Source of the DNA: Bacteroidales bacterium
Lineage (GTDB): Bacteria; Bacteroidota; Bacteroidia; Bacteroidales; UBA932
Length of the DNA: 64,000 bases
Assembly (NCBI GenBank): GCA_017619655.1
Contig: JAFZRV010000012.1
Location: forward strand, 2,988 to 66,987
Direction: 5' to 3'
Positions within the stretch are counted from its first letter, which is position 1; every line of letters starts with the position of its first letter. Below the pieces are notes generated by a model. The model made no database searches, had not been told where the DNA came from, and worked only from the letters and a program-made list of their open reading frames with translations. Made by a program: the position numbers and the translations under genes. This document shows, one piece after another, positions 1 to 64,000 of this stretch.

Positions 1-417
1 GAAATAGGCTTGGCGTGATAACGGTTCCTTTGCTTCATCCGGAAGCTTCTGTCAATGCTTGTGGCGCCCCCGATGCACAGTAGTGAATGGCCGGCTGCAG
101 TGATAACGCTATAGTCAGGAACGGTTCTCCAGCGTATGGTTGATTATCTCTTCGGCAAAATAGGAAGGATCATCGTGGTTGCCCCGGACAAAGACCACCC
201 AGTTGTTTGCTTTGCGCAGTCTGTCGGCAACGGTATTATAGACGATTTCATAATACCCCGGTTTTTCAAAGCCGAAGCCGCAGTCTCCGGCGACGATGAG
301 CAGCGTATCCGTGCAGCCATATCGTATACACAGATTATATACGAGCAACTTGAAGTCTCCATGAATATCTCCAGAAACGAGAACTTGTTTAGCGTCAGGG
401 TAATTATAAAGTTTCAT
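1..417 (-). pseudogene. Calcineurin-like metallophosphoesterase, apparently frameshifted, running off the left edge
   Basis: ORF 115..555 (likely start ATG at 417, MKLYNYPD) carries GDIHG, GDCGFG and GNHD motifs but stops at 115 after HTLENRS. The adjacent frame on the same strand continues PDYSVITAAGHSLLCIGGATSIDRSFR, the expected downstream part of this family. A frame change must therefore lie in about 116..141. Confidence 0.6.
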
Positions 418-568
418 TTTGCGGTTTGATTTATAATCCATATCTTTGCGGCGAGACGGTAAAACGTGATACGGATGGGTAATCGAGTCGCGCAAAAGTC
501 CCCGCCCGCGAGGCCCTCGCTCATGAAGTAATTCCGCCACGTAGTCTTGGGGCAAATCTTACAGGAGG

Positions 569-1261
569 TCAGTTGGCCTCCTTTTTTATTTTGCTCGCGT
601 CTATTGCTGTAATACAATACTGGACCTTTTTCTTGTCGCTTCTTCTTACCCCCACAGTCATCTTGACTCGGCCGACACCAGTACAGATATACTCCATAAT
701 CAGCATGCTCTCGAAAGAACGTTGATTCTTGCTGTCCTGTTTTGATGGTACCTTTCTGACCAGCCAGGCGTTGGTCAAAATAGCATCGAGTTGCAAAACG
801 GCCAATGTCGACAAGTATGTCAACGAAGCATGGGCGGCTGTTTCGTCAAGAGATACTGCACGAATATTAATGTCCTCCTTTAGGACAATGTTATACTTGG
901 TCTGGTCAGGGTTCTTCCGTTTCCAACCTTCGTAGAACTCATAAATGAGATCATAGCGCATTCTCCTGTCCTCAACAGAATTGCCTGTTGGGATATCATC
1001 CTCAGTAATCTCATACTCTGATTCTTCAAGGGGAACAATTGGAATCATTTTCAGATCAGGCTCTTCAACGTACCCCACGAGCATCATAAACGGTACATTC
1101 ATTACGGCGGCGGCCTTGTATATCGTCTCCAGATTCTTGGTCCTGAATAGTGCCTTTACATTCTGTTTACGTATCCCCATACGACGAGCAAATTCGCTTT
1201 TGCTCATGCCGATTTGCTCAAGCAGTGTTTCACCCTTTGCTTCAAAGTACAACTGATTCAT
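569..1261 (-). CDS. XRE-family helix-turn-helix protein with an uncharacterised C-terminal domain
   Basis: ORF 569..1327. The likely start is MNQLYFEAKGETLLEQIGMSKSEFARRMGIRKQNV, an HTH_XRE-like N-terminus. A TACCTTTG -7-like box lies about 20 nt upstream on the minus strand. The segment is visibly AT-rich. Confidence 0.6.
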   Translation of the reverse strand: MNQLYFEAKGETLLEQIGMSKSEFARRMGIRKQNVKALFRTKNLETIYKAAAVMNVPFMMLVGYVEEPDLKMIPIVPLEESEYEITEDDIPTGNSVEDRRMRYDLIYEFYEGWKRKNPDQTKYNIVLKEDINIRAVSLDETAAHASLTYLSTLAVLQLDAILTNAWLVRKVPSKQDSKNQRSFESMLIMEYICTGVGRVKMTVGVRRSDKKKVQYCITAIDASKIKKEAN

Positions 1262-1295
1262 ATTATTTATTTTCGACAAAGGTAATATATAATTA

Positions 1296-1772
1296 TTACT
1301 TTCGCAAGGAGAAATAATAATCGTCAAACTGGCGCAATGGCATAGGTACCAGCACGACAGTTGGATCCTTGTCCGAATCGTCTGCTTCCACGAACCGCAT
1401 CTCGAAATCCGTGGCTCCCATGTCCCTGAGCATAGCGTCTAGTTCCGGCGTAAGCTTCTCGCGGATATAGGCCCTGGCCAGTTTACGGATGCGTTCGCGC
1501 TGCGTGCGCGTATCGCCTGCAAGCCCCCAGAATGATTTATCGAGTGCGATGTCTGCATCCTCTGAAAACCGTTCTATCAAACCCCATCCCTTCGAAAGGC
1601 TCGTACCGCCTTTGAATGAAGCATAGTCCTTGATCGACGAGCCGAACAACGCCTTCAGCGCCATTACCACCCACCAATCCTTCTCAATCACATTCGCATT
1701 GAAACCAAGCTGTCTAGTTGCGACATTCACCGCAGCAATCTTGTCTGCATCACTAAGCTGAAGCCAATTCAT
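1296..1772 (-). pseudogene. AbiEii/AbiGii-family nucleotidyltransferase toxin, C-terminally truncated
   Basis: It has the KGGTSLSKGW and SEDADIAL motifs of the AbiEii nucleotidyltransferase fold. It is only about 158 aa, against 266 aa for the intact paralog at 7611..8411. The last codons run into AT-rich DNA. Confidence 0.55.
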
Positions 1773-2385
1773 TTTCAATCTCCTCAATCATAGGTAAAAC
1801 AATCCGTTTGATCCAAGCCGGGACGAGATATAGGTCTGACCTATACAAATCTGGACGGCCCTCTTTCCGAAGCACTTCCGCAATCGTACTACATTGCTCC
1901 CGGGTGAGTTCCTCCTCACCAATGGTTCGCAAAGCAGCTACAATCAGCGGCAAGGTCTCGCTCTTAAAGGCGAAATTGCGCGGTGCACCCCGCTTTAGCC
2001 GGATTTCCCGGCCATCGACATGCAGCACGCGTGCTGTACCGTCTGTAATATACACCTCGTTCATCGGCACCTGTTCCGATAGTCCGAGCATGTTGGCAGC
2101 CGCATATCCGGTAGGGATGACTCGTGCAGCATCCCGCCGCGCAATCGCTTTCACCAACTCAGCAGTGGAGGGGTATACAATGCCGAACCGCGACATCTTC
2201 GGATACAGGTAGATGCCGGCTCCCAGCCGTACCAGGAAACCTTCGTCCGCCAGCCGGGACATCACTTTCCGCGATGCCTCCGGGCTGAACTGCGCGAAAT
2301 CGCTCAGGGTATAAATTTCTCCCTGTCCTTTCTTGTTGATAATCTGCCGAATAGCAGAATACGCACTATCCGTATGACGTCCCAT
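1753..2385 (-). CDS. AbiEi-like antitoxin/transcriptional regulator (type IV TA)
   Basis: Start MGRHTDSAYSAIRQII, with an N-terminal winged-helix-like segment YTLSDFAQFSPEASRKVMSRLADEGFLVRLGAGIYLYP typical of AbiEi. Its 3' end overlaps the start of the AbiEii fragment. Confidence 0.65.
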   Translation of the reverse strand: MGRHTDSAYSAIRQIINKKGQGEIYTLSDFAQFSPEASRKVMSRLADEGFLVRLGAGIYLYPKMSRFGIVYPSTAELVKAIARRDAARVIPTGYAAANMLGLSEQVPMNEVYITDGTARVLHVDGREIRLKRGAPRNFAFKSETLPLIVAALRTIGEEELTREQCSTIAEVLRKEGRPDLYRSDLYLVPAWIKRIVLPMIEEIENELASA

Positions 2386-2468
2386 AGCCTTTATTTTTGT
2401 CACAAATTTTGCAAATATTTGGGACAAAAACAAATCTTCTTGACATAACAATAATAGGCAATGGGGGC

Positions 2469-3815
2469 TTACTGCCGCTGGAACACGATGGGGGTCTGGC
2501 TCAGGTCTGCACGCGTATTGTTAAAGCCCTCGAGCTCCAGGCTTTTTCCGTTGTCGTAGATCCTGGCCTTCATCACTTTACCTTTGGGCGTGGGCTGGGG
2601 GACATAGCTGTACGTCCAGTCGCCCTCTTTCCAGAAGCCGTCTTGGGTATAGAACCCCGTGTCGTATTTATAGATGGTCAGCTGGAGCGCATCGTTATTT
2701 CCTTCCACGGTATAGGCGAAAGATTGGTAGATTTTCCTTCCCAATAACTCATACCCCGTTCCGTCGCTGCGGAATACCCAGGTATAGGAACGCTTGCCAA
2801 ACACCCCGGCAGCACTGAACCCAACACCTGACCAGCGTCCCACAATCAACGAGCTGTTGTCTCTCTCCGGGACTCCGTATTTAGGCTCTCCTTTCTTGTT
2901 GGAATAAGGGTCTGACTTCTGCTTGTACCAGGGATAAGTCACGAACGTGAAGCCCCGGTCGAATGTTTTGCCAAAAGTGTCGTACGAACGGGCCGTATAC
3001 TCGATCGTATCGCCGGCCGCAAAGCAGCAGACGTACGAATAGCCCTGATAGTTGCTGACGGAATTATAGGTCTGATAGTCGGTCAACCAGTAGCTGAAAG
3101 GGTCAAGAGCTACTTCGGTTTTTCCGTTCTTGAACGACTTCACGCTGCGCAGGTATCCCGTGCCGTTTGCTTCGAAATGACAGACTTCCGTGATGGAGAA
3201 AGGAAGATCGTCATAGAGCGCCACCTGGTCGTCGATGCCGCTGTTGTTTGGGGTGATGTCGTGGTGCAGATGCTCCCAATCCATCTGCCAGGTTCCAACA
3301 AGAAGATTCGGTGCGCCTTCGGCGCTTTTCACCACCTCCGTGTCGATGAGCAGCAGGCAGTTCACGTCGGTGACTTCCTTGAGGAACTGGTAATACTCTT
3401 GAATCGTTTTGAACGTGATTCTCTCCCCCGAAGGTTTGTAAACACCCGTCCAGTCATCCATCACGGCACAAAACAGATGGTACACCGTTTCTCCTTTCCA
3501 TTTCATCTTGTAAACCTGCGTGGGGGACATGAGACCATACGTCTTGACTGTCTCCTTCAGCTCGTTCGGCAAGTTTTCGTAGCGTGTATGGTTTACCGGA
3601 ACGGCCCAGCTGACATAACACACTTCTTTGTAGAGATCCGTGATGTCATACAACTGCAAGGTCATATTCCGGTTCTCGACAAAGAAAGTCCCGATGAGCT
3701 CGCCGTAAGATTCGGGATCAGCCGGTTTTTCGCCGGGCTCGATTTCCGGGATGGGATTGCATCCGAAGAGCAAGGCCGTCAGGCAGGTTAGAAGAAAAAC
3801 GGAAAGGCTTTTCAT
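2469..3815 (-). CDS. Lipoprotein of unknown function
   Basis: 448-aa ORF with a signal peptide and lipobox (MKSLSVFLLTCLTALLFGC). No recognisable catalytic motif. Confidence 0.7.
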   Translation of the reverse strand: MKSLSVFLLTCLTALLFGCNPIPEIEPGEKPADPESYGELIGTFFVENRNMTLQLYDITDLYKEVCYVSWAVPVNHTRYENLPNELKETVKTYGLMSPTQVYKMKWKGETVYHLFCAVMDDWTGVYKPSGERITFKTIQEYYQFLKEVTDVNCLLLIDTEVVKSAEGAPNLLVGTWQMDWEHLHHDITPNNSGIDDQVALYDDLPFSITEVCHFEANGTGYLRSVKSFKNGKTEVALDPFSYWLTDYQTYNSVSNYQGYSYVCCFAAGDTIEYTARSYDTFGKTFDRGFTFVTYPWYKQKSDPYSNKKGEPKYGVPERDNSSLIVGRWSGVGFSAAGVFGKRSYTWVFRSDGTGYELLGRKIYQSFAYTVEGNNDALQLTIYKYDTGFYTQDGFWKEGDWTYSYVPQPTPKGKVMKARIYDNGKSLELEGFNNTRADLSQTPIVFQRQ

Positions 3816-3830
3816 ACAAGCTCTTCCTGG

Positions 3831-4181
3831 CTACAATTTGATCAGCTTCGTTTCGTCGACGCGGACGCTGATACGCTGTTCGTAAAGGACTTTTCCTCTG
3901 GAACGGACAAGGACATCGTGACGTCCGGGACTGACGTAAATCATATTCTCGGCTGCCCTTTTGAGGTTGCGTTTGTGGTTGAGATCCTTTTCCTTCACCG
4001 TCTTCACATGGTATCGATCTCTGTCAACGGTGACGTCGATATCATACTCGTGGCTGTCTACGAAAATAAGAACGGCATCTTCCTCGGGGGTGTACTTGGA
4101 GGCGGATTTATAAGTGGAACAACTTGTAGCCATCAGTGCCACGACGGCAATCAGAAAGCAGGTCAATAATGTTTTCTTCAT
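3831..4181 (-). CDS. Small lipoprotein of unknown function
   Basis: 116-aa ORF with a lipobox (MKKTLLTCFLIAVVALMATSC). Confidence 0.65.
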   Translation of the reverse strand: MKKTLLTCFLIAVVALMATSCSTYKSASKYTPEEDAVLIFVDSHEYDIDVTVDRDRYHVKTVKEKDLNHKRNLKRAAENMIYVSPGRHDVLVRSRGKVLYEQRISVRVDETKLIKL

Positions 4182-4192
4182 AGTGCTTATTA

Positions 4193-4951
4193 TTAATAGT
4201 TTATCTTAGCTTTCGACTCATTTATGCTGCGTTGCAGCTCTATGATTTCGTAAATATCGTTTGCGTCTTCATCTTCTTCAGACACGCTTTTCTCTATCTG
4301 CTCCCTTGCCTTGCGATAAGCTTCTATCTCCTCGTCGGTGACTTTCATCATCTGTCGGCACTGGGCGTACAGCTGCCTCATATCCTTCAGGATGCTGCAG
4401 CTTGTGAGGGCATATTCCGAGTAATCAAAATCAAGGATGCCCTTTATCGAGGAAAAAGACTCATTCTGCGCGACGTCATTGAAAACGGGGTCGCAGACCA
4501 TCGTTTTATAGATCTGGCGCATCTGATAAAACGTAGCCACATTCTCGGTAAACAGCACGTTGCCCACGGTGTTGATGGTTTCGATGCTGGACGAAAAAAT
4601 TCGCTCCGTCGTTTCCGTAAAATCAACTCTAGGCATCAAATGAGCAATCTGGTACCGAAGATCGTCAAACCGGGCGGGGTCTTCCGCCAGCTGACGCTGA
4701 ACCTCCATAGACTGGCGGATGGACGCGTCGGCATTTTCAACCGAGGCCAGCGAGCTGTACATATCGTACATCACCATCATCACTATCTGGCGCTTCTCGC
4801 TTTGTTTCTTGTTGTAGTTGATGATGCCCGATGTGCCGAATGTGAGGGCGATGGATACGGTGGTGGCCAGAAGCGACAGCAGAAACTGCTTCCACGAAGC
4901 CATCCCGCTTCCCTTCTTTAAACTCTCCGGGGTGTGAACTTTGACGTTCAT
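4193..4951 (-). CDS. Membrane-anchored hypothetical protein
   Basis: 252-aa ORF with one N-terminal hydrophobic helix (WKQFLLSLLATTVSIALTFGTSGII) and an acidic helical C-terminus. The start could alternatively be the internal MASWKQF. Confidence 0.55.
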   Translation of the reverse strand: MNVKVHTPESLKKGSGMASWKQFLLSLLATTVSIALTFGTSGIINYNKKQSEKRQIVMMVMYDMYSSLASVENADASIRQSMEVQRQLAEDPARFDDLRYQIAHLMPRVDFTETTERIFSSSIETINTVGNVLFTENVATFYQMRQIYKTMVCDPVFNDVAQNESFSSIKGILDFDYSEYALTSCSILKDMRQLYAQCRQMMKVTDEEIEAYRKAREQIEKSVSEEDEDANDIYEIIELQRSINESKAKINY

Positions 4952-4952
4952 A

Positions 4953-6041
4953 TTATTCTCCTATAAGTTCCTGCAGCCGACTGAACAGTGCCTTGCCGCG
5001 AAGGCCGCGGTCGATGATCTTGCCTTGCGGGTCGATGAGGATATTGTCTGGTATGGCGTCAACCTGATAGATGGAGGCGGCAGCGCAGTTGAAGCCTTTC
5101 AGGTCGGAAATCTGCAGCCACGGCATCTCGAGCTGGTCAATGGCCTTGACCCAGGCTTCCTTATTCTCGTCGAAAGAGATGCCTACCACCTCAAAACCCT
5201 TGATGTGGAATTGGTTGTATGCCTCCAGGACATGGGGCATTTCCGCCCGGCAGGGGGCGCACCAAGAGGCCCAGAAATCCACGAGCACATACTTGCCATC
5301 GCCCACAAGCTCACTGATCTTGTGCATCTTGCCATCGGGGTCTGCCATCTCCATGTCGGTGTATGGTTGTCCGACGAAGGCGGTTTTCGGACTATCTTCC
5401 GGCTTCAGCAGCGCTTCCACATCGTCCCTTGTCTTTTTCAGGTAGGGATGGTTCGCAAACACCACGCCCTCCTTGACCAGCTCATCGTAGGCCTCCACGC
5501 CGTTGTCAAGGAAGTAATAGCCGCTGAATGCCACAGGTATCAGCGAATTGCGCTCCTCCTCGAACACCCTGTTGGCAAAGGCCAGCTGCTCGCTGTTTCT
5601 CTTGTTTACCGCTTCGATGAATTCATCGGCCCGTGCCATTATTTCATCATCGGTGAGGCCCGCAATCATCGCGTTCAGGTGTCTTTGGGGCAGGTCCATT
5701 TCCACTTCAAGCCTGGCCAGACGCTCGTTCAGCGGTGAGCCTTTCAGTGTGCTGTCATTGACATTGATGACGACAGGCGTACCGTCATTGAAGAATTGCG
5801 TCATCCAGTTCTTGTTCTCTGCCTGGACGGCCAATAGGGCATCCTGAGCGGCCGTACCCCTGAAAGAGAACTTGCCGTCAGAAACGACTGCGCTGCCGAT
5901 GGCTGTTTCTGTCAGCTGGTCTATCAGGTAGACCTTACTGCCGTTTTCCGTAAACGTTCCGCTGACGGTATAATTCTTTGTTCCGTCGGATGCACAGGCC
6001 GTGACCGCCAATGCTGCTAAAAGAATCCAAATGCTTCTCAT
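4953..6041 (-). CDS. TlpA-like thiol:disulfide oxidoreductase (thioredoxin fold) with an N-terminal extra domain
   Basis: Signal/lipobox-like N-terminus (LAALAVTAC). It carries the WASWCAPC redox motif typical of TlpA/ResA/AhpC-TSA family proteins. Confidence 0.8.
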   Translation of the reverse strand: MRSIWILLAALAVTACASDGTKNYTVSGTFTENGSKVYLIDQLTETAIGSAVVSDGKFSFRGTAAQDALLAVQAENKNWMTQFFNDGTPVVINVNDSTLKGSPLNERLARLEVEMDLPQRHLNAMIAGLTDDEIMARADEFIEAVNKRNSEQLAFANRVFEEERNSLIPVAFSGYYFLDNGVEAYDELVKEGVVFANHPYLKKTRDDVEALLKPEDSPKTAFVGQPYTDMEMADPDGKMHKISELVGDGKYVLVDFWASWCAPCRAEMPHVLEAYNQFHIKGFEVVGISFDENKEAWVKAIDQLEMPWLQISDLKGFNCAAASIYQVDAIPDNILIDPQGKIIDRGLRGKALFSRLQELIGE

Positions 6042-6101
6042 TTTTCTATTAAAGGGTGGTCAAATTGCTTGGCCACCCTTTGTACTATAATAATATTCTT
6101 A

Positions 6102-6638
6102 TTAGAAGCGGAACACAAAACCGACATTGGCGTCCGGAGTGTAGTCGGAGTAACCGGTCTCGAGCATCAGGCCGAAGTGATCGGAAAGGAAGAACTCCGT
6201 ACCGACGAAACCGCTGTAGCTGAAGCCCATGTTGACATCTTTGGCACCGCGCCAGTTGGAGATTCCAAGGCCGGCGGTGAGGCCGACGTGCAACTCGAAC
6301 CACTTGGCCAGGTTCCAACCCACGGTTAAGCGGGGCGCGACGGCGAAATCATAGAGCTTGCCACCAAGGGTTGCGCTGCTGTTTCCCCAATATTGGTAAC
6401 CCGTCTGGGCACCAACGGTGAAATGACCTTTACCGAAATTAACTACGGTAGCGTCAAGAAAAACGGAACCGCCGGGGATGAAAGCCCAGGCGCTGCCGTT
6501 GCTGGAGAAGGTCGGCTCGACATAAATATTGGAACCGCCGAGAACGCCGATCGTGATATTGCTGACGCTCTGGGCATTAGCCGAGAGAGACATCGTCATT
6601 CCAAGGACGGAAAGAAGGATAATAATGCTTTTTTTCAT
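6102..6638 (-). CDS. Small outer-membrane beta-barrel protein
   Basis: Signal peptide MKKSIIILLSVLGMTMSLSANA, alternating beta-strand pattern, and a C-terminal aromatic terminus GFVFRF. A TAATTTTG box lies upstream on the minus strand. Confidence 0.7.
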   Translation of the reverse strand: MKKSIIILLSVLGMTMSLSANAQSVSNITIGVLGGSNIYVEPTFSSNGSAWAFIPGGSVFLDATVVNFGKGHFTVGAQTGYQYWGNSSATLGGKLYDFAVAPRLTVGWNLAKWFELHVGLTAGLGISNWRGAKDVNMGFSYSGFVGTEFFLSDHFGLMLETGYSDYTPDANVGFVFRF

Positions 6639-6684
6639 AATTGATTATTCTTATTTAAATGCAAAATTAAGAAAAATAATTCTT

Positions 6685-7482
6685 TCATTGAGTACGCGCA
6701 GGGGAATCGGCTATTTTCTGCTGTCTGCACCAGACCTTCATTACAAGGTGGTGGGGGAGAATCTTGACGAGGAGGATCTGCATCCTGGCGATGAAGCCGA
6801 AAGTGCTGAGGTCGCGCCCTTTCAGGAGGTCTCGCCAACCGCGGTTCACTACGTCCACTGGATCGTACATCGCGTTGAAATACGTGATGCGGTCTTTCTC
6901 CGTCCGGTTGTTGGCCACGTCAAAGAATTCTGTCTTTGTCCAGTAAGGGCAGAGGGCCGTGACTGTGATACCCTTCGGCTTGAGTTCTTTCCAGAGGCCG
7001 CGGCTGAAATTCAGCACGAATGCCTTGGTTGCGGCATATTCCGTGATGTACGGGACCGGCTGGAAAGCGGCGACGGATGCGATGTTGAGCACCCGGCTGC
7101 CAGCTTTCATATACGGAAGGCAGATGTAGCACATGTCCATCAGGGCGGAGCAGTTAAGCGCAAGCATGCTGTCGGCTGTCTTGCGGGGGACATCTTCGAC
7201 CGCCTGGAACTTGCCGAATCCGGCGGCGTTCACCAGCAGGACGATCTCGGGATTCTCGGCGGCCAGGGTGCGTGTGAATCTCTCCAGGGACTCTCCGTCG
7301 GTGAGGTCCATGGGAATTTGCCGGACGGTCTGCCCGGCCAACTCCTGTGAAAGCGCTTCGAGACGGTCTGCCCTACGGGCAATGACCCACAATTCGTCGA
7401 ATGCGACGTGCGTGGCTGCCGTCTGCGCAAACCTGCGGCCCATTCCGCTGGAGGCGCCTGTGATGATGGCTATTCTTGACAT
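6685..7482 (-). CDS. Short-chain dehydrogenase/reductase (SDR)
   Basis: TGASSGMG cofactor motif, NAAG, and a YxxxK-type catalytic segment (YAATKAF). Confidence 0.85.
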   Translation of the reverse strand: MSRIAIITGASSGMGRRFAQTAATHVAFDELWVIARRADRLEALSQELAGQTVRQIPMDLTDGESLERFTRTLAAENPEIVLLVNAAGFGKFQAVEDVPRKTADSMLALNCSALMDMCYICLPYMKAGSRVLNIASVAAFQPVPYITEYAATKAFVLNFSRGLWKELKPKGITVTALCPYWTKTEFFDVANNRTEKDRITYFNAMYDPVDVVNRGWRDLLKGRDLSTFGFIARMQILLVKILPHHLVMKVWCRQQKIADSPARTQ

Positions 7483-7610
7483 ATTCAGTTCTTGATGGAT
7501 TTGTCTTTCAAAGATAGATAAACCTGATCAGCATTCCAATGCAACTTAATTATTCTTTTTCATCTTATTTCAAGTTGAGATAAGATGCAATCCACCTGCA
7601 ATAATTTGCT

Positions 7611-8411
7611 CTATTTTTGTGCCTGTAACTTGTCTACCAGCGTCTCTCTAACGAGATCCCATGCGGCCTGAGGATCAAACTGAATCCCGGGTCGAAGCAA
7701 CTTGACCGTGTCGCCGGTGAACTCCGGATCAGCCATCTTTTCCTCCATATTGGCCATGAACTGTTTGTAGGTCGGCGGTGCTTCGACCACGAAACTGATA
7801 TACCGGCGATAGCAGCGAATGATTTCATCAGCATTGACCTCGGCGTTCTCCAGTGCGTATGCCAAGTCGAATAGATCCCTTCCTTTTTTGCGCTGATACA
7901 AGGCGCGGAGTTTGGTGCCCAGTAGCTCATTCAGCTGATAGGTCGTGATGTTGCAAGAGCCCTTGGCCCATAGGCTGTCGTAAGAGAAGGGAACCTGAAC
8001 CAGACCCAGTTCGTTGAAGTGCTCGTAGCAATTGATCTCCACCTTCAGGCGAAGTTGCACGACAGGAGGAACCTCCGAGGGAATCCGGAAGAGTATCGTG
8101 TTGTTGAATCGCTTGGGCTTGATGACCTTTCCTGGAAGGTAACTCAGCACTTCGCCCAGACGGAAGAGAATGGGCTTGATGGGACCAGGGTTGATTTGCA
8201 CAAGGTCGATATCCTCCGAATAGCGAGGTTGTGGGGAAAGATAAAGCTTGTGGAGCGCAGTTCCGCCGCGGAAGGCAAGCTCCTTCGCGAGGAATTCATC
8301 AGCAAAGATGTCGGTGAGTGCCCGGGTAATGATGAGATCTTGCTCGACATTGGCGATGTCTTCCCAAGGGACCTGTTTGTTCCAGTGCGTGATGGCTGAA
8401 CGGGGTATCAT
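7611..8411 (-). CDS. AbiEii/AbiGii-family nucleotidyltransferase toxin (type IV TA), full length
   Basis: 266 aa with RGGTALHKLY and SEDIDLV motifs. It shares a 4-nt ATGA overlap with the upstream antitoxin gene. Confidence 0.85.
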   Translation of the reverse strand: MIPRSAITHWNKQVPWEDIANVEQDLIITRALTDIFADEFLAKELAFRGGTALHKLYLSPQPRYSEDIDLVQINPGPIKPILFRLGEVLSYLPGKVIKPKRFNNTILFRIPSEVPPVVQLRLKVEINCYEHFNELGLVQVPFSYDSLWAKGSCNITTYQLNELLGTKLRALYQRKKGRDLFDLAYALENAEVNADEIIRCYRRYISFVVEAPPTYKQFMANMEEKMADPEFTGDTVKLLRPGIQFDPQAAWDLVRETLVDKLQAQK

Positions 8412-9208
8412 AGTTCGTCGATTTCTATTTCGGTATTCACAAGAATGCTCCAGCGCTTGTCTACTTCTGCTCCTACCGTGCTCTTGCGCGGTGACAGCGG
8501 GAAGCGGTTGAACTTGGACGCCACTTGTCGGAGTTCGGCATATAGTGCGTCAGCCTGCTCCTGATTCTGCAGAACATGCTCCAGAATGTATCCCAGTCGC
8601 TGAACAGTGGCAAGGGTCGCTTGTGCTATCAACCCATTTTCGGCAGCGCCGCTCCAGTTCGTTTGCTCGGAGAGCTCCTCGATGATGGTTGCCGCACGGG
8701 AAAGGCCGCCGATCCGGTGCTCATACTGTACGAGATCCAGTGCCGTGAGTTCAGGTCCGGAGAAGCGGACAGTGCCGGTTTCTGAATTCCTGGTTTGCAG
8801 CAAAGCATCATTGATGGTAGCCCGGTAGGTCCAGTCCAAAGAGGTTTGCTTTTGCGCGTGCAGCTGGGGGAGCGTAGTCATGACGCAGAAATACTGCGGG
8901 CGTTGATGTGCTGCGCCAAGCATCTCAGCTGCACTCAAAAGACCTATATAATAAGGCTTCTCGAGATAGGCCATCAACTGATCGATATAGTAAACCGGCG
9001 GAATGACACCCTTGGCAGCATAGTGGGGAGGGACAATCACATAGAACCCACGAAAAGGCTGTGTGACGAGGCCAGCCTTCCTGGCCCGATACAGGTTGTT
9101 TAATAAAGCTTGGGGGGCGAGGTCAGGGAAAGCGCTGGCAACATCATTGTAGGTGAATGTCGCCAACCCTTCAATCTCTCGCTGATGAATCCAGTCTCGG
9201 ATGCTCAT
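8408..9208 (-). CDS. AbiEi-family antitoxin (type IV TA)
   Basis: 266 aa, immediately upstream of and translationally coupled to the AbiEii gene. The N-terminal winged-helix-like segment and overall architecture are typical of AbiEi. A TATATTTG box lies upstream (plus-strand caaatata at 9225..9232). Confidence 0.8.
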   Translation of the reverse strand: MSIRDWIHQREIEGLATFTYNDVASAFPDLAPQALLNNLYRARKAGLVTQPFRGFYVIVPPHYAAKGVIPPVYYIDQLMAYLEKPYYIGLLSAAEMLGAAHQRPQYFCVMTTLPQLHAQKQTSLDWTYRATINDALLQTRNSETGTVRFSGPELTALDLVQYEHRIGGLSRAATIIEELSEQTNWSGAAENGLIAQATLATVQRLGYILEHVLQNQEQADALYAELRQVASKFNRFPLSPRKSTVGAEVDKRWSILVNTEIEIDEL

Positions 9209-9386
9209 TTTCTTAAAATATATGCAAATATAATCAAAAACTGATTAGTATGGAATAAATTTTAGGAAATTGGCGGTCATCGCCAAGAACTTTGGCCGCG
9301 TCTGGTTGCGGGATTGTGCTCGCCCGCAGGGCGGGCTGCGCATTCCCCGTGCCTACGGCCTGCGTCTTGGGCAAAGCACTGAAAAT

Positions 9387-9474
9387 CTGGAGTTCGGCTC
9401 GCCGAACTCCAGCCTTTTTGTGCGAGAAGTCCTGTGCGAAAGCGAGCTCTCGCACAGGACTTCTCACACAAAAA
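9387..9474. repeat. Two adjacent perfect or near-perfect palindromes (hairpins H1 and H2)
   Basis: H1: ctggagttcgg/ccgaactccag, 11-bp stem, 9387..9412. H2: gagaagtcctgtgcga/tcgcacaggacttctc, 16-bp perfect stem, extended by tttttgtg/cacaaaaa, 9415..9474. Confidence 0.8.
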
Positions 9475-9500
9475 AATCAGGAACTATAAGTTCCTGATTT
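9468..9500 (-). terminator. Intrinsic terminator after tRNA-Arg/rplS
   Basis: 10-bp stem aatcaggaac/gttcctgatt with a 5-nt loop. On the minus strand it is followed by a run of T (plus-strand A run about 9470..9476). Confidence 0.75.
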
Positions 9501-9511
9501 TCAGTGCTTTG

Positions 9512-9585
9512 TGACTCCCACGGGATTCAAACCCATAACCTTCTGATCCGTAGTCAGATGCTCTATTCAGTTGAGCTAGGGAGCC
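9512..9585 (-). tRNA. tRNA-Arg (anticodon ACG)
   Basis: The reverse complement folds by hand as a cloverleaf: acceptor GGCTCCC/GGGAGTC, D arm GCTC..GAGC, anticodon stem TCTGA/TCAGA with loop CTACGGA, and T arm ATGGG TTTGAAT CCCGT (one A-T end pair, T-loop-like TTTGAAT). No encoded CCA. Confidence 0.9.
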
Positions 9586-9599
9586 AGGGTGAGTGCTGC

Positions 9600-9974
9600 T
9601 TACTCAGCCGTGGGGGCGAGGGTAGCTCTCTTTTTCTCCTTGATCCGGGCTTTCTTACCGGTCAAGCCTCTGAGGTAGAAGATACGTGCGCGACGCACCT
9701 TGCCAACCTTGTTGAGTTCGATCGAGTCGATGAAGGGGGAGTCGAACGGGAAAATACGTTCCACGCCGATACCACTCGACATCTTGCGTACCGTGAAGGT
9801 CTTGGAAATACCGGCGCCGCGTTTCTGGAGCACGATGCCGCGGAATTTCTGAAGACGCTCCTTGTTTTCCTCTTTGATCTTGTAGGTAACGGTGATGGTG
9901 TCACCGGCCTTGAACTCGGGGAAATTCTTTTTCTCTTGTGCCATTGCCTCGCAGGCAACTTTCATCAAATCCAT
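9600..9974 (-). CDS. rplS: 50S ribosomal protein L19
   Basis: 124 aa. FKAGDTITVTYKIKEENKERLQKFRGIVLQKRG and VERIFPFDSPFIDSIE match the L19 family. Confidence 0.95.
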   Translation of the reverse strand: MDLMKVACEAMAQEKKNFPEFKAGDTITVTYKIKEENKERLQKFRGIVLQKRGAGISKTFTVRKMSSGIGVERIFPFDSPFIDSIELNKVGKVRRARIFYLRGLTGKKARIKEKKRATLAPTAE

Positions 9975-10115
9975 TTTCTTAACTTTTTAATTGCCGAAAA
10001 ATCTTCAGTGCAACGTTGCTGGATTGTTTCTGATCTCTTTCGCAAGAGGTTGCTTCATTTTCGGGACTGCAAAAGTACAAATTATTTTGGTACGTGCAAC
10101 TTTTTTTGCAAAAAA

Positions 10116-10796
10116 TTATTCGAAGCGGATCTCGCCGAAGCATTCCGGCACGTGGAAATTGGGCGAAGGGGTGGTGACAGGGTTCCAGCTGAGGAAGTGG
10201 GGGATAGCCGTGTCGTCGCCGCATTTGTAGAAATTGGCGCGGACGGTGCGGCCGCTGAAACTGGTAAGGTTGAGGTCGGCCTGGGCGTAAAGGCGCTTGG
10301 GGATGGCGAGGGTCAGGGTCCATTCCTGCTCGCCCTCGCGGGTGCCGAAGGCCTGGCTGCCGAGCGTCGAGTGGCGGCGGATCTGGCTGACGATGTCGTC
10401 GCCGCAGCGGTGCCGTTCCTGGCGCGTGGGCCCGTAGTGGAAGGTGCCGTGCCCGATGCAGTTCATCTCCAGGTTGAAGTAGCTGGGATCGCGGTCCGAA
10501 GGAATCATGAAGAATTCTACGCAGTCGTCCCGGTAGGGCGAGGAACCTGCATCATAATCGTACGTGGCGCGCGCGCCCTGCTCGCGCACGTGAAACTGGA
10601 GGTAAATCTCCGTCTCGGAGTGCATGATGCGGAATTCTGCCAGGGGGTGATAGGGGAAGGCGGGCCAGTTGACCTGGTCGATCGCGTGCTACGCGATGCC
10701 GGCCTCGTCGAATTTCGCCTGGACGGCTTCGATGGAGGGCTCCGGGGTGCCGAAGGCGACTTTGGCTACAAGAATCATCATAATTGTGAGTTTCAT
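10116..10796 (-). pseudogene. Carbohydrate-binding family 9-like protein interrupted by an in-frame TAG
   Basis: The reading frame from ATG 10796 (MKLTIMMILVAKVAFGTPEPSIEAVQAKFDEAGIA) hits TAG at 10689..10691. It then continues in the same frame (HAIDQVNWPAFPYHPLAEFRIMHSETEIY...) to the stop at 10116. The C-terminus FHVPECFGEIRFE is typical of the family. Confidence 0.7.
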
Positions 10797-10829
10797 TGTA
10801 CAAAGTTAGGAATTTCGGGAGATTTTATA

Positions 10830-10837
10830 TACATTTG
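10830..10837 (+). promoter_or_regulatory. Bacteroidota -7 promoter box (TACATTTG) upstream of ppdK
   Basis: Matches the TAnnTTTG consensus, about 45 nt upstream of the ppdK ATG. Confidence 0.45.
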
Positions 10838-10881
10838 TAAGATGAAATGAATATTTAATCAATCAAAAACAATACGTTTAT

Positions 10882-13596
10882 ATGAAAAGAGTTTATCGAT
10901 TCGGAGGAAAGGAAGCGGAAGGCAATGGCCAGATGCGCAATCTCCTCGGAGGCAAAGGTGCCAATCTCGCTGAAATGTGTACGCTGGGTATTCCCGTCCC
11001 GGCCGGCTTCACCATTACGACGGAGTGCTGCACGGAATACTATGCACTCGGCGGTGGCTATACCCCTGAACTGAAACGTGATGTGGCCGAGGCCCTGAAG
11101 GCGACGGAAGCCATCATGGGCAAGAAATTCGGCGATCCGAAGAACCCGCTGCTCGTCAGCTGCCGTTCCGGCGCCCGCAGCTCCATGCCCGGTATGATGG
11201 ATACCATCCTGAACATCGGTCTGTGCTCCGCCACGATCCCCGGCATGATCGAAAAGACCCAGAACCCGCGCTTCGTGTATGACGCTTACCGCCGCCTCAT
11301 CATGATGTATTCCGACGTCGTGATGGAGAAAGCTGAAGGTATCGAGCCGGAAGACGGCAAGGCCATCCGCCAGCAGCTCGACAAGATGATGGAAGACCTC
11401 AAGGAAGCCAAGGGCTACAAGTCCGACACCGAAATCACCGCAGAGGAACTCAAGGACCTGGCCGAGCGCTTCAAAGTCCGCATCAAGGAAGTCCTCGGCG
11501 TCGAATTCCCCGACACCGCGGAAGCCCAGCTCTGGGGCTCCATCGGCGGCGTGTTCAAATCCTGGAACGGCAAGCGCGCCATCAAGTATCGCCAGATCGA
11601 AGGCATTCCCGACGACTGGGGCACGGCCGTGAACGTCCAGTCCATGGTCTTCGGCAACATGGGTGAGACCTCCGCTACCGGCGTGGCCTTCTCGCGCAAC
11701 CCGGCCAACGGTGACAATAAATTCTACGGCGAGTGGCTCATCAACGCCCAGGGCGAGGATGTCGTGGCCGGTATCCGCACCCCGAACCCGCTCAACAACG
11801 CGACCAAGAGCCCGCAGAACGCGCACCTGAAGTCCCTCGAGGACGCCATGCCGTCCGTGTACAAGGAACTCGACGACATCCGCATGCTGCTGGAGAAACA
11901 CTTCAACGACATGCAGGACATCGAATTCACGATCCAGGAAGGCAAGCTCTGGATGCTGCAGTGCCGTATCGGCAAGCGCACCGGCCTCGCCGCCCTGAAC
12001 ATGGCCATGGATATGCTCGAAGAAGGCATGATCGACGAGAAGACCGCCGTCACCCGCGTGTCGCCGGCCCAGCTCGACGAGATCCTGCACCCGATCCTCG
12101 ACCCGGCTTCCGAGAAGAAAGCCACGGTCGTGGCCCACGGCCTCCCGGCTTCCCCGGGCGGTGCCGTCGGTACCATCGTCTTCTCCAACGCCGACGCCGT
12201 GAAGGCCGCCGCCGAGAAGCGCAAGGTGATCCTGGTCCGTGAAGAGACCTCTCCGGAAGATGTGGAAGGCATGCGTGCCGCCGTGGGTATCCTCACGCAG
12301 AAAGGCGGTATGACCTCGCACGCCGCCCTCGTGGCCCGCGGCTGGGGCAAATGCTGCATCGTGGGTTGCGAAGACATGAAGATCAACCTCGAGAAGAAGG
12401 AAGTCAGCTTCACCGGCTCCGACAAGGTCTACCACGAAGGTGAGTACTTCTCGCTCAACGGTGCCAAGGGTGCCGTTTACGCCGAGAAGATCGAGACCAT
12501 GGATGCCTCCGACAACCCGCGTTTCGTGAAGTTCATGGCCATCGCCGACAAGTTCCGCAAACTGGGTGTCCGCACCAACGCCGACAACCCGGAGGACACC
12601 GAGCGCGCCCTGAGCTTCGGTGCGGAAGGCATCGGCCTGTTCCGTATCGAGCACATGTTCTACGGCAAGAACTCCGAGACCCCGCTGGGCAAGCTCCGCA
12701 AGATGATCCTCTCCAAGACCGACGAGGAACGCGTCGCCGCCCTGAAGGAACTCGAACCGTATATCAAGGCCTCTGTCAAGGGCACGATGAAAGTCATGGA
12801 CGGCAAGCCTGTGACCTTCCGTCTCCTCGACCCGCCGTTGCATGAATTCGTGCCGCAGACCGAAGACAAGAAGGCCGAGCTGGCAGAAGAACTCCACATC
12901 TCGACCCTCGACATCGAGAAACGCGGTGAGAGCCTCCACGAGGTCAACCCGATGATGGGTCACCGCGGCGTCCGTCTCCACATCACCTATCCGATGATTT
13001 CCGAGACCCAGTTCCGCGCCATCTTCACCGCCGCCATCGAGTTGAAGAAGGAAGGCTATCACCCGATGCCCGAGATCATGATCCCGGTCACGATCTCCGA
13101 GCGCGAGCTCCGCTTCCAGAAAGCCATCTGCGAGAAGATCAAAGCCGAGGTCGAAGCCCGTCTCAACGAGACGATCGACTATAAGTTCGGTACGATGATC
13201 GAGATCCCGCGCGCTGCCCTGACGGCCGACCGCATGGCCCGCACCGCCGAGTTCTTCTCCTTCGGTACCAACGACTTGACGCAGATGACCTTCGGTTTCA
13301 GCCGCGACGACGTGAGCACCTTCATGGGCGACTACCTGGGCAACAAGATCCTCGACGCCGACCCGTTCAAGACGCTCGACACCAAGGCCGTTGGCAAACT
13401 CGTCGACTATGCCGTGAAGGCTGGCCGCGGCACCCGCGAGAACCTCAAGTGCGGTATCTGCGGTGAGCACGGCGGTGATCCGGCTTCCGTGAAGTTCTGC
13501 CACAAGATCGGCCTGAACTACGTGTCCTGCTCGCCGTTCCGCGTCCCGATCGCACGCCTTGCCGCCGCACAGGCTGCCATCGAAGACGAGAAATAA
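10882..13596 (+). CDS. ppdK: Pyruvate, phosphate dikinase
   Basis: 904 aa with an ATP-grasp N-terminus (GGKGANLAEM), the phospho-histidine region GGMTSHAALVARGWGK, and a PEP-utilising C-terminal TIM barrel (FFSFGTNDLTQ). Confidence 0.95.
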   Translation: MKRVYRFGGKEAEGNGQMRNLLGGKGANLAEMCTLGIPVPAGFTITTECCTEYYALGGGYTPELKRDVAEALKATEAIMGKKFGDPKNPLLVSCRSGARSSMPGMMDTILNIGLCSATIPGMIEKTQNPRFVYDAYRRLIMMYSDVVMEKAEGIEPEDGKAIRQQLDKMMEDLKEAKGYKSDTEITAEELKDLAERFKVRIKEVLGVEFPDTAEAQLWGSIGGVFKSWNGKRAIKYRQIEGIPDDWGTAVNVQSMVFGNMGETSATGVAFSRNPANGDNKFYGEWLINAQGEDVVAGIRTPNPLNNATKSPQNAHLKSLEDAMPSVYKELDDIRMLLEKHFNDMQDIEFTIQEGKLWMLQCRIGKRTGLAALNMAMDMLEEGMIDEKTAVTRVSPAQLDEILHPILDPASEKKATVVAHGLPASPGGAVGTIVFSNADAVKAAAEKRKVILVREETSPEDVEGMRAAVGILTQKGGMTSHAALVARGWGKCCIVGCEDMKINLEKKEVSFTGSDKVYHEGEYFSLNGAKGAVYAEKIETMDASDNPRFVKFMAIADKFRKLGVRTNADNPEDTERALSFGAEGIGLFRIEHMFYGKNSETPLGKLRKMILSKTDEERVAALKELEPYIKASVKGTMKVMDGKPVTFRLLDPPLHEFVPQTEDKKAELAEELHISTLDIEKRGESLHEVNPMMGHRGVRLHITYPMISETQFRAIFTAAIELKKEGYHPMPEIMIPVTISERELRFQKAICEKIKAEVEARLNETIDYKFGTMIEIPRAALTADRMARTAEFFSFGTNDLTQMTFGFSRDDVSTFMGDYLGNKILDADPFKTLDTKAVGKLVDYAVKAGRGTRENLKCGICGEHGGDPASVKFCHKIGLNYVSCSPFRVPIARLAAAQAAIEDEK

Positions 13597-13610
13597 TCCT
13601 GTAATGAACG

Positions 13611-13644
13611 AAGCCCTTCCGTGCGAACGGGAGGGCTTTTTTTT
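13611..13644 (+). terminator. Intrinsic terminator after ppdK
   Basis: Stem aagcccttcc/gggagggctt (one wobble) followed by an 8-T run. Confidence 0.75.
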
Positions 13645-13649
13645 GTGAT

Positions 13650-14522
13650 ATGAATCTGATACAGCGAATCGTCGTCGCGCTCAAGGGTTTCCTGATGGGT
13701 GCGGCCAACGTGGTGCCGGGCGTTTCCGGCGGCACCATGGCCTTGATTACGGGCATCTACAAGGAGATCATCGACGCGTTGAACAGCCTCATGGAGAAGG
13801 AGACCTGGAAGGCGCTCTTCAAGGGCGATTTCAAGGGATTCTGGCAGCAGGTGCACGGCACGTTCCTGCTCTGGCTGGCCATCGGCGTGGTGCTGAGCGT
13901 CTTCACGCTGGCCAAGCTGATGACCTTCTGCCTGACGAACTATCCCGTGCAGACCTGGGCCTGCTTCTTCGGCCTGATTGTCGCCTCGGCCGTCCTGATG
14001 TTCCGGGATGTCAAGGGGTGGGGGATCGCCGAGATTCTCTTCACCCTGTGCGGCGTGGGGCTGGGCCTGCTGGTGTGCACGCTGTCGCCCACGCAGACCC
14101 CCGACACCTGGCCCTTCATCTTCCTGTGCGGCGCCATCGCCGTGTGCACGATGATCCTGCCGGGTATCTCGGGCAGCTTCATCCTGGTGATCATGGGCAA
14201 GTACGACTTCATCATGCAGGCCGTGGCCGACCTGGACTGGGGCGTGCTCGTCGTCTTTGCACTGGGCTGCGTGGTGGGCATCCTCGCGTTCTCCAAGTTC
14301 CTGCACTGGCTCCTGGCCCGCTTCGAGAAGCAGACCATGCTGGTGCTGCTGGGCTTCGTGCTGGGCTCGCTGGTGAAGGTCTGGCCCTGGGCCAACGACA
14401 GCGTGAAAGCGCTGCCGGACCCCCAGTACGGGGCGGCAGCGCTCTGGTGTGTTCTCGGTGTCGCGCTGGTGCTCGGCATCGACGCGCTCGCTACTCGTAG
14501 CGCAAAGCGTCAATCGGATTGA
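13650..14522 (+). CDS. DUF368-family polytopic membrane protein
   Basis: 290 aa and highly hydrophobic. It has a duplicated PGVSGGT / PGISGSF motif characteristic of DUF368, a family recently linked to undecaprenyl-phosphate recycling. Confidence 0.8.
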   Translation: MNLIQRIVVALKGFLMGAANVVPGVSGGTMALITGIYKEIIDALNSLMEKETWKALFKGDFKGFWQQVHGTFLLWLAIGVVLSVFTLAKLMTFCLTNYPVQTWACFFGLIVASAVLMFRDVKGWGIAEILFTLCGVGLGLLVCTLSPTQTPDTWPFIFLCGAIAVCTMILPGISGSFILVIMGKYDFIMQAVADLDWGVLVVFALGCVVGILAFSKFLHWLLARFEKQTMLVLLGFVLGSLVKVWPWANDSVKALPDPQYGAAALWCVLGVALVLGIDALATRSAKRQSD

Positions 14523-15705
14523 GGTTGGCGGCCTTCCGGGCCGGATACCATCCGAAGAAAATGCCCGTGAAGACGCAGACCAGGAACGACAGCACGATCG
14601 AGAAGCTCGACACGGCGGTGGCCATGCCGAAGAGCGAGATGATCTTCGCGGCGACGACGCCCAGCAGGACGCCGATCACGCCGCCCGCCACGCTGATGAT
14701 GATCGACTCGATGAGGAACTGCAGCAGGATCTGACGCCCCTTGGCGCCGATCGACATGCGCAGGCCGATCTCGCGCGTACGTTCCGTCACCGACACGTAC
14801 ATGATGTTCATGATGCCGATGCCGCCCACGACCAGCGAAATGCCGGCCACGGCGGCCAGCAGCACCGTCAGCATGTCCATGATCGAGCTCATGGTCTCCA
14901 TCATCTCCTGCTGGGAACGCACGTTGAAGTCGTTCTCCTGGCCGATCTTGATGTCATGGTTGGTCTGGATGATGCGGGTGATCTCGTCGATGGCCTGGTC
15001 GGTATATTCTTCAGACAGCGCCGAGCAGGTGATGCCCTGGATATAGTTGATGGCCAGGATGCGCTTCTGCACGGTGGTGTAGGGGGCGAGAAGCAGGTCG
15101 TCCTGGTCCATGCCCATCGAGTTGTAGCCCTTGGCCTCCAGCACGCCCACGATCTTCATGGGAATCTGGTTGAAACGGATGGTCTGGCCGATGGGGTCCT
15201 GGCCGGGGAAGAGTTCGTCCACCACGGTCTGGCCCGCGACGCACACCTTGGCGGCATGCAGGATGTCGCTCTCGGTGAAGCACGAGCCGCTGGCGATCTT
15301 GTAACCCCGGATGTCGAGGTACTGGTCGTTCACGCCGTAGATGGTGGTCGGGGTGTTGTTGGAACCCTTGATGGCCTGGCCGCTGGCCTGGACCGTCGGG
15401 GTGATCTTGTCGACATAGCTGGCCTGCTTGACGATGGCTTCGTAGTCGGCGAGCTTGAGGGTCTGCATGCTGGAGCCGCTTTGCCGTACGCCGCCGAACT
15501 GGCCGTTGCCGGGGCTGACCATGATCATATTCGAGCCCATCTGGCCGATCTCGGCGCGGATGCTCTGCTTGGAGCCGTTGCCGATGGCCAGCATCGCGAT
15601 GACGGCCGCCACGCCGATGATGATGCCGAGCATCGTCAGGAAGCAGCGGGTCTTGTTGTTGAGCAAGGCCTTGATGCAAATCTTGAGTAAGTTGTTGATA
15701 TCCAT
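14491..15705 (-). CDS. ABC transporter permease, MacB/FtsX-like
   Basis: 404 aa: N-terminal TM, a large periplasmic MacB-like core domain, and a C-terminal FtsX 3-TM bundle. Confidence 0.85.
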   Translation of the reverse strand: MDINNLLKICIKALLNNKTRCFLTMLGIIIGVAAVIAMLAIGNGSKQSIRAEIGQMGSNMIMVSPGNGQFGGVRQSGSSMQTLKLADYEAIVKQASYVDKITPTVQASGQAIKGSNNTPTTIYGVNDQYLDIRGYKIASGSCFTESDILHAAKVCVAGQTVVDELFPGQDPIGQTIRFNQIPMKIVGVLEAKGYNSMGMDQDDLLLAPYTTVQKRILAINYIQGITCSALSEEYTDQAIDEITRIIQTNHDIKIGQENDFNVRSQQEMMETMSSIMDMLTVLLAAVAGISLVVGGIGIMNIMYVSVTERTREIGLRMSIGAKGRQILLQFLIESIIISVAGGVIGVLLGVVAAKIISLFGMATAVSSFSIVLSFLVCVFTGIFFGWYPARKAANLNPIDALRYE

Positions 15706-15707
15706 GG

Positions 15708-16448
15708 CTATTCCTCCTCTTTCGGCAGCGAGGCCAGTACCTCTTCGGCGGAAGCCATGTGCTCGTTGCGGGTATCACTGGTGATGCGGCCGTCGCGCAG
15801 GGTGATGGTGCGGCTGCTGAAGTTCGCGAGCTCCGGGTTGTGCGTCACGAAGATGATGGTGCGTCCGTCGCGGTGGAGCCGCTGGAAGAGCGCCAGCACT
15901 TCGTAGGAGGTGCGGGAGTCGAGGTTGCCGGTCGCCTCGTCGGCGAGGATGATGACCGGATTGTTGACCAGGGCGCGGGCGATGGCCACGCGCTGCATCT
16001 GGCCGCCGGAGAGCTGGTTGGAACGGTGGGTGAGGCGGTCGCCCAGTCCCACTTCCTGCAGGGCCGCGATGGCCCGCTGCCGGCGCTCGGCGTGTCCCAC
16101 CTCGCGGTTGTACATCAGCGGCAGCTCCACGTTCTCGATCGACGTGGTCTTGGGCAGCAGGTTGTAGTTCTGGAAGATGAAGCCGATCTTGCGGTTGCGC
16201 AGCGTCGCGCGGTCGTTCTTGCTCATTTCCCGCACGGAAATGCCGTCGAGGTAGTATTCGCCCGAGGTGGGCACGTCGAGGCAGCCCAGGATGTTGAGCA
16301 GGGTGCTCTTGCCCGAGCCGCTGGTGCCCATGATGGTGACGAACTCTCCCTCGCCGATGGTGAAGGACACGCCGCGCAGGGCGCGCACCACCTCGTCGCC
16401 GACGATGAACTCGCGTTTGATCTGTTCCAGACGGATGATTTCGTTCAT
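15708..16448 (-). CDS. ABC transporter ATP-binding protein (MacB/LolD type)
   Basis: Walker [10 protein letters not shown], signature LSGGQMQR, Walker B ILADE. Confidence 0.9.
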
Positions 16449-16458
16449 GGCTGCGGGT

Positions 16459-17637
16459 TTATTCCGTTCTGCGGTTGTCGCGCTGCTGCGGAGGACGGGG
16501 CATGAAGGGGTTGTTGCTGCCGCCGCCCTGCGGAAGTTCGCCCTTCTCGGGGAAGCTGCCGGAGAGGCGGGTGCCGGTGACCACCTTGTCGCCGAACTGC
16601 AGGCCTTCCAGGATCTCGACCTGGACGCCGTCGTTCACGCCGGTCTTGACCGTGGCGGCCTCGAGCTTGCCGTCGGGCAGCTGCTTCCACACGGTGTTCT
16701 CGCGGTATTTCTCGCCTTCGGGCGTGAAGCGGAGCGCGCGGACGGGCACGGCCATCACGTCATGCTTGTCGAGCGTATAGATGGTGATGTTGGCGGTCAG
16801 GCCGGGCATCAGTTTCTGGTCGGGGTTGGGCGCGTCGATCACCACCTGATAGGTCACGACGTTCGAGGTGGTGGTGGCCTGCAGGCGCACCTGGGTCACG
16901 CTGCCCTGGAACGTATCTTCCGGGAAGGCGTCCACTTCGAATTCCACGCGCTGGCCTTCCTTTACCTCTCCGATGTCCGCCTCGTCCACGTTCGCGATCA
17001 CGCGCATGGCGGTCAGGTCGTTGGCGATGGTGAAGAGGGTCGGGGTGCTGAAGCCCGAAGCCACGGTCTGTCCTTCGTCCACGGCCCGCGAGAGCACCAC
17101 GCCGTCGATGGGCGAGTAGATCTTCGCATAGCCGATATTCTTCTGTGACTTGGTGTAGTTGGACTGGGCCTGGGAATACGAGAACTTGGCCTTGTCGTAG
17201 CTGTACTGGGCCTGCTCGAATTCCGTGGCGCTCACCAGCTCCTTGTCGTAGAGGCCCTTGATGCGCTGGTAGTTGCGCTCCTGGTAGTCGTATTCCACTT
17301 TCGCGGCGTTGAGGTTGGCGCGCGACGATTCGAGTTCGGTCTGCAGCACGCTCATGTCGAGCTCGGCGATCAGCTGCCCTTCCTTCACGACGGAGTTGTA
17401 GTCCACATAGATCTTGGAGATGATGCCGGAGACCTGGGTGCCGACTTCCACCTGCTTGACGGGTTCGACGGTGCCGGTGGCGGTGACGCTGCTGGAAATG
17501 GTGGTGGGCGCGAGGGTGGTGACCTGGTAGACCAGCGTCTGCTTGTCGTCCTTCCTGCGGGAGAGGAGCAGCAGCACGACGGCTATGGCCAATACGGCCA
17601 CGACGGCCCAGAGGATGATTTTACCTGACTTTTTCAT
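16459..17637 (-). CDS. Efflux periplasmic adaptor subunit (HlyD/MacA family)
   Basis: 392 aa with an N-terminal TM anchor, coiled-coil hairpin and barrel domains. It sits in an operon with the ABC pump and the TolC-like gene. Confidence 0.85.
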   Translation of the reverse strand: MKKSGKIILWAVVAVLAIAVVLLLLSRRKDDKQTLVYQVTTLAPTTISSSVTATGTVEPVKQVEVGTQVSGIISKIYVDYNSVVKEGQLIAELDMSVLQTELESSRANLNAAKVEYDYQERNYQRIKGLYDKELVSATEFEQAQYSYDKAKFSYSQAQSNYTKSQKNIGYAKIYSPIDGVVLSRAVDEGQTVASGFSTPTLFTIANDLTAMRVIANVDEADIGEVKEGQRVEFEVDAFPEDTFQGSVTQVRLQATTTSNVVTYQVVIDAPNPDQKLMPGLTANITIYTLDKHDVMAVPVRALRFTPEGEKYRENTVWKQLPDGKLEAATVKTGVNDGVQVEILEGLQFGDKVVTGTRLSGSFPEKGELPQGGGSNNPFMPRPPQQRDNRRTE

Positions 17638-17650
17638 ATGTTATATAATC

Positions 17651-18988
17651 TTATAAATCAATGGGTTGCTCCATGTAACGGCCAAGGACTTTGGCGGCGA
17701 GCACAGCCTGGTATTTGGCCTGCAGCAGCTGCGAAAGCGCGCTGACGTAGTTGTTCTTCTCGGTGAGGAGTTCCACGGTGTTCTTGATGCCCGCCTCGAA
17801 CTGTTCGTTCACCAGGCCGTAACTTTCCTCGGCGGCCTTGAGCTGCTCCTGGGAGGAGAAATAGCGGTGCTGGGCGGAAACGGCGTCGTTGCGCAGCGAC
17901 TCGAGGGTGGAGAGCAGCTGCTTCTTGCTGCTTTCGTACTGGAGCTGCTGGGCGGCGTACTGGAGTTCGGCGCGCTTGACGCTGGTCTTGGTCTGCTTGC
18001 CGTTGAAGATGGGAAGGCTGAGGTTCAGGCCCACGCTCTCGCCGAGCTTGTTACCGAGCTGGTCGAAGTAGGTGGTGCCGGTGGATGAGTTCCAGCCCGT
18101 GGAGATGCCGGCGTTCAGGCTGATGGAAGGGGCATAGGAGCCCTTGGCTACCTTCACGGCGAGTTCGGACGCGTCTACGCCGAGGGCGGCGCTCTTCATG
18201 GAGGGCAGCGTCGCGAGCGCTTCCGCGTAGATGTCGGCCAGTTCGGGCAGCGGTGTGGCCACGAGTTCGTCGCTGATCTCGGGGAAGGCCGGTTCAAAGC
18301 TTTCGTCGAGGCCCAGTTCCAGCAGCTGCTTGAGTTTCAGGCGGTCGTTTTCCAGCGTGTTTTCCGCCGTCACGATCTGGTAGAGGTCGGTGGCGTGCTG
18401 GGATTTCAGCTGGGACAGTTCCACCTTGGAGATGGAGCCGGCGTTGAACAGTTCTTCGCCGCGCGATACCTGCCTGGCCGACAGGTCTGCCGTCTGCTGC
18501 TTGAGGTCGAGCGACTCCTTGTCGTAGAGCAGCTGGATGTAGGCCTGGGCGATGCTGATCTCCAGGTCGATGCGCTGCTGCTCGACGTCGTAGCCCGCGG
18601 CTTCAGTCTGGAGGGTCTGCTGCTTCACGGTATTGCGCAGCTTGCCGCCCTGGTAGAGCGTCATGCCGGAATTGAGGCCGAAGTTGTTCGAGGCCGTGAT
18701 GCCGCTGGACTTTTCCATGTAGTCGTTGTAGGTGGCGACGTTCTGGAAGTTGGCGCCGAAGCTGCCCGAGAAACTGAGGGTGGGGTAGCGCGCGGCCTTG
18801 GCCTGTTCGAGCGAGGCCTCGCTGGTGGCGCGGGTGATCTCCTGCGTCTGGATCTGGATATTGTGCTGCATGGCGTAGTCGATGCAGTCCCGCAGCGTCC
18901 AGGCGTGATGCTCCTGGGCATGGACGGGAAGAACGCTGAAAAGGATCGAAGCGAGCAGGACGAGGCCCGCGGTAGTCTGCTTGTGCAT
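17651..18988 (-). CDS. TolC-family outer-membrane efflux protein
   Basis: 445 aa with a signal peptide and two repeated OEP helical/beta units. It is first in the efflux operon. Confidence 0.85.
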   Translation of the reverse strand: MHKQTTAGLVLLASILFSVLPVHAQEHHAWTLRDCIDYAMQHNIQIQTQEITRATSEASLEQAKAARYPTLSFSGSFGANFQNVATYNDYMEKSSGITASNNFGLNSGMTLYQGGKLRNTVKQQTLQTEAAGYDVEQQRIDLEISIAQAYIQLLYDKESLDLKQQTADLSARQVSRGEELFNAGSISKVELSQLKSQHATDLYQIVTAENTLENDRLKLKQLLELGLDESFEPAFPEISDELVATPLPELADIYAEALATLPSMKSAALGVDASELAVKVAKGSYAPSISLNAGISTGWNSSTGTTYFDQLGNKLGESVGLNLSLPIFNGKQTKTSVKRAELQYAAQQLQYESSKKQLLSTLESLRNDAVSAQHRYFSSQEQLKAAEESYGLVNEQFEAGIKNTVELLTEKNNYVSALSQLLQAKYQAVLAAKVLGRYMEQPIDL

Positions 18989-19088
18989 GTTTTGAGAATT
19001 AACAGTAATTAGATAGAAAAAATCGGTACTGGTTTAACGACGCGTGCAGATATTTCGTATATTTGACCATATATTCAATCGCTCAACC

Positions 19089-20585
19089 ATGAAAAAATTC
19101 ACCTCTGCGCTGCTGGCCCTGGCCGCTCTGGCCCTGCTGGCTTCCTGCGGCGGGAACGAAACGGTTCCCGCCGACCTGTCGATCGTTCCCAACCCCGTGT
19201 CGATGCAAATCGGCGGTAAAGGTGCCAAGGCGACGGCGAAGGTCGTGACCCGGATCGACGAAACCCTGGCTCCGGAAGCATACATCCTCCGGATTGCCGA
19301 CGGCAAGATCGAACTTGCCGGCGGTTCCGATGCCGGCGTTTTCTGGGGGCGGCAGACGCTGGCCCAGATCCAGTCCCAGTGCGGCAGGAAACTGCCCGGC
19401 GTGCTGATCGAGGACAAGCCCGTGTTTTCGTACCGCGGTGCGCACCTCGACTGCTGCCGCCACTTCTTCACGGTGGACGAGGTGAAGGCTTTCATCGACA
19501 TGATGGCGCTGCACAAGCTCAACGTGTTCCACTGGCATCTCACCGAAGACCAGGGCTGGCGCGCCGAGATCAAGAAATATCCGCGCCTGACGGAAGTCGG
19601 CTCGGTCCGTGCCGAGACGCTCGTGGGCCACTACGGCTCCGATGAGTACGACGGCACGCCGTACGGCGGTTTCTACACGCAGGACCAGATGCGCGACGTC
19701 GTGGCTTATGCCGCGGAGCGCTTCATCACCGTCATCCCCGAGATCGAGATGCCGGGCCACGCTTCCGCCGCCCTGGCCAGCTATCCCGAGCTGGGCTGCC
19801 GCGGAAAGGACTATCCGTACAAGGTCCAGACGACCTGGGGCGTCTTCCCCGAAGTGCTGTGCGTCGGCAATCCCGAGACCTTCCAGTTCCTGAAAGACGT
19901 GCTCGACGAGATCTGCGACATCTTTCCGTCTGAATACATCCACATCGGCGGTGACGAAGCGCCGCGCGAGGAGTGGGAGAAGTGCCCGAAGTGCCAGGCG
20001 CTGATGAAGGAGAAGGGCTTCAAGCGCGAAGCCGAGCTCCAGAGCTATCTCAACAACGTCATCGAGGAATACCTGGCCGGCAAGGGCCGCAAGATCATCG
20101 GCTGGGACGAGATCCTCGAAGGCGGCGTGTCGCAGAGTGCGACGGTCATGTCCTGGCGCGGCGTCAAGGGCGGCATCGAGGCGGCCAAGATGGGCAACGA
20201 CGTGATCATGACCCCCAACGGCTACTGCTACTTCGACCACTACCAGACGAAGGGTCGTGAAGAGAACGGCGAGCCGCTGGCGATCGGCGGCTATCTCCCG
20301 CTGGAGAAGTGCTATTCCTTCAATCCCTACGAAGGACTCAACGACGAGGAGAAAGCCCACATCAAGGGCGTCCAGGCCAATATGTGGACGGAATATGTAG
20401 CTACCTTCGACCACGTGCAGCACATGGAGCTGCCGCGCATGGCGGCGCTCGCCGAGGTGGCATGGAGCCTCGACAACCGCACCGCATACGATGATTTTCT
20501 CGCCCGCGTTACCGAGGGCCTGCTGCCCATCTACCAGGGCCGCGGCTACAACTACGCCGACTATGCCTTCAAGGGCATCGAATAA
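19089..20585 (+). CDS. Beta-N-acetylhexosaminidase (GH20) lipoprotein
   Basis: Start MKKFTSALLALAALALLASCGG (lipobox). GH20 catalytic region HWHLTEDQGWR and IHIGGDE. A TATATTTG box lies upstream. Confidence 0.9.
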   Translation: MKKFTSALLALAALALLASCGGNETVPADLSIVPNPVSMQIGGKGAKATAKVVTRIDETLAPEAYILRIADGKIELAGGSDAGVFWGRQTLAQIQSQCGRKLPGVLIEDKPVFSYRGAHLDCCRHFFTVDEVKAFIDMMALHKLNVFHWHLTEDQGWRAEIKKYPRLTEVGSVRAETLVGHYGSDEYDGTPYGGFYTQDQMRDVVAYAAERFITVIPEIEMPGHASAALASYPELGCRGKDYPYKVQTTWGVFPEVLCVGNPETFQFLKDVLDEICDIFPSEYIHIGGDEAPREEWEKCPKCQALMKEKGFKREAELQSYLNNVIEEYLAGKGRKIIGWDEILEGGVSQSATVMSWRGVKGGIEAAKMGNDVIMTPNGYCYFDHYQTKGREENGEPLAIGGYLPLEKCYSFNPYEGLNDEEKAHIKGVQANMWTEYVATFDHVQHMELPRMAALAEVAWSLDNRTAYDDFLARVTEGLLPIYQGRGYNYADYAFKGIE

Positions 20586-20611
20586 ACCGACGAACCAACA
20601 CCCCTATACCT

Positions 20612-21382
20612 ATGAAGAAGTTATTGTTATTCCTGACGGCCGTCGTACTCCTTGCGAGCTGCTCGACCGACAAGAAGCCTGTGGAGGTGCAGATTCCCAA
20701 GCAGAACGTGGAGCTCACCGGCAACGGTTTCCAGATCTTCCGCCTGGGCGCCGATTTCAAGCTGCTCACGGTCCAGAACCCCGACAAGGCTGATGAATGG
20801 ATGGTCCGCGGCATCGTGCCCCTCATGAAAGTGTCGGAAGACCTGTTGGCCGAGACGGCCATCACGGTCAATCTGCTCGACGCGAGCGGCATGAAGCTGC
20901 GCGAGGACTTCGTGCTGACCGCCGAAGACCTGGTCGACCTCATACCGAAGTTCAACGCCGAGAAGAATGTCGAGAAGGCCATCATCTTCTCCGCGGCCGA
21001 AGGCTCCCGCAAGTATTTCTCATACAAGGAAGCCGCCGACCTTCTGAACGGCACCCGGTCGCTGGCGATGAACGTCAACGTGGTCCAGCAGCAGCCCGAG
21101 CTTGCTGTCGAGACTGCGGCTGCGGTCCAGCCCAAGGTCGAAAAGAAGGCTGAGCCGGTCACTTTCAAGTCCCTGATGTCGAAGTATGGCGTCTACGGCA
21201 AGCTCACGCAGTACGACAAGGCGCTGTCGAACAAGGAAAAGAAGAAAGCGAAGGAGATCGAGGATGAGCTTTACGCGATCTGCAAGAAAGTAAAGGCCGA
21301 CCCGACCGTTCCCGAGAGCGTATACAAGGAATTCCGCAAGTACATCGAGGACGAAGAGGATCGGATTGAAGACAAGTATTGA
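20612..21382 (+). CDS. Lipoprotein of unknown function
   Basis: Lipobox MKKLLLFLTAVVLLASC with a lysine/glutamate-rich C-terminus. Confidence 0.65.
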   Translation: MKKLLLFLTAVVLLASCSTDKKPVEVQIPKQNVELTGNGFQIFRLGADFKLLTVQNPDKADEWMVRGIVPLMKVSEDLLAETAITVNLLDASGMKLREDFVLTAEDLVDLIPKFNAEKNVEKAIIFSAAEGSRKYFSYKEAADLLNGTRSLAMNVNVVQQQPELAVETAAAVQPKVEKKAEPVTFKSLMSKYGVYGKLTQYDKALSNKEKKKAKEIEDELYAICKKVKADPTVPESVYKEFRKYIEDEEDRIEDKY

Positions 21383-21783
21383 TGGACGATTTTTTGAAGA
21401 AAGTATTTGACCGGCTGTCGGTCTGCCTTACCTATGCGGGTGAGGACATCGAGGATTTTCTCTGGGTCCTGGACCAGGACGAGAAGGAGGGCAGGGCACC
21501 GGCCGACGTCGAGCGCATGCGCAGCCTGTATCGCCAGATCAAGGAGCAATATGCGCAGGACAGTGAAGACCTGCGCGCGGGCATGCAGACGGAAGACGCG
21601 CTGGAGCTGGCCACGCACATGGTGGAACTCTACCAGGCCATCTTCGACTACCTCATGTCGGAAGATCCGTCCACGCTGGACACCGCGCCGGTACCCGGTG
21701 CCGCGCCCTCCGAAGACCGCTCCGCCGCCGACTTCAACGCCATGTACGAACTCTTCAAGAAATCGAAGGAATTTCCCAGCTAG
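21379..21783 (+). CDS. Acidic hypothetical protein
   Basis: 134-aa ORF with an ATGA overlap onto the upstream lipoprotein gene. No recognisable motif. Confidence 0.45.
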   Translation: MMDDFLKKVFDRLSVCLTYAGEDIEDFLWVLDQDEKEGRAPADVERMRSLYRQIKEQYAQDSEDLRAGMQTEDALELATHMVELYQAIFDYLMSEDPSTLDTAPVPGAAPSEDRSAADFNAMYELFKKSKEFPS

Positions 21784-21831
21784 CCGGCGCTTCGCGTCCT
21801 GCCGGACTTGATCCGGCATCTCATTTCTGCT

Positions 21832-21880
21832 CAGCGACACAGACGTTTCAACCATCTCGTCTGTGTCGCTGGCCTTTTTC
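21832..21880 (+). terminator. Intrinsic terminator
   Basis: 14-bp perfect stem cagcgacacagacg/cgtctgtgtcgctg followed by ccttttt. Confidence 0.75.
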
Positions 21881-21976
21881 CTCGCTTCCGGCCCCAAAAC
21901 CGCTGCCGACACAGACCAAGCGGCGCCCTCATCTGTGTCGCCAGCCTGTCAATGCCGCACTTCGATGTGTTTCATG

Positions 21977-23158
21977 TTACTCCTGCCAGATCAGGATGGA
22001 TTCGATGCGTGCGTCGGGCTTGAATTGAGGGTTTTCGAGCAGGATGCGGTCGTTGAACGCCGGCTCGACCGGCTCGGCTAACGACTCGCGGGACGTGCGG
22101 AAAGCGATCTTGCTGTTCCACATCGCGTCCTCGATCTGCACGGTCCCGTCCATCAGCAGCCAAACTTTCGGCATTTCGCCGCCGAGGGTCAGGCAATCCT
22201 GGATACGGCAGCCTACATAGGCCTGCACCTGGCCGGGTTCGTGCTCATAGGCGTAACTGGCCACGCAGTACTTGGGGAAACGGACCTCGATGGAATAGAC
22301 CTTTCCGTCTTCCAGCTGGATCTCCAGGCCGTCTTCTTCTCCCAGATTGATCATCCACAGGTCACCGCCCTGCAGATAATTGACACCGTAGCCGATGGGA
22401 TCATAGTCGAAGTAGAAGTCGGGCGCCGGCTGTCCCAGCAGGATATTGGCGAATCCACCGGCATGGATGCATGCGTATTTGTAGTCCTCGTTGCGGACAA
22501 AGGCACTGCCGTTCCACAGGTAGTCCACGACCAGGTCGCCATGGAAAGCCTGCTCGTTGAAGTCCTGCGGATCGTTGAGCTGGACCTTCACCCCGCCGCT
22601 GCGGAATTCATAGAGGTAACTTCCTTTGCGCATCGCCTGGCGCAACGACGGCACGTCGGCGCCGGCCAGCCGGATCATGTCTTCGAAATCATCCTGTTCG
22701 GGCTTGGGCTCGAATGGAAGGTCGATCTCATGGGCATTGCCCTGAGCGGGATCATAGTCATAAGCGCGGAGATATTTGATGGAGACCACGTCGCAACCGC
22801 CTTCTTCCTCCAGCATCACGAGCACATGGTTATCCGCCTTGTAGCGGTAGCACGCCATGATGAAACCATTGGTGCTGCCCTCTTCATAGAAGCTGTATGA
22901 CAAGACATTGCATTCGCCCGTAAACTCTACGGTCGCTTCATAGGAATCCTTCAGTGCGTTCTTAATCTCATCCTTGACGCCGGGAGCGGCGAAGACGTCG
23001 CTCATGACATTTTCTCCGAAACAGGAGAAAATCGTAAAGAGCTCTTCAAACGTAAAATCATCGCTTCCGTCCGCCACGTTGCTCTCAACCTTACCGCCGC
23101 CCTTGCATCCCGCCAGCAACAGCGCACAAGCCGAAATAAGAAGAATCAGTCTTTTCAT
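21977..23158 (-). CDS. Lipoprotein of unknown function
   Basis: 393 aa with lipobox MKRLILLISACALLLAGC. A TACCTTTG box lies upstream on the minus strand (plus-strand caaaggta at 23177..23184). Confidence 0.65.
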   Translation of the reverse strand: MKRLILLISACALLLAGCKGGGKVESNVADGSDDFTFEELFTIFSCFGENVMSDVFAAPGVKDEIKNALKDSYEATVEFTGECNVLSYSFYEEGSTNGFIMACYRYKADNHVLVMLEEEGGCDVVSIKYLRAYDYDPAQGNAHEIDLPFEPKPEQDDFEDMIRLAGADVPSLRQAMRKGSYLYEFRSGGVKVQLNDPQDFNEQAFHGDLVVDYLWNGSAFVRNEDYKYACIHAGGFANILLGQPAPDFYFDYDPIGYGVNYLQGGDLWMINLGEEDGLEIQLEDGKVYSIEVRFPKYCVASYAYEHEPGQVQAYVGCRIQDCLTLGGEMPKVWLLMDGTVQIEDAMWNSKIAFRTSRESLAEPVEPAFNDRILLENPQFKPDARIESILIWQE

Positions 23159-23257
23159 TGCATTAAGTTTTGTTCACAAAGGTAAGAAAAACGATCCACT
23201 TCATAGTTATGTAAGAGTGCTTCAAGCCTGTCAACGCCGCAAAGCACGCCTGAAATC

Positions 23258-23287
23258 AAAAAAGGGAAGCGCGAGGCTTCCCTTTTT
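23258..23287 (-). terminator. Intrinsic (bidirectional-looking) terminator after tRNA-Arg(TCT)
   Basis: Stem gggaagc/gcttccc with an A run on one side and a T run on the other. Confidence 0.7.
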
Positions 23288-23288
23288 G

Positions 23289-23362
23289 TGATTCCGTCGG
23301 GATTCGAACCCGAGACCCACAGCTTAGAAGGCTGTTGCTCTATCCAGCTGAGCTACGGAACC
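23289..23362 (-). tRNA. tRNA-Arg (anticodon TCT)
   Basis: The reverse complement gives acceptor GGTTCCG/CGGAATC, D arm GCTC AGCTGGATA GAGC, anticodon stem ACAGC/GCTGT with loop CTTCTAA, and T arm TCGGG TTCGAAT CCCGA. Confidence 0.9.
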
Positions 23363-23424
23363 AGCGGCTGCAAAGTTAGCAATCTTTTTGGAATTGGAAT
23401 CAATCGTCGCAGCCCTTTTTGTTG

Positions 23425-23432
23425 TATCTTTG
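23425..23432 (+). promoter_or_regulatory. Bacteroidota -7 promoter box (TATCTTTG)
   Basis: TAnnTTTG match 15 nt upstream of the ATG at 23447. Confidence 0.45.
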
Positions 23433-23446
23433 TAAAAACAAGAACA

Positions 23447-24412
23447 ATGAAGCGTATCGTATTGATCGGCCTTGCGGTGACGGCCTGCCTGCTGGTACTG
23501 ATGGGGGCTGGAAGGAACAAATCGAATTTCCGCCTGGTTTACTGGAACATCCAGAACGGGATGTGGGACGGTCAGCCCGACAACTACGACCGTTTCGTCC
23601 ACTGGGTGAAAGCGCAACGGCCGGACGTCTGCGTCTGGTGCGAGGCGGCGACCATCTTCCGGGACGGAACGGACGATTACATGCCGGACGAGGAGCACTA
23701 CCTGCCGGCGCACTGGAGCGAGCTGGCACGCCGCTACGGGCATAAATACGTGTTCCTGGGCGGCTGGCGGGATGATTATCCGCAGGTCGTCACCTCGCGC
23801 TATCCCATCGAAGAAGTGGCCCGTATCACGGGCAATGCCGATACGCTGGTCTGCCACGGGGCGGGCTGGGCACGGCTGCGCGTCCACGGCAAGGTGCTGA
23901 ATATCGTGACGCTCCACACCTGGCCGCAGGCCTATGGCTTCAAAGTGCCGAAGGAAGACCGCGAGCGCAGCAAGGCCGCCCGGGAGGGCGACTACTACCG
24001 CCGCAGCGAAATGGAATATATCTGCCGGCATACCATCGGGACCCTTCCGCGAGAACAGGCGGAAGCCGAGTACTGGATGATGATGGGTGACTTCAACAGC
24101 CGGTCCCGCGTGGACAACTGGGTGTATCATTACCCGGACGACGACTCCCGGCTGCTGGTCCACGACTACATCCACGCCGAGACACCCTACCTCGACCTGG
24201 TGCACGAGCGGCATCCCAACGACTTCTACACGACCACCGGCGGCCGGGCCCGTATCGACTACGTCTACTGCACCCGCCCGCTCTTCGACTGCGTGGTGTC
24301 CGACCGGATCGTCTCCGACGATTACACGACGCCCGTCCGGAACCCCCAGAGAATCTCCAACTTCTGGCATCCTTCCGACCACCGGCCGATTGTCGTGGAT
24401 TTTAACCTGTAA
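23447..24412 (+). CDS. Endonuclease/exonuclease/phosphatase (EEP) family protein, secreted
   Basis: Start MKRIVLIGLAVTACLLVL. WNIQNG near the N-terminus and a C-terminal SDHRPIVVDF motif are typical of the EEP fold. Confidence 0.8.
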   Translation: MKRIVLIGLAVTACLLVLMGAGRNKSNFRLVYWNIQNGMWDGQPDNYDRFVHWVKAQRPDVCVWCEAATIFRDGTDDYMPDEEHYLPAHWSELARRYGHKYVFLGGWRDDYPQVVTSRYPIEEVARITGNADTLVCHGAGWARLRVHGKVLNIVTLHTWPQAYGFKVPKEDRERSKAAREGDYYRRSEMEYICRHTIGTLPREQAEAEYWMMMGDFNSRSRVDNWVYHYPDDDSRLLVHDYIHAETPYLDLVHERHPNDFYTTTGGRARIDYVYCTRPLFDCVVSDRIVSDDYTTPVRNPQRISNFWHPSDHRPIVVDFNL

Positions 24413-24425
24413 GCATTAGAGAACC

Positions 24426-25685
24426 ATGAAACGTTTCGTAATACTGAGCATGATGGCCATGACGCTGGGCCTGGCGGGCTGCAAGCCCCGGGCGGAAGTC
24501 TCCGATACGGAACTTCAGACTGTACTGACGCAACTGTCCGACGAATTCGCGCGCATCTCGCCGCGCGTCATCCGCCCGGCAGAGGGTTTCCTGAAATATC
24601 CTTACCTCATCCCGGCGGGCTTCTACCAGCAGATGTGGGACTGGGACGGCTTCTTCATGGGCACCTGGTTCATCGAAAAGGGACAGCCTGAATACATGCA
24701 GTACTGGGCGCTGAACTTCCTGGAGGGCATGGATGAAAACGGCTACGTGGCGGGGTGCATGACCACGGAGGGACCGCGGGTGAAGCGCGGCACCTTCTTC
24801 ATGAAGCCCTTCCTTTCGCAGGGCGTGCTGCGCGCGAGCGAGGCGCTGGGCGACTTCGAATGGGTGCGGCCTTACTACGAGCGGCTCTGCCGCGTGCTGG
24901 CCTACCGCGACGCCGTGCAGCGCGACGAGGCTACAGGCCTGTACTTCTGGGAGATGGCTTTCCAGAGCGGTGCGGACAACAATCCGGCGCTGAACTACTT
25001 CTCTGACGACAAGCGCTCCTTCCTGGCATGCGACTGCTCCACGATGCAGTTGTTGGAATTCCGGGCGCAGGCGAAGATCGCCGAAGCGCTGGGTCTGGCG
25101 GACGATGCGGCCCTGTACGGCGCGCGTGCCGAAGCTTTGGCCGATGCCATCCGCAACCTGCTCTGGTGCCCGTCCCACCAGTGTTTCTACAATGTGGACC
25201 GGGAAACGGGCGCCCATTACCACCGCGTCAGCTACTCCTGCTTCTGGCCGCTGTATGCCGGCCTGGCACCGCAGGAAGACGGCGAGGCCATGATCCGCCG
25301 CTATCTGCTCAGCGAGCAGCACATGCGTTCCCCGCACGGACTCCGCTCGCTCTCCGCGTCCGATCCGGACTACAACAACAAGAACATCATCATTCCCTTC
25401 TCCAACTGGCAGGGACCCGTCTGGATCCCCGCGCTCGTGGTCTATGCCGGCGGCATGCTGAACTACGGCTTCAAGGCGGAACTCAAGCCCATTGCGCTGG
25501 CAACAGCCCGCCTGCTGCTGGCAGACCTCGATGCCTACGACACGATGCACGAGAATTACCATGCCGAAACCGGCGAAGGTCTGGCTCCGGCACCCGACTA
25601 CGTCGACGCGGACGGCCGTTTCATCGGCTTCATCAGCTGGAATCTCTGCGCCGAAAGCGTATTGCGGTCAACGATCAGCGAGTAA
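24426..25685 (+). CDS. (alpha/alpha)6-barrel glycoside hydrolase, GH63/trehalase-like lipoprotein
   Basis: Lipobox LGLAGC. WDWDGFF, SGADNNPAL and NWQGPVWIP segments are typical of GH63/GH37-like six-hairpin glycosidases. Confidence 0.7.
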   Translation: MKRFVILSMMAMTLGLAGCKPRAEVSDTELQTVLTQLSDEFARISPRVIRPAEGFLKYPYLIPAGFYQQMWDWDGFFMGTWFIEKGQPEYMQYWALNFLEGMDENGYVAGCMTTEGPRVKRGTFFMKPFLSQGVLRASEALGDFEWVRPYYERLCRVLAYRDAVQRDEATGLYFWEMAFQSGADNNPALNYFSDDKRSFLACDCSTMQLLEFRAQAKIAEALGLADDAALYGARAEALADAIRNLLWCPSHQCFYNVDRETGAHYHRVSYSCFWPLYAGLAPQEDGEAMIRRYLLSEQHMRSPHGLRSLSASDPDYNNKNIIIPFSNWQGPVWIPALVVYAGGMLNYGFKAELKPIALATARLLLADLDAYDTMHENYHAETGEGLAPAPDYVDADGRFIGFISWNLCAESVLRSTISE

Positions 25686-25686
25686 C

Positions 25687-26082
25687 ATGAAACACATTGA
25701 AGTCGTAGCGGCCATCATCCGGAAGGGGGACAGGATCTTTGCCACCCAGCGGGGGTATGGTGACTGGAAGGACTGGTGGGAGTTCCCGGGCGGCAAGGTC
25801 GAGCCGGGGGAGACGCCGGAAGAGGCGCTGGTGCGCGAGATCCGGGAAGAGCTCGACGCTGAGATCCGCATCGACAAGTTCCTGTATACGGTGGAGTGGG
25901 ACTATCCCCAGTTCCACCTGACCCTGCACTGCTACATCTGCGCGCTGCTGCAGGACACCCTTCAACTGAACGAGCACGAGGCGGCCCGCTGGCTGGACAA
26001 GGATGCGCTTCCTTCCGTCCGCTGGCTGCCGGCCGACGAGATGCTGCTTCCGCTGATAGTTGCGGAATTGGAAAAAAATTAG
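25687..26082 (+). CDS. NUDIX hydrolase (MutT-like nucleoside triphosphate pyrophosphohydrolase)
   Basis: Nudix box GGKVEPGETPEEALVREIREELD. Confidence 0.85.
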   Translation: MKHIEVVAAIIRKGDRIFATQRGYGDWKDWWEFPGGKVEPGETPEEALVREIREELDAEIRIDKFLYTVEWDYPQFHLTLHCYICALLQDTLQLNEHEAARWLDKDALPSVRWLPADEMLLPLIVAELEKN

Positions 26083-26083
26083 C

Positions 26084-26091
26084 TATATTTG
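26084..26091 (+). promoter_or_regulatory. Bacteroidota -7 promoter box (TATATTTG) ahead of riboswitch 1
   Basis: TAnnTTTG match directly upstream of the riboswitch. Confidence 0.5.
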
Positions 26092-26097
26092 CGGGCG

Positions 26098-26265
26098 ATT
26101 TCGGTGTCCGATGCTTCCCGCCGGAAGCTCGGATGAAAAGGGAATCAGGTGAAAGACCTGAGCAGACACCGCTGCTGTAAGTCCCATTCGAAAGGTTTCG
26201 GCATTCAAGAGCCACTGCCCAAAGCGGGAAGGCGCCGGACCGGGACAAGCCAGAAGACCTGCCGA
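26098..26265 (+). ncRNA. Cobalamin (B12) riboswitch 1
   Basis: Conserved core aaaagggaatcaggtgaaagacctgag...ctgctgtaag, B12 box gccactg at 26211..26217 followed by gggaaggc, and closing gccagaagacctgcc. It lies in the 5' leader of a TonB-dependent receptor. Confidence 0.85.
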
Positions 26266-26311
26266 ATCGAGTATTTTTGAAGCTTTCGGGTAATAAAAGC
26301 TTCCGGAATTG

Positions 26312-28468
26312 ATGCGATTCAAGCGAATTTGGATGTCGTTGGTATCCCTGGCGGGATGTGTCGTGCCGCTGCTCGGACAGGATAGCCTGTCGGTGAAGGG
26401 GGCGCTGAACGACACCCTGATGCTTCGCAATTCCACCGTGACGGCCCAGAGCCGCGAGCAGAAGCTCCGCGAAGGCGCATTCGCCGTCGGTGCGCTCAAC
26501 ATCCGCCTGCAGGCCAGTACGCTGCAGTCGCTCACGCAGGTCATCGACAAGACCGCCGGCATCCGCATCCGCGAAGAGGGCGGTGTGGGCAGCGAATTCG
26601 ACCTCTCCATCAACGGCATGTCGGGCAATTCCATCCGCTATTTCCTGGACGGCATGCCGCTCGACGCCAAGGGTACCGGCATGACGCTGGCCAACCTGCC
26701 CGTCAATATCATCGACCGCGTCGAAATCTATAAAGGCGTGATTCCCGCCAGTTTCGGCAGCGATGCGCTGGGCGGCGCCGTCAACATCGTCACGAACCGC
26801 CGTACCCGCAACTACCTCGACTTCTCCTACGGCATCGGCTCGTTCCATACCCACAAGGCCGACTTCAGCGCGCAGTATACGGGAAAGAAGACGGGCATCG
26901 TCATCAAGCCCGTCCTCAGCGCCAGCTATTCGAAAAACAACTATGTCATGCACGATGTGAAGGTGCGCAACGAGGAACATACGGCCTTCGTCATCAAGGA
27001 CTTGCCGCGCTTCCATGACGACTACCTCTCGCTCTTCGGGCAATTGGAGGCCGGGGTGGTGAACCGCAGCTGGACCGACGCCTTCTTTGCGTCCGCTTCC
27101 GTGTCGAAGATCGACAAGGAAATCCAGACGGGTGCCACGCAGGACCACGTTATCGGCATGGCGGAGCGGCACACCGAAGCGGTCAGCGTCTCGGCCCGCT
27201 ACGAAAAGACCGATTTCCTGACGGAAGGCATGCAGCTGATGGCGACGGTCTCGCAGACCTGGGACCACGCCCAGACCATCGACACCACCTATCGCCGCTA
27301 CTATTGGGACGGTACCTATATAAATGGTTCATACAGCGAGATCCGCGGCCGCGGCAAGACCTGGCGGCATTACCGCCGTCCGCTGACGGTCGTGCGCACC
27401 AACCTGAACTACCGCTTCGCCGAGGGACACGACCTGGCGCTGAACTACCTGCTCAACCGCTGTGGCAACCAGCAGACAGATGCCTGGGACGAGGATTTCG
27501 AGCCGACCGACGATGTGCTGGCCAAGCACATCCTCAGCCTGTCGTACGACCAGTCGCTGCTGGCGGGCCGGCTGAACAACACCTTCTTCGTGAAGGATTA
27601 CATCAATCATCTGACGGTCGGACAGGACGAACTTCCGTCCACCACTGGCTCGGACAAGGTGAAAGGCTCGAATACGCAGAATTACCTGGGCGGCGGCGTG
27701 GGCTCCCGCTACCTTTTCCTGGAGGAATTGGCTGTAAAGGGCTCCTATGAACACAGCGTCCGGCTCCCGATTTCGCGCGAGGTGCTGGGCAACGGTTCTA
27801 CGGTCTATCCCAACCTGACCCTCAAGCCCGAGATCAGCGACAATTTCAACCTGGGCCTCTTCGGGTCTTTCGACCTGGGCGGGGGACATGCGCTTTCCTA
27901 CGAGGTCAACGGTTTCGTACGCCTGGTGGACAATTACATCCGGGCCACCGTGTCGGAAACGGAGAGCATGATGCAGTACGTCAATGTGGCGGCCGTCCAC
28001 ATCAAGGGTGTTGACGGAGAGGTCCGATACGACTGGGCAGGGAAGCTGCACCTGGCGGTCAACGCCAGCTATGACGACAGCCGCGACATGCGCAAGTATA
28101 CCCAGGCGGGGGATATCTCCATCACCTATAAGAACCGTACCCCCAACCGTCCCTGGGCCTGGAGCAATGCGGAGGCTTCCTACACCTTCCACAACGTGGG
28201 CCTGCGCGACAGCCGGCTGCGCCTGGCCTGCGACTACCAGTGGGTGCACTGGTTCTACCTGACCTGGGAAGCCTTCGGCTCCGCCAGCTCGAAGTCCAAG
28301 GTGCCGACGCAGCACATTACGAACGCCTCGCTGCTTTATTCCTGGCATGGCGGGCGGTATAACATCTCGCTGGAATGCACCAACCTGTTCGACGCACTGG
28401 CTTTCGACAACTATAAACTGCAGAAGCCGGGTCGTGCTTTCTTCTTGAAATTCAGACTTTTTTTATAA
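26312..28468 (+). CDS. btuB: TonB-dependent receptor, B12-riboswitch controlled (BtuB-like)
   Basis: Signal peptide, plug domain (IRIREEGGVGSEFDLSINGMSGNSIRYFLDGMPLD), a 22-strand barrel-sized body, and a terminal aromatic FRLFL. The ORF track starts at TTG 26309; ATG 26312 is more likely. Confidence 0.75.
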   Translation: MRFKRIWMSLVSLAGCVVPLLGQDSLSVKGALNDTLMLRNSTVTAQSREQKLREGAFAVGALNIRLQASTLQSLTQVIDKTAGIRIREEGGVGSEFDLSINGMSGNSIRYFLDGMPLDAKGTGMTLANLPVNIIDRVEIYKGVIPASFGSDALGGAVNIVTNRRTRNYLDFSYGIGSFHTHKADFSAQYTGKKTGIVIKPVLSASYSKNNYVMHDVKVRNEEHTAFVIKDLPRFHDDYLSLFGQLEAGVVNRSWTDAFFASASVSKIDKEIQTGATQDHVIGMAERHTEAVSVSARYEKTDFLTEGMQLMATVSQTWDHAQTIDTTYRRYYWDGTYINGSYSEIRGRGKTWRHYRRPLTVVRTNLNYRFAEGHDLALNYLLNRCGNQQTDAWDEDFEPTDDVLAKHILSLSYDQSLLAGRLNNTFFVKDYINHLTVGQDELPSTTGSDKVKGSNTQNYLGGGVGSRYLFLEELAVKGSYEHSVRLPISREVLGNGSTVYPNLTLKPEISDNFNLGLFGSFDLGGGHALSYEVNGFVRLVDNYIRATVSETESMMQYVNVAAVHIKGVDGEVRYDWAGKLHLAVNASYDDSRDMRKYTQAGDISITYKNRTPNRPWAWSNAEASYTFHNVGLRDSRLRLACDYQWVHWFYLTWEAFGSASSKSKVPTQHITNASLLYSWHGGRYNISLECTNLFDALAFDNYKLQKPGRAFFLKFRLFL

Positions 28469-28498
28469 TACCAACCTTTAACACATCATTTAAAAGAT

Positions 28499-29824
28499 AT
28501 GAAAGAAATCAAAAAATTGTTCGTCGCCCTGACCATCGCCATGGTCTCGATGATGGCGATGGCCGTCAGTTGTGAACAACCCGAACCGGAGCCGGAACCG
28601 GAACCGGTCAAAGAATACAACTTCGACCTCTTTGTCTGCGCCGTCAAGCACGGCGGCATGTCCAAGAACAAGAACGGCACGTATGTGCGCAGCGTCCCCG
28701 CCCTGACGGCCGACCAGCCGCGTGTCGAGTTCACCGGCAAGGGTATCGACATTACAGAGGATTACACGCTCGAGAGCATTACGAAAGGCAAATACTACTA
28801 TCAGGTGCCCCAGAAAGCCACGGGCGGTTTCGTGAAATTCCACATCACCAAGAATGCGGCTGGAGAGGAGACCATCGTCGAGGACTCGGAGATTCCGTTC
28901 AAGGACAATACCTATTCGGCCCGCAAGTATACGCACGCCTGGCTAGCCGACGGCAAGACGCTGGTGATCATCGGCACGGCCAACAGCGCCAAGCAGATCA
29001 TCTGGACCAAGATTGCGGATTCCGATGCAGGGATGTCCATCCTGAGTGAAGGCACGTTCGATATCTCCGTTCCGACGGGCTTCAGCGCCTTTTCCACGTC
29101 CGGCCTGCTGACCTATCGGGCCAGCGACCAGAAACTCTATTACTTCTACCTGACGAAGCCCAAGTCCGGCCAGAGCGACGCAACTACGTCGAAGACCTGG
29201 ATCGCCATCATCGATCCGACCACCATGGCCGTTGAATCGAATACCGAAGTGCCTGGGGACATCATGGAAGAGACCGCCGGCAGCGCGTATGGCGAACTCA
29301 TGCAGAATATGATCATGTACGACGAGGCAGACAACCTGTATCTTTCCGGCCTGATTACGGTCAATGGAACCGAGATGGGTATCCTGCGCCGCATCCCCGC
29401 AGGTCAGAAGACCTTTGACCCGTCCTGGAACGGTTTCCCGAATCCGGAGGGCAAGCTGCTGACCATCCAGTACCTGGGTGACGGCAGGGCGCTCAGCTAT
29501 TCCCAGAACAATTCGCTCGTCGAAAAACTCACGATCGACAGCAAGGTCAACTTCTACTCGATCATCAACCTGTCTACAGGGACACGCATGCGCGTGAAAT
29601 TCGACGGTACGGACCTGCAGTACTGCGGCGGCCGCTTCTCGCAGCGCAGCGTCGTGGTCAACGGCAAGGCCTACATCGGTGTGGGCGGCGAGACGGAAGG
29701 CGAGGCTGAAGCGACCTATCCGACCATCTACATCTATGACTGCAAGACCGGTTCGGTGGAGAAGGGCGTGGAGCTCTCCAAGGGCTTCTGCTTCGACATT
29801 ATCCGGGCGATGGATGCTGAATAA
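28499..29824 (+). CDS. Surface lipoprotein partner of the receptor (possible beta-propeller, BtuG/XusB/DUF4374-like)
   Basis: Lipobox MMAMAVSC followed by a (PE)n linker. It sits directly downstream of the riboswitch-controlled receptor. The family assignment is from memory of similar TBDT-adjacent lipoproteins and is not demonstrated. Confidence 0.5.
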   Translation: MKEIKKLFVALTIAMVSMMAMAVSCEQPEPEPEPEPVKEYNFDLFVCAVKHGGMSKNKNGTYVRSVPALTADQPRVEFTGKGIDITEDYTLESITKGKYYYQVPQKATGGFVKFHITKNAAGEETIVEDSEIPFKDNTYSARKYTHAWLADGKTLVIIGTANSAKQIIWTKIADSDAGMSILSEGTFDISVPTGFSAFSTSGLLTYRASDQKLYYFYLTKPKSGQSDATTSKTWIAIIDPTTMAVESNTEVPGDIMEETAGSAYGELMQNMIMYDEADNLYLSGLITVNGTEMGILRRIPAGQKTFDPSWNGFPNPEGKLLTIQYLGDGRALSYSQNNSLVEKLTIDSKVNFYSIINLSTGTRMRVKFDGTDLQYCGGRFSQRSVVVNGKAYIGVGGETEGEAEATYPTIYIYDCKTGSVEKGVELSKGFCFDIIRAMDAE

Positions 29825-29843
29825 GCAATTGTAATACAGGAAA

Positions 29844-31142
29844 ATGAAACCGCAACTGCTGATCGGCGCCCTGCATTCGGGCGGTGGCAAGACCACCGTC
29901 ACGATGGGCATCCTGCGCGCCTTGCGCCGCAGGGGCCTGAAGGTGCAGCCGTTCAAGTGCGGTCCCGACTATATCGACACCCAGTTCCACAGCCTGGCCA
30001 CGGGCCGCGATTCGGTGAACCTCGATACCTGGCTCGCTTCCGATTCGCATGTGCAGGACATCTACGCCCATTATGGCGCCGATGCCGACGTCTGTGTCGT
30101 GGAAGGCGTGATGGGACTGTTCGACGGTTACAACCGGAAGGAGGGCAGCAGCGCGTCCATCGCACAGCTGCTCGACATCCCGGTCCTGCTGGTGGTCAGC
30201 GCCCGCAGCACGGCCTATACCGTGGCGGCGCTGCTCCACGGCGTGAAGACTTTCCGCCCCGGGCTCCGGATTGCCGGCGTGGTCTTCAACCAGGTCGCAT
30301 CGCGGCGCCACATCCAGCTGTTGCAGCAGGCCTGCGACGATGCGGGACTCCGCTGCTTCGGCTTCCTTCCCGCATCTGAAGGGCTGAAGATCCCCTCCCG
30401 GCACCTGGGCCTGACCCTGGGCCAGGAGGAGCAGATGGAACAGTGGATCGAATGTGCCGCCGACCTGGTGGCGTCCCATGTGGACCTGCCCGGGCTGCTG
30501 GAAGCCTGCACCTGCCCGTTTCAGGCACCAGCGCCTGCGCCTTCGCCATCCGCGGCCGGAAAGCTGCGTATCGCCGTGGCGCGCGACGCTGCCTTCAGTT
30601 TTATCTATCGTGAAAACCTCGACCGGCTCGCCGAGCGCGGTCCCGTAACTTTTTTCAGCCCGCTGGCGGGCGACCCGCTGCCCGAGGCCGACCTGGTCTA
30701 TCTTCCCGGCGGCTACCCCGAACTCTTCGCGCGCGAGCTTTCTGCGCGTCGGAAGACGATGGAGCAGCTGCACGGCTATGCCGAGGCCGGAGGACGAATC
30801 CTGGCGGAGTGCGGCGGCATGATTTACCTTTCTTCATTTATAGTGTGTGTTGGAGAAGGCTCCTTCCGGATGTGCGGTATCCTGCCATTTACCGCAACGA
30901 TGGAAGGAGCCCGACTCCAGCTGGGCTACCGGCGCCTGGTGGATGCGTCGGGCCGGGAATGGAGAGGGCACGAATTCCACTATTCCCGGCTGACAGATCC
31001 GGCGGCCCTGCCTTCGGCGGCGAAGCAGTACGATGCGCGCGGAGAAGCGGTTCCCACACCGTTGTACCGCTATAAAAACGTCATTGCCGGGTATACGCAT
31101 CTGTACTGGGGTGAAGCGGATATTTTGTATATTTGGGAGTGA
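29844..31142 (+). CDS. cbiA: Cobyrinate a,c-diamide synthase
   Basis: N-terminal P-loop GGGKTTVTMG with KCGPDYID, and a C-terminal glutamine amidotransferase domain (ECGGMIYL). Confidence 0.9.
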   Translation: MKPQLLIGALHSGGGKTTVTMGILRALRRRGLKVQPFKCGPDYIDTQFHSLATGRDSVNLDTWLASDSHVQDIYAHYGADADVCVVEGVMGLFDGYNRKEGSSASIAQLLDIPVLLVVSARSTAYTVAALLHGVKTFRPGLRIAGVVFNQVASRRHIQLLQQACDDAGLRCFGFLPASEGLKIPSRHLGLTLGQEEQMEQWIECAADLVASHVDLPGLLEACTCPFQAPAPAPSPSAAGKLRIAVARDAAFSFIYRENLDRLAERGPVTFFSPLAGDPLPEADLVYLPGGYPELFARELSARRKTMEQLHGYAEAGGRILAECGGMIYLSSFIVCVGEGSFRMCGILPFTATMEGARLQLGYRRLVDASGREWRGHEFHYSRLTDPAALPSAAKQYDARGEAVPTPLYRYKNVIAGYTHLYWGEADILYIWE

Positions 31143-32290
31143 TGATGAAACGACATATTACTTTTTTCCTGCTGGCGGCTTTGTTGTTGTCGGCAGTTTC
31201 TTGTAAAAGAGAGGCCGCGAAGGCATCCGGTGCGTTGCAAGCCGAAGGCGGTGCCGGTCTGGTTGAAACCCGCTACGCGGAGGGATTTCGCGTGCGCTAT
31301 ACAGACGCGGGCTGTCTGGTGGATGTCCAGGATCCCCAGCGCGGAGAAAAAGAGTCGTTCCATTATCTGCTGGTCCCGCGCGGCACGGAACCCGCATCCG
31401 TACCGGCGGGCTATTCTGTCCTGGAAGTGCCGGTGGAGCGGGTGGTCTGCATGACTTCGCTCCAGCTGTCGAATTTCATCTGTCTGGACGAACTCGACCG
31501 GGTGGCCGGCGTGACCAGTACGCGGCATTTGTTCAATCCCGAAATGAATCAACGGCTCGCCGACGGCCGTACCCGCAAGATCGGGATCGAAGGCAATTTC
31601 GACAGCGAGGTGATCCTGGCGCTCGATCCTGACTTGATCCTGATCTCTCCCTTCAAGCGCGGAGGATACGAAGCGCTTCGCGGCGTTGATATCCCGCTGG
31701 TTCCGCACCTGGGCTATCAGGAGGCGACGCCCCTCGGGCAGGCCGAATGGATCAAGTTCGTCGGCTTGCTGACGGGGGAGGAGGAGAAGGCCAATACCGT
31801 TTTCGCCGCCATCGAGGAGCGCTATAACGCGTTGAAGGCGCTGACGGCCGATGTCGAGGAGCGCCCCGTGGTGCTCAGCGGCGAGCTGCACGGTGGCAAC
31901 TGGTATGTGGGTGGAGGCCGCAGCTTCCTGGCGCAGATCTTCAGGGATGCCGGCGGCGCGTATTTCCTGCCGGAAGATACGAACGCCGGCGGGCTGAACC
32001 TCGATTTCGAGACGGTCTACAGCCAGACCGCGAATGCCAGATACTGGCGCATCGTCAACAGCTACAACGGCAGTTTCAGTTATGATGCGCTGAAGGCTGA
32101 GGACGCCCGCTACGCCGATCTCAACGCCTTTAAGGAAAAGGGCGTCATCTACTGCAACATGCGGGAGAAACCCTTCTACGAGAGCATGCCGGTGCAACCC
32201 GACGTGGTGCTGGCCGACCTGATCCATATTTTCCATCCGGAACTGCTGCCGGCCGATTACCAGCCGGTTTTCTACGAATTGCTGCCATGA
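31142..32290 (+). CDS. ABC transporter substrate-binding lipoprotein (BtuF/FhuD class)
   Basis: Lipobox LLSAVSC. The periplasmic-binding-protein class III pattern (VVCMTSLQLSNFICLDELDRVAGV, DPDLILISPF) is present. Its start overlaps the cbiA stop (TGATG). Confidence 0.8.
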   Translation: MMKRHITFFLLAALLLSAVSCKREAAKASGALQAEGGAGLVETRYAEGFRVRYTDAGCLVDVQDPQRGEKESFHYLLVPRGTEPASVPAGYSVLEVPVERVVCMTSLQLSNFICLDELDRVAGVTSTRHLFNPEMNQRLADGRTRKIGIEGNFDSEVILALDPDLILISPFKRGGYEALRGVDIPLVPHLGYQEATPLGQAEWIKFVGLLTGEEEKANTVFAAIEERYNALKALTADVEERPVVLSGELHGGNWYVGGGRSFLAQIFRDAGGAYFLPEDTNAGGLNLDFETVYSQTANARYWRIVNSYNGSFSYDALKAEDARYADLNAFKEKGVIYCNMREKPFYESMPVQPDVVLADLIHIFHPELLPADYQPVFYELLP

Positions 32291-33324
32291 AACGCCCCGT
32301 CGCCGTCGGAATGATCCTGCTGGGCGTGGCCATCCTCGTCCTGTTCTTCCTGAACCTGCTGCTGGGCTCGGTGTCCGTGCCGGCCGGCCAGGTCTGGAAA
32401 GTCCTTTGGGGCGGGGAAGCGGACAATGCGATCTGGCAGAACATCGTCCTCAAGTCGCGTTTCCCGCAGGCGCTTACGGCGCTGGCGGCGGGTGCGGGCC
32501 TGTCGGTGGCCGGTCTGCAGATGCAGACGGTCTTCCGCAACCCGCTGGCCGGTCCTTCGGTGCTGGGTGTCAGCTCGGGCGCGAGTCTGGGCGTGGCTTT
32601 TGTCGTGCTGCTGTCCGGCCGTCTGGGCGGCGTGGCCCTGAGCCGGCTCGGCTACATGGGCGAATTCGCCATGACGGTGGCGGCCATTATCGGGGCGCTG
32701 GCCATCATGCTGTTGATTGTCTGGGTGGCGCAGAAAGTGCGTGGCAACGTGACGCTGCTGATCATCGGTGTAATGATCGGCTATGTGGCGACGGCTATTA
32801 TCGGCGTGCTGAAGTTTTTCAGCGCCGAGGAGGATGTGCGCGCCTATGTGGTCTGGGGCCTGGGTAGTTTCGCCCGCGTGTCGGGCGGCCAGGTCATGAC
32901 TTTCGTGGCCATCATGGCCATTCTGCTGCCGCTTTCTTTCCTGCTGGTCAAGACGCTGAACCTGTTGTTGCTGGGTGACGGCTATGCCCGCAACCTGGGA
33001 TTGAATGTGCGTCGGGCACGCATCTGGGTCATCACATGCACCGGCGTACTGGTGGCTATCGTGACGGCCTACTGCGGCCCGATTTCATTCCTGGGCCTGG
33101 CTGTCCCGCATTTGTGCCGGGGCATTTTCCGTACCTCCGACCACCGGGTTCTGATGCCGGCCTCACTGCTGGCAGGTGCCGCACTGGCGCTGCTTTGCAA
33201 CCTGATCGCCCGGATGCCGGGCTTCGAGGGTGCCCTGCCTGTCAATTCCGTCACGGCACTCATCGGCGCGCCGGTCGTCGCCGTGGTGCTGTTTAAACGA
33301 AGAAGGGAGGACACGGGCGAATGA
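32287..33324 (+). CDS. ABC transporter permease (FecCD/BtuC family)
   Basis: 345 aa and polytopic, with typical FecCD segments (LLGDGYARNLGLNV, GPISFLGLAVPH). Confidence 0.85.
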   Translation: MKRPVAVGMILLGVAILVLFFLNLLLGSVSVPAGQVWKVLWGGEADNAIWQNIVLKSRFPQALTALAAGAGLSVAGLQMQTVFRNPLAGPSVLGVSSGASLGVAFVVLLSGRLGGVALSRLGYMGEFAMTVAAIIGALAIMLLIVWVAQKVRGNVTLLIIGVMIGYVATAIIGVLKFFSAEEDVRAYVVWGLGSFARVSGGQVMTFVAIMAILLPLSFLLVKTLNLLLLGDGYARNLGLNVRRARIWVITCTGVLVAIVTAYCGPISFLGLAVPHLCRGIFRTSDHRVLMPASLLAGAALALLCNLIARMPGFEGALPVNSVTALIGAPVVAVVLFKRRREDTGE

Positions 33325-34106
33325 AACGCGAGGAAACCATCCGCATTGACGGCCTGTCGATCGGCTATACCGGCAAACACGGCGTCAAAACGGTATCGGA
33401 AGGGATTACCGATACCATCCGCAGCGGCGAACTGACCTGCCTGCTGGGCGAGAACGGCGCCGGTAAATCGACGCTCCTGCGCACGCTCGCCGGTTTCCTG
33501 CCACCGCTGGCCGGATCCATCTCCATTCTGGGGAAGCCGCTGAAGGAGTACCGGGAAAAGGAACTGGCCACGGTCATCGGCGTGGTCCTGACCGAGAAGA
33601 ACAACCTGCAGAACATGACGGTCGAAGAACTGGTGGGCATGGGCCGCAGTCCCTACACCGGTTTCTGGGGCCGTCTTTCCGCAGAAGACCGCCGCAAGGT
33701 GGGGGCGTCGCTCGACCTGGTCGGCATCGCTTTCCTGCGCGACCGACTGGTTCAGACCCTCAGCGATGGCGAAAGGCAGAAAGTGATGATTGCCAAGGCT
33801 TTGGCGCAGGAAACGCCCGTCATTTTCCTCGACGAGCCTACGGCATTCCTCGACTATCCGAGCAAGGTGGAAATTCTTCACCTGCTGTACCGTCTTTCAC
33901 ACGAGGCCGGCAAGACGGTCTTCCTGTCCACCCACGACCTGGAGCTGGCCCTGCAGATTACGGACCGCATCTGGCTGATGGACAAGGGGGGCGGTGTCCA
34001 TATCGGGACGCCCGAAGACCTGACCCGGGATGGCTCGCTGGATCGTTTCTTCAACCTTGCGGACAGGGAAAAGCGTATCAGCATCCATTTTGACCTCAAT
34101 CCATGA
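33321..34106 (+). CDS. ABC transporter ATP-binding protein (BtuD/FecE-like)
   Basis: Walker A GENGAGKST, signature LSDGERQK, Walker B IFLDEP. Confidence 0.9.
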   Translation: MKREETIRIDGLSIGYTGKHGVKTVSEGITDTIRSGELTCLLGENGAGKSTLLRTLAGFLPPLAGSISILGKPLKEYREKELATVIGVVLTEKNNLQNMTVEELVGMGRSPYTGFWGRLSAEDRRKVGASLDLVGIAFLRDRLVQTLSDGERQKVMIAKALAQETPVIFLDEPTAFLDYPSKVEILHLLYRLSHEAGKTVFLSTHDLELALQITDRIWLMDKGGGVHIGTPEDLTRDGSLDRFFNLADREKRISIHFDLNP

Positions 34107-34130
34107 TGATTCAACTATAGAAGATTTGCT

Positions 34131-34138
34131 TATTTTTG
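34131..34138 (+). promoter_or_regulatory. Bacteroidota -7 promoter box (TATTTTTG)
   Basis: TAnnTTTG match 26 nt upstream of the transporter ATG. Confidence 0.4.
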
Positions 34139-34163
34139 TGCCCGAAATTTAACCTCGTATACT

Positions 34164-35669
34164 ATGTTTAAAAACTTTACCGGTTTCAATCTTGTCGATT
34201 CCCTGCACAAGATGACCGTAGAATTCCGGCAGCAGACCAAATGGCTCAGGACAAAAACCTTCGAGGCCATGGTGGTGATTGCCGTCACTTTGATTCTTTG
34301 GTTTCTCCCCACAGCCTCGTTCGGTATCGACGGCTTGACCGTCGTGCAGCAGCGCATCATCGCGGTCTTCGCTTTTGCGACGCTGATGTGGGTGTTCGAG
34401 ATAGTTCCATCCTGGGCTACGTCCATAGCGATTATGGGACTCCTGCTCCTGTTTACATCGGATTCGGGCGTCAAGTGGCTCTGCAATCCGGAGGAAGTGG
34501 GCAAGCTGCTGAGTTATAAAGGCATCATGGCCTGCTTCGCCGATCCGGTGATCATGCTGTTCATCGGTGGTTTCGTGCTGGCCATCGCAGCCACCAAGAC
34601 CGGCCTGGACGTACATCTGGCGAAGATCCTGCTGAAACCCTTCGGTACCAAGAGTGAAATCGTGCTGCTGGGCTTCCTGCTCATCACGGGCCTCTTCTCG
34701 ATGTTCATTTCCAATACGGCGACGGCTGCTATGATGCTGACCTTCCTGGCTCCGGTGTTCAAGCAGCTCCCCGCCAACGGCAAGGGCCGCATCGCCATGG
34801 CCCTCAGCATCCCTGTGGCCGCCAACCTGGGCGGCATCGGCACGCCGATCGGCACCCCGCCGAACACCATCGCCCTGAAATACCTGAACGATCCGGAAGG
34901 CCTGAACCTGGGCATCGGCTTCGGCCAGTGGATGCTTATCATGGTGCCGCTGGTCGCCCTGCTGCTTTTCATCAGCTGGATTGTCATCAAGAAAGTCTTC
35001 CCGTTCACCCAGAAGACCGTCGAACTGAAGATCGAGGGTGAGATGAAGAAAGACAAGAAGACCCGCATCGTCATCGTCACCTTCATCGTCACCGTATTGC
35101 TCTGGCTGCTCGACTCCTTTACCGGCATCAATACCTATACGGTGGCGCTCATCCCGTTGGCTGTCTTTGCCGTCACCGGTGTCATCGACCGGCGCGACCT
35201 CGAGGAAATCAACTGGTCTGTGATCTGGATGGTGGCCGGCGGTTTCGCGCTCGGCTATGCGATGAACTCGTCCGGACTGGCGACGCTGGTGGTGAAGAAC
35301 ATTCCGTTCGCTTCGTTCTCGCCGGTGCTGATCCTCATCCTGTCCGGTTTGATCTGCTACGGTCTGTCGAACTTCATCTCCAACTCGGCGACGGCGGCTC
35401 TGCTGATGCCGATCCTCGCAGTCGTCTGTACGGCGATGGGTGACAAGCTCGACGCCATCGGCGGTACCGCCACGGTATTGATTGGTGTGGCCATCGCCTC
35501 CAGCAGCGCGATGATCCTGCCCATCTCGACGCCGCCGAATGCCCTGGCCTACGCCACGAACCTGGTCCAGCAGAAGGATATGGCCAAGATCGGCCTGATC
35601 GTCGGCATCATCAGCATCGTGCTGGGCTACGCCTTCCTGTATGTCTTCGGATCGATGCACTTGCTGTAA
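34164..35669 (+). CDS. SLC13/DASS-family anion:sodium symporter
   Basis: 501 aa and polytopic, with the duplicated SNTATAAMM / SNSATAALLMP hairpin motifs of the DASS family. Confidence 0.8.
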   Translation: MFKNFTGFNLVDSLHKMTVEFRQQTKWLRTKTFEAMVVIAVTLILWFLPTASFGIDGLTVVQQRIIAVFAFATLMWVFEIVPSWATSIAIMGLLLLFTSDSGVKWLCNPEEVGKLLSYKGIMACFADPVIMLFIGGFVLAIAATKTGLDVHLAKILLKPFGTKSEIVLLGFLLITGLFSMFISNTATAAMMLTFLAPVFKQLPANGKGRIAMALSIPVAANLGGIGTPIGTPPNTIALKYLNDPEGLNLGIGFGQWMLIMVPLVALLLFISWIVIKKVFPFTQKTVELKIEGEMKKDKKTRIVIVTFIVTVLLWLLDSFTGINTYTVALIPLAVFAVTGVIDRRDLEEINWSVIWMVAGGFALGYAMNSSGLATLVVKNIPFASFSPVLILILSGLICYGLSNFISNSATAALLMPILAVVCTAMGDKLDAIGGTATVLIGVAIASSSAMILPISTPPNALAYATNLVQQKDMAKIGLIVGIISIVLGYAFLYVFGSMHLL

Positions 35670-35678
35670 TCGGAAGAA

Positions 35679-36524
35679 ATGAAACGGCTGTTACTGATCG
35701 CTTTGGCAGTTATGGCTTTTCTGGCGCCTGCAACCGCTCAGGAAAAGGGTGGCAAGACCGCGTTGCTGATGGTGCATTTCGGCACCAGCTACGACGAGAC
35801 GCGGATGAAGACCATCGACGCCGTCAATGCGAAGGTCTGCGAGGCTTTCCCGGAATACACTTTCCGGGAAGCCTGGACCTCGCGCATGATCATCCGCAAG
35901 CTGAAGGGACGTGGCATCGTGAAGGACACGCCGCTGGAGGCGCTGATGCGCCTGCGGGCGGATGGGTATACGCGCGTGCTGGTGCAGTCCACCACGCTGC
36001 TGGAGGGGGCCGAGATGGCTTCGCTGCGGCGTGATGTGGAGAGCCTGGCGCCTTTCTTCGACGAGATCCGGGTGGGGGAGCCGCTGCTCTATTCGGTGGA
36101 TGACTGCCGCAAGGTGGCGGAGATCCTGTTGCGGCGCCACGGCGACAGGGCCGATGCAAAGAAACACGCGCACGTGGTCTTCGTGGGTCACGGCACCTAT
36201 GCCCCGGCCAATGCCACCTACAGCCAGATGGAACATCTCTTCCAGCATCTGGGCGGTCCGCTTTTCCATGTCGCTACGATTGAAGGTTATCCCACGCTGG
36301 AGACGTTGCTGGCCGACCTGAAGGCCGCCAAGGCCCGCAAGGTGACGCTGGTTCCGATGCTGCTCGTGGCGGGCGACCACGCGACCAATGACATTTCCGG
36401 CGAGTGGAAAGAAGCCCTGGAAGCCGCGGGTCTTGAAGTGGAAGTCGTGCTGGAGGGCCTCGGACAGCTTCCTGAAATCCAGGACATGTACCTTGAGCAT
36501 ATCCGAAATGCCGCTGGCCGGTAA
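35679..36524 (+). CDS. cbiK: CbiK-type sirohydrochlorin cobaltochelatase homologue carrying a Sec signal peptide
   Basis: The CbiK-like core starts LLMVHFGTSYDE, with a second-half VFVGHGT histidine segment. The N-terminus MKRLLLIALAVMAFLAPATAQE looks like a cleavable signal peptide. Confidence 0.75.
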   Translation: MKRLLLIALAVMAFLAPATAQEKGGKTALLMVHFGTSYDETRMKTIDAVNAKVCEAFPEYTFREAWTSRMIIRKLKGRGIVKDTPLEALMRLRADGYTRVLVQSTTLLEGAEMASLRRDVESLAPFFDEIRVGEPLLYSVDDCRKVAEILLRRHGDRADAKKHAHVVFVGHGTYAPANATYSQMEHLFQHLGGPLFHVATIEGYPTLETLLADLKAAKARKVTLVPMLLVAGDHATNDISGEWKEALEAAGLEVEVVLEGLGQLPEIQDMYLEHIRNAAGR

Positions 36525-36573
36525 GCATACCGGGCCTCATACGGCTGTCCTTTGTAATAGCCGAGTTTTTTAT

Positions 36574-36581
36574 TATATTTG
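36574..36581 (+). promoter_or_regulatory. Bacteroidota -7 promoter box (TATATTTG) ahead of riboswitch 2
   Basis: TAnnTTTG match directly upstream of the riboswitch. Confidence 0.5.
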
Positions 36582-36587
36582 CAATGA

Positions 36588-36790
36588 TTTTGGTAATCGG
36601 GCGGCGGTAAGCCGCGCCGATGCAAGGGAACCCGGTGGAAATCCGGGGCTGTTCCTGCAGCTGTAATCCCCACGAAGGGTCTGCTTCCAAAACGCCACTG
36701 GGCGCTCCGCCATCCCCCGTCTGCCGGGCCGGATCGGAGCAAAATCCCGGGAAGGCGGAGCGGACCGGGGAGAGCCAGAAGACCTGCCAA
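36588..36790 (+). ncRNA. Cobalamin (B12) riboswitch 2
   Basis: Core caagggaacccggtggaaatccgggg...gcagctgtaa, B12 box gccactg at 36694..36700, gggaaggc, and closing gccagaagacctgcc identical to riboswitch 1. Confidence 0.85.
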
Positions 36791-36837
36791 GATTTGAATT
36801 TACGCGCGTTCAGGAACAAGCGAAGGCGGAAAAGGGA

Positions 36838-38991
36838 ATGAAACTCAAATGGCTTGTCGGGTGGGCACTCATGCTTCTCACCCCATCGTTGGCGGCACAG
36901 TCGTATCAGCAGGATACGATTCCGGAGATTGTTGTCACGGCGACCGGAACGACCCACCTGCTGAAGAACGTGCCCGTTCAGACGGAGGTCATTACCCGCA
37001 AGATGCTGGACAACTACGCCGGCCGCTCGCTGGAAGACATTCTGGGCGGACTGACCGCTTCGTTTGCGTTCAATGAGGATGACATGGGCTCGCACATGCA
37101 GCTCAATGGCCTGGGCAACAGCTATATCCTGATCCTGGTCGACGGCAAGCGCCTGCACGGAGACGTGGGCGGAGAGAACGACCTGGCCCTTATTGATCCG
37201 CAGAACATCGAAAAAATCGAGATCGTGAAGGGCGCTTCCTCCGCACTCTACGGCAGCGACGCCATCGCGGGCGTCATCAACATCATCACGCGCAAGCACC
37301 GGCAGGAAGGACTTCTGCTGGAGAATTCCACCCGTGGCGGTTCCTATTTCGATGTGCGTCAGCACGACGCCATCGGCTTGAAATACGGGAAGTTCAGTTC
37401 GCTGACGAACTTCCAGCTGCAGCATTCCGACGGCTGGCAGAACACGTCCGTGGAGCATACCACGGGCACGCAGGAGCCCGTTACGGACTCGCAGAACAAA
37501 ACCGTAAACCGGCATACGAACGCGCAGGTGGGCGAACAGCTTACCTTCACGCCGAACGACCGGCTCGAATTCTACGCCGGCGGCACCTGGTACTGGAAGC
37601 GCATCTACCGCCCCAACGGCAAATATGCGCAGTTCGATGTCCATACCTACGACCTGCAGTACCGCAACGCCTCGGCATCTGTGGGTGGCAAGTGGAAGGT
37701 GAACGCTACGGACGTGGTGACCCTCGACATCGACTGGAACAAGCACGCCTACCTCTACTATTTCACTGCCACGACGCTGGTGGAAGACTACGAAAAAAGC
37801 AAGGGAACCCTCTATTATCCCTATTATCCTTACTTGCCAAGTCAGACGGAACTGCAGAGCGACCAGCAGCGGACGATGGCCAGCCTCAAGGGCGTTTTCT
37901 CGCTGCCGGGCGAAAACCGCCTCAATACGGGTGCTGAATATCGTTTTGACTGGCTGAACGCGCCGAGCCGTGTGGTGGGCGGGAAGGTCAGCGACTGGAC
38001 CGCTGCCCTGTATGCCCAGGACGAGTGGCGGCACGACTTCGGGCGGAACCAGATCCAGCTGGCGGCCGGCGTACGGTTGACCTGGAACGGCCAGTTCGGC
38101 GTGAAAGTCACCCCGAAGGTCTCGGCCATGCTGGGCCTCGGGCTTCCCTGGCGTATCCGTGCCACCTGGAGCCAGGGTTTCAAGACACCCACGCCCAAGG
38201 AGCTCTATTACCGCTACGTCAAGCAGATGAGCGGCACGTATCTCTATCTGGGCAACACCGGACTGCGTCCGCAGACCAGCAATTATTTCTCGCTGGGCGG
38301 GGAATACACGCTTTCCGGATTGAGCGTCATCGTCACGGGCTATTACAACGTCGTCAAGGATATGATCACGCTCGTGACGATTCCCAACTATGAAGCGCCG
38401 GCCGAATACATCATCCAGTACGATCCCGTGAAAACCCGTCAGTACCAGAACGTCGACGACGCCCGGACGATGGGGGTGGACGTGAATGTGCGCTACAGTT
38501 TCCGCGACTGGGCCTTCGGACTGGGATACAGTTGGCTCGACACGGAGGCCAACCAGTATGACGCCACCCACGACCGGATGCGGCAGGTCATCATCGACGG
38601 GACGGCGCATCACAAGGGAAACTGTTTCGCCACCTGGAATCACCGCTTCTCGCCGGATTACCGGCTTGGCGCCGGCGTGTACGGCCGGATGTCTTCGACG
38701 CGTTATTACCAGGATGACGGAAACGGCAAGGGGTATCAGATATGGCGCATTTCTACCACCCACGACCTGGGACATTCCGAACGTACGACCTGGCGCATTG
38801 AAGCCGGCGTCGACAATATCTTCAACTATGTGGACCGTACTCCGCACGGGCTGCACCTGGGCACGACGACGCCCGGCACGACGGTCTATCTGGGCTTGAC
38901 GGTCCGTTTCAACCAGGGAAAGAAAGTGAAAGACAAATTCAATACAACTATCAATAACAATTATAATTCAAAGCAATATGAAGAAAACTAG
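36838..38991 (+). CDS. btuB: TonB-dependent receptor, B12-riboswitch controlled (BtuB-like), second copy
   Basis: Signal peptide, TonB-box-like IPEIVVTAT, plug (SYILILVDGKRLHGD), and a barrel with a terminal aromatic region. Confidence 0.75.
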   Translation: MKLKWLVGWALMLLTPSLAAQSYQQDTIPEIVVTATGTTHLLKNVPVQTEVITRKMLDNYAGRSLEDILGGLTASFAFNEDDMGSHMQLNGLGNSYILILVDGKRLHGDVGGENDLALIDPQNIEKIEIVKGASSALYGSDAIAGVINIITRKHRQEGLLLENSTRGGSYFDVRQHDAIGLKYGKFSSLTNFQLQHSDGWQNTSVEHTTGTQEPVTDSQNKTVNRHTNAQVGEQLTFTPNDRLEFYAGGTWYWKRIYRPNGKYAQFDVHTYDLQYRNASASVGGKWKVNATDVVTLDIDWNKHAYLYYFTATTLVEDYEKSKGTLYYPYYPYLPSQTELQSDQQRTMASLKGVFSLPGENRLNTGAEYRFDWLNAPSRVVGGKVSDWTAALYAQDEWRHDFGRNQIQLAAGVRLTWNGQFGVKVTPKVSAMLGLGLPWRIRATWSQGFKTPTPKELYYRYVKQMSGTYLYLGNTGLRPQTSNYFSLGGEYTLSGLSVIVTGYYNVVKDMITLVTIPNYEAPAEYIIQYDPVKTRQYQNVDDARTMGVDVNVRYSFRDWAFGLGYSWLDTEANQYDATHDRMRQVIIDGTAHHKGNCFATWNHRFSPDYRLGAGVYGRMSSTRYYQDDGNGKGYQIWRISTTHDLGHSERTTWRIEAGVDNIFNYVDRTPHGLHLGTTTPGTTVYLGLTVRFNQGKKVKDKFNTTINNNYNSKQYEEN

Positions 38992-40114
38992 ATTCATGGT
39001 CGCCGCACTGCTGGCGGTACTGGCGCTGGGTCTCGTGTCCTGCGATCCGTACAATGAGCAGTACAACTACAACGCCTACCAGCGGTCGGTGAACGAGACC
39101 GTCAAGTCCCAGAAGAAGAACGACAAGGTGATTCTGCTGGTCGCGTTCGGGTCCACCTGGCAGCAGGCTTTCGACGCTTTCGACGAGACCGTCGCCGCCT
39201 ACAAGAAGGCTTTTCCGTCCTATGACGTGTTCCTTTCCTTCTCTTCCGCCATCTGCATCAACCGTGCTGCAGCCGGTGAGAACGCCGCTGACGGCGCCGA
39301 GATCCGCAATTACTATGCTCCGCCGTTCTGGCTCACTGCATTCGCCCAGAAGGGAATCATGTATCGCGAGATCGTGATTCAGTCGCTCCAGGTGATTCCG
39401 GGCGAGGAGTACGGCCGCGTAATCAACTACATCAAGGACTTCGCCAACAATGCCAACGGCGACCTTGACGACGATTACCTGTCCAGCGTGATCCTGAAGC
39501 TTGGCGTTCCGCTTCTCCAAGACCCGGAGAAGGACGTCAATGACGTGGCTTCCGCGCTCCACAATCTTTACAAGAGCCAGGCAACGAACGACATTGTCGC
39601 ATTCATGGGCCATGGCAACCCGGATGAATACGATACCTACAAAGCCAATATCCGCTACACCCAGCTGGAAGAGGCCCTGCAGGCACTCAGCCCCCATTAT
39701 TTCGTAGGTACCGTCGACATGATGGAGAACTTCAAGCCGCATGTGTATGAGCGCATGGCAGAGGCAGGACTGAACACCGGCAACCGAAAAGTCTACCTGC
39801 ATCCGCTGATGTCCATCGACGGCGATCACGGCCATAACGACATGGCCGGCGACGACCTGCCCGAGAAGTTCGAGGGCAAGAGCTACACCTTCGCAGACCT
39901 GATGGCCGAAGCCAATGAAGAGGGTGAGGTCGAGGACTGCAGCTGGAAGGTTTTCTTCGGTGCAAACGGATCGGGCTTCACCTGCAACAATTCCACGATG
40001 ATCGAGAAGGGCCTGCTCGAACTCCCGACCATCCGGCAGATCTGGATGAACCACACCCAGAATGCAATCAACGGAGAACCGCTCGACTACTACCACTCCA
40101 AGAATCCGGAATAA
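38978..40114 (+). CDS. CbiK-fold lipoprotein (IhtB-like), probable surface tetrapyrrole/corrinoid-binding protein
   Basis: Lipobox LALGLVSC. CbiK-like halves are present (ILLVAFGSTWQQAFDAF and VAFMGHGNPDE). Its start overlaps the receptor gene's 3' end by 14 nt. Confidence 0.65.
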   Translation: MKKTRFMVAALLAVLALGLVSCDPYNEQYNYNAYQRSVNETVKSQKKNDKVILLVAFGSTWQQAFDAFDETVAAYKKAFPSYDVFLSFSSAICINRAAAGENAADGAEIRNYYAPPFWLTAFAQKGIMYREIVIQSLQVIPGEEYGRVINYIKDFANNANGDLDDDYLSSVILKLGVPLLQDPEKDVNDVASALHNLYKSQATNDIVAFMGHGNPDEYDTYKANIRYTQLEEALQALSPHYFVGTVDMMENFKPHVYERMAEAGLNTGNRKVYLHPLMSIDGDHGHNDMAGDDLPEKFEGKSYTFADLMAEANEEGEVEDCSWKVFFGANGSGFTCNNSTMIEKGLLELPTIRQIWMNHTQNAINGEPLDYYHSKNPE

Positions 40115-40153
40115 TCCCAGCAGTTTCTTCTGCGCAGTTTTTATTTAGTGTGT

Positions 40154-40196
40154 GTCCCGGCACCCGGCAAGGTGCCGGGACTTGTTTGGATTTTTG
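40154..40196 (+). terminator. Intrinsic terminator
   Basis: 11-bp perfect stem gtcccggcacc/ggtgccgggac followed by ttgtttggattttt. Confidence 0.75.
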
Positions 40197-40218
40197 AGGC
40201 ATGAGACCGAAAAAAGAG

Positions 40219-40226
40219 TATCTTTG
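40219..40226 (+). promoter_or_regulatory. Bacteroidota -7 promoter box (TATCTTTG) for the cob/cbi operon
   Basis: TAnnTTTG match 7 nt upstream of the ATG at 40233. This would give a nearly leaderless transcript. Confidence 0.45.
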
Positions 40227-40232
40227 TTAGAT

Positions 40233-40925
40233 ATGAATCGAATCTACACCCGGACAGGCGACGGCGGTACCACCGGCATCCACGGCGGCGCCCGCGTGCC
40301 GAAAGACGACCCCCGCATCGAGGCCAACGGTACCCTTGACGAACTGAATTGCCAGATCGGCATCGTCCGCTCGATGCTGAGATGCCCGGTCAAGCCGGGC
40401 ATGACGGAAGAAGTCAAGCCGGGCATGACGGAAAGCGAGCGCAGCGACGGGCGGTATTTGTCGAGCGAGCATTTTTCTGCGAGCGAGACAAATACCGGAG
40501 GAGCGGAGCGAGCGTCGTATGATGATATCTTACACGCTATACAGAAGAACCTGATGACCGTCATGAGCCAGGTGGCGACGCCGGCGGCGGAGCGCAGCAA
40601 GAACCCCAATCCATTGCCCGAAAACCTCGTGGCCAATTGCGAAGCCACGATGGACGCCCTCACGGCCGAAGCAGGACCCAGCCGCCATTTCATCCTTCCC
40701 GGCGGAACCCCGCTGGCCGCCCGGTTGCAGCTGGCCCGCGCCGTCTGCCGCCGCGCCGAACGCCGCCTCTGGACCCTGCACCGGCAGGATCCGATTCCCG
40801 AAGCCATCTTGCAATACATCAACCGCCTCTCCGACCTGCTCTTTGTCCTGGCCCGCTGCGAACTCGCCCGGCAGGACTGGCCCGAAGAACGCTGGCAGGC
40901 CTTCTCTTATAAGAACCAGAAATGA
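40233..40925 (+). CDS. PduO-type ATP:cob(I)alamin adenosyltransferase with a roughly 40-aa internal insertion
   Basis: N-terminus MNRIYTRTGDGGTTGIHGGARVPKDDPRIEANGTLDELN and C-terminal FILPGGTPLAARLQLARAVCRRAER are canonical. The segment RCPVKPGMTEEVKPGMTESERSDGRYLSSEHFSASETNTGGAERASYDD is extra. Confidence 0.85.
   Translation: MNRIYTRTGDGGTTGIHGGARVPKDDPRIEANGTLDELNCQIGIVRSMLRCPVKPGMTEEVKPGMTESERSDGRYLSSEHFSASETNTGGAERASYDDILHAIQKNLMTVMSQVATPAAERSKNPNPLPENLVANCEATMDALTAEAGPSRHFILPGGTPLAARLQLARAVCRRAERRLWTLHRQDPIPEAILQYINRLSDLLFVLARCELARQDWPEERWQAFSYKNQK
40389..40436 (+). repeat. Tandem 24-nt duplication inside the adenosyltransferase gene
   Basis: gtcaagccgggcatgacggaa occurs twice head to tail (40389..40412 and 40413..40436), encoding VKPGMTEE/VKPGMTES. 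The first unit also forms the hairpin atgcccgg-tcaag-ccgggcat with upstream bases. Confidence 0.85.
40444..40513 (-). repeat. Palindromic repeat family, copy D (inverted orientation, inside the adenosyltransferase CDS)
   Basis: The reverse complement gctcgctccgctcctccggtatttgtctcgctcgcagaaaaatgctcgctcgacaaataccgcccgtcgc aligns over 70 nt with copies A and B. It has an 11-bp perfect inverted repeat cggtatttgtc/gacaaataccg. Confidence 0.7.
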
Positions 40926-42418
40926 AAGCCCCGCTCCATCCCGTGATGCTCGCCGGAACCGGCAGTGACGTCGGCAAGAGCGTGCTGGCCACCGCCCTGT
41001 GCCGCATCTTCAAGCAGGACGGCTATGCTCCCGCACCGTTCAAGGCCCAGAACATGGCCTTGAACTCCTTCGCCACGCCCGACGGTCTGGAGATCGGCCG
41101 TGCCCAGGCCGTGCAGGCCGAAGCGGCCGGCGTGCCCTGCCATACGGACATGAATCCGCTGCTGCTCAAGCCCCAGAGCGACCACACCTCGCAGGTGGTG
41201 CTGAATGGCCGCCCCATCGGCAACCGCGACGCCTACGACTATTTCCGGAAGGAGGGAAGGACTGAACTCCGCGAAGCCGTATATGCCGCTTATGACCGGC
41301 TTGCGGCACGCTTCAATCCCATCGTGATGGAAGGTGCCGGCAGCCTGGCTGAAATCAACCTGCGCGACTCCGACCTCGTCAACGTGCCGATGGCGATGCA
41401 CGCAGGCGCCGACATCCTCCTGGTCGGCGACATCGACCGCGGCGGGGTGTTCGCAAGCGTGTACGGCTCCATCATGCTGCTGCCGCCCGAAGAACGCAAG
41501 TATGTGAAGGGCATTTTGATCAATAAGTTCCGCGGCGACCTCCGGCTTTTCGAAGAAGGCAGGAAAATGCTCGAAGACCTGTGCGGCATCCCGGTGCTGG
41601 GCGTCGTGCCGTACTACCACGACATCCATATCGAAGAAGAGGATTCCGTGGCGCTGGCGGCCAAGTCTGCCGCCGCGCAGCGGGGCAAGGTCAACGTCGC
41701 GGTGGTCTTGCTGCGCCATATCAGCAACTTTACGGACTTCAATGCGCTGGAGCGCGATCCGCGCGTCCATCTGTTCTACAGCAACAACGTGGATGAGATT
41801 GCCAAAGCCGATGTGATCATCCTTCCAGGCAGCAAGAGCACGATCGATGATCTGTATGAACTGCGGCGCAACGGCGTGGCGCAGGCCATCCTGCGGGCCC
41901 GCCGCGAAGGCGCCTCGGTGCTGGGCATCTGCGGCGGCTACCAGATGATGGGCGTCCGGATCCGGGACCCGCACCACGTGGAGGGTGACTTGGAAGTGCT
42001 TCCGGGCCTGGGCCTGCTGCCGATGACCACGGAGATGCTGGGCGACAAGGTTACCCGGCAAGTCCGTTTCCAGGCCTTTGATGGCGCTGGAGAGACGATG
42101 GAAGGGTATGAGATCCATATGGGAAAGACCCTGCCGGTAGAGGGTCGTGCGTTCCGGCCGCTGAACCGGCTGGAAGACGGTCAGGAAGACGGCTGCATCG
42201 TGGATGAGAAGTGCATGGGCAGCTACATCCACGGCATCCTCGACAACCCGGCTTTCATCGACCGGCTGCTGGCGCCGCACGCCGCGAAGCTGACCGCTGC
42301 GGCGGCTTCTTTCGACTACCACGCCTTCAAGGAAGAACAATACGACAAACTGGCTGCCCACGTGCGGCAATATGTCGACATTCCGTTGTTGTACAAGATC
42401 TTGAGTGAACAACAATGA
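40922..42418 (+). CDS. cobQ: Cobyric acid synthase
   Basis: 498 aa with N-terminal GTGSDVGKS and a C-terminal GATase domain (GICGGYQMMG). Confidence 0.9.
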   Translation: MKAPLHPVMLAGTGSDVGKSVLATALCRIFKQDGYAPAPFKAQNMALNSFATPDGLEIGRAQAVQAEAAGVPCHTDMNPLLLKPQSDHTSQVVLNGRPIGNRDAYDYFRKEGRTELREAVYAAYDRLAARFNPIVMEGAGSLAEINLRDSDLVNVPMAMHAGADILLVGDIDRGGVFASVYGSIMLLPPEERKYVKGILINKFRGDLRLFEEGRKMLEDLCGIPVLGVVPYYHDIHIEEEDSVALAAKSAAAQRGKVNVAVVLLRHISNFTDFNALERDPRVHLFYSNNVDEIAKADVIILPGSKSTIDDLYELRRNGVAQAILRARREGASVLGICGGYQMMGVRIRDPHHVEGDLEVLPGLGLLPMTTEMLGDKVTRQVRFQAFDGAGETMEGYEIHMGKTLPVEGRAFRPLNRLEDGQEDGCIVDEKCMGSYIHGILDNPAFIDRLLAPHAAKLTAAAASFDYHAFKEEQYDKLAAHVRQYVDIPLLYKILSEQQ

Positions 42419-43458
42419 TACAGGGCCACGGTGACGACAGATATCGTTTTGACCGGGAAATCCGGGCGGACTTCAGCTCCAATGTCTATGCGCATGTGGA
42501 TCTGGAACCGCTGAAGGCGCATCTTCGAGCGCGCCTTGACGACATCGGCCGTTATCCTGAGCCGGAGCCTTACTCGTTGGAGAAGGCATTGGCGAAGCGA
42601 CTGGGCATCGATCCTGCTGCTGTCTGTGTCACCGCCGGCGCCACCGAAGCCATCTATCTCATCGCCCACGCCTTCAAGGGCAGTCATTCGACAATTCTTG
42701 CGCCGACGTTCAGTGAGTACGCTGATGCTTGCCGACTATACGCTCACTCCGTGGCTCCGGTTTCCGTCTTGCTCCCGAAAAAAGGTCGCTGCGCCGAAAA
42801 CCGCCCGCCACTTCATTCGCTTTTCTGGCTCTGCAATCCGAATAATCCGACGGGGACGGTCATTCCGAAGGAACAACTCGTTCGGGCCATCGAAGATAAT
42901 CCTGAGACGATTTTCGTCATCGACCAGTCGTATGGATTCTTTACCCAAGAAACCCTCCTGACGGCGAAAGAAGCCATTCGATACCCGAATGTGATCCAAC
43001 TCCACTCCATGACCAAACGCTACGCCATGCCCGGCCTGCGGCTGGGCTACATAACGGCCCATCCGCAACTGATCGAAAAGATCCGCAGCGTCCGCATGCC
43101 ATGGAGCGTCAACGCCCTGGCTATCGCGGCTGGCCTGTACCTGACACAACACCCAGATACGGCACGCATCGACCTGACGGCACTACTGACTGAAACACAG
43201 CGCCTTCGCGACCGGCTGAATGCCATCCCCGGCTTGACGGCCGAGCCCACCCAGACCCATTTCTTCCTCTGCCGTCTGGAGAAAGGCCGCGCCGCAGACC
43301 TCAAGCAGAGGCTGGCGGAAGAATACGGCATCCTCATTCGCGACGCTTCCAACTTTGAAGGACTCGACGAAGGCTGCTTCCGGATCGCCACGCAGACCCC
43401 TGAAGAAAACGACAGGCTGGTTGAAGCTATTAGAAACATACTGAAAGTCAATGTGTAG
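42415..43458 (+). CDS. cobD: Threonine-phosphate decarboxylase (class I/II aminotransferase fold)
   Basis: 347 aa with CNPNNPTG and a PLP-lysine region SMTKRYAMPGLRLGY. It sits between cobQ and cbiB. Confidence 0.8.
   Translation: MIQGHGDDRYRFDREIRADFSSNVYAHVDLEPLKAHLRARLDDIGRYPEPEPYSLEKALAKRLGIDPAAVCVTAGATEAIYLIAHAFKGSHSTILAPTFSEYADACRLYAHSVAPVSVLLPKKGRCAENRPPLHSLFWLCNPNNPTGTVIPKEQLVRAIEDNPETIFVIDQSYGFFTQETLLTAKEAIRYPNVIQLHSMTKRYAMPGLRLGYITAHPQLIEKIRSVRMPWSVNALAIAAGLYLTQHPDTARIDLTALLTETQRLRDRLNAIPGLTAEPTQTHFFLCRLEKGRAADLKQRLAEEYGILIRDASNFEGLDEGCFRIATQTPEENDRLVEAIRNILKVNV
42742..42811 (+). repeat. Palindromic repeat family, copy A (inside the cobD CDS)
   Basis: gctcactccgtggctccggtttccgtcttgctcccgaaaaaaggtcgctgcgccgaaaaccgcccgccac. 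By my hand alignment 59 of 70 positions are identical to copy B. It is translated as AHSVAPVSVLLPKKGRCAENRPP. Confidence 0.7.
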
Positions 43459-44395
43459 GGCCCTCTCCATACTCGCCGGTTGGCTGCTCGACCTGATCTT
43501 CGGAGATCCGGCGTGGCTGCCGCATCCGGTCGTGGGCTTCGGCAAGCTGATCGCCGCAGGGGAGAAACATTGGAACAAAGGGGAACACCGCCGCCGCAAG
43601 GGCGCCTGGCTCGCCATTGTGCTGGTACTGGGGACTTTTGTGTTGACGTTCGCATTGCTTTACGCTTGCCGGATGCTCGGTGAAACGCTCGGCATCGGCT
43701 TGTCGCTCAAGAGAATCATAGAAGCCATCCTGGTTTTTTTCTGCCTGGCCGGCACGACATTGATCCGCGAAGTGCGTGAAGTCTTCCGCGCCGTGGACCG
43801 TTCCGTCGAAGAGGGGAGAGAGCGCGTGGCCCGCATCGTGGGCCGCGACACGTCCGATCTTTCGGCACAGGAAATCCGCACGGCTGCGCTGGAGACGCTG
43901 GCCGAGAACCTGAACGACGGCGTGATAGCGCCGCTCTTCTGGCTGGCCCTGCTGGGCGTCCCCGGAATGATGGCTTACAAGATGATCAACACCCTCGACT
44001 CGATGATCGGCTACCGCAGCGAGCGATATGTCGATTTCGGCCGCTTTGCCGCCCGGATGGACGACGTGGCGGGCTGGGTTCCCGCGCGCCTGACAGCCTT
44101 CCTGATGCTGCTGGTGGCGGGACGCCTGGGTAAGCTGGCTTGGGTCCACCAGAACGGCCGAAAGCACCTGAGCCCCAATTCCGGCCATCCCGAGGCCGCC
44201 CTGGCCGCCATCCTCGACTGCCGTTTCGGCGGTCCCCACAACTATTTCGGACAGGAGGTCTGGAAGCCGTACATCGGTGAAAACGACCGCCCCCTGACCC
44301 ATTCTGACTTGCAGCGCGCTGTCCGCATCAGTCGCGTGTCTGAAGCGCTGATGGTTCTGATGGTCGCAGTCCTGAATCTAATCCCGTGTATATAA
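43451..44395 (+). CDS. cbiB: Adenosylcobinamide-phosphate synthase
   Basis: 314 aa membrane protein. LLDLIFGDPAWLPHPVVGFG and NDGVIAPLFW are typical CbiB/CobD segments. Confidence 0.9.
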   Translation: MCRALSILAGWLLDLIFGDPAWLPHPVVGFGKLIAAGEKHWNKGEHRRRKGAWLAIVLVLGTFVLTFALLYACRMLGETLGIGLSLKRIIEAILVFFCLAGTTLIREVREVFRAVDRSVEEGRERVARIVGRDTSDLSAQEIRTAALETLAENLNDGVIAPLFWLALLGVPGMMAYKMINTLDSMIGYRSERYVDFGRFAARMDDVAGWVPARLTAFLMLLVAGRLGKLAWVHQNGRKHLSPNSGHPEAALAAILDCRFGGPHNYFGQEVWKPYIGENDRPLTHSDLQRAVRISRVSEALMVLMVAVLNLIPCI

Positions 44396-44396
44396 C

Positions 44397-45806
44397 ATGA
44401 GCAATCCAAAAATCATCGTAGCCGGCATCGGGCCGGGAAGCGCGGGCGACATGACGCCAGCCGTGCTCGAGGCCGTCCGGCGCTCCGATGTGATCATCGG
44501 TTATCAATACTATTTCCAATTCGTGACGCCGTATCTGTCGCCCGACACGCTGTGCGTGGATACCGGGATGAAGAATGAGCGCGAGCGGGCCGAGGAGGCC
44601 TTTGCGTGGGCGGAGCAGGGCAAGACCGTGTGCGTGGTGAGTTCGGGTGATGCGGGCATCTATGGCATGGCGCCGCTCATCTGGGAGATGAAACGGGAGC
44701 GGGGGAGCGATGTGGAGATCGAGGTGCTGCCCGGCATCAGCGCCTTTCAGAAGGCTGCTTCGCTGCTGGGCGCGCCCATCGGCCACGACCTTTGCCTCAT
44801 CTCGCTGTCCGACCTGATGACGCCCTGGGAAACGATCGAGCGTCGCATCCGCGCCGCCGCCGTGGCCGATTTCGTGACGGCGGTCTACAACCCGAAGAGC
44901 TACGGACGTTATTGGCAGCTGTACCGCCTGCAGGAGATTTTCCTGCAGCACCGCGACCCGTCCACGCCGGTCGGCTATGTCTGCCAGGCCGGACGCGCCG
45001 ACGAGCAGGTCACGCTCACGACGCTGGGCGCTTTCGATCCGGAGCAGGTCGACATGTTCACCGTGGTGCTCATCGGGAATTCCCAGTCCTATGCCTACGA
45101 GGGCAAGTTCATCACGCCCCGCGGCTATTTCCGCGAGAACCGCAGCGAAGAAGCGAAAGGGGTGGGTCAGGAGATCATGATCGAGAGCTTCCGCACGATA
45201 GAGAAAGAACTGCGGCATCCGGATATCCCGCTCGGAAAAAAGTGGCCCCTGCTGCACGCCATCCATACAACTGCCGATTTCGATATGGAGAACATCCTGC
45301 AGGTCGACGACGGGGCAGTCGAAATCCTCTATGCCGGTTTCACGGAAGGCCGCATCAAGACCATCGTGACCGACGTGACGATGGTGGCTGCGGGCATCCG
45401 CAAGGGTGCCCTGCAGCGGCTCGGCGTCGAGGTCAAGTGCTATCTGTCCGATCCGCGGACGGCCGAACTGGCGGCGGAAAAGGGGATTACCCGCACCCAG
45501 GCCGGCATCCGGCTGGCCGTGGAGGAGCATCCCGACGCACTCTATGCCTTTGGCAACGCACCTACCGCGCTGATGGAACTCTGCACGCTCGTCCGCCGGG
45601 AAAAAGCCCGTCCCGCCGGCATCATCGCCGCTCCGGTCGGCTTTGTTCATGTGCGGGAAAGTAAACACATGGCCAAGCCTTTCCGAGAAATACCTAAACT
45701 GATAGTTGAGGGTAGAAAAGGCGGCAGCAACCTGGCCGCCACCCTCGTCAATTCCATCCTCTGCTTCAACGATGCGGAGGCACTTAAACCCGGTCGCGAT
45801 GTCTAG
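44397..45806 (+). CDS. cbiH: Fusion: cobalt-factor III/precorrin-3B C17-methyltransferase (CbiH) + precorrin-8X methylmutase (CbiC)
   Basis: The N-terminal half has the tetrapyrrole methylase motifs (GIGPGS, SSGDAGIYGMA, LISLSDLMTPWE). The C-terminal half has CbiC/CobH motifs (HAIHTTADF, FGNAPTAL, PVGFV). Confidence 0.85.
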   Translation: MSNPKIIVAGIGPGSAGDMTPAVLEAVRRSDVIIGYQYYFQFVTPYLSPDTLCVDTGMKNERERAEEAFAWAEQGKTVCVVSSGDAGIYGMAPLIWEMKRERGSDVEIEVLPGISAFQKAASLLGAPIGHDLCLISLSDLMTPWETIERRIRAAAVADFVTAVYNPKSYGRYWQLYRLQEIFLQHRDPSTPVGYVCQAGRADEQVTLTTLGAFDPEQVDMFTVVLIGNSQSYAYEGKFITPRGYFRENRSEEAKGVGQEIMIESFRTIEKELRHPDIPLGKKWPLLHAIHTTADFDMENILQVDDGAVEILYAGFTEGRIKTIVTDVTMVAAGIRKGALQRLGVEVKCYLSDPRTAELAAEKGITRTQAGIRLAVEEHPDALYAFGNAPTALMELCTLVRREKARPAGIIAAPVGFVHVRESKHMAKPFREIPKLIVEGRKGGSNLAATLVNSILCFNDAEALKPGRDV

Positions 45807-46986
45807 ACAACACTTCACTGTCATCGGCATGACGGACGACCGGTCGGTCTGGTTTCCGCCCGAAGTGCGGGCGGTCATTGCGTCGGGCCGTGTGTTCTCG
45901 GGTGGGAAGCGCCATCACGAAATCGTGGCGCCGCTGCTGCCGGAAGGCGCCGCGTGGATCGATATCACCGTGCCGCTCGAAGCGGTCTTCGACCAATATG
46001 CGGGACATGCGGAAGTGGTGGTTTTCGCCTCGGGCGATCCGCTTTTTTTCGGTTTCGCCAATACCCTGCGGCGGGAACTGCCTGACGCGGAGATCACGGT
46101 CTTTCCCTCGTTCAATTCCTTGCAGTTGCTGGCCCATCGGATCCTGTTGCCCTATGCCGACATGCGCACCGTATCGTTGACCGGCCGGCCCTGGGAGGCG
46201 TTTGACGAAGCTTTGATCCGGGGTGAACGGCTTATCGGCGTGCTGACCGACCGCCAGAAGACGCCCGCCCTCATCGCCCGGCGCATGCTTGAATACGGCT
46301 ACGACAACTACCGGATAACCGTAGGGGAGTGCCTGGGCAACCGCGACACCGAGCGGGTTCGCACTTTGTCGCTGGCTGAGGCGACGGCGGCCGAATTCGC
46401 TTTTCCCAACTGTCTCATCCTTGCGCAAACGGTTGCGAAAGTCCATCCTTTCGGCCTTCCCGAGCAGGATTTCGCCCTGCTGGACGGCCGCGTGAACATG
46501 ATTACAAAGATGCCCATCAGACTGCTGACCCTCAGTCAGTTGGATCTGGCGGGGCGGCGCTCTTTCTGGGATATCGGCTTCTGCACCGGCTCCGTTTCCA
46601 TCGAAGCCCGCCTCCGCTTCCCGCAGCTGCAGCTGACCGCCTTTGAAATCCGCGAAGCCGGCCGCGAACTCATGGCGCAGAATGCCCGCAAGTTCGGCGC
46701 TCCCGGCATCGACTTCCATATCGGTGACTTCCTCGAGGCTGACCTGTCCGCATTGCCCGCTCCTGACGCCGTTTTTATCGGCGGACACGGCGGCCGTCTG
46801 GGAGACTTTCTGCAGCGCATCGACGGCGTTCTGCTGCCCGGCGGCCGCATCGTCTTCAACGCGGTCAGCGAGCAGAGTCAGGCCCTTTTCCGCGCTGCCG
46901 TCGCCGCCGTCGGCCGCCGCATCACGAACGAAATGCATGTTTCGGTCGATTCCTTCAACCCCATTAACATCATGACCGCCGAATGA
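45799..46986 (+). CDS. cbiE: Fusion: precorrin-6Y C5,15-methyltransferase (decarboxylating), CbiE + CbiT
   Basis: Start MSRQHFTVIGM overlaps the upstream stop. The CbiE half has VVVFASGDPLFFG. The CbiT half has a SAM-methyltransferase fold (FWDIGFCTGSVSIE). Confidence 0.85.
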   Translation: MSRQHFTVIGMTDDRSVWFPPEVRAVIASGRVFSGGKRHHEIVAPLLPEGAAWIDITVPLEAVFDQYAGHAEVVVFASGDPLFFGFANTLRRELPDAEITVFPSFNSLQLLAHRILLPYADMRTVSLTGRPWEAFDEALIRGERLIGVLTDRQKTPALIARRMLEYGYDNYRITVGECLGNRDTERVRTLSLAEATAAEFAFPNCLILAQTVAKVHPFGLPEQDFALLDGRVNMITKMPIRLLTLSQLDLAGRRSFWDIGFCTGSVSIEARLRFPQLQLTAFEIREAGRELMAQNARKFGAPGIDFHIGDFLEADLSALPAPDAVFIGGHGGRLGDFLQRIDGVLLPGGRIVFNAVSEQSQALFRAAVAAVGRRITNEMHVSVDSFNPINIMTAE

Positions 46987-48914
46987 GTAGAGTAGCCATT
47001 ATAGTAGTATCTGAATCATCCCTGCCTATCGCTCAACGCATAGCGGCTTGCGTAGGCGAGGCTCGCTCCGCGGCTCTGGTATCCGTCTCGCTCCCGAAAA
47101 AAGGTCGCTTCACCGGATACCACCCGCCGCTAGGCGAGCCTGTGGCAGTTTATACGAAAAAAGAGATTGGATCCTATGGTAAGTTCTTGAAAGACAACTG
47201 GCAGGAGCTTGAGGCCATCGTCTTTATCGGCGCCCTCGGCATCTGTACCCGCAGTATCGCCCCGGCCCTGAAGAATAAATATGAGGATCCCGCCGTCGTC
47301 TGTATCGACAGTACCGGCCAATACGTCATTCCCGTCGTTTCCGGCCACATCGGCGGTGCCAACGACCTGGCTCGCCATATTGCTGAATCTATTGGTGCCC
47401 AAGCTATTGTAACGACGCAGAGCGACAACGAAGGCCTCTGGGCCCTCGATACCCTCGCACGCCAGTACGGCTGGCAGGTAGAGGCTAAGCCGGCCGAAAT
47501 GAACCGCGCCATCTTCGCCTTCGTCGAGAAAAAGCCCACGGCACTCCTGCTCGAAATCCGCGACGCCGGAACCGACTACCTCGAGCGGACCAAACCAGAA
47601 CATGTCCAAATCTTTTATCGCCGCGAAGACCTGAATGCCGGCGATTTCGCCCTGGTGATCGCCGTCACGCCCTCCGTCATGCCCGACGCCACCCTCGGCC
47701 ACGACCGGGGGTTGATCCGGCATCTCAACCTTCCCGATGACATGCCTTTGCTTGTATTCAACCCGCCGGTGCTCCACCTGGGCTTCGGCTGTCGGAAGCA
47801 ATGTGACCCGGCGGGAATCCCCGAAGCCATCGAGGCGAAACTCCGCGAGGCGGGCCTGTCGCCGAAATCCATCGCGACGGTCGGAACCGTCGAACTGAAG
47901 AAAGACGAAGCCCTGCTGCAGGCCCTGCTGGCCCAGTGGCCCCAGGCGCAGGCGGCCGTCTATCCCGCGGAAACCCTGGCGGCGATCGACGTGCCGAACC
48001 CGTCGGAGAAGGCGCTCGCCGCTACCGGGAGCGCCGGCGTGGCCGAAGCGGCCGCGATCGCCGGCGCCCAGGGCGGCCCTCTGCGCATTGAGAAGCAGAA
48101 GGGCCGGCTCTCCGAAGGCAACGATTTTACCTTTGCGGTGGCGCAGGGCGCCGCGTCGCTGCGCGCCGGACACATCGAGATTGTCGGCGCGGGTCCTGGA
48201 GACCCCGAACTGGTGTCCGTGCGCGGCAAACGCTTCCTCGAGCAAGCCGACCTCATCCTCTACGCCGGCAGCCTGGTGCCGGTCGAATTAACGCAGTACG
48301 CCAAGCACGGATGTACGGTGCGCAGTTCCGCCTCGATGGACCTGGAGGAGCAGTTCGCCCTGATGAAAGAATTCTATGACAAAGGCTTGCTGGTGGTGCG
48401 GCTGCATACCGGGGACCCCTGCCTCTACGGCGCCATCCAGGAACAGATGGCCTTCTTCGACCGCTACGGGATGGACTATCACATCACGCCGGGCATCTCG
48501 GCGTTCCAGGCAGCCGCCGCGGCGCTCCGCTCGCAGTTCACCATCCCCGAAAAGGTGCAGACCATCATCCTCACGCGCGGCGAAGGGCGCACGCCCATGC
48601 CGGAGCGGGAACAGCTGCACAAGCTCGCGCAGTCGCAGAGCACCATGTGCATCTACCTCAGCGCGGGCATCGTGGAAGAAGTGCAGGCCGAACTGCTGCA
48701 GGCCTATCCGCCTGAAACCCCTGTGGCCGCCTGCTACAAGCTGACCTGGAAGGAAGAACGCATCTACCGCGGCGTGCTTCGCGACCTGGCGAAGATCGTG
48801 CGGGACAACAACCTGACGCTCACCACGCTGCTCGTGGTGGGTGACGCCATCGGCAACCGCGAGGGCCTCTCGCGGCTCTATGCCCACGAATTCAAACACC
48901 TTTTCCGGAAATGA
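46983..48914 (+). CDS. cbiG: Fusion: cobalt-precorrin-5A hydrolase (CbiG) + cobalt-precorrin-4 C11-methyltransferase (CbiF)
   Basis: The CbiG part has GICTRSIAPALKNKYEDPAVVCIDSTGQYVIPVVSGHIGGAN. The CbiF part has VGAGPGDPELVSVRG, HTGDPCLYGA and TPGISAF. Confidence 0.85.
   Translation: MSRVAIIVVSESSLPIAQRIAACVGEARSAALVSVSLPKKGRFTGYHPPLGEPVAVYTKKEIGSYGKFLKDNWQELEAIVFIGALGICTRSIAPALKNKYEDPAVVCIDSTGQYVIPVVSGHIGGANDLARHIAESIGAQAIVTTQSDNEGLWALDTLARQYGWQVEAKPAEMNRAIFAFVEKKPTALLLEIRDAGTDYLERTKPEHVQIFYRREDLNAGDFALVIAVTPSVMPDATLGHDRGLIRHLNLPDDMPLLVFNPPVLHLGFGCRKQCDPAGIPEAIEAKLREAGLSPKSIATVGTVELKKDEALLQALLAQWPQAQAAVYPAETLAAIDVPNPSEKALAATGSAGVAEAAAIAGAQGGPLRIEKQKGRLSEGNDFTFAVAQGAASLRAGHIEIVGAGPGDPELVSVRGKRFLEQADLILYAGSLVPVELTQYAKHGCTVRSSASMDLEEQFALMKEFYDKGLLVVRLHTGDPCLYGAIQEQMAFFDRYGMDYHITPGISAFQAAAAALRSQFTIPEKVQTIILTRGEGRTPMPEREQLHKLAQSQSTMCIYLSAGIVEEVQAELLQAYPPETPVAACYKLTWKEERIYRGVLRDLAKIVRDNNLTLTTLLVVGDAIGNREGLSRLYAHEFKHLFRK
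47061..47130 (+). repeat. Palindromic repeat family, copy B (inside the cbiG N-terminus, flanked by an 8-bp direct repeat)
   Basis: gctcgctccgcggctctggtatccgtctcgctcccgaaaaaaggtcgcttcaccggataccacccgccgc is flanked by taggcgag at 47053..47060 and 47131..47138. Element plus one repeat is 78 nt, or 26 codons. Confidence 0.75.
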
Positions 48915-50719
48915 TCCTGATTCTCGGCGGTACGACGGAAGGACGCCTCGCGGTGCGGGTGATCGATGCGGCGGGTACGCCCTACTGGTACTCCACGCGC
49001 GGCGAACTGCAGCAGATCGAGTGCAAGCACGGCACGCACATCACCGGTGCGCTCGATGCTGCGACGATGCAAACTTTTTGCGAGGAAAACGAGGTTCGGC
49101 TGCTGGTCGACGCGGCGCATCCGTTTGCCACGGAACTGCATGGCACGGTCGCGGCTGTCGCCGCGTCGCTTGACCTTCCGGTCGTGCGCGTCGAACGTGT
49201 GTATGAGATTCCGGGTCAAGACCGGAATGACGGCGGGATGACCATTCGGTGGTGTACCGATTATGATGATGCCGTCCGGCAACTGGAAGCCGACGGCATC
49301 ACCCGGCTGTTGGCCCTGACGGGCGTCCAGACCATCGCCAAGCTGCGCGACTATTGGACGCGGCATGACTGCTGGTTTCGCATCCTGCACCGGGACGAAT
49401 CGCTGGAGAAGGCTGCTCAGCAGGATTTTCCGGCGGACCGGCTGGTTTATTACGAAGATGAGGACGAGGCGGCGCTCATCGCGCGCCTGCAGCCGCAAGC
49501 CATCCTGACGAAGGAAAGCGGCGAATCGGGCGGTTTCCCGCAGAAAGTCGCTGCGGCGCAGTCGGCGGGTATTCCGGTCTATGCGGTCCGACGGCCGGCA
49601 CTGCCTGCCGGTTTTGAAACGGTTACGGGCGAATTCGGCTTGCGCAAGGCCATCGAGCGGCTGGTGCCGGGCTTCTTTCCGTTGCGCAGCGGCTTTACGA
49701 CCGGCGCCTGCGCTACGGCGGCCTCCAAGGCTGCGTTGTTGGCGCTTTTGGGTCGCGATGTGGGGGAGAAGGTCGATGTGTTATTTCCCGATGGCGAAGC
49801 CCTCGCTCTGCCCGTTAAAGATGTCAAGGCGGAGCGCGTTGACCGGGCGACGGCGACCGTCGTCAAGGACGGCGGCGATGATCCGGACGTGACCGACGGC
49901 TGTTCGGTCGTGGCCACCGTCGCTTTCAGCGACAGCCCCGGCATCCATTTCTTTCGGGGAGAAGGTGTCGGCTGCGTGACGCTGCCGGGGCTCGGTTTGC
50001 CCGTCGGCGGCCCTGCCATCAACCGTGTGCCGCGGCAGATGATGGAACAGAACCTGTCCGCTCTCTACGACGGCGGTCTCGACATCATGATCTCTGTGCC
50101 AGGCGGCCGGGAGCTGGCGCGTCGCACTTTCAACGCCAAGGTAGGTGTCATCGGCGGTATCTCCATCATCGGATCCTCCGGCATTGTTCGCCCGTTCTCG
50201 AACGAAGCCTTCGTCGAAGCCATCCGGAAAGAGATCGAAGTGGCCGTGGCTGTCGGCGTGGAGCAACTGGTCATCAATTCGGGCGCCAAGAGCGAGGCGT
50301 TCCTCAGAGCCCGTTTCCCTGCGCTGCCGCTGCAAGCCTTTGTCCATTACGGCAATTTCATCGGCGAGACGCTGAAGATCGCGGCCGAGCAGCAGGTTCC
50401 TCGGGTGACGATGGGCATCATGCTTGGCAAGGCCGTCAAGTTGGCGGAAGGCCATCTCGATACGCATAGCAAGACTGTCGTGATGAACAAGCCCTTCCTG
50501 AAGGATGTGGCTGCCGATGCGGGCTGCTCGCCGGCGGCCGCCGAGGCTATCGACCGCCTGACCCTGGCCCGCGAGCTTTGGAAAGGGCTTTCGGAAGAAG
50601 ATGCGAGACGATTCTTCACGGCCATCCTCGATCGTTGCTACGCTGCCTGTGAAACGGTTTATCCAGCTTCGCTCACCATCCTGCTGTTGGATGAAGACGG
50701 CAACGTCTTTGAAGTTTAA
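48911..50719 (+). CDS. cbiJ: Fusion: cobalt-precorrin-6A reductase (CbiJ) + cobalt-precorrin-5B C1-methyltransferase (CbiD)
   Basis: The N-terminus MILILGGTTEGR with LVDAAHPFA marks CbiJ/CobK. The C-terminal half LRSGFTTGACATAASKAA with GGISIIGSSGIVRPFS marks CbiD. Confidence 0.85.
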   Translation: MILILGGTTEGRLAVRVIDAAGTPYWYSTRGELQQIECKHGTHITGALDAATMQTFCEENEVRLLVDAAHPFATELHGTVAAVAASLDLPVVRVERVYEIPGQDRNDGGMTIRWCTDYDDAVRQLEADGITRLLALTGVQTIAKLRDYWTRHDCWFRILHRDESLEKAAQQDFPADRLVYYEDEDEAALIARLQPQAILTKESGESGGFPQKVAAAQSAGIPVYAVRRPALPAGFETVTGEFGLRKAIERLVPGFFPLRSGFTTGACATAASKAALLALLGRDVGEKVDVLFPDGEALALPVKDVKAERVDRATATVVKDGGDDPDVTDGCSVVATVAFSDSPGIHFFRGEGVGCVTLPGLGLPVGGPAINRVPRQMMEQNLSALYDGGLDIMISVPGGRELARRTFNAKVGVIGGISIIGSSGIVRPFSNEAFVEAIRKEIEVAVAVGVEQLVINSGAKSEAFLRARFPALPLQAFVHYGNFIGETLKIAAEQQVPRVTMGIMLGKAVKLAEGHLDTHSKTVVMNKPFLKDVAADAGCSPAAAEAIDRLTLARELWKGLSEEDARRFFTAILDRCYAACETVYPASLTILLLDEDGNVFEV

Positions 50720-51246
50720 AGTTGAATCTTGACGAGGCCGCCGAAGGGCGAAAGGGCGGCGAAGGCGTCGGCCGGAGTGACCTGGCCGGTGTAGACCTGC
50801 GCGGCGACGAGGACGCCGCCGTGGGCGAAGATGACCACGCGCCGCCAGGGCTGATGCCGCAGCTCGTCGAGGAAGCGGCTCACGCGATCGTACTGCTGCA
50901 TGAACGACTCGCCGCCCGTAACGGGCGTATGGATGTGGTCGGCATACCACTCCTGGAGATGCGGGTCCGTGATATCGTCAAAGCGTTTCATCTCCCATTC
51001 GCCGAAATTGATTTCCATCAGCCGCGGGTCTCGTTCGGCGTCAGCGTATCCGCAGAAGGCGGCCAGCCGTGTGCAGCGGGACAGGGGACTGGTATAGGCG
51101 TGGTCCATGGGGCCGCAGGCTTCCAGCGCTGCCTTCGTCACCGTCGCCTCCGTCTCGAACGACGCTTTCAGCGGAACATCGCTCTGCCCGTAGCACGTTC
51201 CGGTAGGTACGTCAGGCGTGGTATGCCGGATGAGGATGACTTCCAT
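50716..51246 (-). CDS. cobC: Alpha-ribazole phosphatase (histidine phosphatase family)
   Basis: 176 aa with LIRHT (RHG-type) catalytic N-terminus. It is adjacent to cobS. Confidence 0.8.
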   Translation of the reverse strand: MEVILIRHTTPDVPTGTCYGQSDVPLKASFETEATVTKAALEACGPMDHAYTSPLSRCTRLAAFCGYADAERDPRLMEINFGEWEMKRFDDITDPHLQEWYADHIHTPVTGGESFMQQYDRVSRFLDELRHQPWRRVVIFAHGGVLVAAQVYTGQVTPADAFAALSPFGGLVKIQL

Positions 51247-51247
51247 C

Positions 51248-52018
51248 TCAGGCCCAGTTCGGATAGGCGGCCATCACGGCCAGGTAAAGCGAGAGTTCGC
51301 AAAGGAGGAAGGTGGCGCCGCAGCAGTCGCCGGTATAGCCCTGGATCTTGCGCTTCATCACCAGCCGCAGCATCAGCATGACCAGCACCGGAACGATCAT
51401 CAGCAGGAGGAACTGCCGGGGCAGCCAGCCCAGCGCAAAGACGCAGAGGAAGCTCGGCGCCAGGCCGCCGAAGAAGCAAAGCAGCAGCTCGCCCAGGCTC
51501 ATTCGTTGGTAGACGGTCTTGTTTTTCGCTTCCTGCTCGCTGCGGGCATAGGGGAGGAAGTTGATGAGCTGGGCGGCGCAGCACTTCGCCCAGCAGTCGC
51601 CGCAGACCAGGACGATGCACAGCGTGTCGCGCGGCAGCACCGAAGGCAGTGCGAGCATCAGGGCGAAATACAGGATCAGGCCGATCACTCCGAAGGTGCC
51701 GATGTGCGAATCCTTCATGATGGCCAGGGTCTTCTCGCGGGAGGTGCCGCCGCCGAAGCCGTCGATGAAGTCGGCCAGGCCGTCCTCGTGCAGGCAGCCG
51801 GTGAGCACCAGCCGCACCAGCAGGGCGAAGATCCACGCCACGGTAATCGGGAAGATGTGGCTGCTGAGCCAGAGGGTGAGGGCCATCATGCCGCCCGTGA
51901 GCCAGCCCACCAGGGGCCAGCGGGGCACCACGCGCTTGAAATCCTCGGCAGGCACATCGATCAGCCGCCAGAACGGCAGCCTTGTAAAAAAGATCAATGT
52001 GGCCAGCAACATCAGCAT
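51248..52018 (-). CDS. cobS: Adenosylcobinamide-GDP ribazoletransferase (cobalamin synthase)
   Basis: 256 aa polytopic membrane protein with LHEDGLADFIDGFGGG and GYTGDCCGA motifs. Confidence 0.9.
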   Translation of the reverse strand: MLMLLATLIFFTRLPFWRLIDVPAEDFKRVVPRWPLVGWLTGGMMALTLWLSSHIFPITVAWIFALLVRLVLTGCLHEDGLADFIDGFGGGTSREKTLAIMKDSHIGTFGVIGLILYFALMLALPSVLPRDTLCIVLVCGDCWAKCCAAQLINFLPYARSEQEAKNKTVYQRMSLGELLLCFFGGLAPSFLCVFALGWLPRQFLLLMIVPVLVMLMLRLVMKRKIQGYTGDCCGATFLLCELSLYLAVMAAYPNWA

Positions 52019-52046
52019 ATCACCTGCAAATTTAATGAATATTCGC

Positions 52047-52054
52047 TATCTTTG
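52047..52054 (+). promoter_or_regulatory. Bacteroidota -7 promoter box (TATCTTTG) for cobU
   Basis: TAnnTTTG match ends 6 nt before the cobU ATG, inside the 42-nt cobS/cobU divergent spacer. Confidence 0.4.
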
Positions 52055-52060
52055 TATGTC

Positions 52061-52573
52061 ATGAAGCACATCATCCTGATTACAGGCGGTTCCCGTTCGG
52101 GAAAGAGCAGTTACGCCGAGCAGTTGGCGCTGTCCCTGTCCGAGGCTCCGGTCTATCTGGCCACGGCCCGCATCTGGGACGATGAGTTTCGGGAGCGGGT
52201 GCGCCGCCATCAGGAGCGCCGCGGTCCCCAATGGACCAACATCGAAGAAGAGAAGTTCCTGAGCCGGCATGCCCTGCCGGGCCGCGTCGTCGTGGTGGAC
52301 TGCCTCACGCTCTGGTGCACCAATTTCTTTTTCGACAGCGACAGCGACGTGGACGCTTCGCTTGTCGCGCTCAAGGCCGAATTCGACCGCTTCACCGACC
52401 AGGATGCCACTTTCCTCTTCGTTACCAACGAGATCGGAATGGGTGGCACTTCCGACAACGCCCTCCAGCGTCGCTTTACCGACCTCCAGGGCTGGATGAA
52501 CCAGTATGTCGCTTCAAAGGCGGATGAAGTGCTGCTGATGGTCAGCGGCATTCCCGTCAAAATCAAAGGATAG
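52061..52573 (+). CDS. cobU: Bifunctional adenosylcobinamide kinase / cobinamide-phosphate guanylyltransferase
   Basis: Start [20 protein letters not shown] (P-loop), with VVVDCLTLW and VTNEIGMG motifs. Confidence 0.9.
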
Positions 52574-52574
52574 C

Positions 52575-53615
52575 ATGGAATTCACAATCGAGCGCCCTGA
52601 CCGGAAGCTGCAACATGCCCTGCAGGCCAGGATCGACAGCCTGACCAAACCCAAGGGCTCGCTGGGCGTGCTGGAAGACCTCGCGCTGCAGGTCGGTCTG
52701 ATCCAGCAGACCCTTACGCCCCGGCTTTGCCATCCGCAGAACATCGTGTTCGCGGCGGACCACGGCATCGTGGCGGAAGGGGTGAGCGTCGCCCCGAAGG
52801 AGGTAACCTGGCAGCAGGTGCTTCACTTCACGCACCCGCAAGGCACGGGCGGGGTCAATTTCCTCTGCCGCCAGCACGGCTTCACCCTGAAGGTGGTCGA
52901 TGCGGGCGTGGATTATGAACTGCCGAAGGACCGCGGGATCATCGACCTGAAGATCCGTCGCGGGACCAGCAACTATATCGACGGGCCGGCCATGTCCGAA
53001 GCGGAGCTGGAACAGTGCCTCGAAGGCGGCTCACGGGTGGTTCGCCAGTGTGCTGCAGAGGGAAGCAATGTGCTGAGCTTCGGCGAGATGGGCATTGGAA
53101 ACACCTCCGCCTCCTCGCTGTGGATGCACTTTTTCACCGGCATTCCGCTTTCGGAATGCGTGGGAGCGGGGAGCGGGCTCGACATCAAGGGCATCCTGCA
53201 CAAGTACGAGGTGCTCTCCCGCGCGAAGGAAAACTACCGCGGTGACGGCTCGCCGCGCGACCTCATCCGCTGGTTCGGCGGTTTCGAGATGGGGATGGCC
53301 GTGGGCGCCATGCTGCAGGCGGCCGAATTGAAAATGGTCATCCTGGTCGACGGTTTCATCATGACCAGCTGCATGCTGGCCGCTTCAAAACTATGCCCGG
53401 CGGTTCTGGACTATGCCGTTTTCGGCCATTGCGGCGACGAGTCCGGCCACCGCAAACTCCTGGACGCCCTGGGCGCAAGACCGCTGCTGAACCTGGGCCT
53501 CCGGCTGGGAGAGGGGACCGGCGCCATCTGCGCATATCCGATCCTCGACTCTGCCGTCCGCATGATCAATGAGATGGATACCTTCGACACCGCGTCCATC
53601 ACCCAGTATTTTTAA
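52575..53615 (+). CDS. cobT: Nicotinate-nucleotide:dimethylbenzimidazole phosphoribosyltransferase
   Basis: 346 aa with [20 protein letters not shown] and LGEGTGA motifs. Confidence 0.9.
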
Positions 53616-53618
53616 CGG

Positions 53619-55019
53619 ATGAACCTGATCTTCTCCACCCTCCTCGTGCTGGCGCTGATCGGCGTGTTGATCTATATCATCGCCGAAAACCAGCATCCCA
53701 CCCAGACCCTGGCGTGGGTGGTGGTGATCATTTTCCTGCCGGTCGTCGGCCTGATCCTCTATTTCCTGGTGGGCCATCGCCCGGTCCGCAAGCACCTCCT
53801 GCCGCCCGCCGAAAGAGAGGCCTTGCAGCAGCTGGTGCGGGAGGCCCAGGCACCGTTCCGGGGTGCCGCTCCCGCTCCCTATACCAAGCTCGACAGCCTG
53901 CAGCAGGCACTCGGGCAGGGAGAGTCCCTCGGCGGCAATGCCACCCGCCTCTACACGGCCTTCGGGCCCATGCTGGAAGACCTGCTGGCCGACTTGGCGC
54001 AGGCACGGGACCATATCCATTTCCAGTTCTTCAAGTTCGAGGACGACCCGGTGGGCCGCCGCGTGGCGGAACTGCTCGTCCGCAAGGCACGCGAAGGCGT
54101 GCGTGTCCGCGTGCAGTACGACGATCTCGCCAATATCTTCCGCAAGAAGTTCTACCGGGAGCTCAAGGACGCCGGCATCGAAGTCAGGCCCTTCCTGGCC
54201 ATCAATTTCCCCTTCATCTCGCCCGATTCGAATTTCCGCAACCACCGCAAGATCGTCGTGGTCGACGGGCGCGCTGGCTACCTGGGCGGCATGAACATCG
54301 CCGAGCGCTATGGCAAAGGGCTGGACTGGGGCCCGTGGCGCGACACGCACCTGCGCATCGAAGGGCCTGCCGTCGCCGAACTGCAGGTGTCTTTCCTGGC
54401 GGACTGGCGCTTCTCCTCCGGCGAACTGCTCGCGGAGCCGCGCTATTTCCCGGCCTGTGCCGCGAAAGGGGAGACCCGGGTGCAGGTGGTGCGTTCCGAC
54501 CCCATGGGTCCCTGGCACGCCGCCATGCAGGGCCTGATCCAGCTGCTGGGTACGGCGCGCGACTACGTGTACCTGCAGACCCCGTATTTCATCCCTACGG
54601 CCACGATGATGCTGGCCCTCAAGAACGCCGCCCTGTCCGGGCTCGACGTGCGCGTCATGATGCCGGAGCGGGGCGACGGCCTGCTGACCACGCTGGCTTC
54701 CAAGTCGTATGTCAAGGAGGCCCTTTCCGCCGGCGTGAAGATCTATCTCTACCGGGACGGTTTCCTGCACGCCAAGACCATCGTGTCCGACGACGCCTTC
54801 GCGTCGGTCGGCTCCACCAACCTGGACGTGCGCAGCTTCACCCTCGATTTCGAAGTGGACGCCTATTGCTACGATCCGGCCGTCGCCGCGCAGCAGAAAG
54901 CCGTCTTCGAACAGGATATGGCGCAGTCCGTCCGGCTCGAGCTGCAAGAATGGCTGTCCCGCCCGAACTGGGAGAAACTGAAAGAATCGCTGGCGCGGCT
55001 TTTCTCGCCGCTGTTGTAA
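53619..55019 (+). CDS. cls: Cardiolipin synthase (phospholipase D superfamily)
   Basis: Two N-terminal TM helices and two HKD motifs (NHRKIVVVDG and LHAKTIVSDD). Confidence 0.9.
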   Translation: MNLIFSTLLVLALIGVLIYIIAENQHPTQTLAWVVVIIFLPVVGLILYFLVGHRPVRKHLLPPAEREALQQLVREAQAPFRGAAPAPYTKLDSLQQALGQGESLGGNATRLYTAFGPMLEDLLADLAQARDHIHFQFFKFEDDPVGRRVAELLVRKAREGVRVRVQYDDLANIFRKKFYRELKDAGIEVRPFLAINFPFISPDSNFRNHRKIVVVDGRAGYLGGMNIAERYGKGLDWGPWRDTHLRIEGPAVAELQVSFLADWRFSSGELLAEPRYFPACAAKGETRVQVVRSDPMGPWHAAMQGLIQLLGTARDYVYLQTPYFIPTATMMLALKNAALSGLDVRVMMPERGDGLLTTLASKSYVKEALSAGVKIYLYRDGFLHAKTIVSDDAFASVGSTNLDVRSFTLDFEVDAYCYDPAVAAQQKAVFEQDMAQSVRLELQEWLSRPNWEKLKESLARLFSPLL

Positions 55020-55029
55020 ACTTCCGTGC

Positions 55030-55800
55030 ATGATATCCGCTGAAACATTCCATATCTTCCTGCTGGTCATGGCCTTTCTGGCCGTCGTCGTCTTTGTCTC
55101 GCTCTTTTTCGTGGATGCGGGATACGGGAAGTTCTATACGCCGAAATGGGGCCCTTCGGTCGACAACCACCTGGGCTGGTTCCTGATGGAGGCGCCGGTA
55201 TTCGTGGCGATGCTGCTGCTCTGGTGGTTTTCCGACCGCCGTGCCGACAGCGTGCGCCTGGTTTTCCTGCTGCTCTTCGAACTGCACTATTTCCACCGCG
55301 CGTTCATCTTTCCCCTGCAGCTGCGGGGTCATGGCCGTATGCCGCTTTCCATCATCCTGATGGGCGTGGTCTTCAATACGCTGAATGCCTTCATGCAGGG
55401 CGGCTGGATCTTCTGGGTCTCGCCGCTGGATTACTATCCGTCCACCTGGCTGACGAGCCTGCCTTTCCTGGCCGGGACCTGCGTGTTCTTCACGGGCATG
55501 TATGTAAACATCCAGTCGGACCGTATCATCCGTCACCTGCGGAAGCCCGGCGATACGGCGCACTACCTGCCCAGGGGCGGGATGTTCCGCTACGTGACCA
55601 GCGCCAATTATTTCGGCGAGTTCCTGGAATGGGTGGGCTTCGCCATCCTGACCTGGTCCTGGGCCGGAGCGGTGTTCGCCCTGTGGACCTTTGCCAACCT
55701 GGCGCCGCGGGCCGCCCGGATCTACGAACTGTACCGCCACGATTTTCCCGACGAGCTGGACACGCACAAGGTCAAGCGCATCCTTCCTTTCATCTATTGA
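55030..55800 (+). CDS. 3-oxo-5-alpha-steroid 4-dehydrogenase (steroid 5-alpha-reductase, SRD5A-like) membrane protein
   Basis: The C-terminal segment GGMFRYVTSANYFGEFLEWVGFAILTWSWAGAVFALWTF closely resembles the eukaryotic SRD5A signature (GGLFEYVTAANYFGE...). It has about 6-7 TM helices. Confidence 0.8.
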   Translation: MISAETFHIFLLVMAFLAVVVFVSLFFVDAGYGKFYTPKWGPSVDNHLGWFLMEAPVFVAMLLLWWFSDRRADSVRLVFLLLFELHYFHRAFIFPLQLRGHGRMPLSIILMGVVFNTLNAFMQGGWIFWVSPLDYYPSTWLTSLPFLAGTCVFFTGMYVNIQSDRIIRHLRKPGDTAHYLPRGGMFRYVTSANYFGEFLEWVGFAILTWSWAGAVFALWTFANLAPRAARIYELYRHDFPDELDTHKVKRILPFIY

Positions 55801-55801
55801 T

Positions 55802-57052
55802 ATGGCTGACAAACAGATCAATTCTCCGGTCTTTACCCCCGTTACCCTGGGCCCGCTGACCCTGCGCAACCGGGTCATCCGCTCTTCCGCCTTCGAAAAC
55901 ATGGCCTACGGAAACCGCCCGTCGAAAGATTTGCGGGACTACCATGTGGCCGTGGCGCGGGGCGGCGTGGGCATGACCACGCTGGCCTACGCTTCCGTGA
56001 ACCGGAGCGGCCTTTCGTTCGACGGGCAGCTCTGGATGCGCGAGGAGATCGTGCCGGCGTTGCGGGAGATCACGGATGCGGTGCATGCCGAAGGCGCGAA
56101 ATGTTCCATCCAGCTGGGCCATTGCGGCAACATGACGCACCGGGCGACCTGCGGCTGCATGCCGGTAGGCCCTTCGAGCGGTTTCAATCTCTATTCGCCG
56201 ACCTTCGTGCGCGGCCTGAAAGTGTCGGAGCTCGATGCGCTGGTCGACGATTTCGGCCATGCGGTCGGCCTGGCGCGTGCGGCGGGCTTCGATTGCGTGG
56301 AGATCCATGCGGGGCACGGCTATCTCATCAGCCAGTTCCTTTCTCCCTACACCAACCATCGCCGGGACGAATACGGAGGGTCGCTGGAAAACCGCATGCG
56401 GTTGATGCGCCGGGTGATCACGCGGGTGCTGGAGGCGGCGGGCGACGACCTGGCCGTCATCGTGAAAATGAACATGTGGGACGGTTTTCGCCGCGGCATG
56501 CAGGAGCCCGAGTGCCTGGAAGTGGCCCGGGAACTCGAACGGCTGGGCGTGCACGCGATCGTGCTCTCGGCCGGTTTCGTGAGCAAGGCGCCGATGGAAG
56601 TGATGCGGGGTGCGATGCCCATCCGTACGCTGACGCACTATATGGACATGCGCAAGTTCTGGTGGCTCAAGGCCATGATCCGGCTCTTCGGCCGGGTGAT
56701 GATACCGACGGTACCTTACAGCGAGGGCTATTTCCTGGAGCGGGCGAAGCGCTTCCGCGCGGAACTGTCGCTGCCCCTGATCTACGTGGGCGGCCTGACT
56801 TCGCTCGCCAAGATGGAAGAAGTGCTGGCGGCGGGCTTCCAGGGTCTGCAGCTGGCCCGCGCGCTGATCCGCGACACGGATTTCGTCAACAAGCTGCACG
56901 CGGGCGAAATCGTCCGGAGCGACTGCCGCCATTCGAATTACTGCATCGGGCGGATGTATACCCTGGAAATGAAATGCAACCGCTGCGTGGCGGAGCTGCC
57001 GGCATCGCTGCGCCGCGAAGTGGAAAAAGCGGAGGAACGATGGTCGCATTGA
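55802..57052 (+). CDS. Old-yellow-enzyme-type NADH:flavin oxidoreductase (candidate 3-oxo-Delta4-steroid 5-beta-reductase)
   Basis: TIM-barrel OYE motifs (SIQLGHCG, VEIHAGHGYLISQFLSP, YVGG). It directly follows the 5-alpha-reductase gene. Confidence 0.75.
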   Translation: MADKQINSPVFTPVTLGPLTLRNRVIRSSAFENMAYGNRPSKDLRDYHVAVARGGVGMTTLAYASVNRSGLSFDGQLWMREEIVPALREITDAVHAEGAKCSIQLGHCGNMTHRATCGCMPVGPSSGFNLYSPTFVRGLKVSELDALVDDFGHAVGLARAAGFDCVEIHAGHGYLISQFLSPYTNHRRDEYGGSLENRMRLMRRVITRVLEAAGDDLAVIVKMNMWDGFRRGMQEPECLEVARELERLGVHAIVLSAGFVSKAPMEVMRGAMPIRTLTHYMDMRKFWWLKAMIRLFGRVMIPTVPYSEGYFLERAKRFRAELSLPLIYVGGLTSLAKMEEVLAAGFQGLQLARALIRDTDFVNKLHAGEIVRSDCRHSNYCIGRMYTLEMKCNRCVAELPASLRREVEKAEERWSH

Positions 57053-57807
57053 TCACGGGCGGCAGTTCCGGCATGGGACTGGAATTCGCGCGGCAGCTGG
57101 CGCTGCGGGGCTACGACCTGGTGCTGGTCAGCAACCGGGAGGAGGAGTTGTCGGCAGCGGCTGCGCAGTTGCGGGAGCAGGCCTCCGTCCGAATTCTCAC
57201 GCATACGCACGACCTGGCGCAGGCCGATTCGGCCGATACGCTTTGGGCCTGGTGCCGGGCAGAATCCCCGCTGCCGGACGTGTGGGTCAACGATGCCGGC
57301 ATGTTCTTCTTCAAGGAGCTGTCGCTGGAAGACCTGGACCGCGTGCAGGCGATGCTGCATCTGCATGTCCAGACCGTCACGCGGCTCTGCCTGCTGGTCG
57401 GTGCCGCGATGAAGGAGCGGGGGAGCGGCTATATCCTGAACGTTTCGTCGATGGCGGCCCGCCTGCCCGTGCCGGGCATTACGGTCTACAGTGCCACGAA
57501 AGCCTATCTTCGGAGTTTCGGCCGCTCTTACTCCTATGAACTGAATCCCTACGGCGTGGGCTTGACGACCGTCTGTCCGGCGGCTATCGCCACGCCGCTC
57601 TATAACCTGGACGAGCGCCTGATGCGGCTCGGCGTGAAGATGGGTGTCATTCGCACCCCGAAGTGGCTGGTTCGGCGGGCTTTGCGGGCCATGTTCCGCA
57701 AGCGACGCGTCGTCAGTCCTGCGCCGATGAACCTGTGGCTGCCCGCCCTGATCGGCCTGTTGCCCGGCCCTGTGATCGCCAGGCTCTGGAAAAAATGGAA
57801 ACGATGA
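57040..57807 (+). CDS. SDR-family oxidoreductase (candidate hydroxysteroid dehydrogenase I)
   Basis: TGGSSGMG, NDAG, and YSATKAY catalytic Tyr/Lys. It overlaps the upstream gene by 13 nt. Confidence 0.8.
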   Translation: MVALITGGSSGMGLEFARQLALRGYDLVLVSNREEELSAAAAQLREQASVRILTHTHDLAQADSADTLWAWCRAESPLPDVWVNDAGMFFFKELSLEDLDRVQAMLHLHVQTVTRLCLLVGAAMKERGSGYILNVSSMAARLPVPGITVYSATKAYLRSFGRSYSYELNPYGVGLTTVCPAAIATPLYNLDERLMRLGVKMGVIRTPKWLVRRALRAMFRKRRVVSPAPMNLWLPALIGLLPGPVIARLWKKWKR

Positions 57808-58616
57808 CGCCCTACGTCCTCATCACGGGCGCTTCGGGCGCCATGGGCGCCGCCGCAACGGAAGCGCTGGCCGCGGCGGGACAGCCCGTGTTGATGGCTG
57901 TCCGGAATCCGGAGAAAGCGGAAGCCGTCCGCAGCGGTATCCTCTCACGTGTGCCGCAGGCCGATCTGGCCATTGCGGAACTGGACCTGGCTTCGCTGGC
58001 CTCGGTCCGCCGCTTCGCCGCCGCCCTCGAGCCCGGCAGCGTCGCGGCCCTGTTCAACAATGCCGGGGTCATCGCGAAAAAGTATGCGCTCACCGAAGAC
58101 GGCTTCGAACAGTCCTTCGCGGTCAATTACTTCGGACCCTGGCTCCTGACGCGGCTGTTGCTGCCGAAGCTGGCGTCCGGGGCGCGCATCGTGAACATGG
58201 TGTCGCTGACCTGCAAGCTGGTGGACCTCGACGTTGCGGGGCTTCAGCCCGGCCCGGATGACTTCAGCCAGCTCGGCACCTACGCCCGCTCGAAGCGGGC
58301 CCTGCTCTCGTTCTCGCAGGAACTGGCGCGCCGGTATCCGGAATTCGCGGTCAACGTGGCCGATCCCGGCATCGTGGCTTCCAACATGATCGACCTCGGC
58401 CATTGGTATGACCCTCTGGCCGACGTGCTGTTCAAGCCTTTCTGCCGGCGGCCGGAAAAGGGCGTCCGGCCCGCGCTTCGCGCGCTGGAAGCAGGCGACG
58501 GCCCACGCTACTACGTGGGACGAAAAAACCGGGAGATACCCCGGTGTTTTCTCGACGCGTCCTTCGACGCGCGTCTCTGGGAAGCGACGGAAACGCTTAC
58601 CGGCGTTTCATCGTAG
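57795..58616 (+). CDS. SDR-family oxidoreductase (candidate hydroxysteroid dehydrogenase II)
   Basis: TGASGAMG, NNAG, and YARSKRA catalytic Tyr/Lys. It overlaps the upstream SDR by 13 nt. The alternative start is ATG 57804. Confidence 0.8.
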   Translation: METMTPYVLITGASGAMGAAATEALAAAGQPVLMAVRNPEKAEAVRSGILSRVPQADLAIAELDLASLASVRRFAAALEPGSVAALFNNAGVIAKKYALTEDGFEQSFAVNYFGPWLLTRLLLPKLASGARIVNMVSLTCKLVDLDVAGLQPGPDDFSQLGTYARSKRALLSFSQELARRYPEFAVNVADPGIVASNMIDLGHWYDPLADVLFKPFCRRPEKGVRPALRALEAGDGPRYYVGRKNREIPRCFLDASFDARLWEATETLTGVSS

Positions 58617-59301
58617 CCAGGTTCAAAACCAGATAATACGTAAGGATCAGGAAGATGCAGAGGCTCACGGTCACGTACCAGGGGCCCCGGATCTCGCGGA
58701 TGACGCAGGCGATGACCAGCACGACGCTGCCGACGATGAAGGCCTTGAGCTGTCCCGTCATCTTCTTGAGGGAGAACATCGGCAGCTCGCAGACCAGCAG
58801 GTAGGAAAAGACCGCCGAAAGCACGGGGATAAACCAGACCGTGCCCATGAGGGTGTGCAGGAAGCCGTCGGTGTAGAAGGAATAGACGGACAGGGGCGTG
58901 AGCAGCAGGGCGCAGCCCGACGTGGCCAGGCCGAGGAAACTGGTGGCCTGCCGGGTGTCGATGTTGAATTTGGCGAGCCGCATCGCCGAGGCGGCGGTCA
59001 GCACGAAGGGGAACCAGCGCAGGAAGGGAATGTCCGGCTGCGCGATGCCGTACCAGGAAAAGAGGCAGACGGCGGGACAGAGGCCGAAGCTCACCAGGTC
59101 GGCGAGGGAGTCCAGCTCCTTGCCGATCGGGGAATAGGCGTGCAGCGCCCGCGCCGAGAAGCCGTCGAAGAAATCGAAGAGTTCGGAAGCCATCAGGGTG
59201 ATCAGTACGGCCTGGAAATTACCCCGCACGGCAAAAACAACCCCTGTGCAACCCGAAAGGAGGTTGCACAGGGTGATCAGGTTCGGAATGTGTTTCTTCA
59301 T
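58597..59301 (-). CDS. pssA: CDP-diacylglycerol--serine O-phosphatidyltransferase (CDP-alcohol phosphatidyltransferase family)
   Basis: DGFSARALHAYSPIGKELDSLADLVSFG matches the D-G-x2-A-R-x8-G-x3-D-x3-D motif. The protein is polytopic. Confidence 0.85.
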   Translation of the reverse strand: MKKHIPNLITLCNLLSGCTGVVFAVRGNFQAVLITLMASELFDFFDGFSARALHAYSPIGKELDSLADLVSFGLCPAVCLFSWYGIAQPDIPFLRWFPFVLTAASAMRLAKFNIDTRQATSFLGLATSGCALLLTPLSVYSFYTDGFLHTLMGTVWFIPVLSAVFSYLLVCELPMFSLKKMTGQLKAFIVGSVVLVIACVIREIRGPWYVTVSLCIFLILTYYLVLNLATMKRR

Positions 59302-60419
59302 CAGAGACCGAGTTTCTTGCGGATGTCCTTCGGAATGGCATCCTTATGGACCATGATGCTGACGGTGCGCATCTGGAGGTAGGCCTTCGACATGAAGAGA
59401 TAGCCCTTCAGGTCGTTGTTCTCGCCCCAGGAATTCTTGGTCTTGTAGAAGTTGTTGCCGTTCTGGTCGGTGTACAGGCCGGTCAGATGCATCAGGTGGT
59501 CGTCGACGGTGCGGAAGGTCTCGAAGTCCTTCTGGCGGATCTCCTGCGTCACGACGCGGTCGGGGAAGACCTGCTCCAGTTTGACGGCTTCCTTGAATTC
59601 CTTCGGATCGGGGCAGATGGCGATGCCGCGGCCGTGCTGGAACTCACCGCTGGTCAAGTCGCCGTCCCAGGCCACGGTGTAGCCATGGGTCAGCGCGTTG
59701 TCGATGATGGCCATCAGTTCGTCCAGGGGCACGTTCCACAGCAGCGCGTGGTCCCAGTTGTCGGGGATTTCCAGCGGAACCTGCTGGTAGAACGGGTGGT
59801 GGCTGAAGCTGGTCAGCTCGATGTATTCGCTCATGTCGTCGAAGCCCAGCATCTTGGCGAAGCTCTTCGGGGTGTATTCCTTGCCGTCGTACCGGAAGGT
59901 CTCGGGCATCTCGCCCAGGTAAATGTCGAAGAGGCTCTTGATGAGCTTGTCGTATTCCGGGCTGAGCCGCTTGAGGTTCACCGACACGTCGGCGATGCCC
60001 TTCAGGTAGGCGGACAGCTCGCCGTGGTTGTGGCGCGGGGAGTCATAGTTGATGCCGGTGTAGACGCTCTCCGGCACGATGCCGTATTTCTGGACGGCCT
60101 GCGTGGCCATATGGGCGATCGAACCGGGGTTGATGTTGCCGTTGCCGCGGCGCAGGTAGTTGTCGAAGATGCGGTCGTTGTAGTTGTTGCGGACGACGAA
60201 CATCTCGGAGAGGTCGTACTCGCCTTTGCCCTGGCGGAGGAGTTCCGCTTCGAGGAAGGAGACCGTGGCGAAGCACCAGCAGGTGCCCGTGGCGGCCTGG
60301 TCCTTCACCGGCGTGACGGGGATGTCACGCACGGCCGTGAACTGGTAGATGGTCTGGTTCTGTGCAAAAGCAGCGGTGCACAAGACCGCTGCCAATGCCA
60401 AGGTGAAAAACCGTTTCAT
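59301..60419 (-). CDS. Secreted C1-family (papain-like, aminopeptidase C/bleomycin-hydrolase-like) cysteine peptidase
   Basis: Signal peptide MKRFFTLALAAVLCTAAFA, catalytic Cys context QAATGTCWCFA, and a later DDHLMHLTG His region. Confidence 0.8.
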   Translation of the reverse strand: MKRFFTLALAAVLCTAAFAQNQTIYQFTAVRDIPVTPVKDQAATGTCWCFATVSFLEAELLRQGKGEYDLSEMFVVRNNYNDRIFDNYLRRGNGNINPGSIAHMATQAVQKYGIVPESVYTGINYDSPRHNHGELSAYLKGIADVSVNLKRLSPEYDKLIKSLFDIYLGEMPETFRYDGKEYTPKSFAKMLGFDDMSEYIELTSFSHHPFYQQVPLEIPDNWDHALLWNVPLDELMAIIDNALTHGYTVAWDGDLTSGEFQHGRGIAICPDPKEFKEAVKLEQVFPDRVVTQEIRQKDFETFRTVDDHLMHLTGLYTDQNGNNFYKTKNSWGENNDLKGYLFMSKAYLQMRTVSIMVHKDAIPKDIRKKLGL

Positions 60420-61646
60420 TTATTTGATGCCGAGTTTCTTCTGGATATCTTTCGGGATGGCGTTCTTGTGGACCATGAAGTCCATGGTCTTGTAGCGCAC
60501 GTAGGCTTCCGACACGTACCAGAGGCCCTTGTACTTGCCGGTCTCGCCCCAGGAGTTCTTCACCATGTAGTACTTGGTGCCGTTCTGGTCCTTGGCGATG
60601 CCGTAGATCTGCATGCCGTGGTCATCGGTGGTGTTCTTCTCCTCATAGCCCTGCTGGCGGAGTTCCGGGGTGATGGTCAGTTCGGGGACCGGCTTGTTGA
60701 AGGTCGGACGCTGGCCTTGCGGGGCGGCGCCAACCCAGCGCGCCTGGTCGGAGCCGGCCTGCTGGGCCTGTTTCTGGATGGCGTCCATGTCGGGCACGAT
60801 GCCGATGCCGTCGCGGGTGAAGCCCGTCTCGCTCACGTCGGAGGCCCAGGCCACGGTGTAGCCGTTCTCCACGGCGTAGTCGATGATGGCCATCATGTCC
60901 TCGAGGGGAACGTTGTAGGCCTGCTCCCAGCGCCAGTTGTCGGCCACTTCCACGGGGTGCTTCTCATAGTAGGAGAGGTGCGTCCAGGAGGTGAAGTCAA
61001 GGTAGTCGTCCATATTGACGTTCAGGCTCTCGAAGTAGCTCTTCGGGGTGTATTCCTTGCCCTTGTAGGTGAATTTCTCCGGGATGGGGCCGAGGTAGGC
61101 GTCCAGGATGCCCTGGAAACCTTTGAGCCAGGCGGTGGAGAGCTTGCGGTTGGGGTTTTTCAGGATACCGTCCATGTAGCCTTTGAGGCCGGCGAGGAGC
61201 TCGCCGTGCATATGGCGGTCGGTGCCGTAGTTCAGGCCGGGCATCACCTCATTGGGGACGATGCCGTAGGTCTTGAGCACGGTGACGAGGTCGCCGAACG
61301 AGCTGCCCTGCGCGAAATTGAGGGCGCCGTCCACGCGGATGTATTTGACAGCCTTGTCGGCGTAGGCGTGGGACACGACGAACATCTCGGAAAGGTCGGG
61401 ATAATCGGCTTCTTTCAGCTTGTTGATGCGGATGGCTTCCGATTCGATGAACGAGAGGGACGAGAAGCACCAGCAGGTTCCGGTGCTGGCCTGGTTCTTC
61501 ACGGAGGTGATGGGGTTCTCCTTCACGACGGTGAATTTGAAGCCGTCTTTGTCTTCGGGTCTCGGGGGCATGGGGCCTCCCATCGGGGGCTGTGCGGTGG
61601 CGGCGATACTGATGAGCGCCAGGGCGAAAAGAAGGATTTTCTTCAT
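60420..61646 (-). CDS. Secreted C1-family cysteine peptidase, tandem paralog
   Basis: Start MKKILLFALALISIAATA, catalytic Cys context QASTGTCWCFS, and DDHGMQIYG His region. A TATATTTG box lies upstream (plus-strand caaatata at 61686..61693). Confidence 0.8.
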   Translation of the reverse strand: MKKILLFALALISIAATAQPPMGGPMPPRPEDKDGFKFTVVKENPITSVKNQASTGTCWCFSSLSFIESEAIRINKLKEADYPDLSEMFVVSHAYADKAVKYIRVDGALNFAQGSSFGDLVTVLKTYGIVPNEVMPGLNYGTDRHMHGELLAGLKGYMDGILKNPNRKLSTAWLKGFQGILDAYLGPIPEKFTYKGKEYTPKSYFESLNVNMDDYLDFTSWTHLSYYEKHPVEVADNWRWEQAYNVPLEDMMAIIDYAVENGYTVAWASDVSETGFTRDGIGIVPDMDAIQKQAQQAGSDQARWVGAAPQGQRPTFNKPVPELTITPELRQQGYEEKNTTDDHGMQIYGIAKDQNGTKYYMVKNSWGETGKYKGLWYVSEAYVRYKTMDFMVHKNAIPKDIQKKLGIK

Positions 61647-61808
61647 ATCGGAAATGGTTTTGATGAATTGTCTGTTTCCAATCCACAAATATAAGAAAAC
61701 GCATTGAGAAAAGCAAGACTGACAATTTGTCATAAAAATATCATTGGTCGCTTTTTTGATTGTCCATCGGCGGGCTTTGCAGAAATGGACGAGGATGCTT
61801 AGGGCGTC

Positions 61809-61874
61809 GCAGCGGGTGGTGTTCGGCGCAGCGACCTTTTTTCGGGAGCAAGACGAACACCAGAGCAGCAGAGC
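61809..61874 (-). repeat. Palindromic repeat family, copy C (intergenic, upstream of clpB)
   Basis: The reverse complement gctctgctgctctggtgttcgtcttgctcccgaaaaaaggtcgctgcgccgaacaccacccgctgc aligns with copies A and B. The inner stem ggtgttcg/cgaacacc is perfect. Confidence 0.7.
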
Positions 61875-61906
61875 CCGCGAACAAGAAATAAAAAGGAGGA
61901 TAACAT

Positions 61907-63958
<2,052 letters not shown>

Positions 63959-64000
63959 CGGCTTAAGAATCTTTAGCTTGGAATTTCAACCGTTTTTGTA

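Follow-up and report, generated by a model that had tools for sequence, protein, structure and literature searches.

The window analysed here, a 64,000-nt stretch of DNA, contains four copies of a palindromic repeat that we assign, with a probability of roughly 70%, to a family of small, non-autonomous hairpin DNA repeats behaving like REP/REPIN sequences and Rickettsia palindromic elements (RPEs), most of them old, vertically inherited and, where they lie in genes, translated. The family is apparently specific to an uncultured rumen Bacteroidales lineage, and its in-frame, intragenic behaviour has apparently not yet been described in the phylum. Three of the copies (A, B and C) have an exact 20-nt core and the fourth (D) is a diverged variant:

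42741-42821, plus strand: copy A, 81-nt unit, sense, inside cobD (42415-43458); exact core, covariance model score 87.9 bits
47060-47140, plus strand: copy B, 81-nt unit, sense, inside a CbiG-methyltransferase fusion gene (46983-48914); exact core, 91.7 bits
61799-61879, minus strand: copy C, intergenic; exact core on the minus strand, 91.7 bits
40434-40514, minus strand: copy D, variant-core unit, antisense in a PduO-type adenosyltransferase gene (40233-40925); 51.3 bits, E = 1.5e-13

All four lie where the first-pass annotation had placed them. The core, GCTCCCGAAAAAAGGTCGCT, is exact in A (42771-42790, plus strand), B (47090-47109, plus strand) and C (61830-61849, minus strand), against a chance expectation of 0 matches in shuffles, and a covariance model trained on other copies scores the four with E values from 1e-24 to 1e-13. 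An unprompted repeat search of the window recovers the pairs A/B, A/C, B/C and B/D (D7, I1-I3). Run with filters off over the whole window, the model finds, beyond A-D, only a weak hit at 9367-9432 (E = 0.0016). The centre of D, which had been described as common to all four, is a variant with a GCA-GAAAAA-TGC tip. The unit, previously put at 70 nt, is nearer 81 nt when the conserved ends CGCTCGCTYC and TKCGCTCGCT are included.

Copy A falls in the gene for L-threonine-O-3-phosphate decarboxylase and reads as AHSVAPVSVLLPKKGRCAENRPPLHSL (CobD residues 110-136), which in the AlphaFold model forms a short strand leading into a loop of low confidence (pLDDT <50, residues 127-132). Copy B occupies the N-terminal extension of the CbiG fusion, ahead of the CbiG_N domain (from residue 68), and reads as ARSAALVSVSLPKKGRFTGYHPPLGEP (residues 27-53). 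Both begin at codon position 1 and share one element frame, as had been observed, although the common peptide, given as VS[VL]LPKKGR, is correctly VSV[LS]LPKKGR. Copy D is indeed antisense, within the PduO-type ATP:cob(I)alamin adenosyltransferase; it reads as the 27-residue SERSDGRYLSSEHFSASETNTGGAERA and cuts the Cob_adeno_trans domain into two stretches matched by Pfam. Copy C is intergenic, as described, between a divergent pair formed by a peptidase C1-like gene (60420-61733, minus strand) and a clpB-like gene (61907-63958, plus strand), and lies 28 nt upstream of the clpB start codon. The opposite orientation noted for D relative to A and B applies equally to C.

The unit, which spans about 81 nt or 27 codons, folds as a hairpin of three tiers, its asymmetric internal loops invariant and its tip rich in A. 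From 5' to 3', the CGCTCGCTYC end is followed by an outer stem of 5-7 bp, an internal loop (TCT/ACCC), an 8-bp inner stem (GGTnTnnG), a second internal loop (TCTY/TKCRC) and a short tip stem capped by a GAAAAAA loop. The unit limits were defined by these conserved ends together with the peptide limits. In an alignment of 69 distinct copies, pairing in the inner stem stands at 97.1%, seven of its eight pairs show compensated changes, and ten distinct, perfectly complementary versions occur; changes on both sides occur at 13 of 15 pairs. Double-change cells number 186. Shuffles give 58 ± 7, with none of 500 attaining 186, and slid controls give 17-61. The tip stem likewise varies as pairs (CC/GG, GC/GC, GCA/TGC, GGCA/TGCC, GGGC/GCCC).

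The earlier claim of compensated stems is borne out family-wide but does not hold for every stem in the window. The inner stem of copy A (ggtttccg/cgaaaacc) is not fully compensated because it contains a C.A mismatch, and on its own this copy folds no better than shuffles (z = +0.36). The fold of copy B has an energy of -21.3 kcal/mol (z = -4.4). A and B have an unbroken outer stem; C has one mismatch in it, and D has mismatches at two of five pairs. Pairing has been preserved, but selection on the fold of each copy is not the only reading of the covariation: it could also arise from arm-to-arm templated correction of the quasi-palindrome or from replacement by a sister copy.

The expectation of further copies was well founded. 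The exact core is present in 20 loci from six ruminant Bacteroidales metagenome-assembled genomes (MAGs) and in 43 metagenome contigs, and a scan of 185,579 species genomes with the 20-nt core returns matches in the six Bacteroidales MAGs only. In total, related genomes and metagenomes yield 85 distinct copies, spread over more than 30 different sites, with nine exact-core copies in the best-sampled MAG. Neither the core nor the companion mini-hairpin described below matches viral contigs, and the 89-nt unit matches nothing in plasmid or phage collections. The impression that copies sit mostly inside cobalamin genes holds within the window; family-wide, most are intergenic, at gene edges or in unrelated genes, and at least 20 of the 85 lie clearly inside ORFs. 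Other hosts include an RluA-type pseudouridine synthase, a ComEA-like protein, a SpoU/TrmH methylase and one ORF without a Pfam match. Many copies lie in transcribed regions, at the ends of genes or in 5' leaders such as those of clpB, fabG and trmH; some are at the 3' ends of convergent genes, some lie within longer palindromic flanks, and inverted doublets, tail-to-tail or head-to-head, occur at the RluA and fabG-upstream sites.

The in-frame, stop-free character of the insertions survives testing and extends beyond the window (L018, L008/L010, L019/L005, L003 and L015). Copies inside ORFs use either orientation, with at least five combinations of orientation and phase. On average 5.06 of the six frames are open, and 42% of copies are free of stops in all six, compared with 6% of random genomic 65-mers and 1.3% of shuffles. 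Since the unit comprises 27 codons and has nearly no stops in any frame, an intragenic copy leaves its gene intact. Gene calls made independently on the source contig run through the insertions, and the 27-residue peptide limits (SERS...AERA) are common to PduO and CobD homologues. We used a six-frame ORF model seeded on the cobalamin operon; a first classifier based on codon usage was dropped, as sense and antisense ORFs were indistinguishable in a genome of 59% G+C. In the available models, the inserts fall in protein loops, corresponding to the low-pLDDT segment of CobD and to PduO residues 50-95, which are unmatched between two stretches aligned to solved structures. Judging by these intact ORFs, intragenic copies would be translated as extra loop residues. 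The element itself acts at the level of DNA rather than as a peptide, given its two orientations, its several phases and the equal frequency of G.T (6 cells) and A.C (5 cells) intermediates.

Comparison of homologous sites reveals empty, occupied, flipped and piled-up states at one loop in CobD, CbiG and PduO homologues. The empty sites that had been sought were found in two places. Upstream of clpB, the close relative L068 has no copy (ClpB 95% identical, same synteny), and differs from the window by about 130 nt, more than the unit alone; at the CbiG N terminus, the segment corresponding to copy B is absent from several more distant orthologues. At the clpB-upstream site, L052 holds a copy in the opposite orientation and L069 an unrelated palindrome of about 230 nt. 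No clean, element-only empty site was found among the sites compared; L004, considered as one relative to the full copy in L015, was rejected as a centre-deleted relic. The CobD loop ranges from 26 to 109 residues in 116 close homologues and is built from element peptides, with element debris in every one and no unoccupied loop among them.

Even between species in which flank identity is down to 76-82%, orthologous sites retain their copies, with about 35 compensated pair changes compared with about 10 one-sided ones. At the PduO site of copy D, orthologous copies in L018, L024 and L025 each have a different, perfectly paired stem. Elsewhere the orientation is reversed at the same site in flanks 93-97% identical (L021 compared with L052; L002 compared with L016 and L051). 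Divergence between orthologous copies keeps step with that of their flanks, with no stronger constraint on the element seen in these comparisons and no sign of recent movement. No target-site duplication is detectable in 72 copies, nor at the site of copy C in the window relative to the empty L068.

Copy D is accompanied at its 3' end by a second, shorter repeat, and the weak model hit mentioned above lies in another part of the window:

40382-40429, plus strand: mini-hairpin ATGCCCGGTCAAGCCGGGCATGAC, followed by a 24-nt tandem duplicate; adjoins the 3' end of copy D
9367-9432, plus strand: possible core-deleted relic, TCTGGAGTTCG-GCTCGC-CGAACTCCAGCC, intergenic; weak covariance model hit, 18.7 bits, E = 0.0016

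The mini-hairpin beside copy D is read as RCPVKPGMTEEVKPGMTE. It also borders the main element on its 3' side in L015, L035, L062 and L010, and homologues of CbiG and CobD read it in other frames (PGQAGND, MPGLTGH). Membership of 9367-9432 in the repeat family is uncertain. This segment adjoins a 29-bp perfect hairpin and a tRNA gene.

A search for a mobilizing enzyme was negative throughout. A Pfam scan of essentially all window genes revealed no transposase or recombinase. In 474 kb around the copies, a six-frame search for the HUH...Y expression found no HUH/Y1 motif, and tblastn with IS200 TnpA and E. coli RAYT queries found no IS200/RAYT-like ORF. No related full-length insertion sequence with the same ends was present in the sequence examined around copies, and the genes between two copies in L012 appear ordinary from their ORF translations (ComF-like and PNPOx-like), with no transposase.

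Considered together, these data are most likely explained by a model in which copies spread as DNA within the genomes of ancestors of the rumen Bacteroidales clade, probably moved in trans by an enzyme that recognized the folded single strand, for which a RAYT-type HUH/Y1 transposase would be the leading candidate. Insertions went into intergenic hairpins and permissive protein loops, and inside genes the nearly stop-free 27-codon unit leaves the reading frame unbroken and would be translated as extra loop residues. Most copies are now long-established, vertically inherited residents that keep their pairing by compensated changes; some have flipped in place, lost the centre or accumulated at the same hotspots.

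A more radical proposal, which we regard as doubtful, is that the clade hosts a consortium of unrelated GC-rich hairpins inserted by a new structure-targeting mechanism, possibly a new enzyme, rather than another REP family. Its members may include the 81-nt unit, the 24-nt mini-hairpin, the L069 palindrome and further repeat peptides of the CobD loop, and the mechanism may be directed to earlier copies or to the tips of hairpins already present, leave no target duplication and be able to flip copies in place. If so, repeated hits at a few spots would amount to a generator of variable surface loops in conserved enzymes.

It is unlikely that the element is instead a DNA structural site maintained by the host, kept by selection at each site and no longer a selfish mobile element, with a nucleoid protein, gyrase, recombinase or repair factor as the binding partner, as proposed for some REP/BIME clusters. 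The near-invariance of the asymmetric TCT/ACCC loops and the 20-nt centre while the stems vary would suit a protein-binding site, as would the restoration of pairing and the persistence at orthologous positions, but the exact-core search biases the sample to conserved centres, elements evolve no more slowly than their flanks, some copies have lost the centre, and L068 does without a copy. Moreover, copies lie in unrelated places, including mid-enzyme, in either orientation. The strong covariation, the conserved loop nucleotides and the many copies in transcribed regions could also suggest a cis-acting structured RNA (an mRNA stabilizer, processing site or translational pause) selected at the RNA level. 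This is improbable: host genes carry copies in either orientation, and flips are seen between orthologous sites; the loss of stability in copy A also argues against it, as does the lack of any Rfam match, whether at gathering score across the window or at E up to 10 around copy A. Because G.U is not in excess over A.C among intermediates, a structure on one RNA strand gains no support. We consider it more improbable still that the unit is an invertible DNA switch, in which a recombinase acts on the inverted arms as in Bacteroidales invertons. The reversed orientations in closely similar flanks fit such programmed inversion, but palindrome arms also invert spontaneously, and independent insertions could have occurred in either orientation; no recombinase gene lies nearby, no promoter-like content was seen, and a flip in the many ORF copies alters only a peptide. 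Finally, ancestry as a conserved peptide module or linker, suggested by the similar A and B peptides in the same frame, is ruled out: from one protein to another this DNA is read in other frames or on the other strand, and it is found between genes and is missing from solved structures and distant orthologues.

Palindromic in-frame invasion of housekeeping genes has hitherto been treated as a peculiarity of Rickettsia, and was thereby tied to the small populations and relaxed selection of an intracellular life. That abundant, free-living rumen Bacteroidales show it too suggests greater generality, here with at least two co-resident repeat families, a CobD hotspot with loops of 26 to 109 residues and a unit stop-free on both strands. 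It provides a natural system for studying the tolerance of enzymes to random loop insertions, the persistence of hairpin repeats and the upkeep of pairing. It is also a warning for MAG annotation and protein-family alignment, as the inserts split Pfam domains and inflate apparent protein diversity. Given complete genomes, a covariance model built from the present copies could help find the mobilizing enzyme.

By its length and host the repeat is set apart from the RPEs, and it does not appear to be a canonical REP family member. RPEs are reported to be about 100-150 bp long, to form ten families and to be confined to Rickettsia (Ogata et al., 2000, via PMC10969869, PMC3733652). The resemblance to them noted in the first-pass annotation holds for behaviour: in both, palindromic repeats lie between genes and in frame within unrelated housekeeping genes, adding a peptide mapped to loops and sparing the protein (PMC10969869, PMC3733652). 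It does not appear to extend to family membership, since the present unit is about 81 nt long and resides in rumen Bacteroidales; moreover, both strands and several frames are read here, and different elements pile up at one loop. The CGTC tag found at one end of RPEs (PMC3733652) occurs near the 3' end of some copies (copy C in the window and the L005/L019 group), not consistently.

With REP/REPIN sequences (PMC3733652, PMC3116915, PMC6006769) the repeat shares an imperfect hairpin in which unpaired bases are conserved and stems vary by compensated changes; other common traits are inverted copy pairs, a preference for gene ends, long vertical persistence and the lack of target duplication. 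Bacteroidetes RAYT subclasses have been reported with flanking "atypical secondary structures" (PMC6006769). In contrast to REPs, for which a GTAG tag is typical, only about a quarter of copies have one: of 72 copies, 20 have CTAC, the reverse complement of GTAG, no more than 12 nt from the 3' anchor, compared with CTGC in 15 and CTTC in 11. Further differences are that no RAYT lies near any copy in the window and the 474 kb searched, that copy number looks low (judged from the exact-core copies of the best-sampled MAG), and that ORFs host at least a quarter of the copies, REPs being found mostly outside genes.

Miniature inverted-repeat elements (MITEs) with in-frame fusions, such as ERIC, QMITE1 of Coxiella and the Anabaena MITEs (PMC10969869), are likewise small, non-autonomous and readable through inside genes, with inverted arms, but the present repeat differs in having no target-site duplication and no detected parent insertion sequence. 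Its arms vary by compensated changes, so recognition of structure fits better than recognition of a fixed terminal sequence. In yeast mitochondria, G+C-rich hairpin clusters and "byp" elements are mobile GC-rich hairpins that enter coding regions and are tolerated in them; both are organellar, and byp elements are skipped by the ribosome. In contrast, the stop-free inserts described here, with lengths divisible by three, point to plain translation.

The repeat is a nested hairpin of 81 nt (27 codons). Its elements run, 5' to 3' in the alignments, CGCTCGCTYC, outer stem P1, TCT, inner stem P2, TCTY, tip hairpin, TKCRC, P2', ACCC, P1' and TKCGCTCGCT. P1 comprises 5–7 bp and is variable outside its inner, invariant G-C and C-G pairs; P2 reads GGTnTnnG, and the main type of tip hairpin is GC..CC-GAAAAAA-GG..GC. 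We delimited the unit at 81 nt because its end motifs are conserved and because antisense reading yields, in PduO as in many CobD homologs, a 27-residue peptide with the same limits (SERS...AERA). No clean element-only empty site was found among the sites compared, and the ends are therefore placed only to within a base or two. The copies and neighboring features of the window, including matches to a covariance model (CM) built from 22 copies, are as follows.

1296–2451: short AbiEii fragment beside a DUF6088 gene
7611–9208: AbiEii/AbiEi toxin-antitoxin pair
9367–9432: short hairpin that looks like a copy without its core, TCTGGAGTTCG-GCTCGC-CGAACTCCAGCC (weak CM match, E 0.0016)
9367–9474: region of that hairpin and an adjoining, partly overlapping 29-bp hairpin (93% complementary, ending in a T-run), both just before the tRNA gene at 9512–9585, minus strand
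26085–26280 and 36574–36805: two cobalamin riboswitches (Rfam RF00174, scoring 94.6 and 91.6 bits), each followed by a TonB-dependent receptor gene at the head of a series of genes for cobalamin uptake and synthesis; the second lies upstream of the repeat copies
40434–40514, minus strand: copy D, in a PduO-type adenosyltransferase gene (Pfam Cob_adeno_trans, E 7e-56, two matched stretches)
42741–42821, plus strand: copy A, in cobD, threonine-phosphate decarboxylase (PDB 3fkd, E 3e-78)
47060–47140, plus strand: copy B, in the gene for a CbiG-tetrapyrrole methylase fusion
59301–61733: two tandem paralogous peptidase C1-like genes (aminopeptidase C type), ∼72–79% identical in stretches; this arrangement upstream of clpB is kept in the related loci L067 and L068
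61799–61879, minus strand: copy C, upstream of clpB

All four segments were confirmed where the first-pass annotation had placed them, and their similarity holds in a computed comparison. A (+), B (+) and C (−) share a 20-nt core, GCTCCCGAAAAAAGGTCGCT, without a mismatch, against 0 occurrences expected in dinucleotide shuffles; an unsupervised repeat search pairs A/B, A/C, B/C and B/D; and the CM recovers D at 51 bits. With filters off, the scan of the window (59% G+C) returns nothing beyond copies A–D and a single weak relic, at 9367–9432. The opposite orientation reported for D is correct, and C is likewise inverted relative to A and B. Of the stems described for every copy, the inner stem of A carries one C.A mismatch and the outer stems of C and D are imperfect; copy A alone folds no better than shuffles.

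Across the family, covariation of the stems is borne out. Among 69 distinct copies, P2 is paired in 97.1% of cases and 13 of the 15 pairs have changed on both sides; double-change cells number 186, against 58 ± 7 in column shuffles (0/500 as high) and 17–61 with partners slid by 1–3 columns, in an alignment that was fitted to the model, which favors structure. A MAFFT alignment of 22 copies agrees with this. Perfectly complementary P2 stems are of ten different kinds, their variation concentrated at three stem positions, and the tip stem also varies in paired fashion (CC/GG, GC/GC, GCA/TGC, GGCA/TGCC, GGGC/GCCC), with the asymmetric loops constant across copies. Mismatched intermediates comprise six G.T and five A.C cells, favoring neither strand, which argues for pairing at the level of DNA, or of both strands, rather than of a one-strand RNA. 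Some intergenic copies lie within longer unrelated palindromic flanks, such as aaagatagctttgc/gcaaagctatcttt and gagtaaatgc/gcatttactc, and look like insertions into the tip of an existing hairpin.

The genome-scale search proposed at first pass found further copies, 85 distinct in all. In a reference set of one genome per species (185,579 species), which leaves out the window's own genome, the exact core occurs at 20 loci, confined to six MAGs of uncultured ruminant Bacteroidales: RGIG3317 (9), SRR8387721_bin.25 (5), Red_deer_1_mag_74 (3) and three others with one each. It is also present in 43 metagenome contigs and in no viral contig; the element was absent from plasmid and phage collections, and the copies have no Rfam match. 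The CM also picks up variant-core copies near canonical ones. Close ClpB homologs are named Candidatus Cacconaster, Bacteroidales incertae sedis. One identical copy with identical flanks of >1 kb occurs on RGIG3317 contigs 9 and 10 (L012:3243-3331 and L014:393-481), either a duplicated region or assembly redundancy.

At least 20 of the 85 copies lie clearly inside ORFs by a six-frame codon model, a conservative count since the model, trained on the cobalamin operon, misses window copy B, which lies close to an N terminus. They are read in sense phases 1 and 2 and in antisense phases 0, 1 and 2. Outside the window, copies sit in a PduO ortholog, where the site matches that of D, in an RluA-type pseudouridine synthase that holds two next to each other, in a SpoU/TrmH methylase, cutting its domain into two parts, in a ComEA-like HhH protein, and in an ORF without a Pfam match. 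Between genes, copies are located upstream of clpB, fabG and trmH and where convergent genes end. That no copy introduces a stop extends to the family: a mean of 5.06 of six frames are stop-free, and 42% of copies are open in all six, compared with 6% of random genomic 65-mers and 1.3% of shuffles, although shared descent makes this roughly one observation (p ∼0.01–0.06). Since coding copies are no more open than intergenic ones, the stop-free state belongs to the family and does not reflect filtering after insertion.

On the source contig, which is a scaffold of 160 kb from a ruminant metagenome, an independent gene caller reads through the window inserts, giving the same ORFs of 230, 347 and 643 aa. 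Because these ORFs are intact, we infer that intragenic inserts are translated; predicted tryptic peptides across the insert junctions include CAENRPPLHSLFWLCNPNNPTGTVIPK in CobD and FTGYHPPLGEPVAVYTK in CbiG. AlphaFold models the window CobD confidently overall, with a mean pLDDT of 88.7, and gives the element-coded residues as a short strand, then a low-confidence loop (pLDDT 56 for residues 121–130, <50 at 127–132), before the next core strand. PduO residues 50–95 have no match in solved adenosyltransferases, which align on either side of them and of which 2g2d has ∼8 residues in this place; copy B precedes the CbiG_N domain. This fits insertion into surface loops, the question put to structure prediction at first pass.

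Ortholog alignments reveal empty states upstream of clpB and at the CbiG N terminus. In L068 (ClpB 95% identical, same pepC-clpB synteny), 12 nt replace the ∼130 nt that include copy C, between flanks that align with the window (ttggtcgcYtttttga ... aaaaaggagg-ATG); L067 (84%) is also empty. In L069 (91%), the site holds an unrelated GC-rich palindrome of ∼230 nt (L069:1240-1470) with 14-bp outer arms, gtgtcgtttcagtg/cactgaaacgacac, which suggests that different hairpin elements share this insertion hotspot. At the CbiG N terminus, the copy B segment is missing in more distant orthologs, one homolog has a variant copy in antisense, and others carry tandem peptides of a companion mini-hairpin, ATGCCGGGTCAAGCCCGGCATGAC. 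The CobD stretch from EYADAC to WLCNPN spans 26 to 109 residues across 116 close homologs and is pieced together from element peptides (several frames and orientations), repeats of the mini-hairpin and other repeat peptides; in Porphyromonas gingivalis CobD (3fkd) the corresponding segment is an ordinary one of 20 residues. Peptides recurring at this hotspot (P0050-P0119, P0083, P0097-P0106, P0012, P0018), for example ARKNLFSPGTSPELKEPSAPPGPR, NRWRKAKQRVGFGLDSIFSAGQNETQSSGA (duplicated in P0083 and P0105) and AGLVEQPVFLFCEGSQQKRVPVAPEEKAS, may derive from further repeat families.

The mini-hairpin directly follows the 3' end of the element in a subset of copies, including D, where it is tandemly duplicated (40382–40429). 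Elsewhere it is found at L010:5374-5397, L015:5760-5783, L033:11534-11557, L035:3367-3390, L042:3543-3566 and L062:3185-3208. It usually abuts the element and expands as 24-nt tandem arrays, reaching four to six units in CobD and CbiG homologs (P0093, P0121), and is read three ways: VKPGMT(E/D), (I/M)PGQAG(N/H)D and MPGLTGH. A second variable loop of the window CbiG (47690–47730, aa 237–248, LGHDRGLIRHLN) has 12 extra residues; in P0121 and P0126 the same loop reads MPGLTGHLNP, the mini-hairpin in antisense, and the window DNA there, ggccacgaccgggggttgatccggcat, looks like a decayed mini-hairpin.

Other orthologous sites differ in orientation or integrity. Copies are flipped between L021 and L052 (flanks 96% identical), between L002 and both L016 and L051 (93–97%), between window B and L054 and L025, and between window A and L055 and L056. 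The TrmH site holds a full copy in L015 and, in L004, a centre-deleted relic keeping just the two ends, gcttcgctgctctggtattttgttccacccgcta.

For orthologous copies, flank and element identity (outside the core) are 0.976 and 0.988, 0.924 and 0.940, 0.848 and 0.863, and 0.786 and 0.792. Element identity tracks flank identity, so the copies are old residents inherited with the genome; these values show no extra constraint on the element relative to its mostly coding flanks. Same-site stem differences comprise ∼35 compensated pair changes and ∼10 one-sided ones (register approximate), and at the PduO site the stems of three lineages are each perfect and each different, with zero one-sided changes. 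Such changes could arise from selection for pairing, from replacement by sister copies, or from arm-to-arm templated correction, which is known for quasi-palindromes.

There is no transposase or recombinase in the 64-kb window, no visible target duplication flanking the copies, and no HUH/Y1 signature in 474 kb around copies, a search whose homology part serves only as a lead. Mobilization of the REP/REPIN-RAYT type would best fit several features: a structure rather than a sequence would be recognized, unpaired bases are conserved, copies form inverted doublets, and they persist vertically over long times. Bacteroidetes-specific RAYT subclasses are reported to have atypical secondary structures at their flanks (PMC6006769). 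A structure-targeting insertion mechanism common to several hairpin families seems unlikely; if true, it would account for the insertion of different elements at the same spots.

The first-pass annotation knew of no earlier account in Bacteroidota, in agreement with full-text searches, in which no account of elements of this kind in Bacteroidales or the rumen came up; "Bacteroid" does not occur in the main text of a 2024 MITE review. The element is without the TSD of MITEs. It is at most a putative REP, and as the GTAG tag occurs in just ∼20 of 72 copies, we do not file it as a canonical one. Its length and host do not fit membership of the Rickettsia palindromic elements, but the likeness proposed to them stands in behavior: in both systems, the repeats are palindromic, inserted in frame, tolerated, and intergenic too (PMC10969869, PMC3733652).

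Follow-up and report, generated by a model that had tools for sequence, protein, structure and literature searches.

A cbiG gene in the window (the whole 64-kb stretch of Bacteroidales DNA that was analysed) contains an in-frame hairpin element, copy B, from a family of small palindromic repeats that is previously undescribed. The reading that we favour, at about even confidence, is that copy B is a member of a palindromic repeat family of the REP/RPE kind, tolerated in CbiG as a disordered loop. An exact 8-bp direct repeat flanks the element. This octamer pair is peculiar to copy B; most likely it arose once a core in plus orientation had come to sit between end motifs of minus type (GCGTAG ... 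GCGAGCC) belonging to an older copy at the site. The features of the site are as follows:

46983-48914, plus strand: host ORF of 643 aa, with CbiG_N/CbiG_mid/CbiG_C fused to a TP_methylase (tetrapyrrole methylase) domain
47053-47060, plus strand: upstream octamer TAGGCGAG, first half of the flanking direct repeat, read from the sequence
47061-47131, plus strand: copy B, a hairpin repeat of subfamily 1, with its apical loop GCTCCCGAAAAAAGGTCGC at 47090-47108
47131-47138, plus strand: downstream octamer TAGGCGAG, second half of the flanking direct repeat, read from the sequence

The first-pass annotation had reported that taggcgag brackets a 70-nt element in cbiG. The two octamers are indeed exact, they are the only occurrences of TAGGCGAG when both strands of the window are counted, and the 70 nt between them (47061-47130) read gctcgctccgcggctctggtatccgtctcgctcccgaaaaaaggtcgcttcaccggataccacccgccgc. 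The element and one octamer together make 78 nt, or 26 codons, and their excision keeps the frame, joining ...RIAACVGE to PVAVYTKKE. The proposal that this would restore a canonical CbiG N-terminus agrees with insert-free relatives, which read AKRVAAELRSVIYTKNE (L042/L045) and AGKIARDLPEAAIYTKAE (L054) at the same point; given their length at the site, the N-terminus left after excision is of normal length. The insert corresponds to CbiG residues 27-52, between the first helix (residues 11-32) and the second strand (residues 54-58) in the AlphaFold model, where residues 31-50 have a pLDDT of 33-35 and are predicted to form an unstructured loop. Copy B is thereby predicted to be tolerated in CbiG as a disordered loop. 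The alignment to a solved CbiG structure (3EEQ) starts only at residue 71, and the AlphaFold model served for the insert. The same codon position of CbiG holds the element in nine relatives (eight metagenome loci and protein P0003) and other repeats in others; the occupants include opposite-orientation elements, tandem copies, truncated remnants and other small hairpin repeats. Judging from these alignments, the insert position is a recurrent landing site. We suggest that the element persists in coding sequence where the added 20-30 residues meet a permissive loop.

The remaining copies in the window lie in two further enzyme genes and in one intergenic region:

40432-40521, minus strand: subfamily-2 copy whose loop is GCTCGCAGAAAAATGCTCGC; it lies in frame, on the antisense strand, within ORF 40152-40925 (PduO-type adenosyltransferase)
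42741-42822, plus strand: copy A, of subfamily 1; it lies in frame within ORF 42415-43458 (CobD-like aminotransferase)
61798-61884, minus strand: intergenic subfamily-1 copy, between clpB (plus strand, from 61907) and a peptidase-C1 gene on the minus strand (60420-61733)

With these, the window has four copies; overall, 31-33 non-redundant copies were found among 42 nhmmer matches, those outside the window coming from rumen Bacteroidales MAGs and metagenomes. The 19-nt loop was found in 20 loci (six rumen Bacteroidales MAGs), with 10 exact-loop matches in RGIG3317. About two thirds of the copies from the loop search are outside long ORFs, several intergenic ones directly 3' of stop codons, and about one third are in coding sequence. 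The three in-frame copies of the window lie in CbiG, the CobD-like aminotransferase and the PduO-type adenosyltransferase, and L025/L029 have one in CbiD; the PduO site is also filled in L020, by a subfamily-1 copy, and in L029, by a subfamily-2 copy. Particular loops of B12-pathway enzymes thus hold the element again and again. All six frames are open in 10 of 33 copies, as compared to 0.8% of shuffles, and stop codons are nearly lacking in the element, such that it can be read through. Rfam gave no match to the element, either at gathering thresholds across the whole window or at E-values up to 10 for positions 46950-47250; the loop 19-mer had no match among viral contigs; and we found nothing specific in the literature on in-frame palindromic elements of Bacteroidales.

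The copies share an imperfect hairpin, which in copy B is built from two paired segments:

47070-47130, plus strand: outer stem, GCGGC (47070-47074) pairing with GCCGC (47126-47130)
47077-47122, plus strand: inner hairpin, 47077-47085 (TGGTATCCG) pairing with 47114-47122 (CGGATACCA)

The full repeat unit measures about 85-95 nt and its central hairpin ~60 nt, the bracketed element at copy B being 70 nt. The apical loop of copy B (47086-47113, 28 nt) holds two 2-bp mini-stems. Bases of the internal loop are kept: TCT on the 5' side, and CCC (47123-47125) as the tail of CCACCC (47120-47125). This last motif, which partly overlaps the inner stem, reads GGGTGG on the minus strand and there forms the 5' foot of that stem; it is nearly invariant in 33 copies (variants CGCCC and CATCC). 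A motif in direct orientation, CGCTCGCT / T(T/A)CGCT, lies on both sides of the unit, and the arms of the element are not palindromes themselves. Across the family, the unpaired parts are conserved, including the 25-28-nt A-rich apical loop, whereas the outer and inner stems vary, Watson-Crick double changes keeping them complementary. Of all cells, 87.7% are paired, compared to 31-46% in slid controls, and none of 500 shuffles reached the observed values, although these shuffle statistics overstate independence because the copies share descent. Both sides have changed at 12 of the 18 pairs, with double changes in 81 cells and one-sided changes in 3, so that hardly any G-U pairs occur. Folding is better than for shuffled sequences in three of the four window copies (z of -2.3 to -3.1), but not in copy A (z of +0.47).

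We considered how far the octamers of copy B bear on its origin. For an 8-mer to occur twice in 64 kb is ordinary (1.87 occurrences expected; at least two reached in 58 of 100 shuffles), and the unusual part is that the octamers adjoin the element. The closest other copy (L020, 2290-2360; 95.8%) is similar to copy B from 47061 to 47131. With limits defined in this way, AGGCGAG adjoins both ends, as expected of a 7-8-bp duplication, and the limits agree within 1 nt with those set by the octamers. A non-family 8-mer was shared by unrelated 28-nt 5' and 3' flanks in 18 of 930 cross-copy pairs; at this rate of 1.9%, which is probably too high because orthologous flanks are among the pairs, one octamer case in 31 copies is close to expectation. 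Moreover, the GCGAG of the octamer is the terminal CTCGC of the element in reverse complement, and AGGCTCGC at 47059-47066 pairs with GCGAGCCT at 47134-47141, that is, the downstream octamer with the 5' end of the element. The flanking repeat of copy B, to go by its letters, depends on the sequence of the element. GCGAGCC is also common to the downstream side of copy B and the 3' junction of the opposite-orientation copy in L038.

Orientation is indeed variable at orthologous positions. Between L002 and L018 the element is clearly reversed within flanks that are, by eye, roughly 95% identical. The cbiG copies of the window and L038 have common flanks and opposite orientations, and their identity rises from 44% to 65% once the window core is inverted. 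An assembly artefact as the source of these flips was set aside by inference, the inverted flanks (up to 15 bp) being below usual assembly k-mers. The flips raise the possibility, unlikely in our view, that a resident minus copy such as that in L038 was inverted in place, without a new insertion, when nested inverted repeats recombined or replication switched template between them, and that the octamers are a by-product of the junction. The minus-type end motifs around copy B and the pairing of the downstream octamer with the element's own 5' end would both fit. However, a simple inversion makes no duplication, and the junctions hold about 15 nt more (GCGAGGCTCGC, CTAG) that need explaining. 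The CbiG of L038 is 62% identical to that of the window, such that independent insertions at a preferred site are equally possible, and none of 33 copies is chimeric, with its outer part in one orientation and its loop in the other.

We find it rather unlikely that copy B is a MITE whose DDE transposase is encoded elsewhere, and that its insertion into TAGGCGAG in cbiG duplicated 8 bp. This explanation draws on the exact 8-mer abutting each end of the 70-nt element, on the agreement with the limits given by L020, and on the in-frame excision that leaves a normal CbiG N-terminus. The presence of family members also differs between genomes, and the putative target, GCGTAG|GCGAGCC, looks like the two ends of an older copy brought together and could be a preferred target. 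Against it, a copy-specific direct repeat of at least 8 nt was found at copy B only, 1 of 31 non-redundant copies; the direct repeats of other copies are the family terminal motif (CGCTCGCT / TTCGCT), which moves along with the element. Consistent absence of a flanking duplication from other copies, which the first-pass annotation had itself named as evidence against its reading, is what we observed among these 31. For example, copy A and a copy of the same subtype in L011 (5422-5512), at unrelated sites and independent of each other, have the same sharp, imperfect ends, CGCTCACT...CATTCGCT, outside which nothing is repeated, and no duplication flanks the PduO-site copies of the window, L020 and L029. 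Where flanks are copy-specific, they rather tend to be inverted: inverted flanks of at least 8 nt were found for 4 of 31 copies, as compared to 11 of 930 control pairs. Covarying stems with conserved loops are the reverse of DDE-type terminal inverted repeats, in which it is the terminal sequence that stays constant, and the end motifs (CGCTCGCT...CGCTCGCT) are direct in most copies rather than inverted, as conserved MITE termini would be.

The empty site predicted in relatives, GCTTGCGTAGGCGAGCCTGTGGCA, was absent from all 79 loci with up to 4 mismatches allowed, among which the best relative is 70% identical to the window CbiG in amino acids (metagenome scan); full-length matches in the protein database reach 61-63% identity. 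Six comparisons of filled and unfilled sites, some of the replacements joining genomes only 79% identical, likewise gave no clean empty site, only replacements or internal deletions. Copy A corresponds to 40 unrelated nt in place of 82 nt in the L020 ortholog, and the window copy at 61.8 kb to a different, larger hairpin in L001 (RGIG3317, JAFSOA01; a genome 89-93% identical to the window, or 85-93% over the region compared). Comparisons of L041 with L068 and of L044 with L046 revealed internal deletions of 60 and 51 nt with edges CG and CGGA, the element ends being kept, and comparison of L017 with L005 one more internal deletion; the internal hairpin deletions are bounded by 2-4 nt. A tblastn search of the window and the 79 loci (~0.5 Mb in all, about 0.46 Mb of it loci) with approximate sequences of E. 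coli RayT and IS200 TnpA as queries gave no match to either, nor did it reveal a transposase of any other kind or a parent IS. The ORFs between the paired copies of L013, which we take from unaided reading of their translations to be PNPOx-like and ComF-like, are not transposase-like. One neat flanking repeat is insufficient for calling a target-site duplication, and with a copy-specific repeat in 1 of 31 copies and no clean empty site, we do not regard the octamer as a target-site duplication of the family; at copy B itself, an 8-bp duplication may nonetheless be genuine, the nearest available relative having 70% amino-acid identity in CbiG. The first-pass annotation had also held that the family is, or was, mobile in the manner of a MITE. 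Proliferation is borne out by presence and absence between related genomes, copy A being missing from L020 and the cbiD copy of L025/L029 from the window, but a DDE-type MITE is not supported.

We therefore return to a family of the REP/RPE kind. In this case, the core of copy B could have reached its place between the older end motifs through an inversion or a template switch where palindromes are nested, or else by inserting anew into the remnant. We infer that the family spreads by a single-strand route of the HUH/RAYT type, in which a hairpin intermediate would be moved by an HUH/Y1 (RAYT-like) enzyme without duplication of the target. On this model, a single guide reading one motif to either side of the element would also account for the conserved direct motifs. 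A bolder version, which we think quite improbable, is that these hairpins insert non-randomly, homing to fixed landing pads within coding sequences that are built from the hairpins' own end motifs (GCGTAG...GCGAGCC; GCTTCGCTC), where they flip and displace one another, continually rewriting surface loops of B12 enzymes (the CbiG N-terminus, the CbiD C-terminus, PduO and CobD) by a site-directed single-strand DNA mechanism, possibly with a RAYT-like or other hairpin-recognising enzyme. To our knowledge, such a mechanism for landing pads of this kind is undescribed in Bacteroidales.

Invertible DNA is common in Bacteroidales, and both orientations at orthologous sites, short inverted repeats flanking the element and largely stop-free strands could together suggest a programmed intragenic segment that a site-specific recombinase inverts, recoding or switching CbiG and other genes. 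We consider this very unlikely, since the flips are known between species-level genomes and not within one population, an inversion of the window copy at its 8-bp arms would, by eye, place a TGA in frame (CCGGTGAAG), there is no neighbouring recombinase gene, and the family is dispersed like a repeat and mostly intergenic. Similarly, there is little chance that the element is a functional RNA (an mRNA stabiliser, terminator or regulator) kept by selection on transcripts rather than proliferating DNA: its structure covaries strongly, several intergenic copies come just after stop codons and REP-type elements affect mRNA stability (PMC3733652), but copies point either way with respect to their host genes, even at the same site, the near-lack of G-U pairs points to a DNA hairpin able to form on either strand, Rfam is empty and a third of the copies are within unrelated coding sequences.

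The family adds a Bacteroidales case to the few bacterial palindromic repeats that lie inside protein genes, namely RPEs and some REPs. Across a whole rumen clade, the same enzyme loops gain new occupants, which are flipped or shortened; this amounts to a natural experiment in how selfish hairpin DNA becomes protein length variation. In addition, such inserts explain why cobalamin genes of rumen MAGs show odd stretches of low complexity or are called as truncated.

Among known systems, MITEs such as Correia and ERIC resemble the family in size range, palindromic shape, non-autonomy and the ability to sit in genes. They differ in having defined target-site duplications (TA for Correia) and terminal inverted repeats that match a parent IS, both absent here, and in that the stems of the Bacteroidales family covary rather than stay conserved. 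Intragenic invertons of Bacteroidales are likewise short segments of coding sequence that inverted repeats delimit and that occur in either orientation; by contrast, our element is multicopy and dispersed, its orientation differs between genomes and no invertase is nearby.

The resemblance to REPs and REPINs extends to the hairpin itself. What defines a REP is the tetranucleotide GT[AG]G, located 0-2 nt 5' to the hairpin foot (PMC6006769), and the inner-stem foot of the family, GGGTGG, contains GTGG in nearly all of the 33 copies. The family is a stable, structurally conserved imperfect palindrome, dispersed and with about two thirds of its loop-search copies outside long ORFs; variation in its stems is compensated, no target-site duplication is shared across it, and some copies lie in frame within ORFs. 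Subclasses 2.4 and 2.6 of RAYT have been reported in Bacteroidetes (PMC6006769, PMC3733652), and in-frame REPs and RPEs in ORFs have already been described (PMC3733652, PMC6006769, PMC10969869). Nonetheless, REPs are 20-40 nt with loops of 2-5 nt, whereas the Bacteroidales unit is 85-95 nt, with a ~60-nt hairpin and a structured loop of 25-28 nt; it does not form a doublet of two REPs, its flanking motifs are direct rather than an inverted "double foot", no RAYT gene was linked to it in the DNA searched, and its coding occupancy of about one third is far higher than that of REPs.

RPEs are small palindromes that lie in frame in unrelated metabolic genes, where they encode a peptide compatible with the fold, and no dedicated transposase is known for them (PMC10969869, PMC3733652). 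The Bacteroidales family likewise inserts in frame in unrelated genes with the protein kept, and its insert is predicted to be disordered. RPEs belong to another phylum, are ~100-150 bp and carry a CGTC tag; homology is judged unlikely from host phylum and base composition. A further difference is that the protein positions in Bacteroidales are re-occupied by several repeat families, in both orientations.

The element belongs to a proliferated family of DNA hairpins in which structure is conserved and flanking duplications are not family-wide. There are four copies in the window:

Copies of the element in the window
40432-40521, minus, subfamily 2 copy, in frame in a PduO-type adenosyltransferase gene
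42741-42822, plus, copy A, in frame in a CobD-like aminotransferase gene
47061-47131, plus, copy B, in frame in cbiG
61798-61884, minus, intergenic copy between a peptidase-C1 gene and clpB

When 185,579 species genomes were scanned for the 19-nt apical loop, 22 loci were returned, 20 of them in six MAGs of rumen Bacteroidales (goat, buffalo, red deer and cattle); one of the loop-bearing genomes, RGIG3317 (locus L001), is 85-93% identical to the window across 11 kb. An HMM built from the copies matched the window and 79 further loci (numbered with the prefix L) 42 times, with 31-33 of the matches non-redundant and two subfamilies told apart by their loops (GCTCCCGAAAAAAGGTCGC and GCTCGCAGAAAAATGCTCGC). 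No Rfam family matched the element, and no viral contig matched its loop. Marine MAGs of Woeseiaceae (Gammaproteobacteria) carry a near-identical loop and inner stem, GGTATCCATCTTGCTCCCGAAAAAAGGTCGC...GATGGATACC, as a repeat (L016 1541-1589 and 4478-4526; L004 1347-1377). By our own estimate, 596 Gb should yield about four 19-mer matches by chance, but the Woeseiaceae repeats also share the stem and hairpin context, which suggests more than coincidence. One of these repeat copies lies ~280 nt upstream of a minus-strand ORF (157-1263) that, on inspection of its sequence, resembles an IS110-family transposase.

Every copy folds as a single long hairpin. When a 33-copy alignment was scored on a fixed 18-pair structure, 87.7% of cells held standard pairs, compared with 31-46% when the partner columns were slid, and the observed values were matched by none of 500 shuffles. 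Both sides have changed in 12 of the 18 pairs, with 81 double-change cells against 3 one-sided changes. Because G-U intermediates are nearly absent from the stems, and because copies lie in either orientation with respect to genes, we read the element as a DNA hairpin able to form on either strand rather than as an RNA structure. Conservation falls on unpaired bases, namely the apical loop, a TCT on the 5' side and a CCACCC on the 3' side, the last of which, on the opposite strand, puts GGGTGG at the inner stem's 5' foot. Beyond the outer stem, most copies have a conserved motif in direct orientation, 5' CGCTCGCT(T/C)C and 3' T(T/A)CGCTCGCT.

About one third of copies lie within long ORFs, and the element is tolerated in coding loops. 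All six frames are open in 10 of 33 copies, compared with 0.8% of shuffles, and likewise in the consensus. Plus-oriented coding copies (A, B and that of L025) share one frame, ...VSV(S/L)LP(K/E)K..., and minus-oriented ones (the 40.4-kb window copy and those of cbiG relatives) also use one frame, ...EHFSASE... / ...SDLFSGAR.... The ORF that hosts copy B (46983-48914) is a fusion of the Pfam domains CbiG_N, CbiG_mid and CbiG_C with a tetrapyrrole methylase. The octamer TAGGCGAG lies at 47053-60 and 47131-38, enclosing 70 nt (47061-47130) exactly as the first-pass annotation described, and occurs nowhere else in the window. Its claim that excision restores a normal N-terminus also holds: removal of 78 nt preserves the frame, so that ...RIAACVGE is followed by PVAVYTKKE, and the resulting length is normal, since the corresponding stretch of insert-free CbiG relatives is, for example, AKRVAAELRSVIYTKNE or AGKIARDLPEAAIYTKAE. 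AlphaFold, run with a 20-sequence alignment, predicts residues 31-50, encoded by copy B, as unstructured with low confidence (pLDDT 33-35), between a helix (11-32) and a strand (54-58), a model that fits a tolerated loop. The empty site predicted in relatives was found in none of the 79 loci with up to 4 mismatches allowed, the closest CbiG retrieved being 70% identical in amino-acid sequence.

The annotation had taken the octamer for a target-site duplication of a MITE-like element. We compared 28 nt on either side of 31 non-redundant copies. Direct repeats of at least 8 nt flank five of the 31, and in four of these five the word is the family motif CGCTCGCT; a copy-specific word flanks copy B only, and the 30 other copies have none. 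Since 1.9% of 930 unrelated 5'/3' flank pairings share an 8-mer other than the motif, a single case in 31 copies is near expectation. Copy A and the copy at L011 5422-5512, at unrelated sites, share imperfect ends, CGCTCACT...CATTCGCT, and an outer stem, with no repeats beyond these ends; the pduO-site copies (window, L020 and L029) have no duplication. The flanking CGCTCGCT-type motifs belong to the element. Copy-specific flanks tend to be inverted rather than direct (15 nt in L002, 11 in L001, 9 in L039 and 8 at copy B), inverted flanks of at least 8 nt occurring in 4 of 31 copies compared with 11 of 930 control pairs. At the level of the family, the MITE/target-site duplication model fails its defining tests.

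Internal deletion and change of orientation are frequent in the family. Filled and unfilled sites compare as follows:

Filled, unfilled and shortened sites
Copy A (window) and L020: 79% identical, with 40 unrelated nt opposite the window's 82 nt
61.8-kb window copy and RGIG3317: a different, larger hairpin in RGIG3317
cbiG, L041 and L068/L065: flanks near-identical, 60-nt difference bounded by CG
cbiG, L044 and L046: 51-nt difference bounded by CGGA
L017 and L005: a further internal deletion
cbiD C-terminus, L025 (6703-6787) and L029 (6752-6833), both filled with the large element, and window: the window's unfilled, 'empty' site already holds GCTTCGCTCACC, identical to the element's 3' end

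The short allele of each cbiG pair retains the outer ends of the element, GCGTAGCTGCGG...AGCAGCGGAGCG, encoding 'EQRS'; the length differences are internal hairpin deletions at microhomologies, not excisions. Longer remnants are retained at the cbiD C-terminus in L063 and L067. The RGIG3317 palindrome (L001 1560-1760, against window 61760-61880 in the clpB/peptidase intergenic region) has a 19-bp perfect stem, GGGATATTGCTCTGAAACC / GGTTTCAGAGCAATATCCC. RGIG3317 also has a copy of the element (L001 4933-5023) between two convergent genes, at the very point where 3.5 kb of additional genes stand in the window (55021 / 58593), so that the element marks the site of an indel or a break in synteny.

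In much of the clade the CbiG insert position is filled. Minus-oriented elements occupy it in L025, L028, L029, L038, L039, L040, L041, L044 and the relative protein P0003, as tandem pairs in L029 and L038; in other relatives the place is taken by a small hairpin repeat of another kind, translated as MPGQAGHD or IPGQAGND, and L023 and L062 have a third repeat. In L038 a subfamily-1 copy stands in the place of copy B in the opposite orientation, with common flanks (left, GGCTTGCG[C/T]AG; right, GCGAGCC.GT), and inverting the window core raises identity to L038 from 44% to 65%. Similarly, in L002 and L018, whose flanks are ~95% identical by eye, the element is oppositely oriented between the same 15-bp inverted flanks. 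Because the minus-oriented L038 copy has the same right flank, the downstream 'duplicate' at copy B, GCGAGCC, shares homology with a minus-oriented element's end, and the TAGGCGAG...TAGGCGAG pair looks like minus-type end motifs around a plus-oriented core. The pair may reflect an inversion or a switch of template at nested palindromes; alternatively, a new copy may have re-inserted into a remnant 'landing pad', a route that could produce a true duplication. A second hotspot is the CbiD C-terminus (window 50650-50680, VYP|ASLTILLL), where L023, L024, L032, L035, L040 and L078 have a small 'MPG' repeat.

A second, shorter hairpin family is also in frame (ATGCCCGG-5nt-CCGGGCAT, or ATTCCGGG...CCGGAAT). 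It has two matches in the window, at 40382-40430 (two tandem units beside the 40.4-kb copy) and 49208-49228, against 0.065 expected from shuffles, and the loci have 25 others. Its translation is 'KPGMTE' in the PduO-type gene, 'IPGQDRND' in the CbiJ-CbiD fusion and, in relatives, 'MPGQAGHD' or 'IPGQAGND', with up to five tandem units in CbiG. At two unrelated loci (window 40432-40521 with 40380-40430; L017 5672-5800) a small 'CGTCATGCC(C/G)GGCTTGAC' hairpin directly abuts the large element's 3' motif, which hints at a composite unit or at a target common to both. The window also has two cobalamin riboswitches (RF00174; 26085-26280, 94.6 bits, and 36574-36805, 91.6 bits), upstream of transport and biosynthesis gene blocks, and two tRNA genes (9512-9585 and 23289-23362). 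The cobalamin gene cluster is rearranged, with L020 blocks inverted and transposed relative to window 34320-45751.

The proposal that the family is mobile stands in part: copy B is an in-frame copy of a family that once proliferated or still does, but the octamer is not a mark that the family leaves on insertion. We propose that the element moves as single-stranded hairpins handled by an HUH/Y1 enzyme of the RAYT type. Such a route makes no target duplication, and use of one guide for both cleavage sites would naturally place the same short motif on either side of the hairpin. A search of ~0.5 Mb (window and loci) with approximate query sequences, a weak search, found no RAYT/HUH-type gene. 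Most interesting is that the same enzyme loops are re-used repeatedly and that the element flips at orthologous sites. Bacteroidetes have RAYT subclasses 2.4 and 2.6, and in-frame genic REPs are documented (PMC6006769; PMC3733652), as are RPEs, a precedent for palindromic insertion (PMC10969869). The GGGTGG at the foot of the inner stem corresponds to the GT[AG]G foot that serves to define REPs (PMC6006769), although classic REPs are smaller than the unit described here. The element is best read as a REP/RPE-like palindromic repeat that invades coding sequence.
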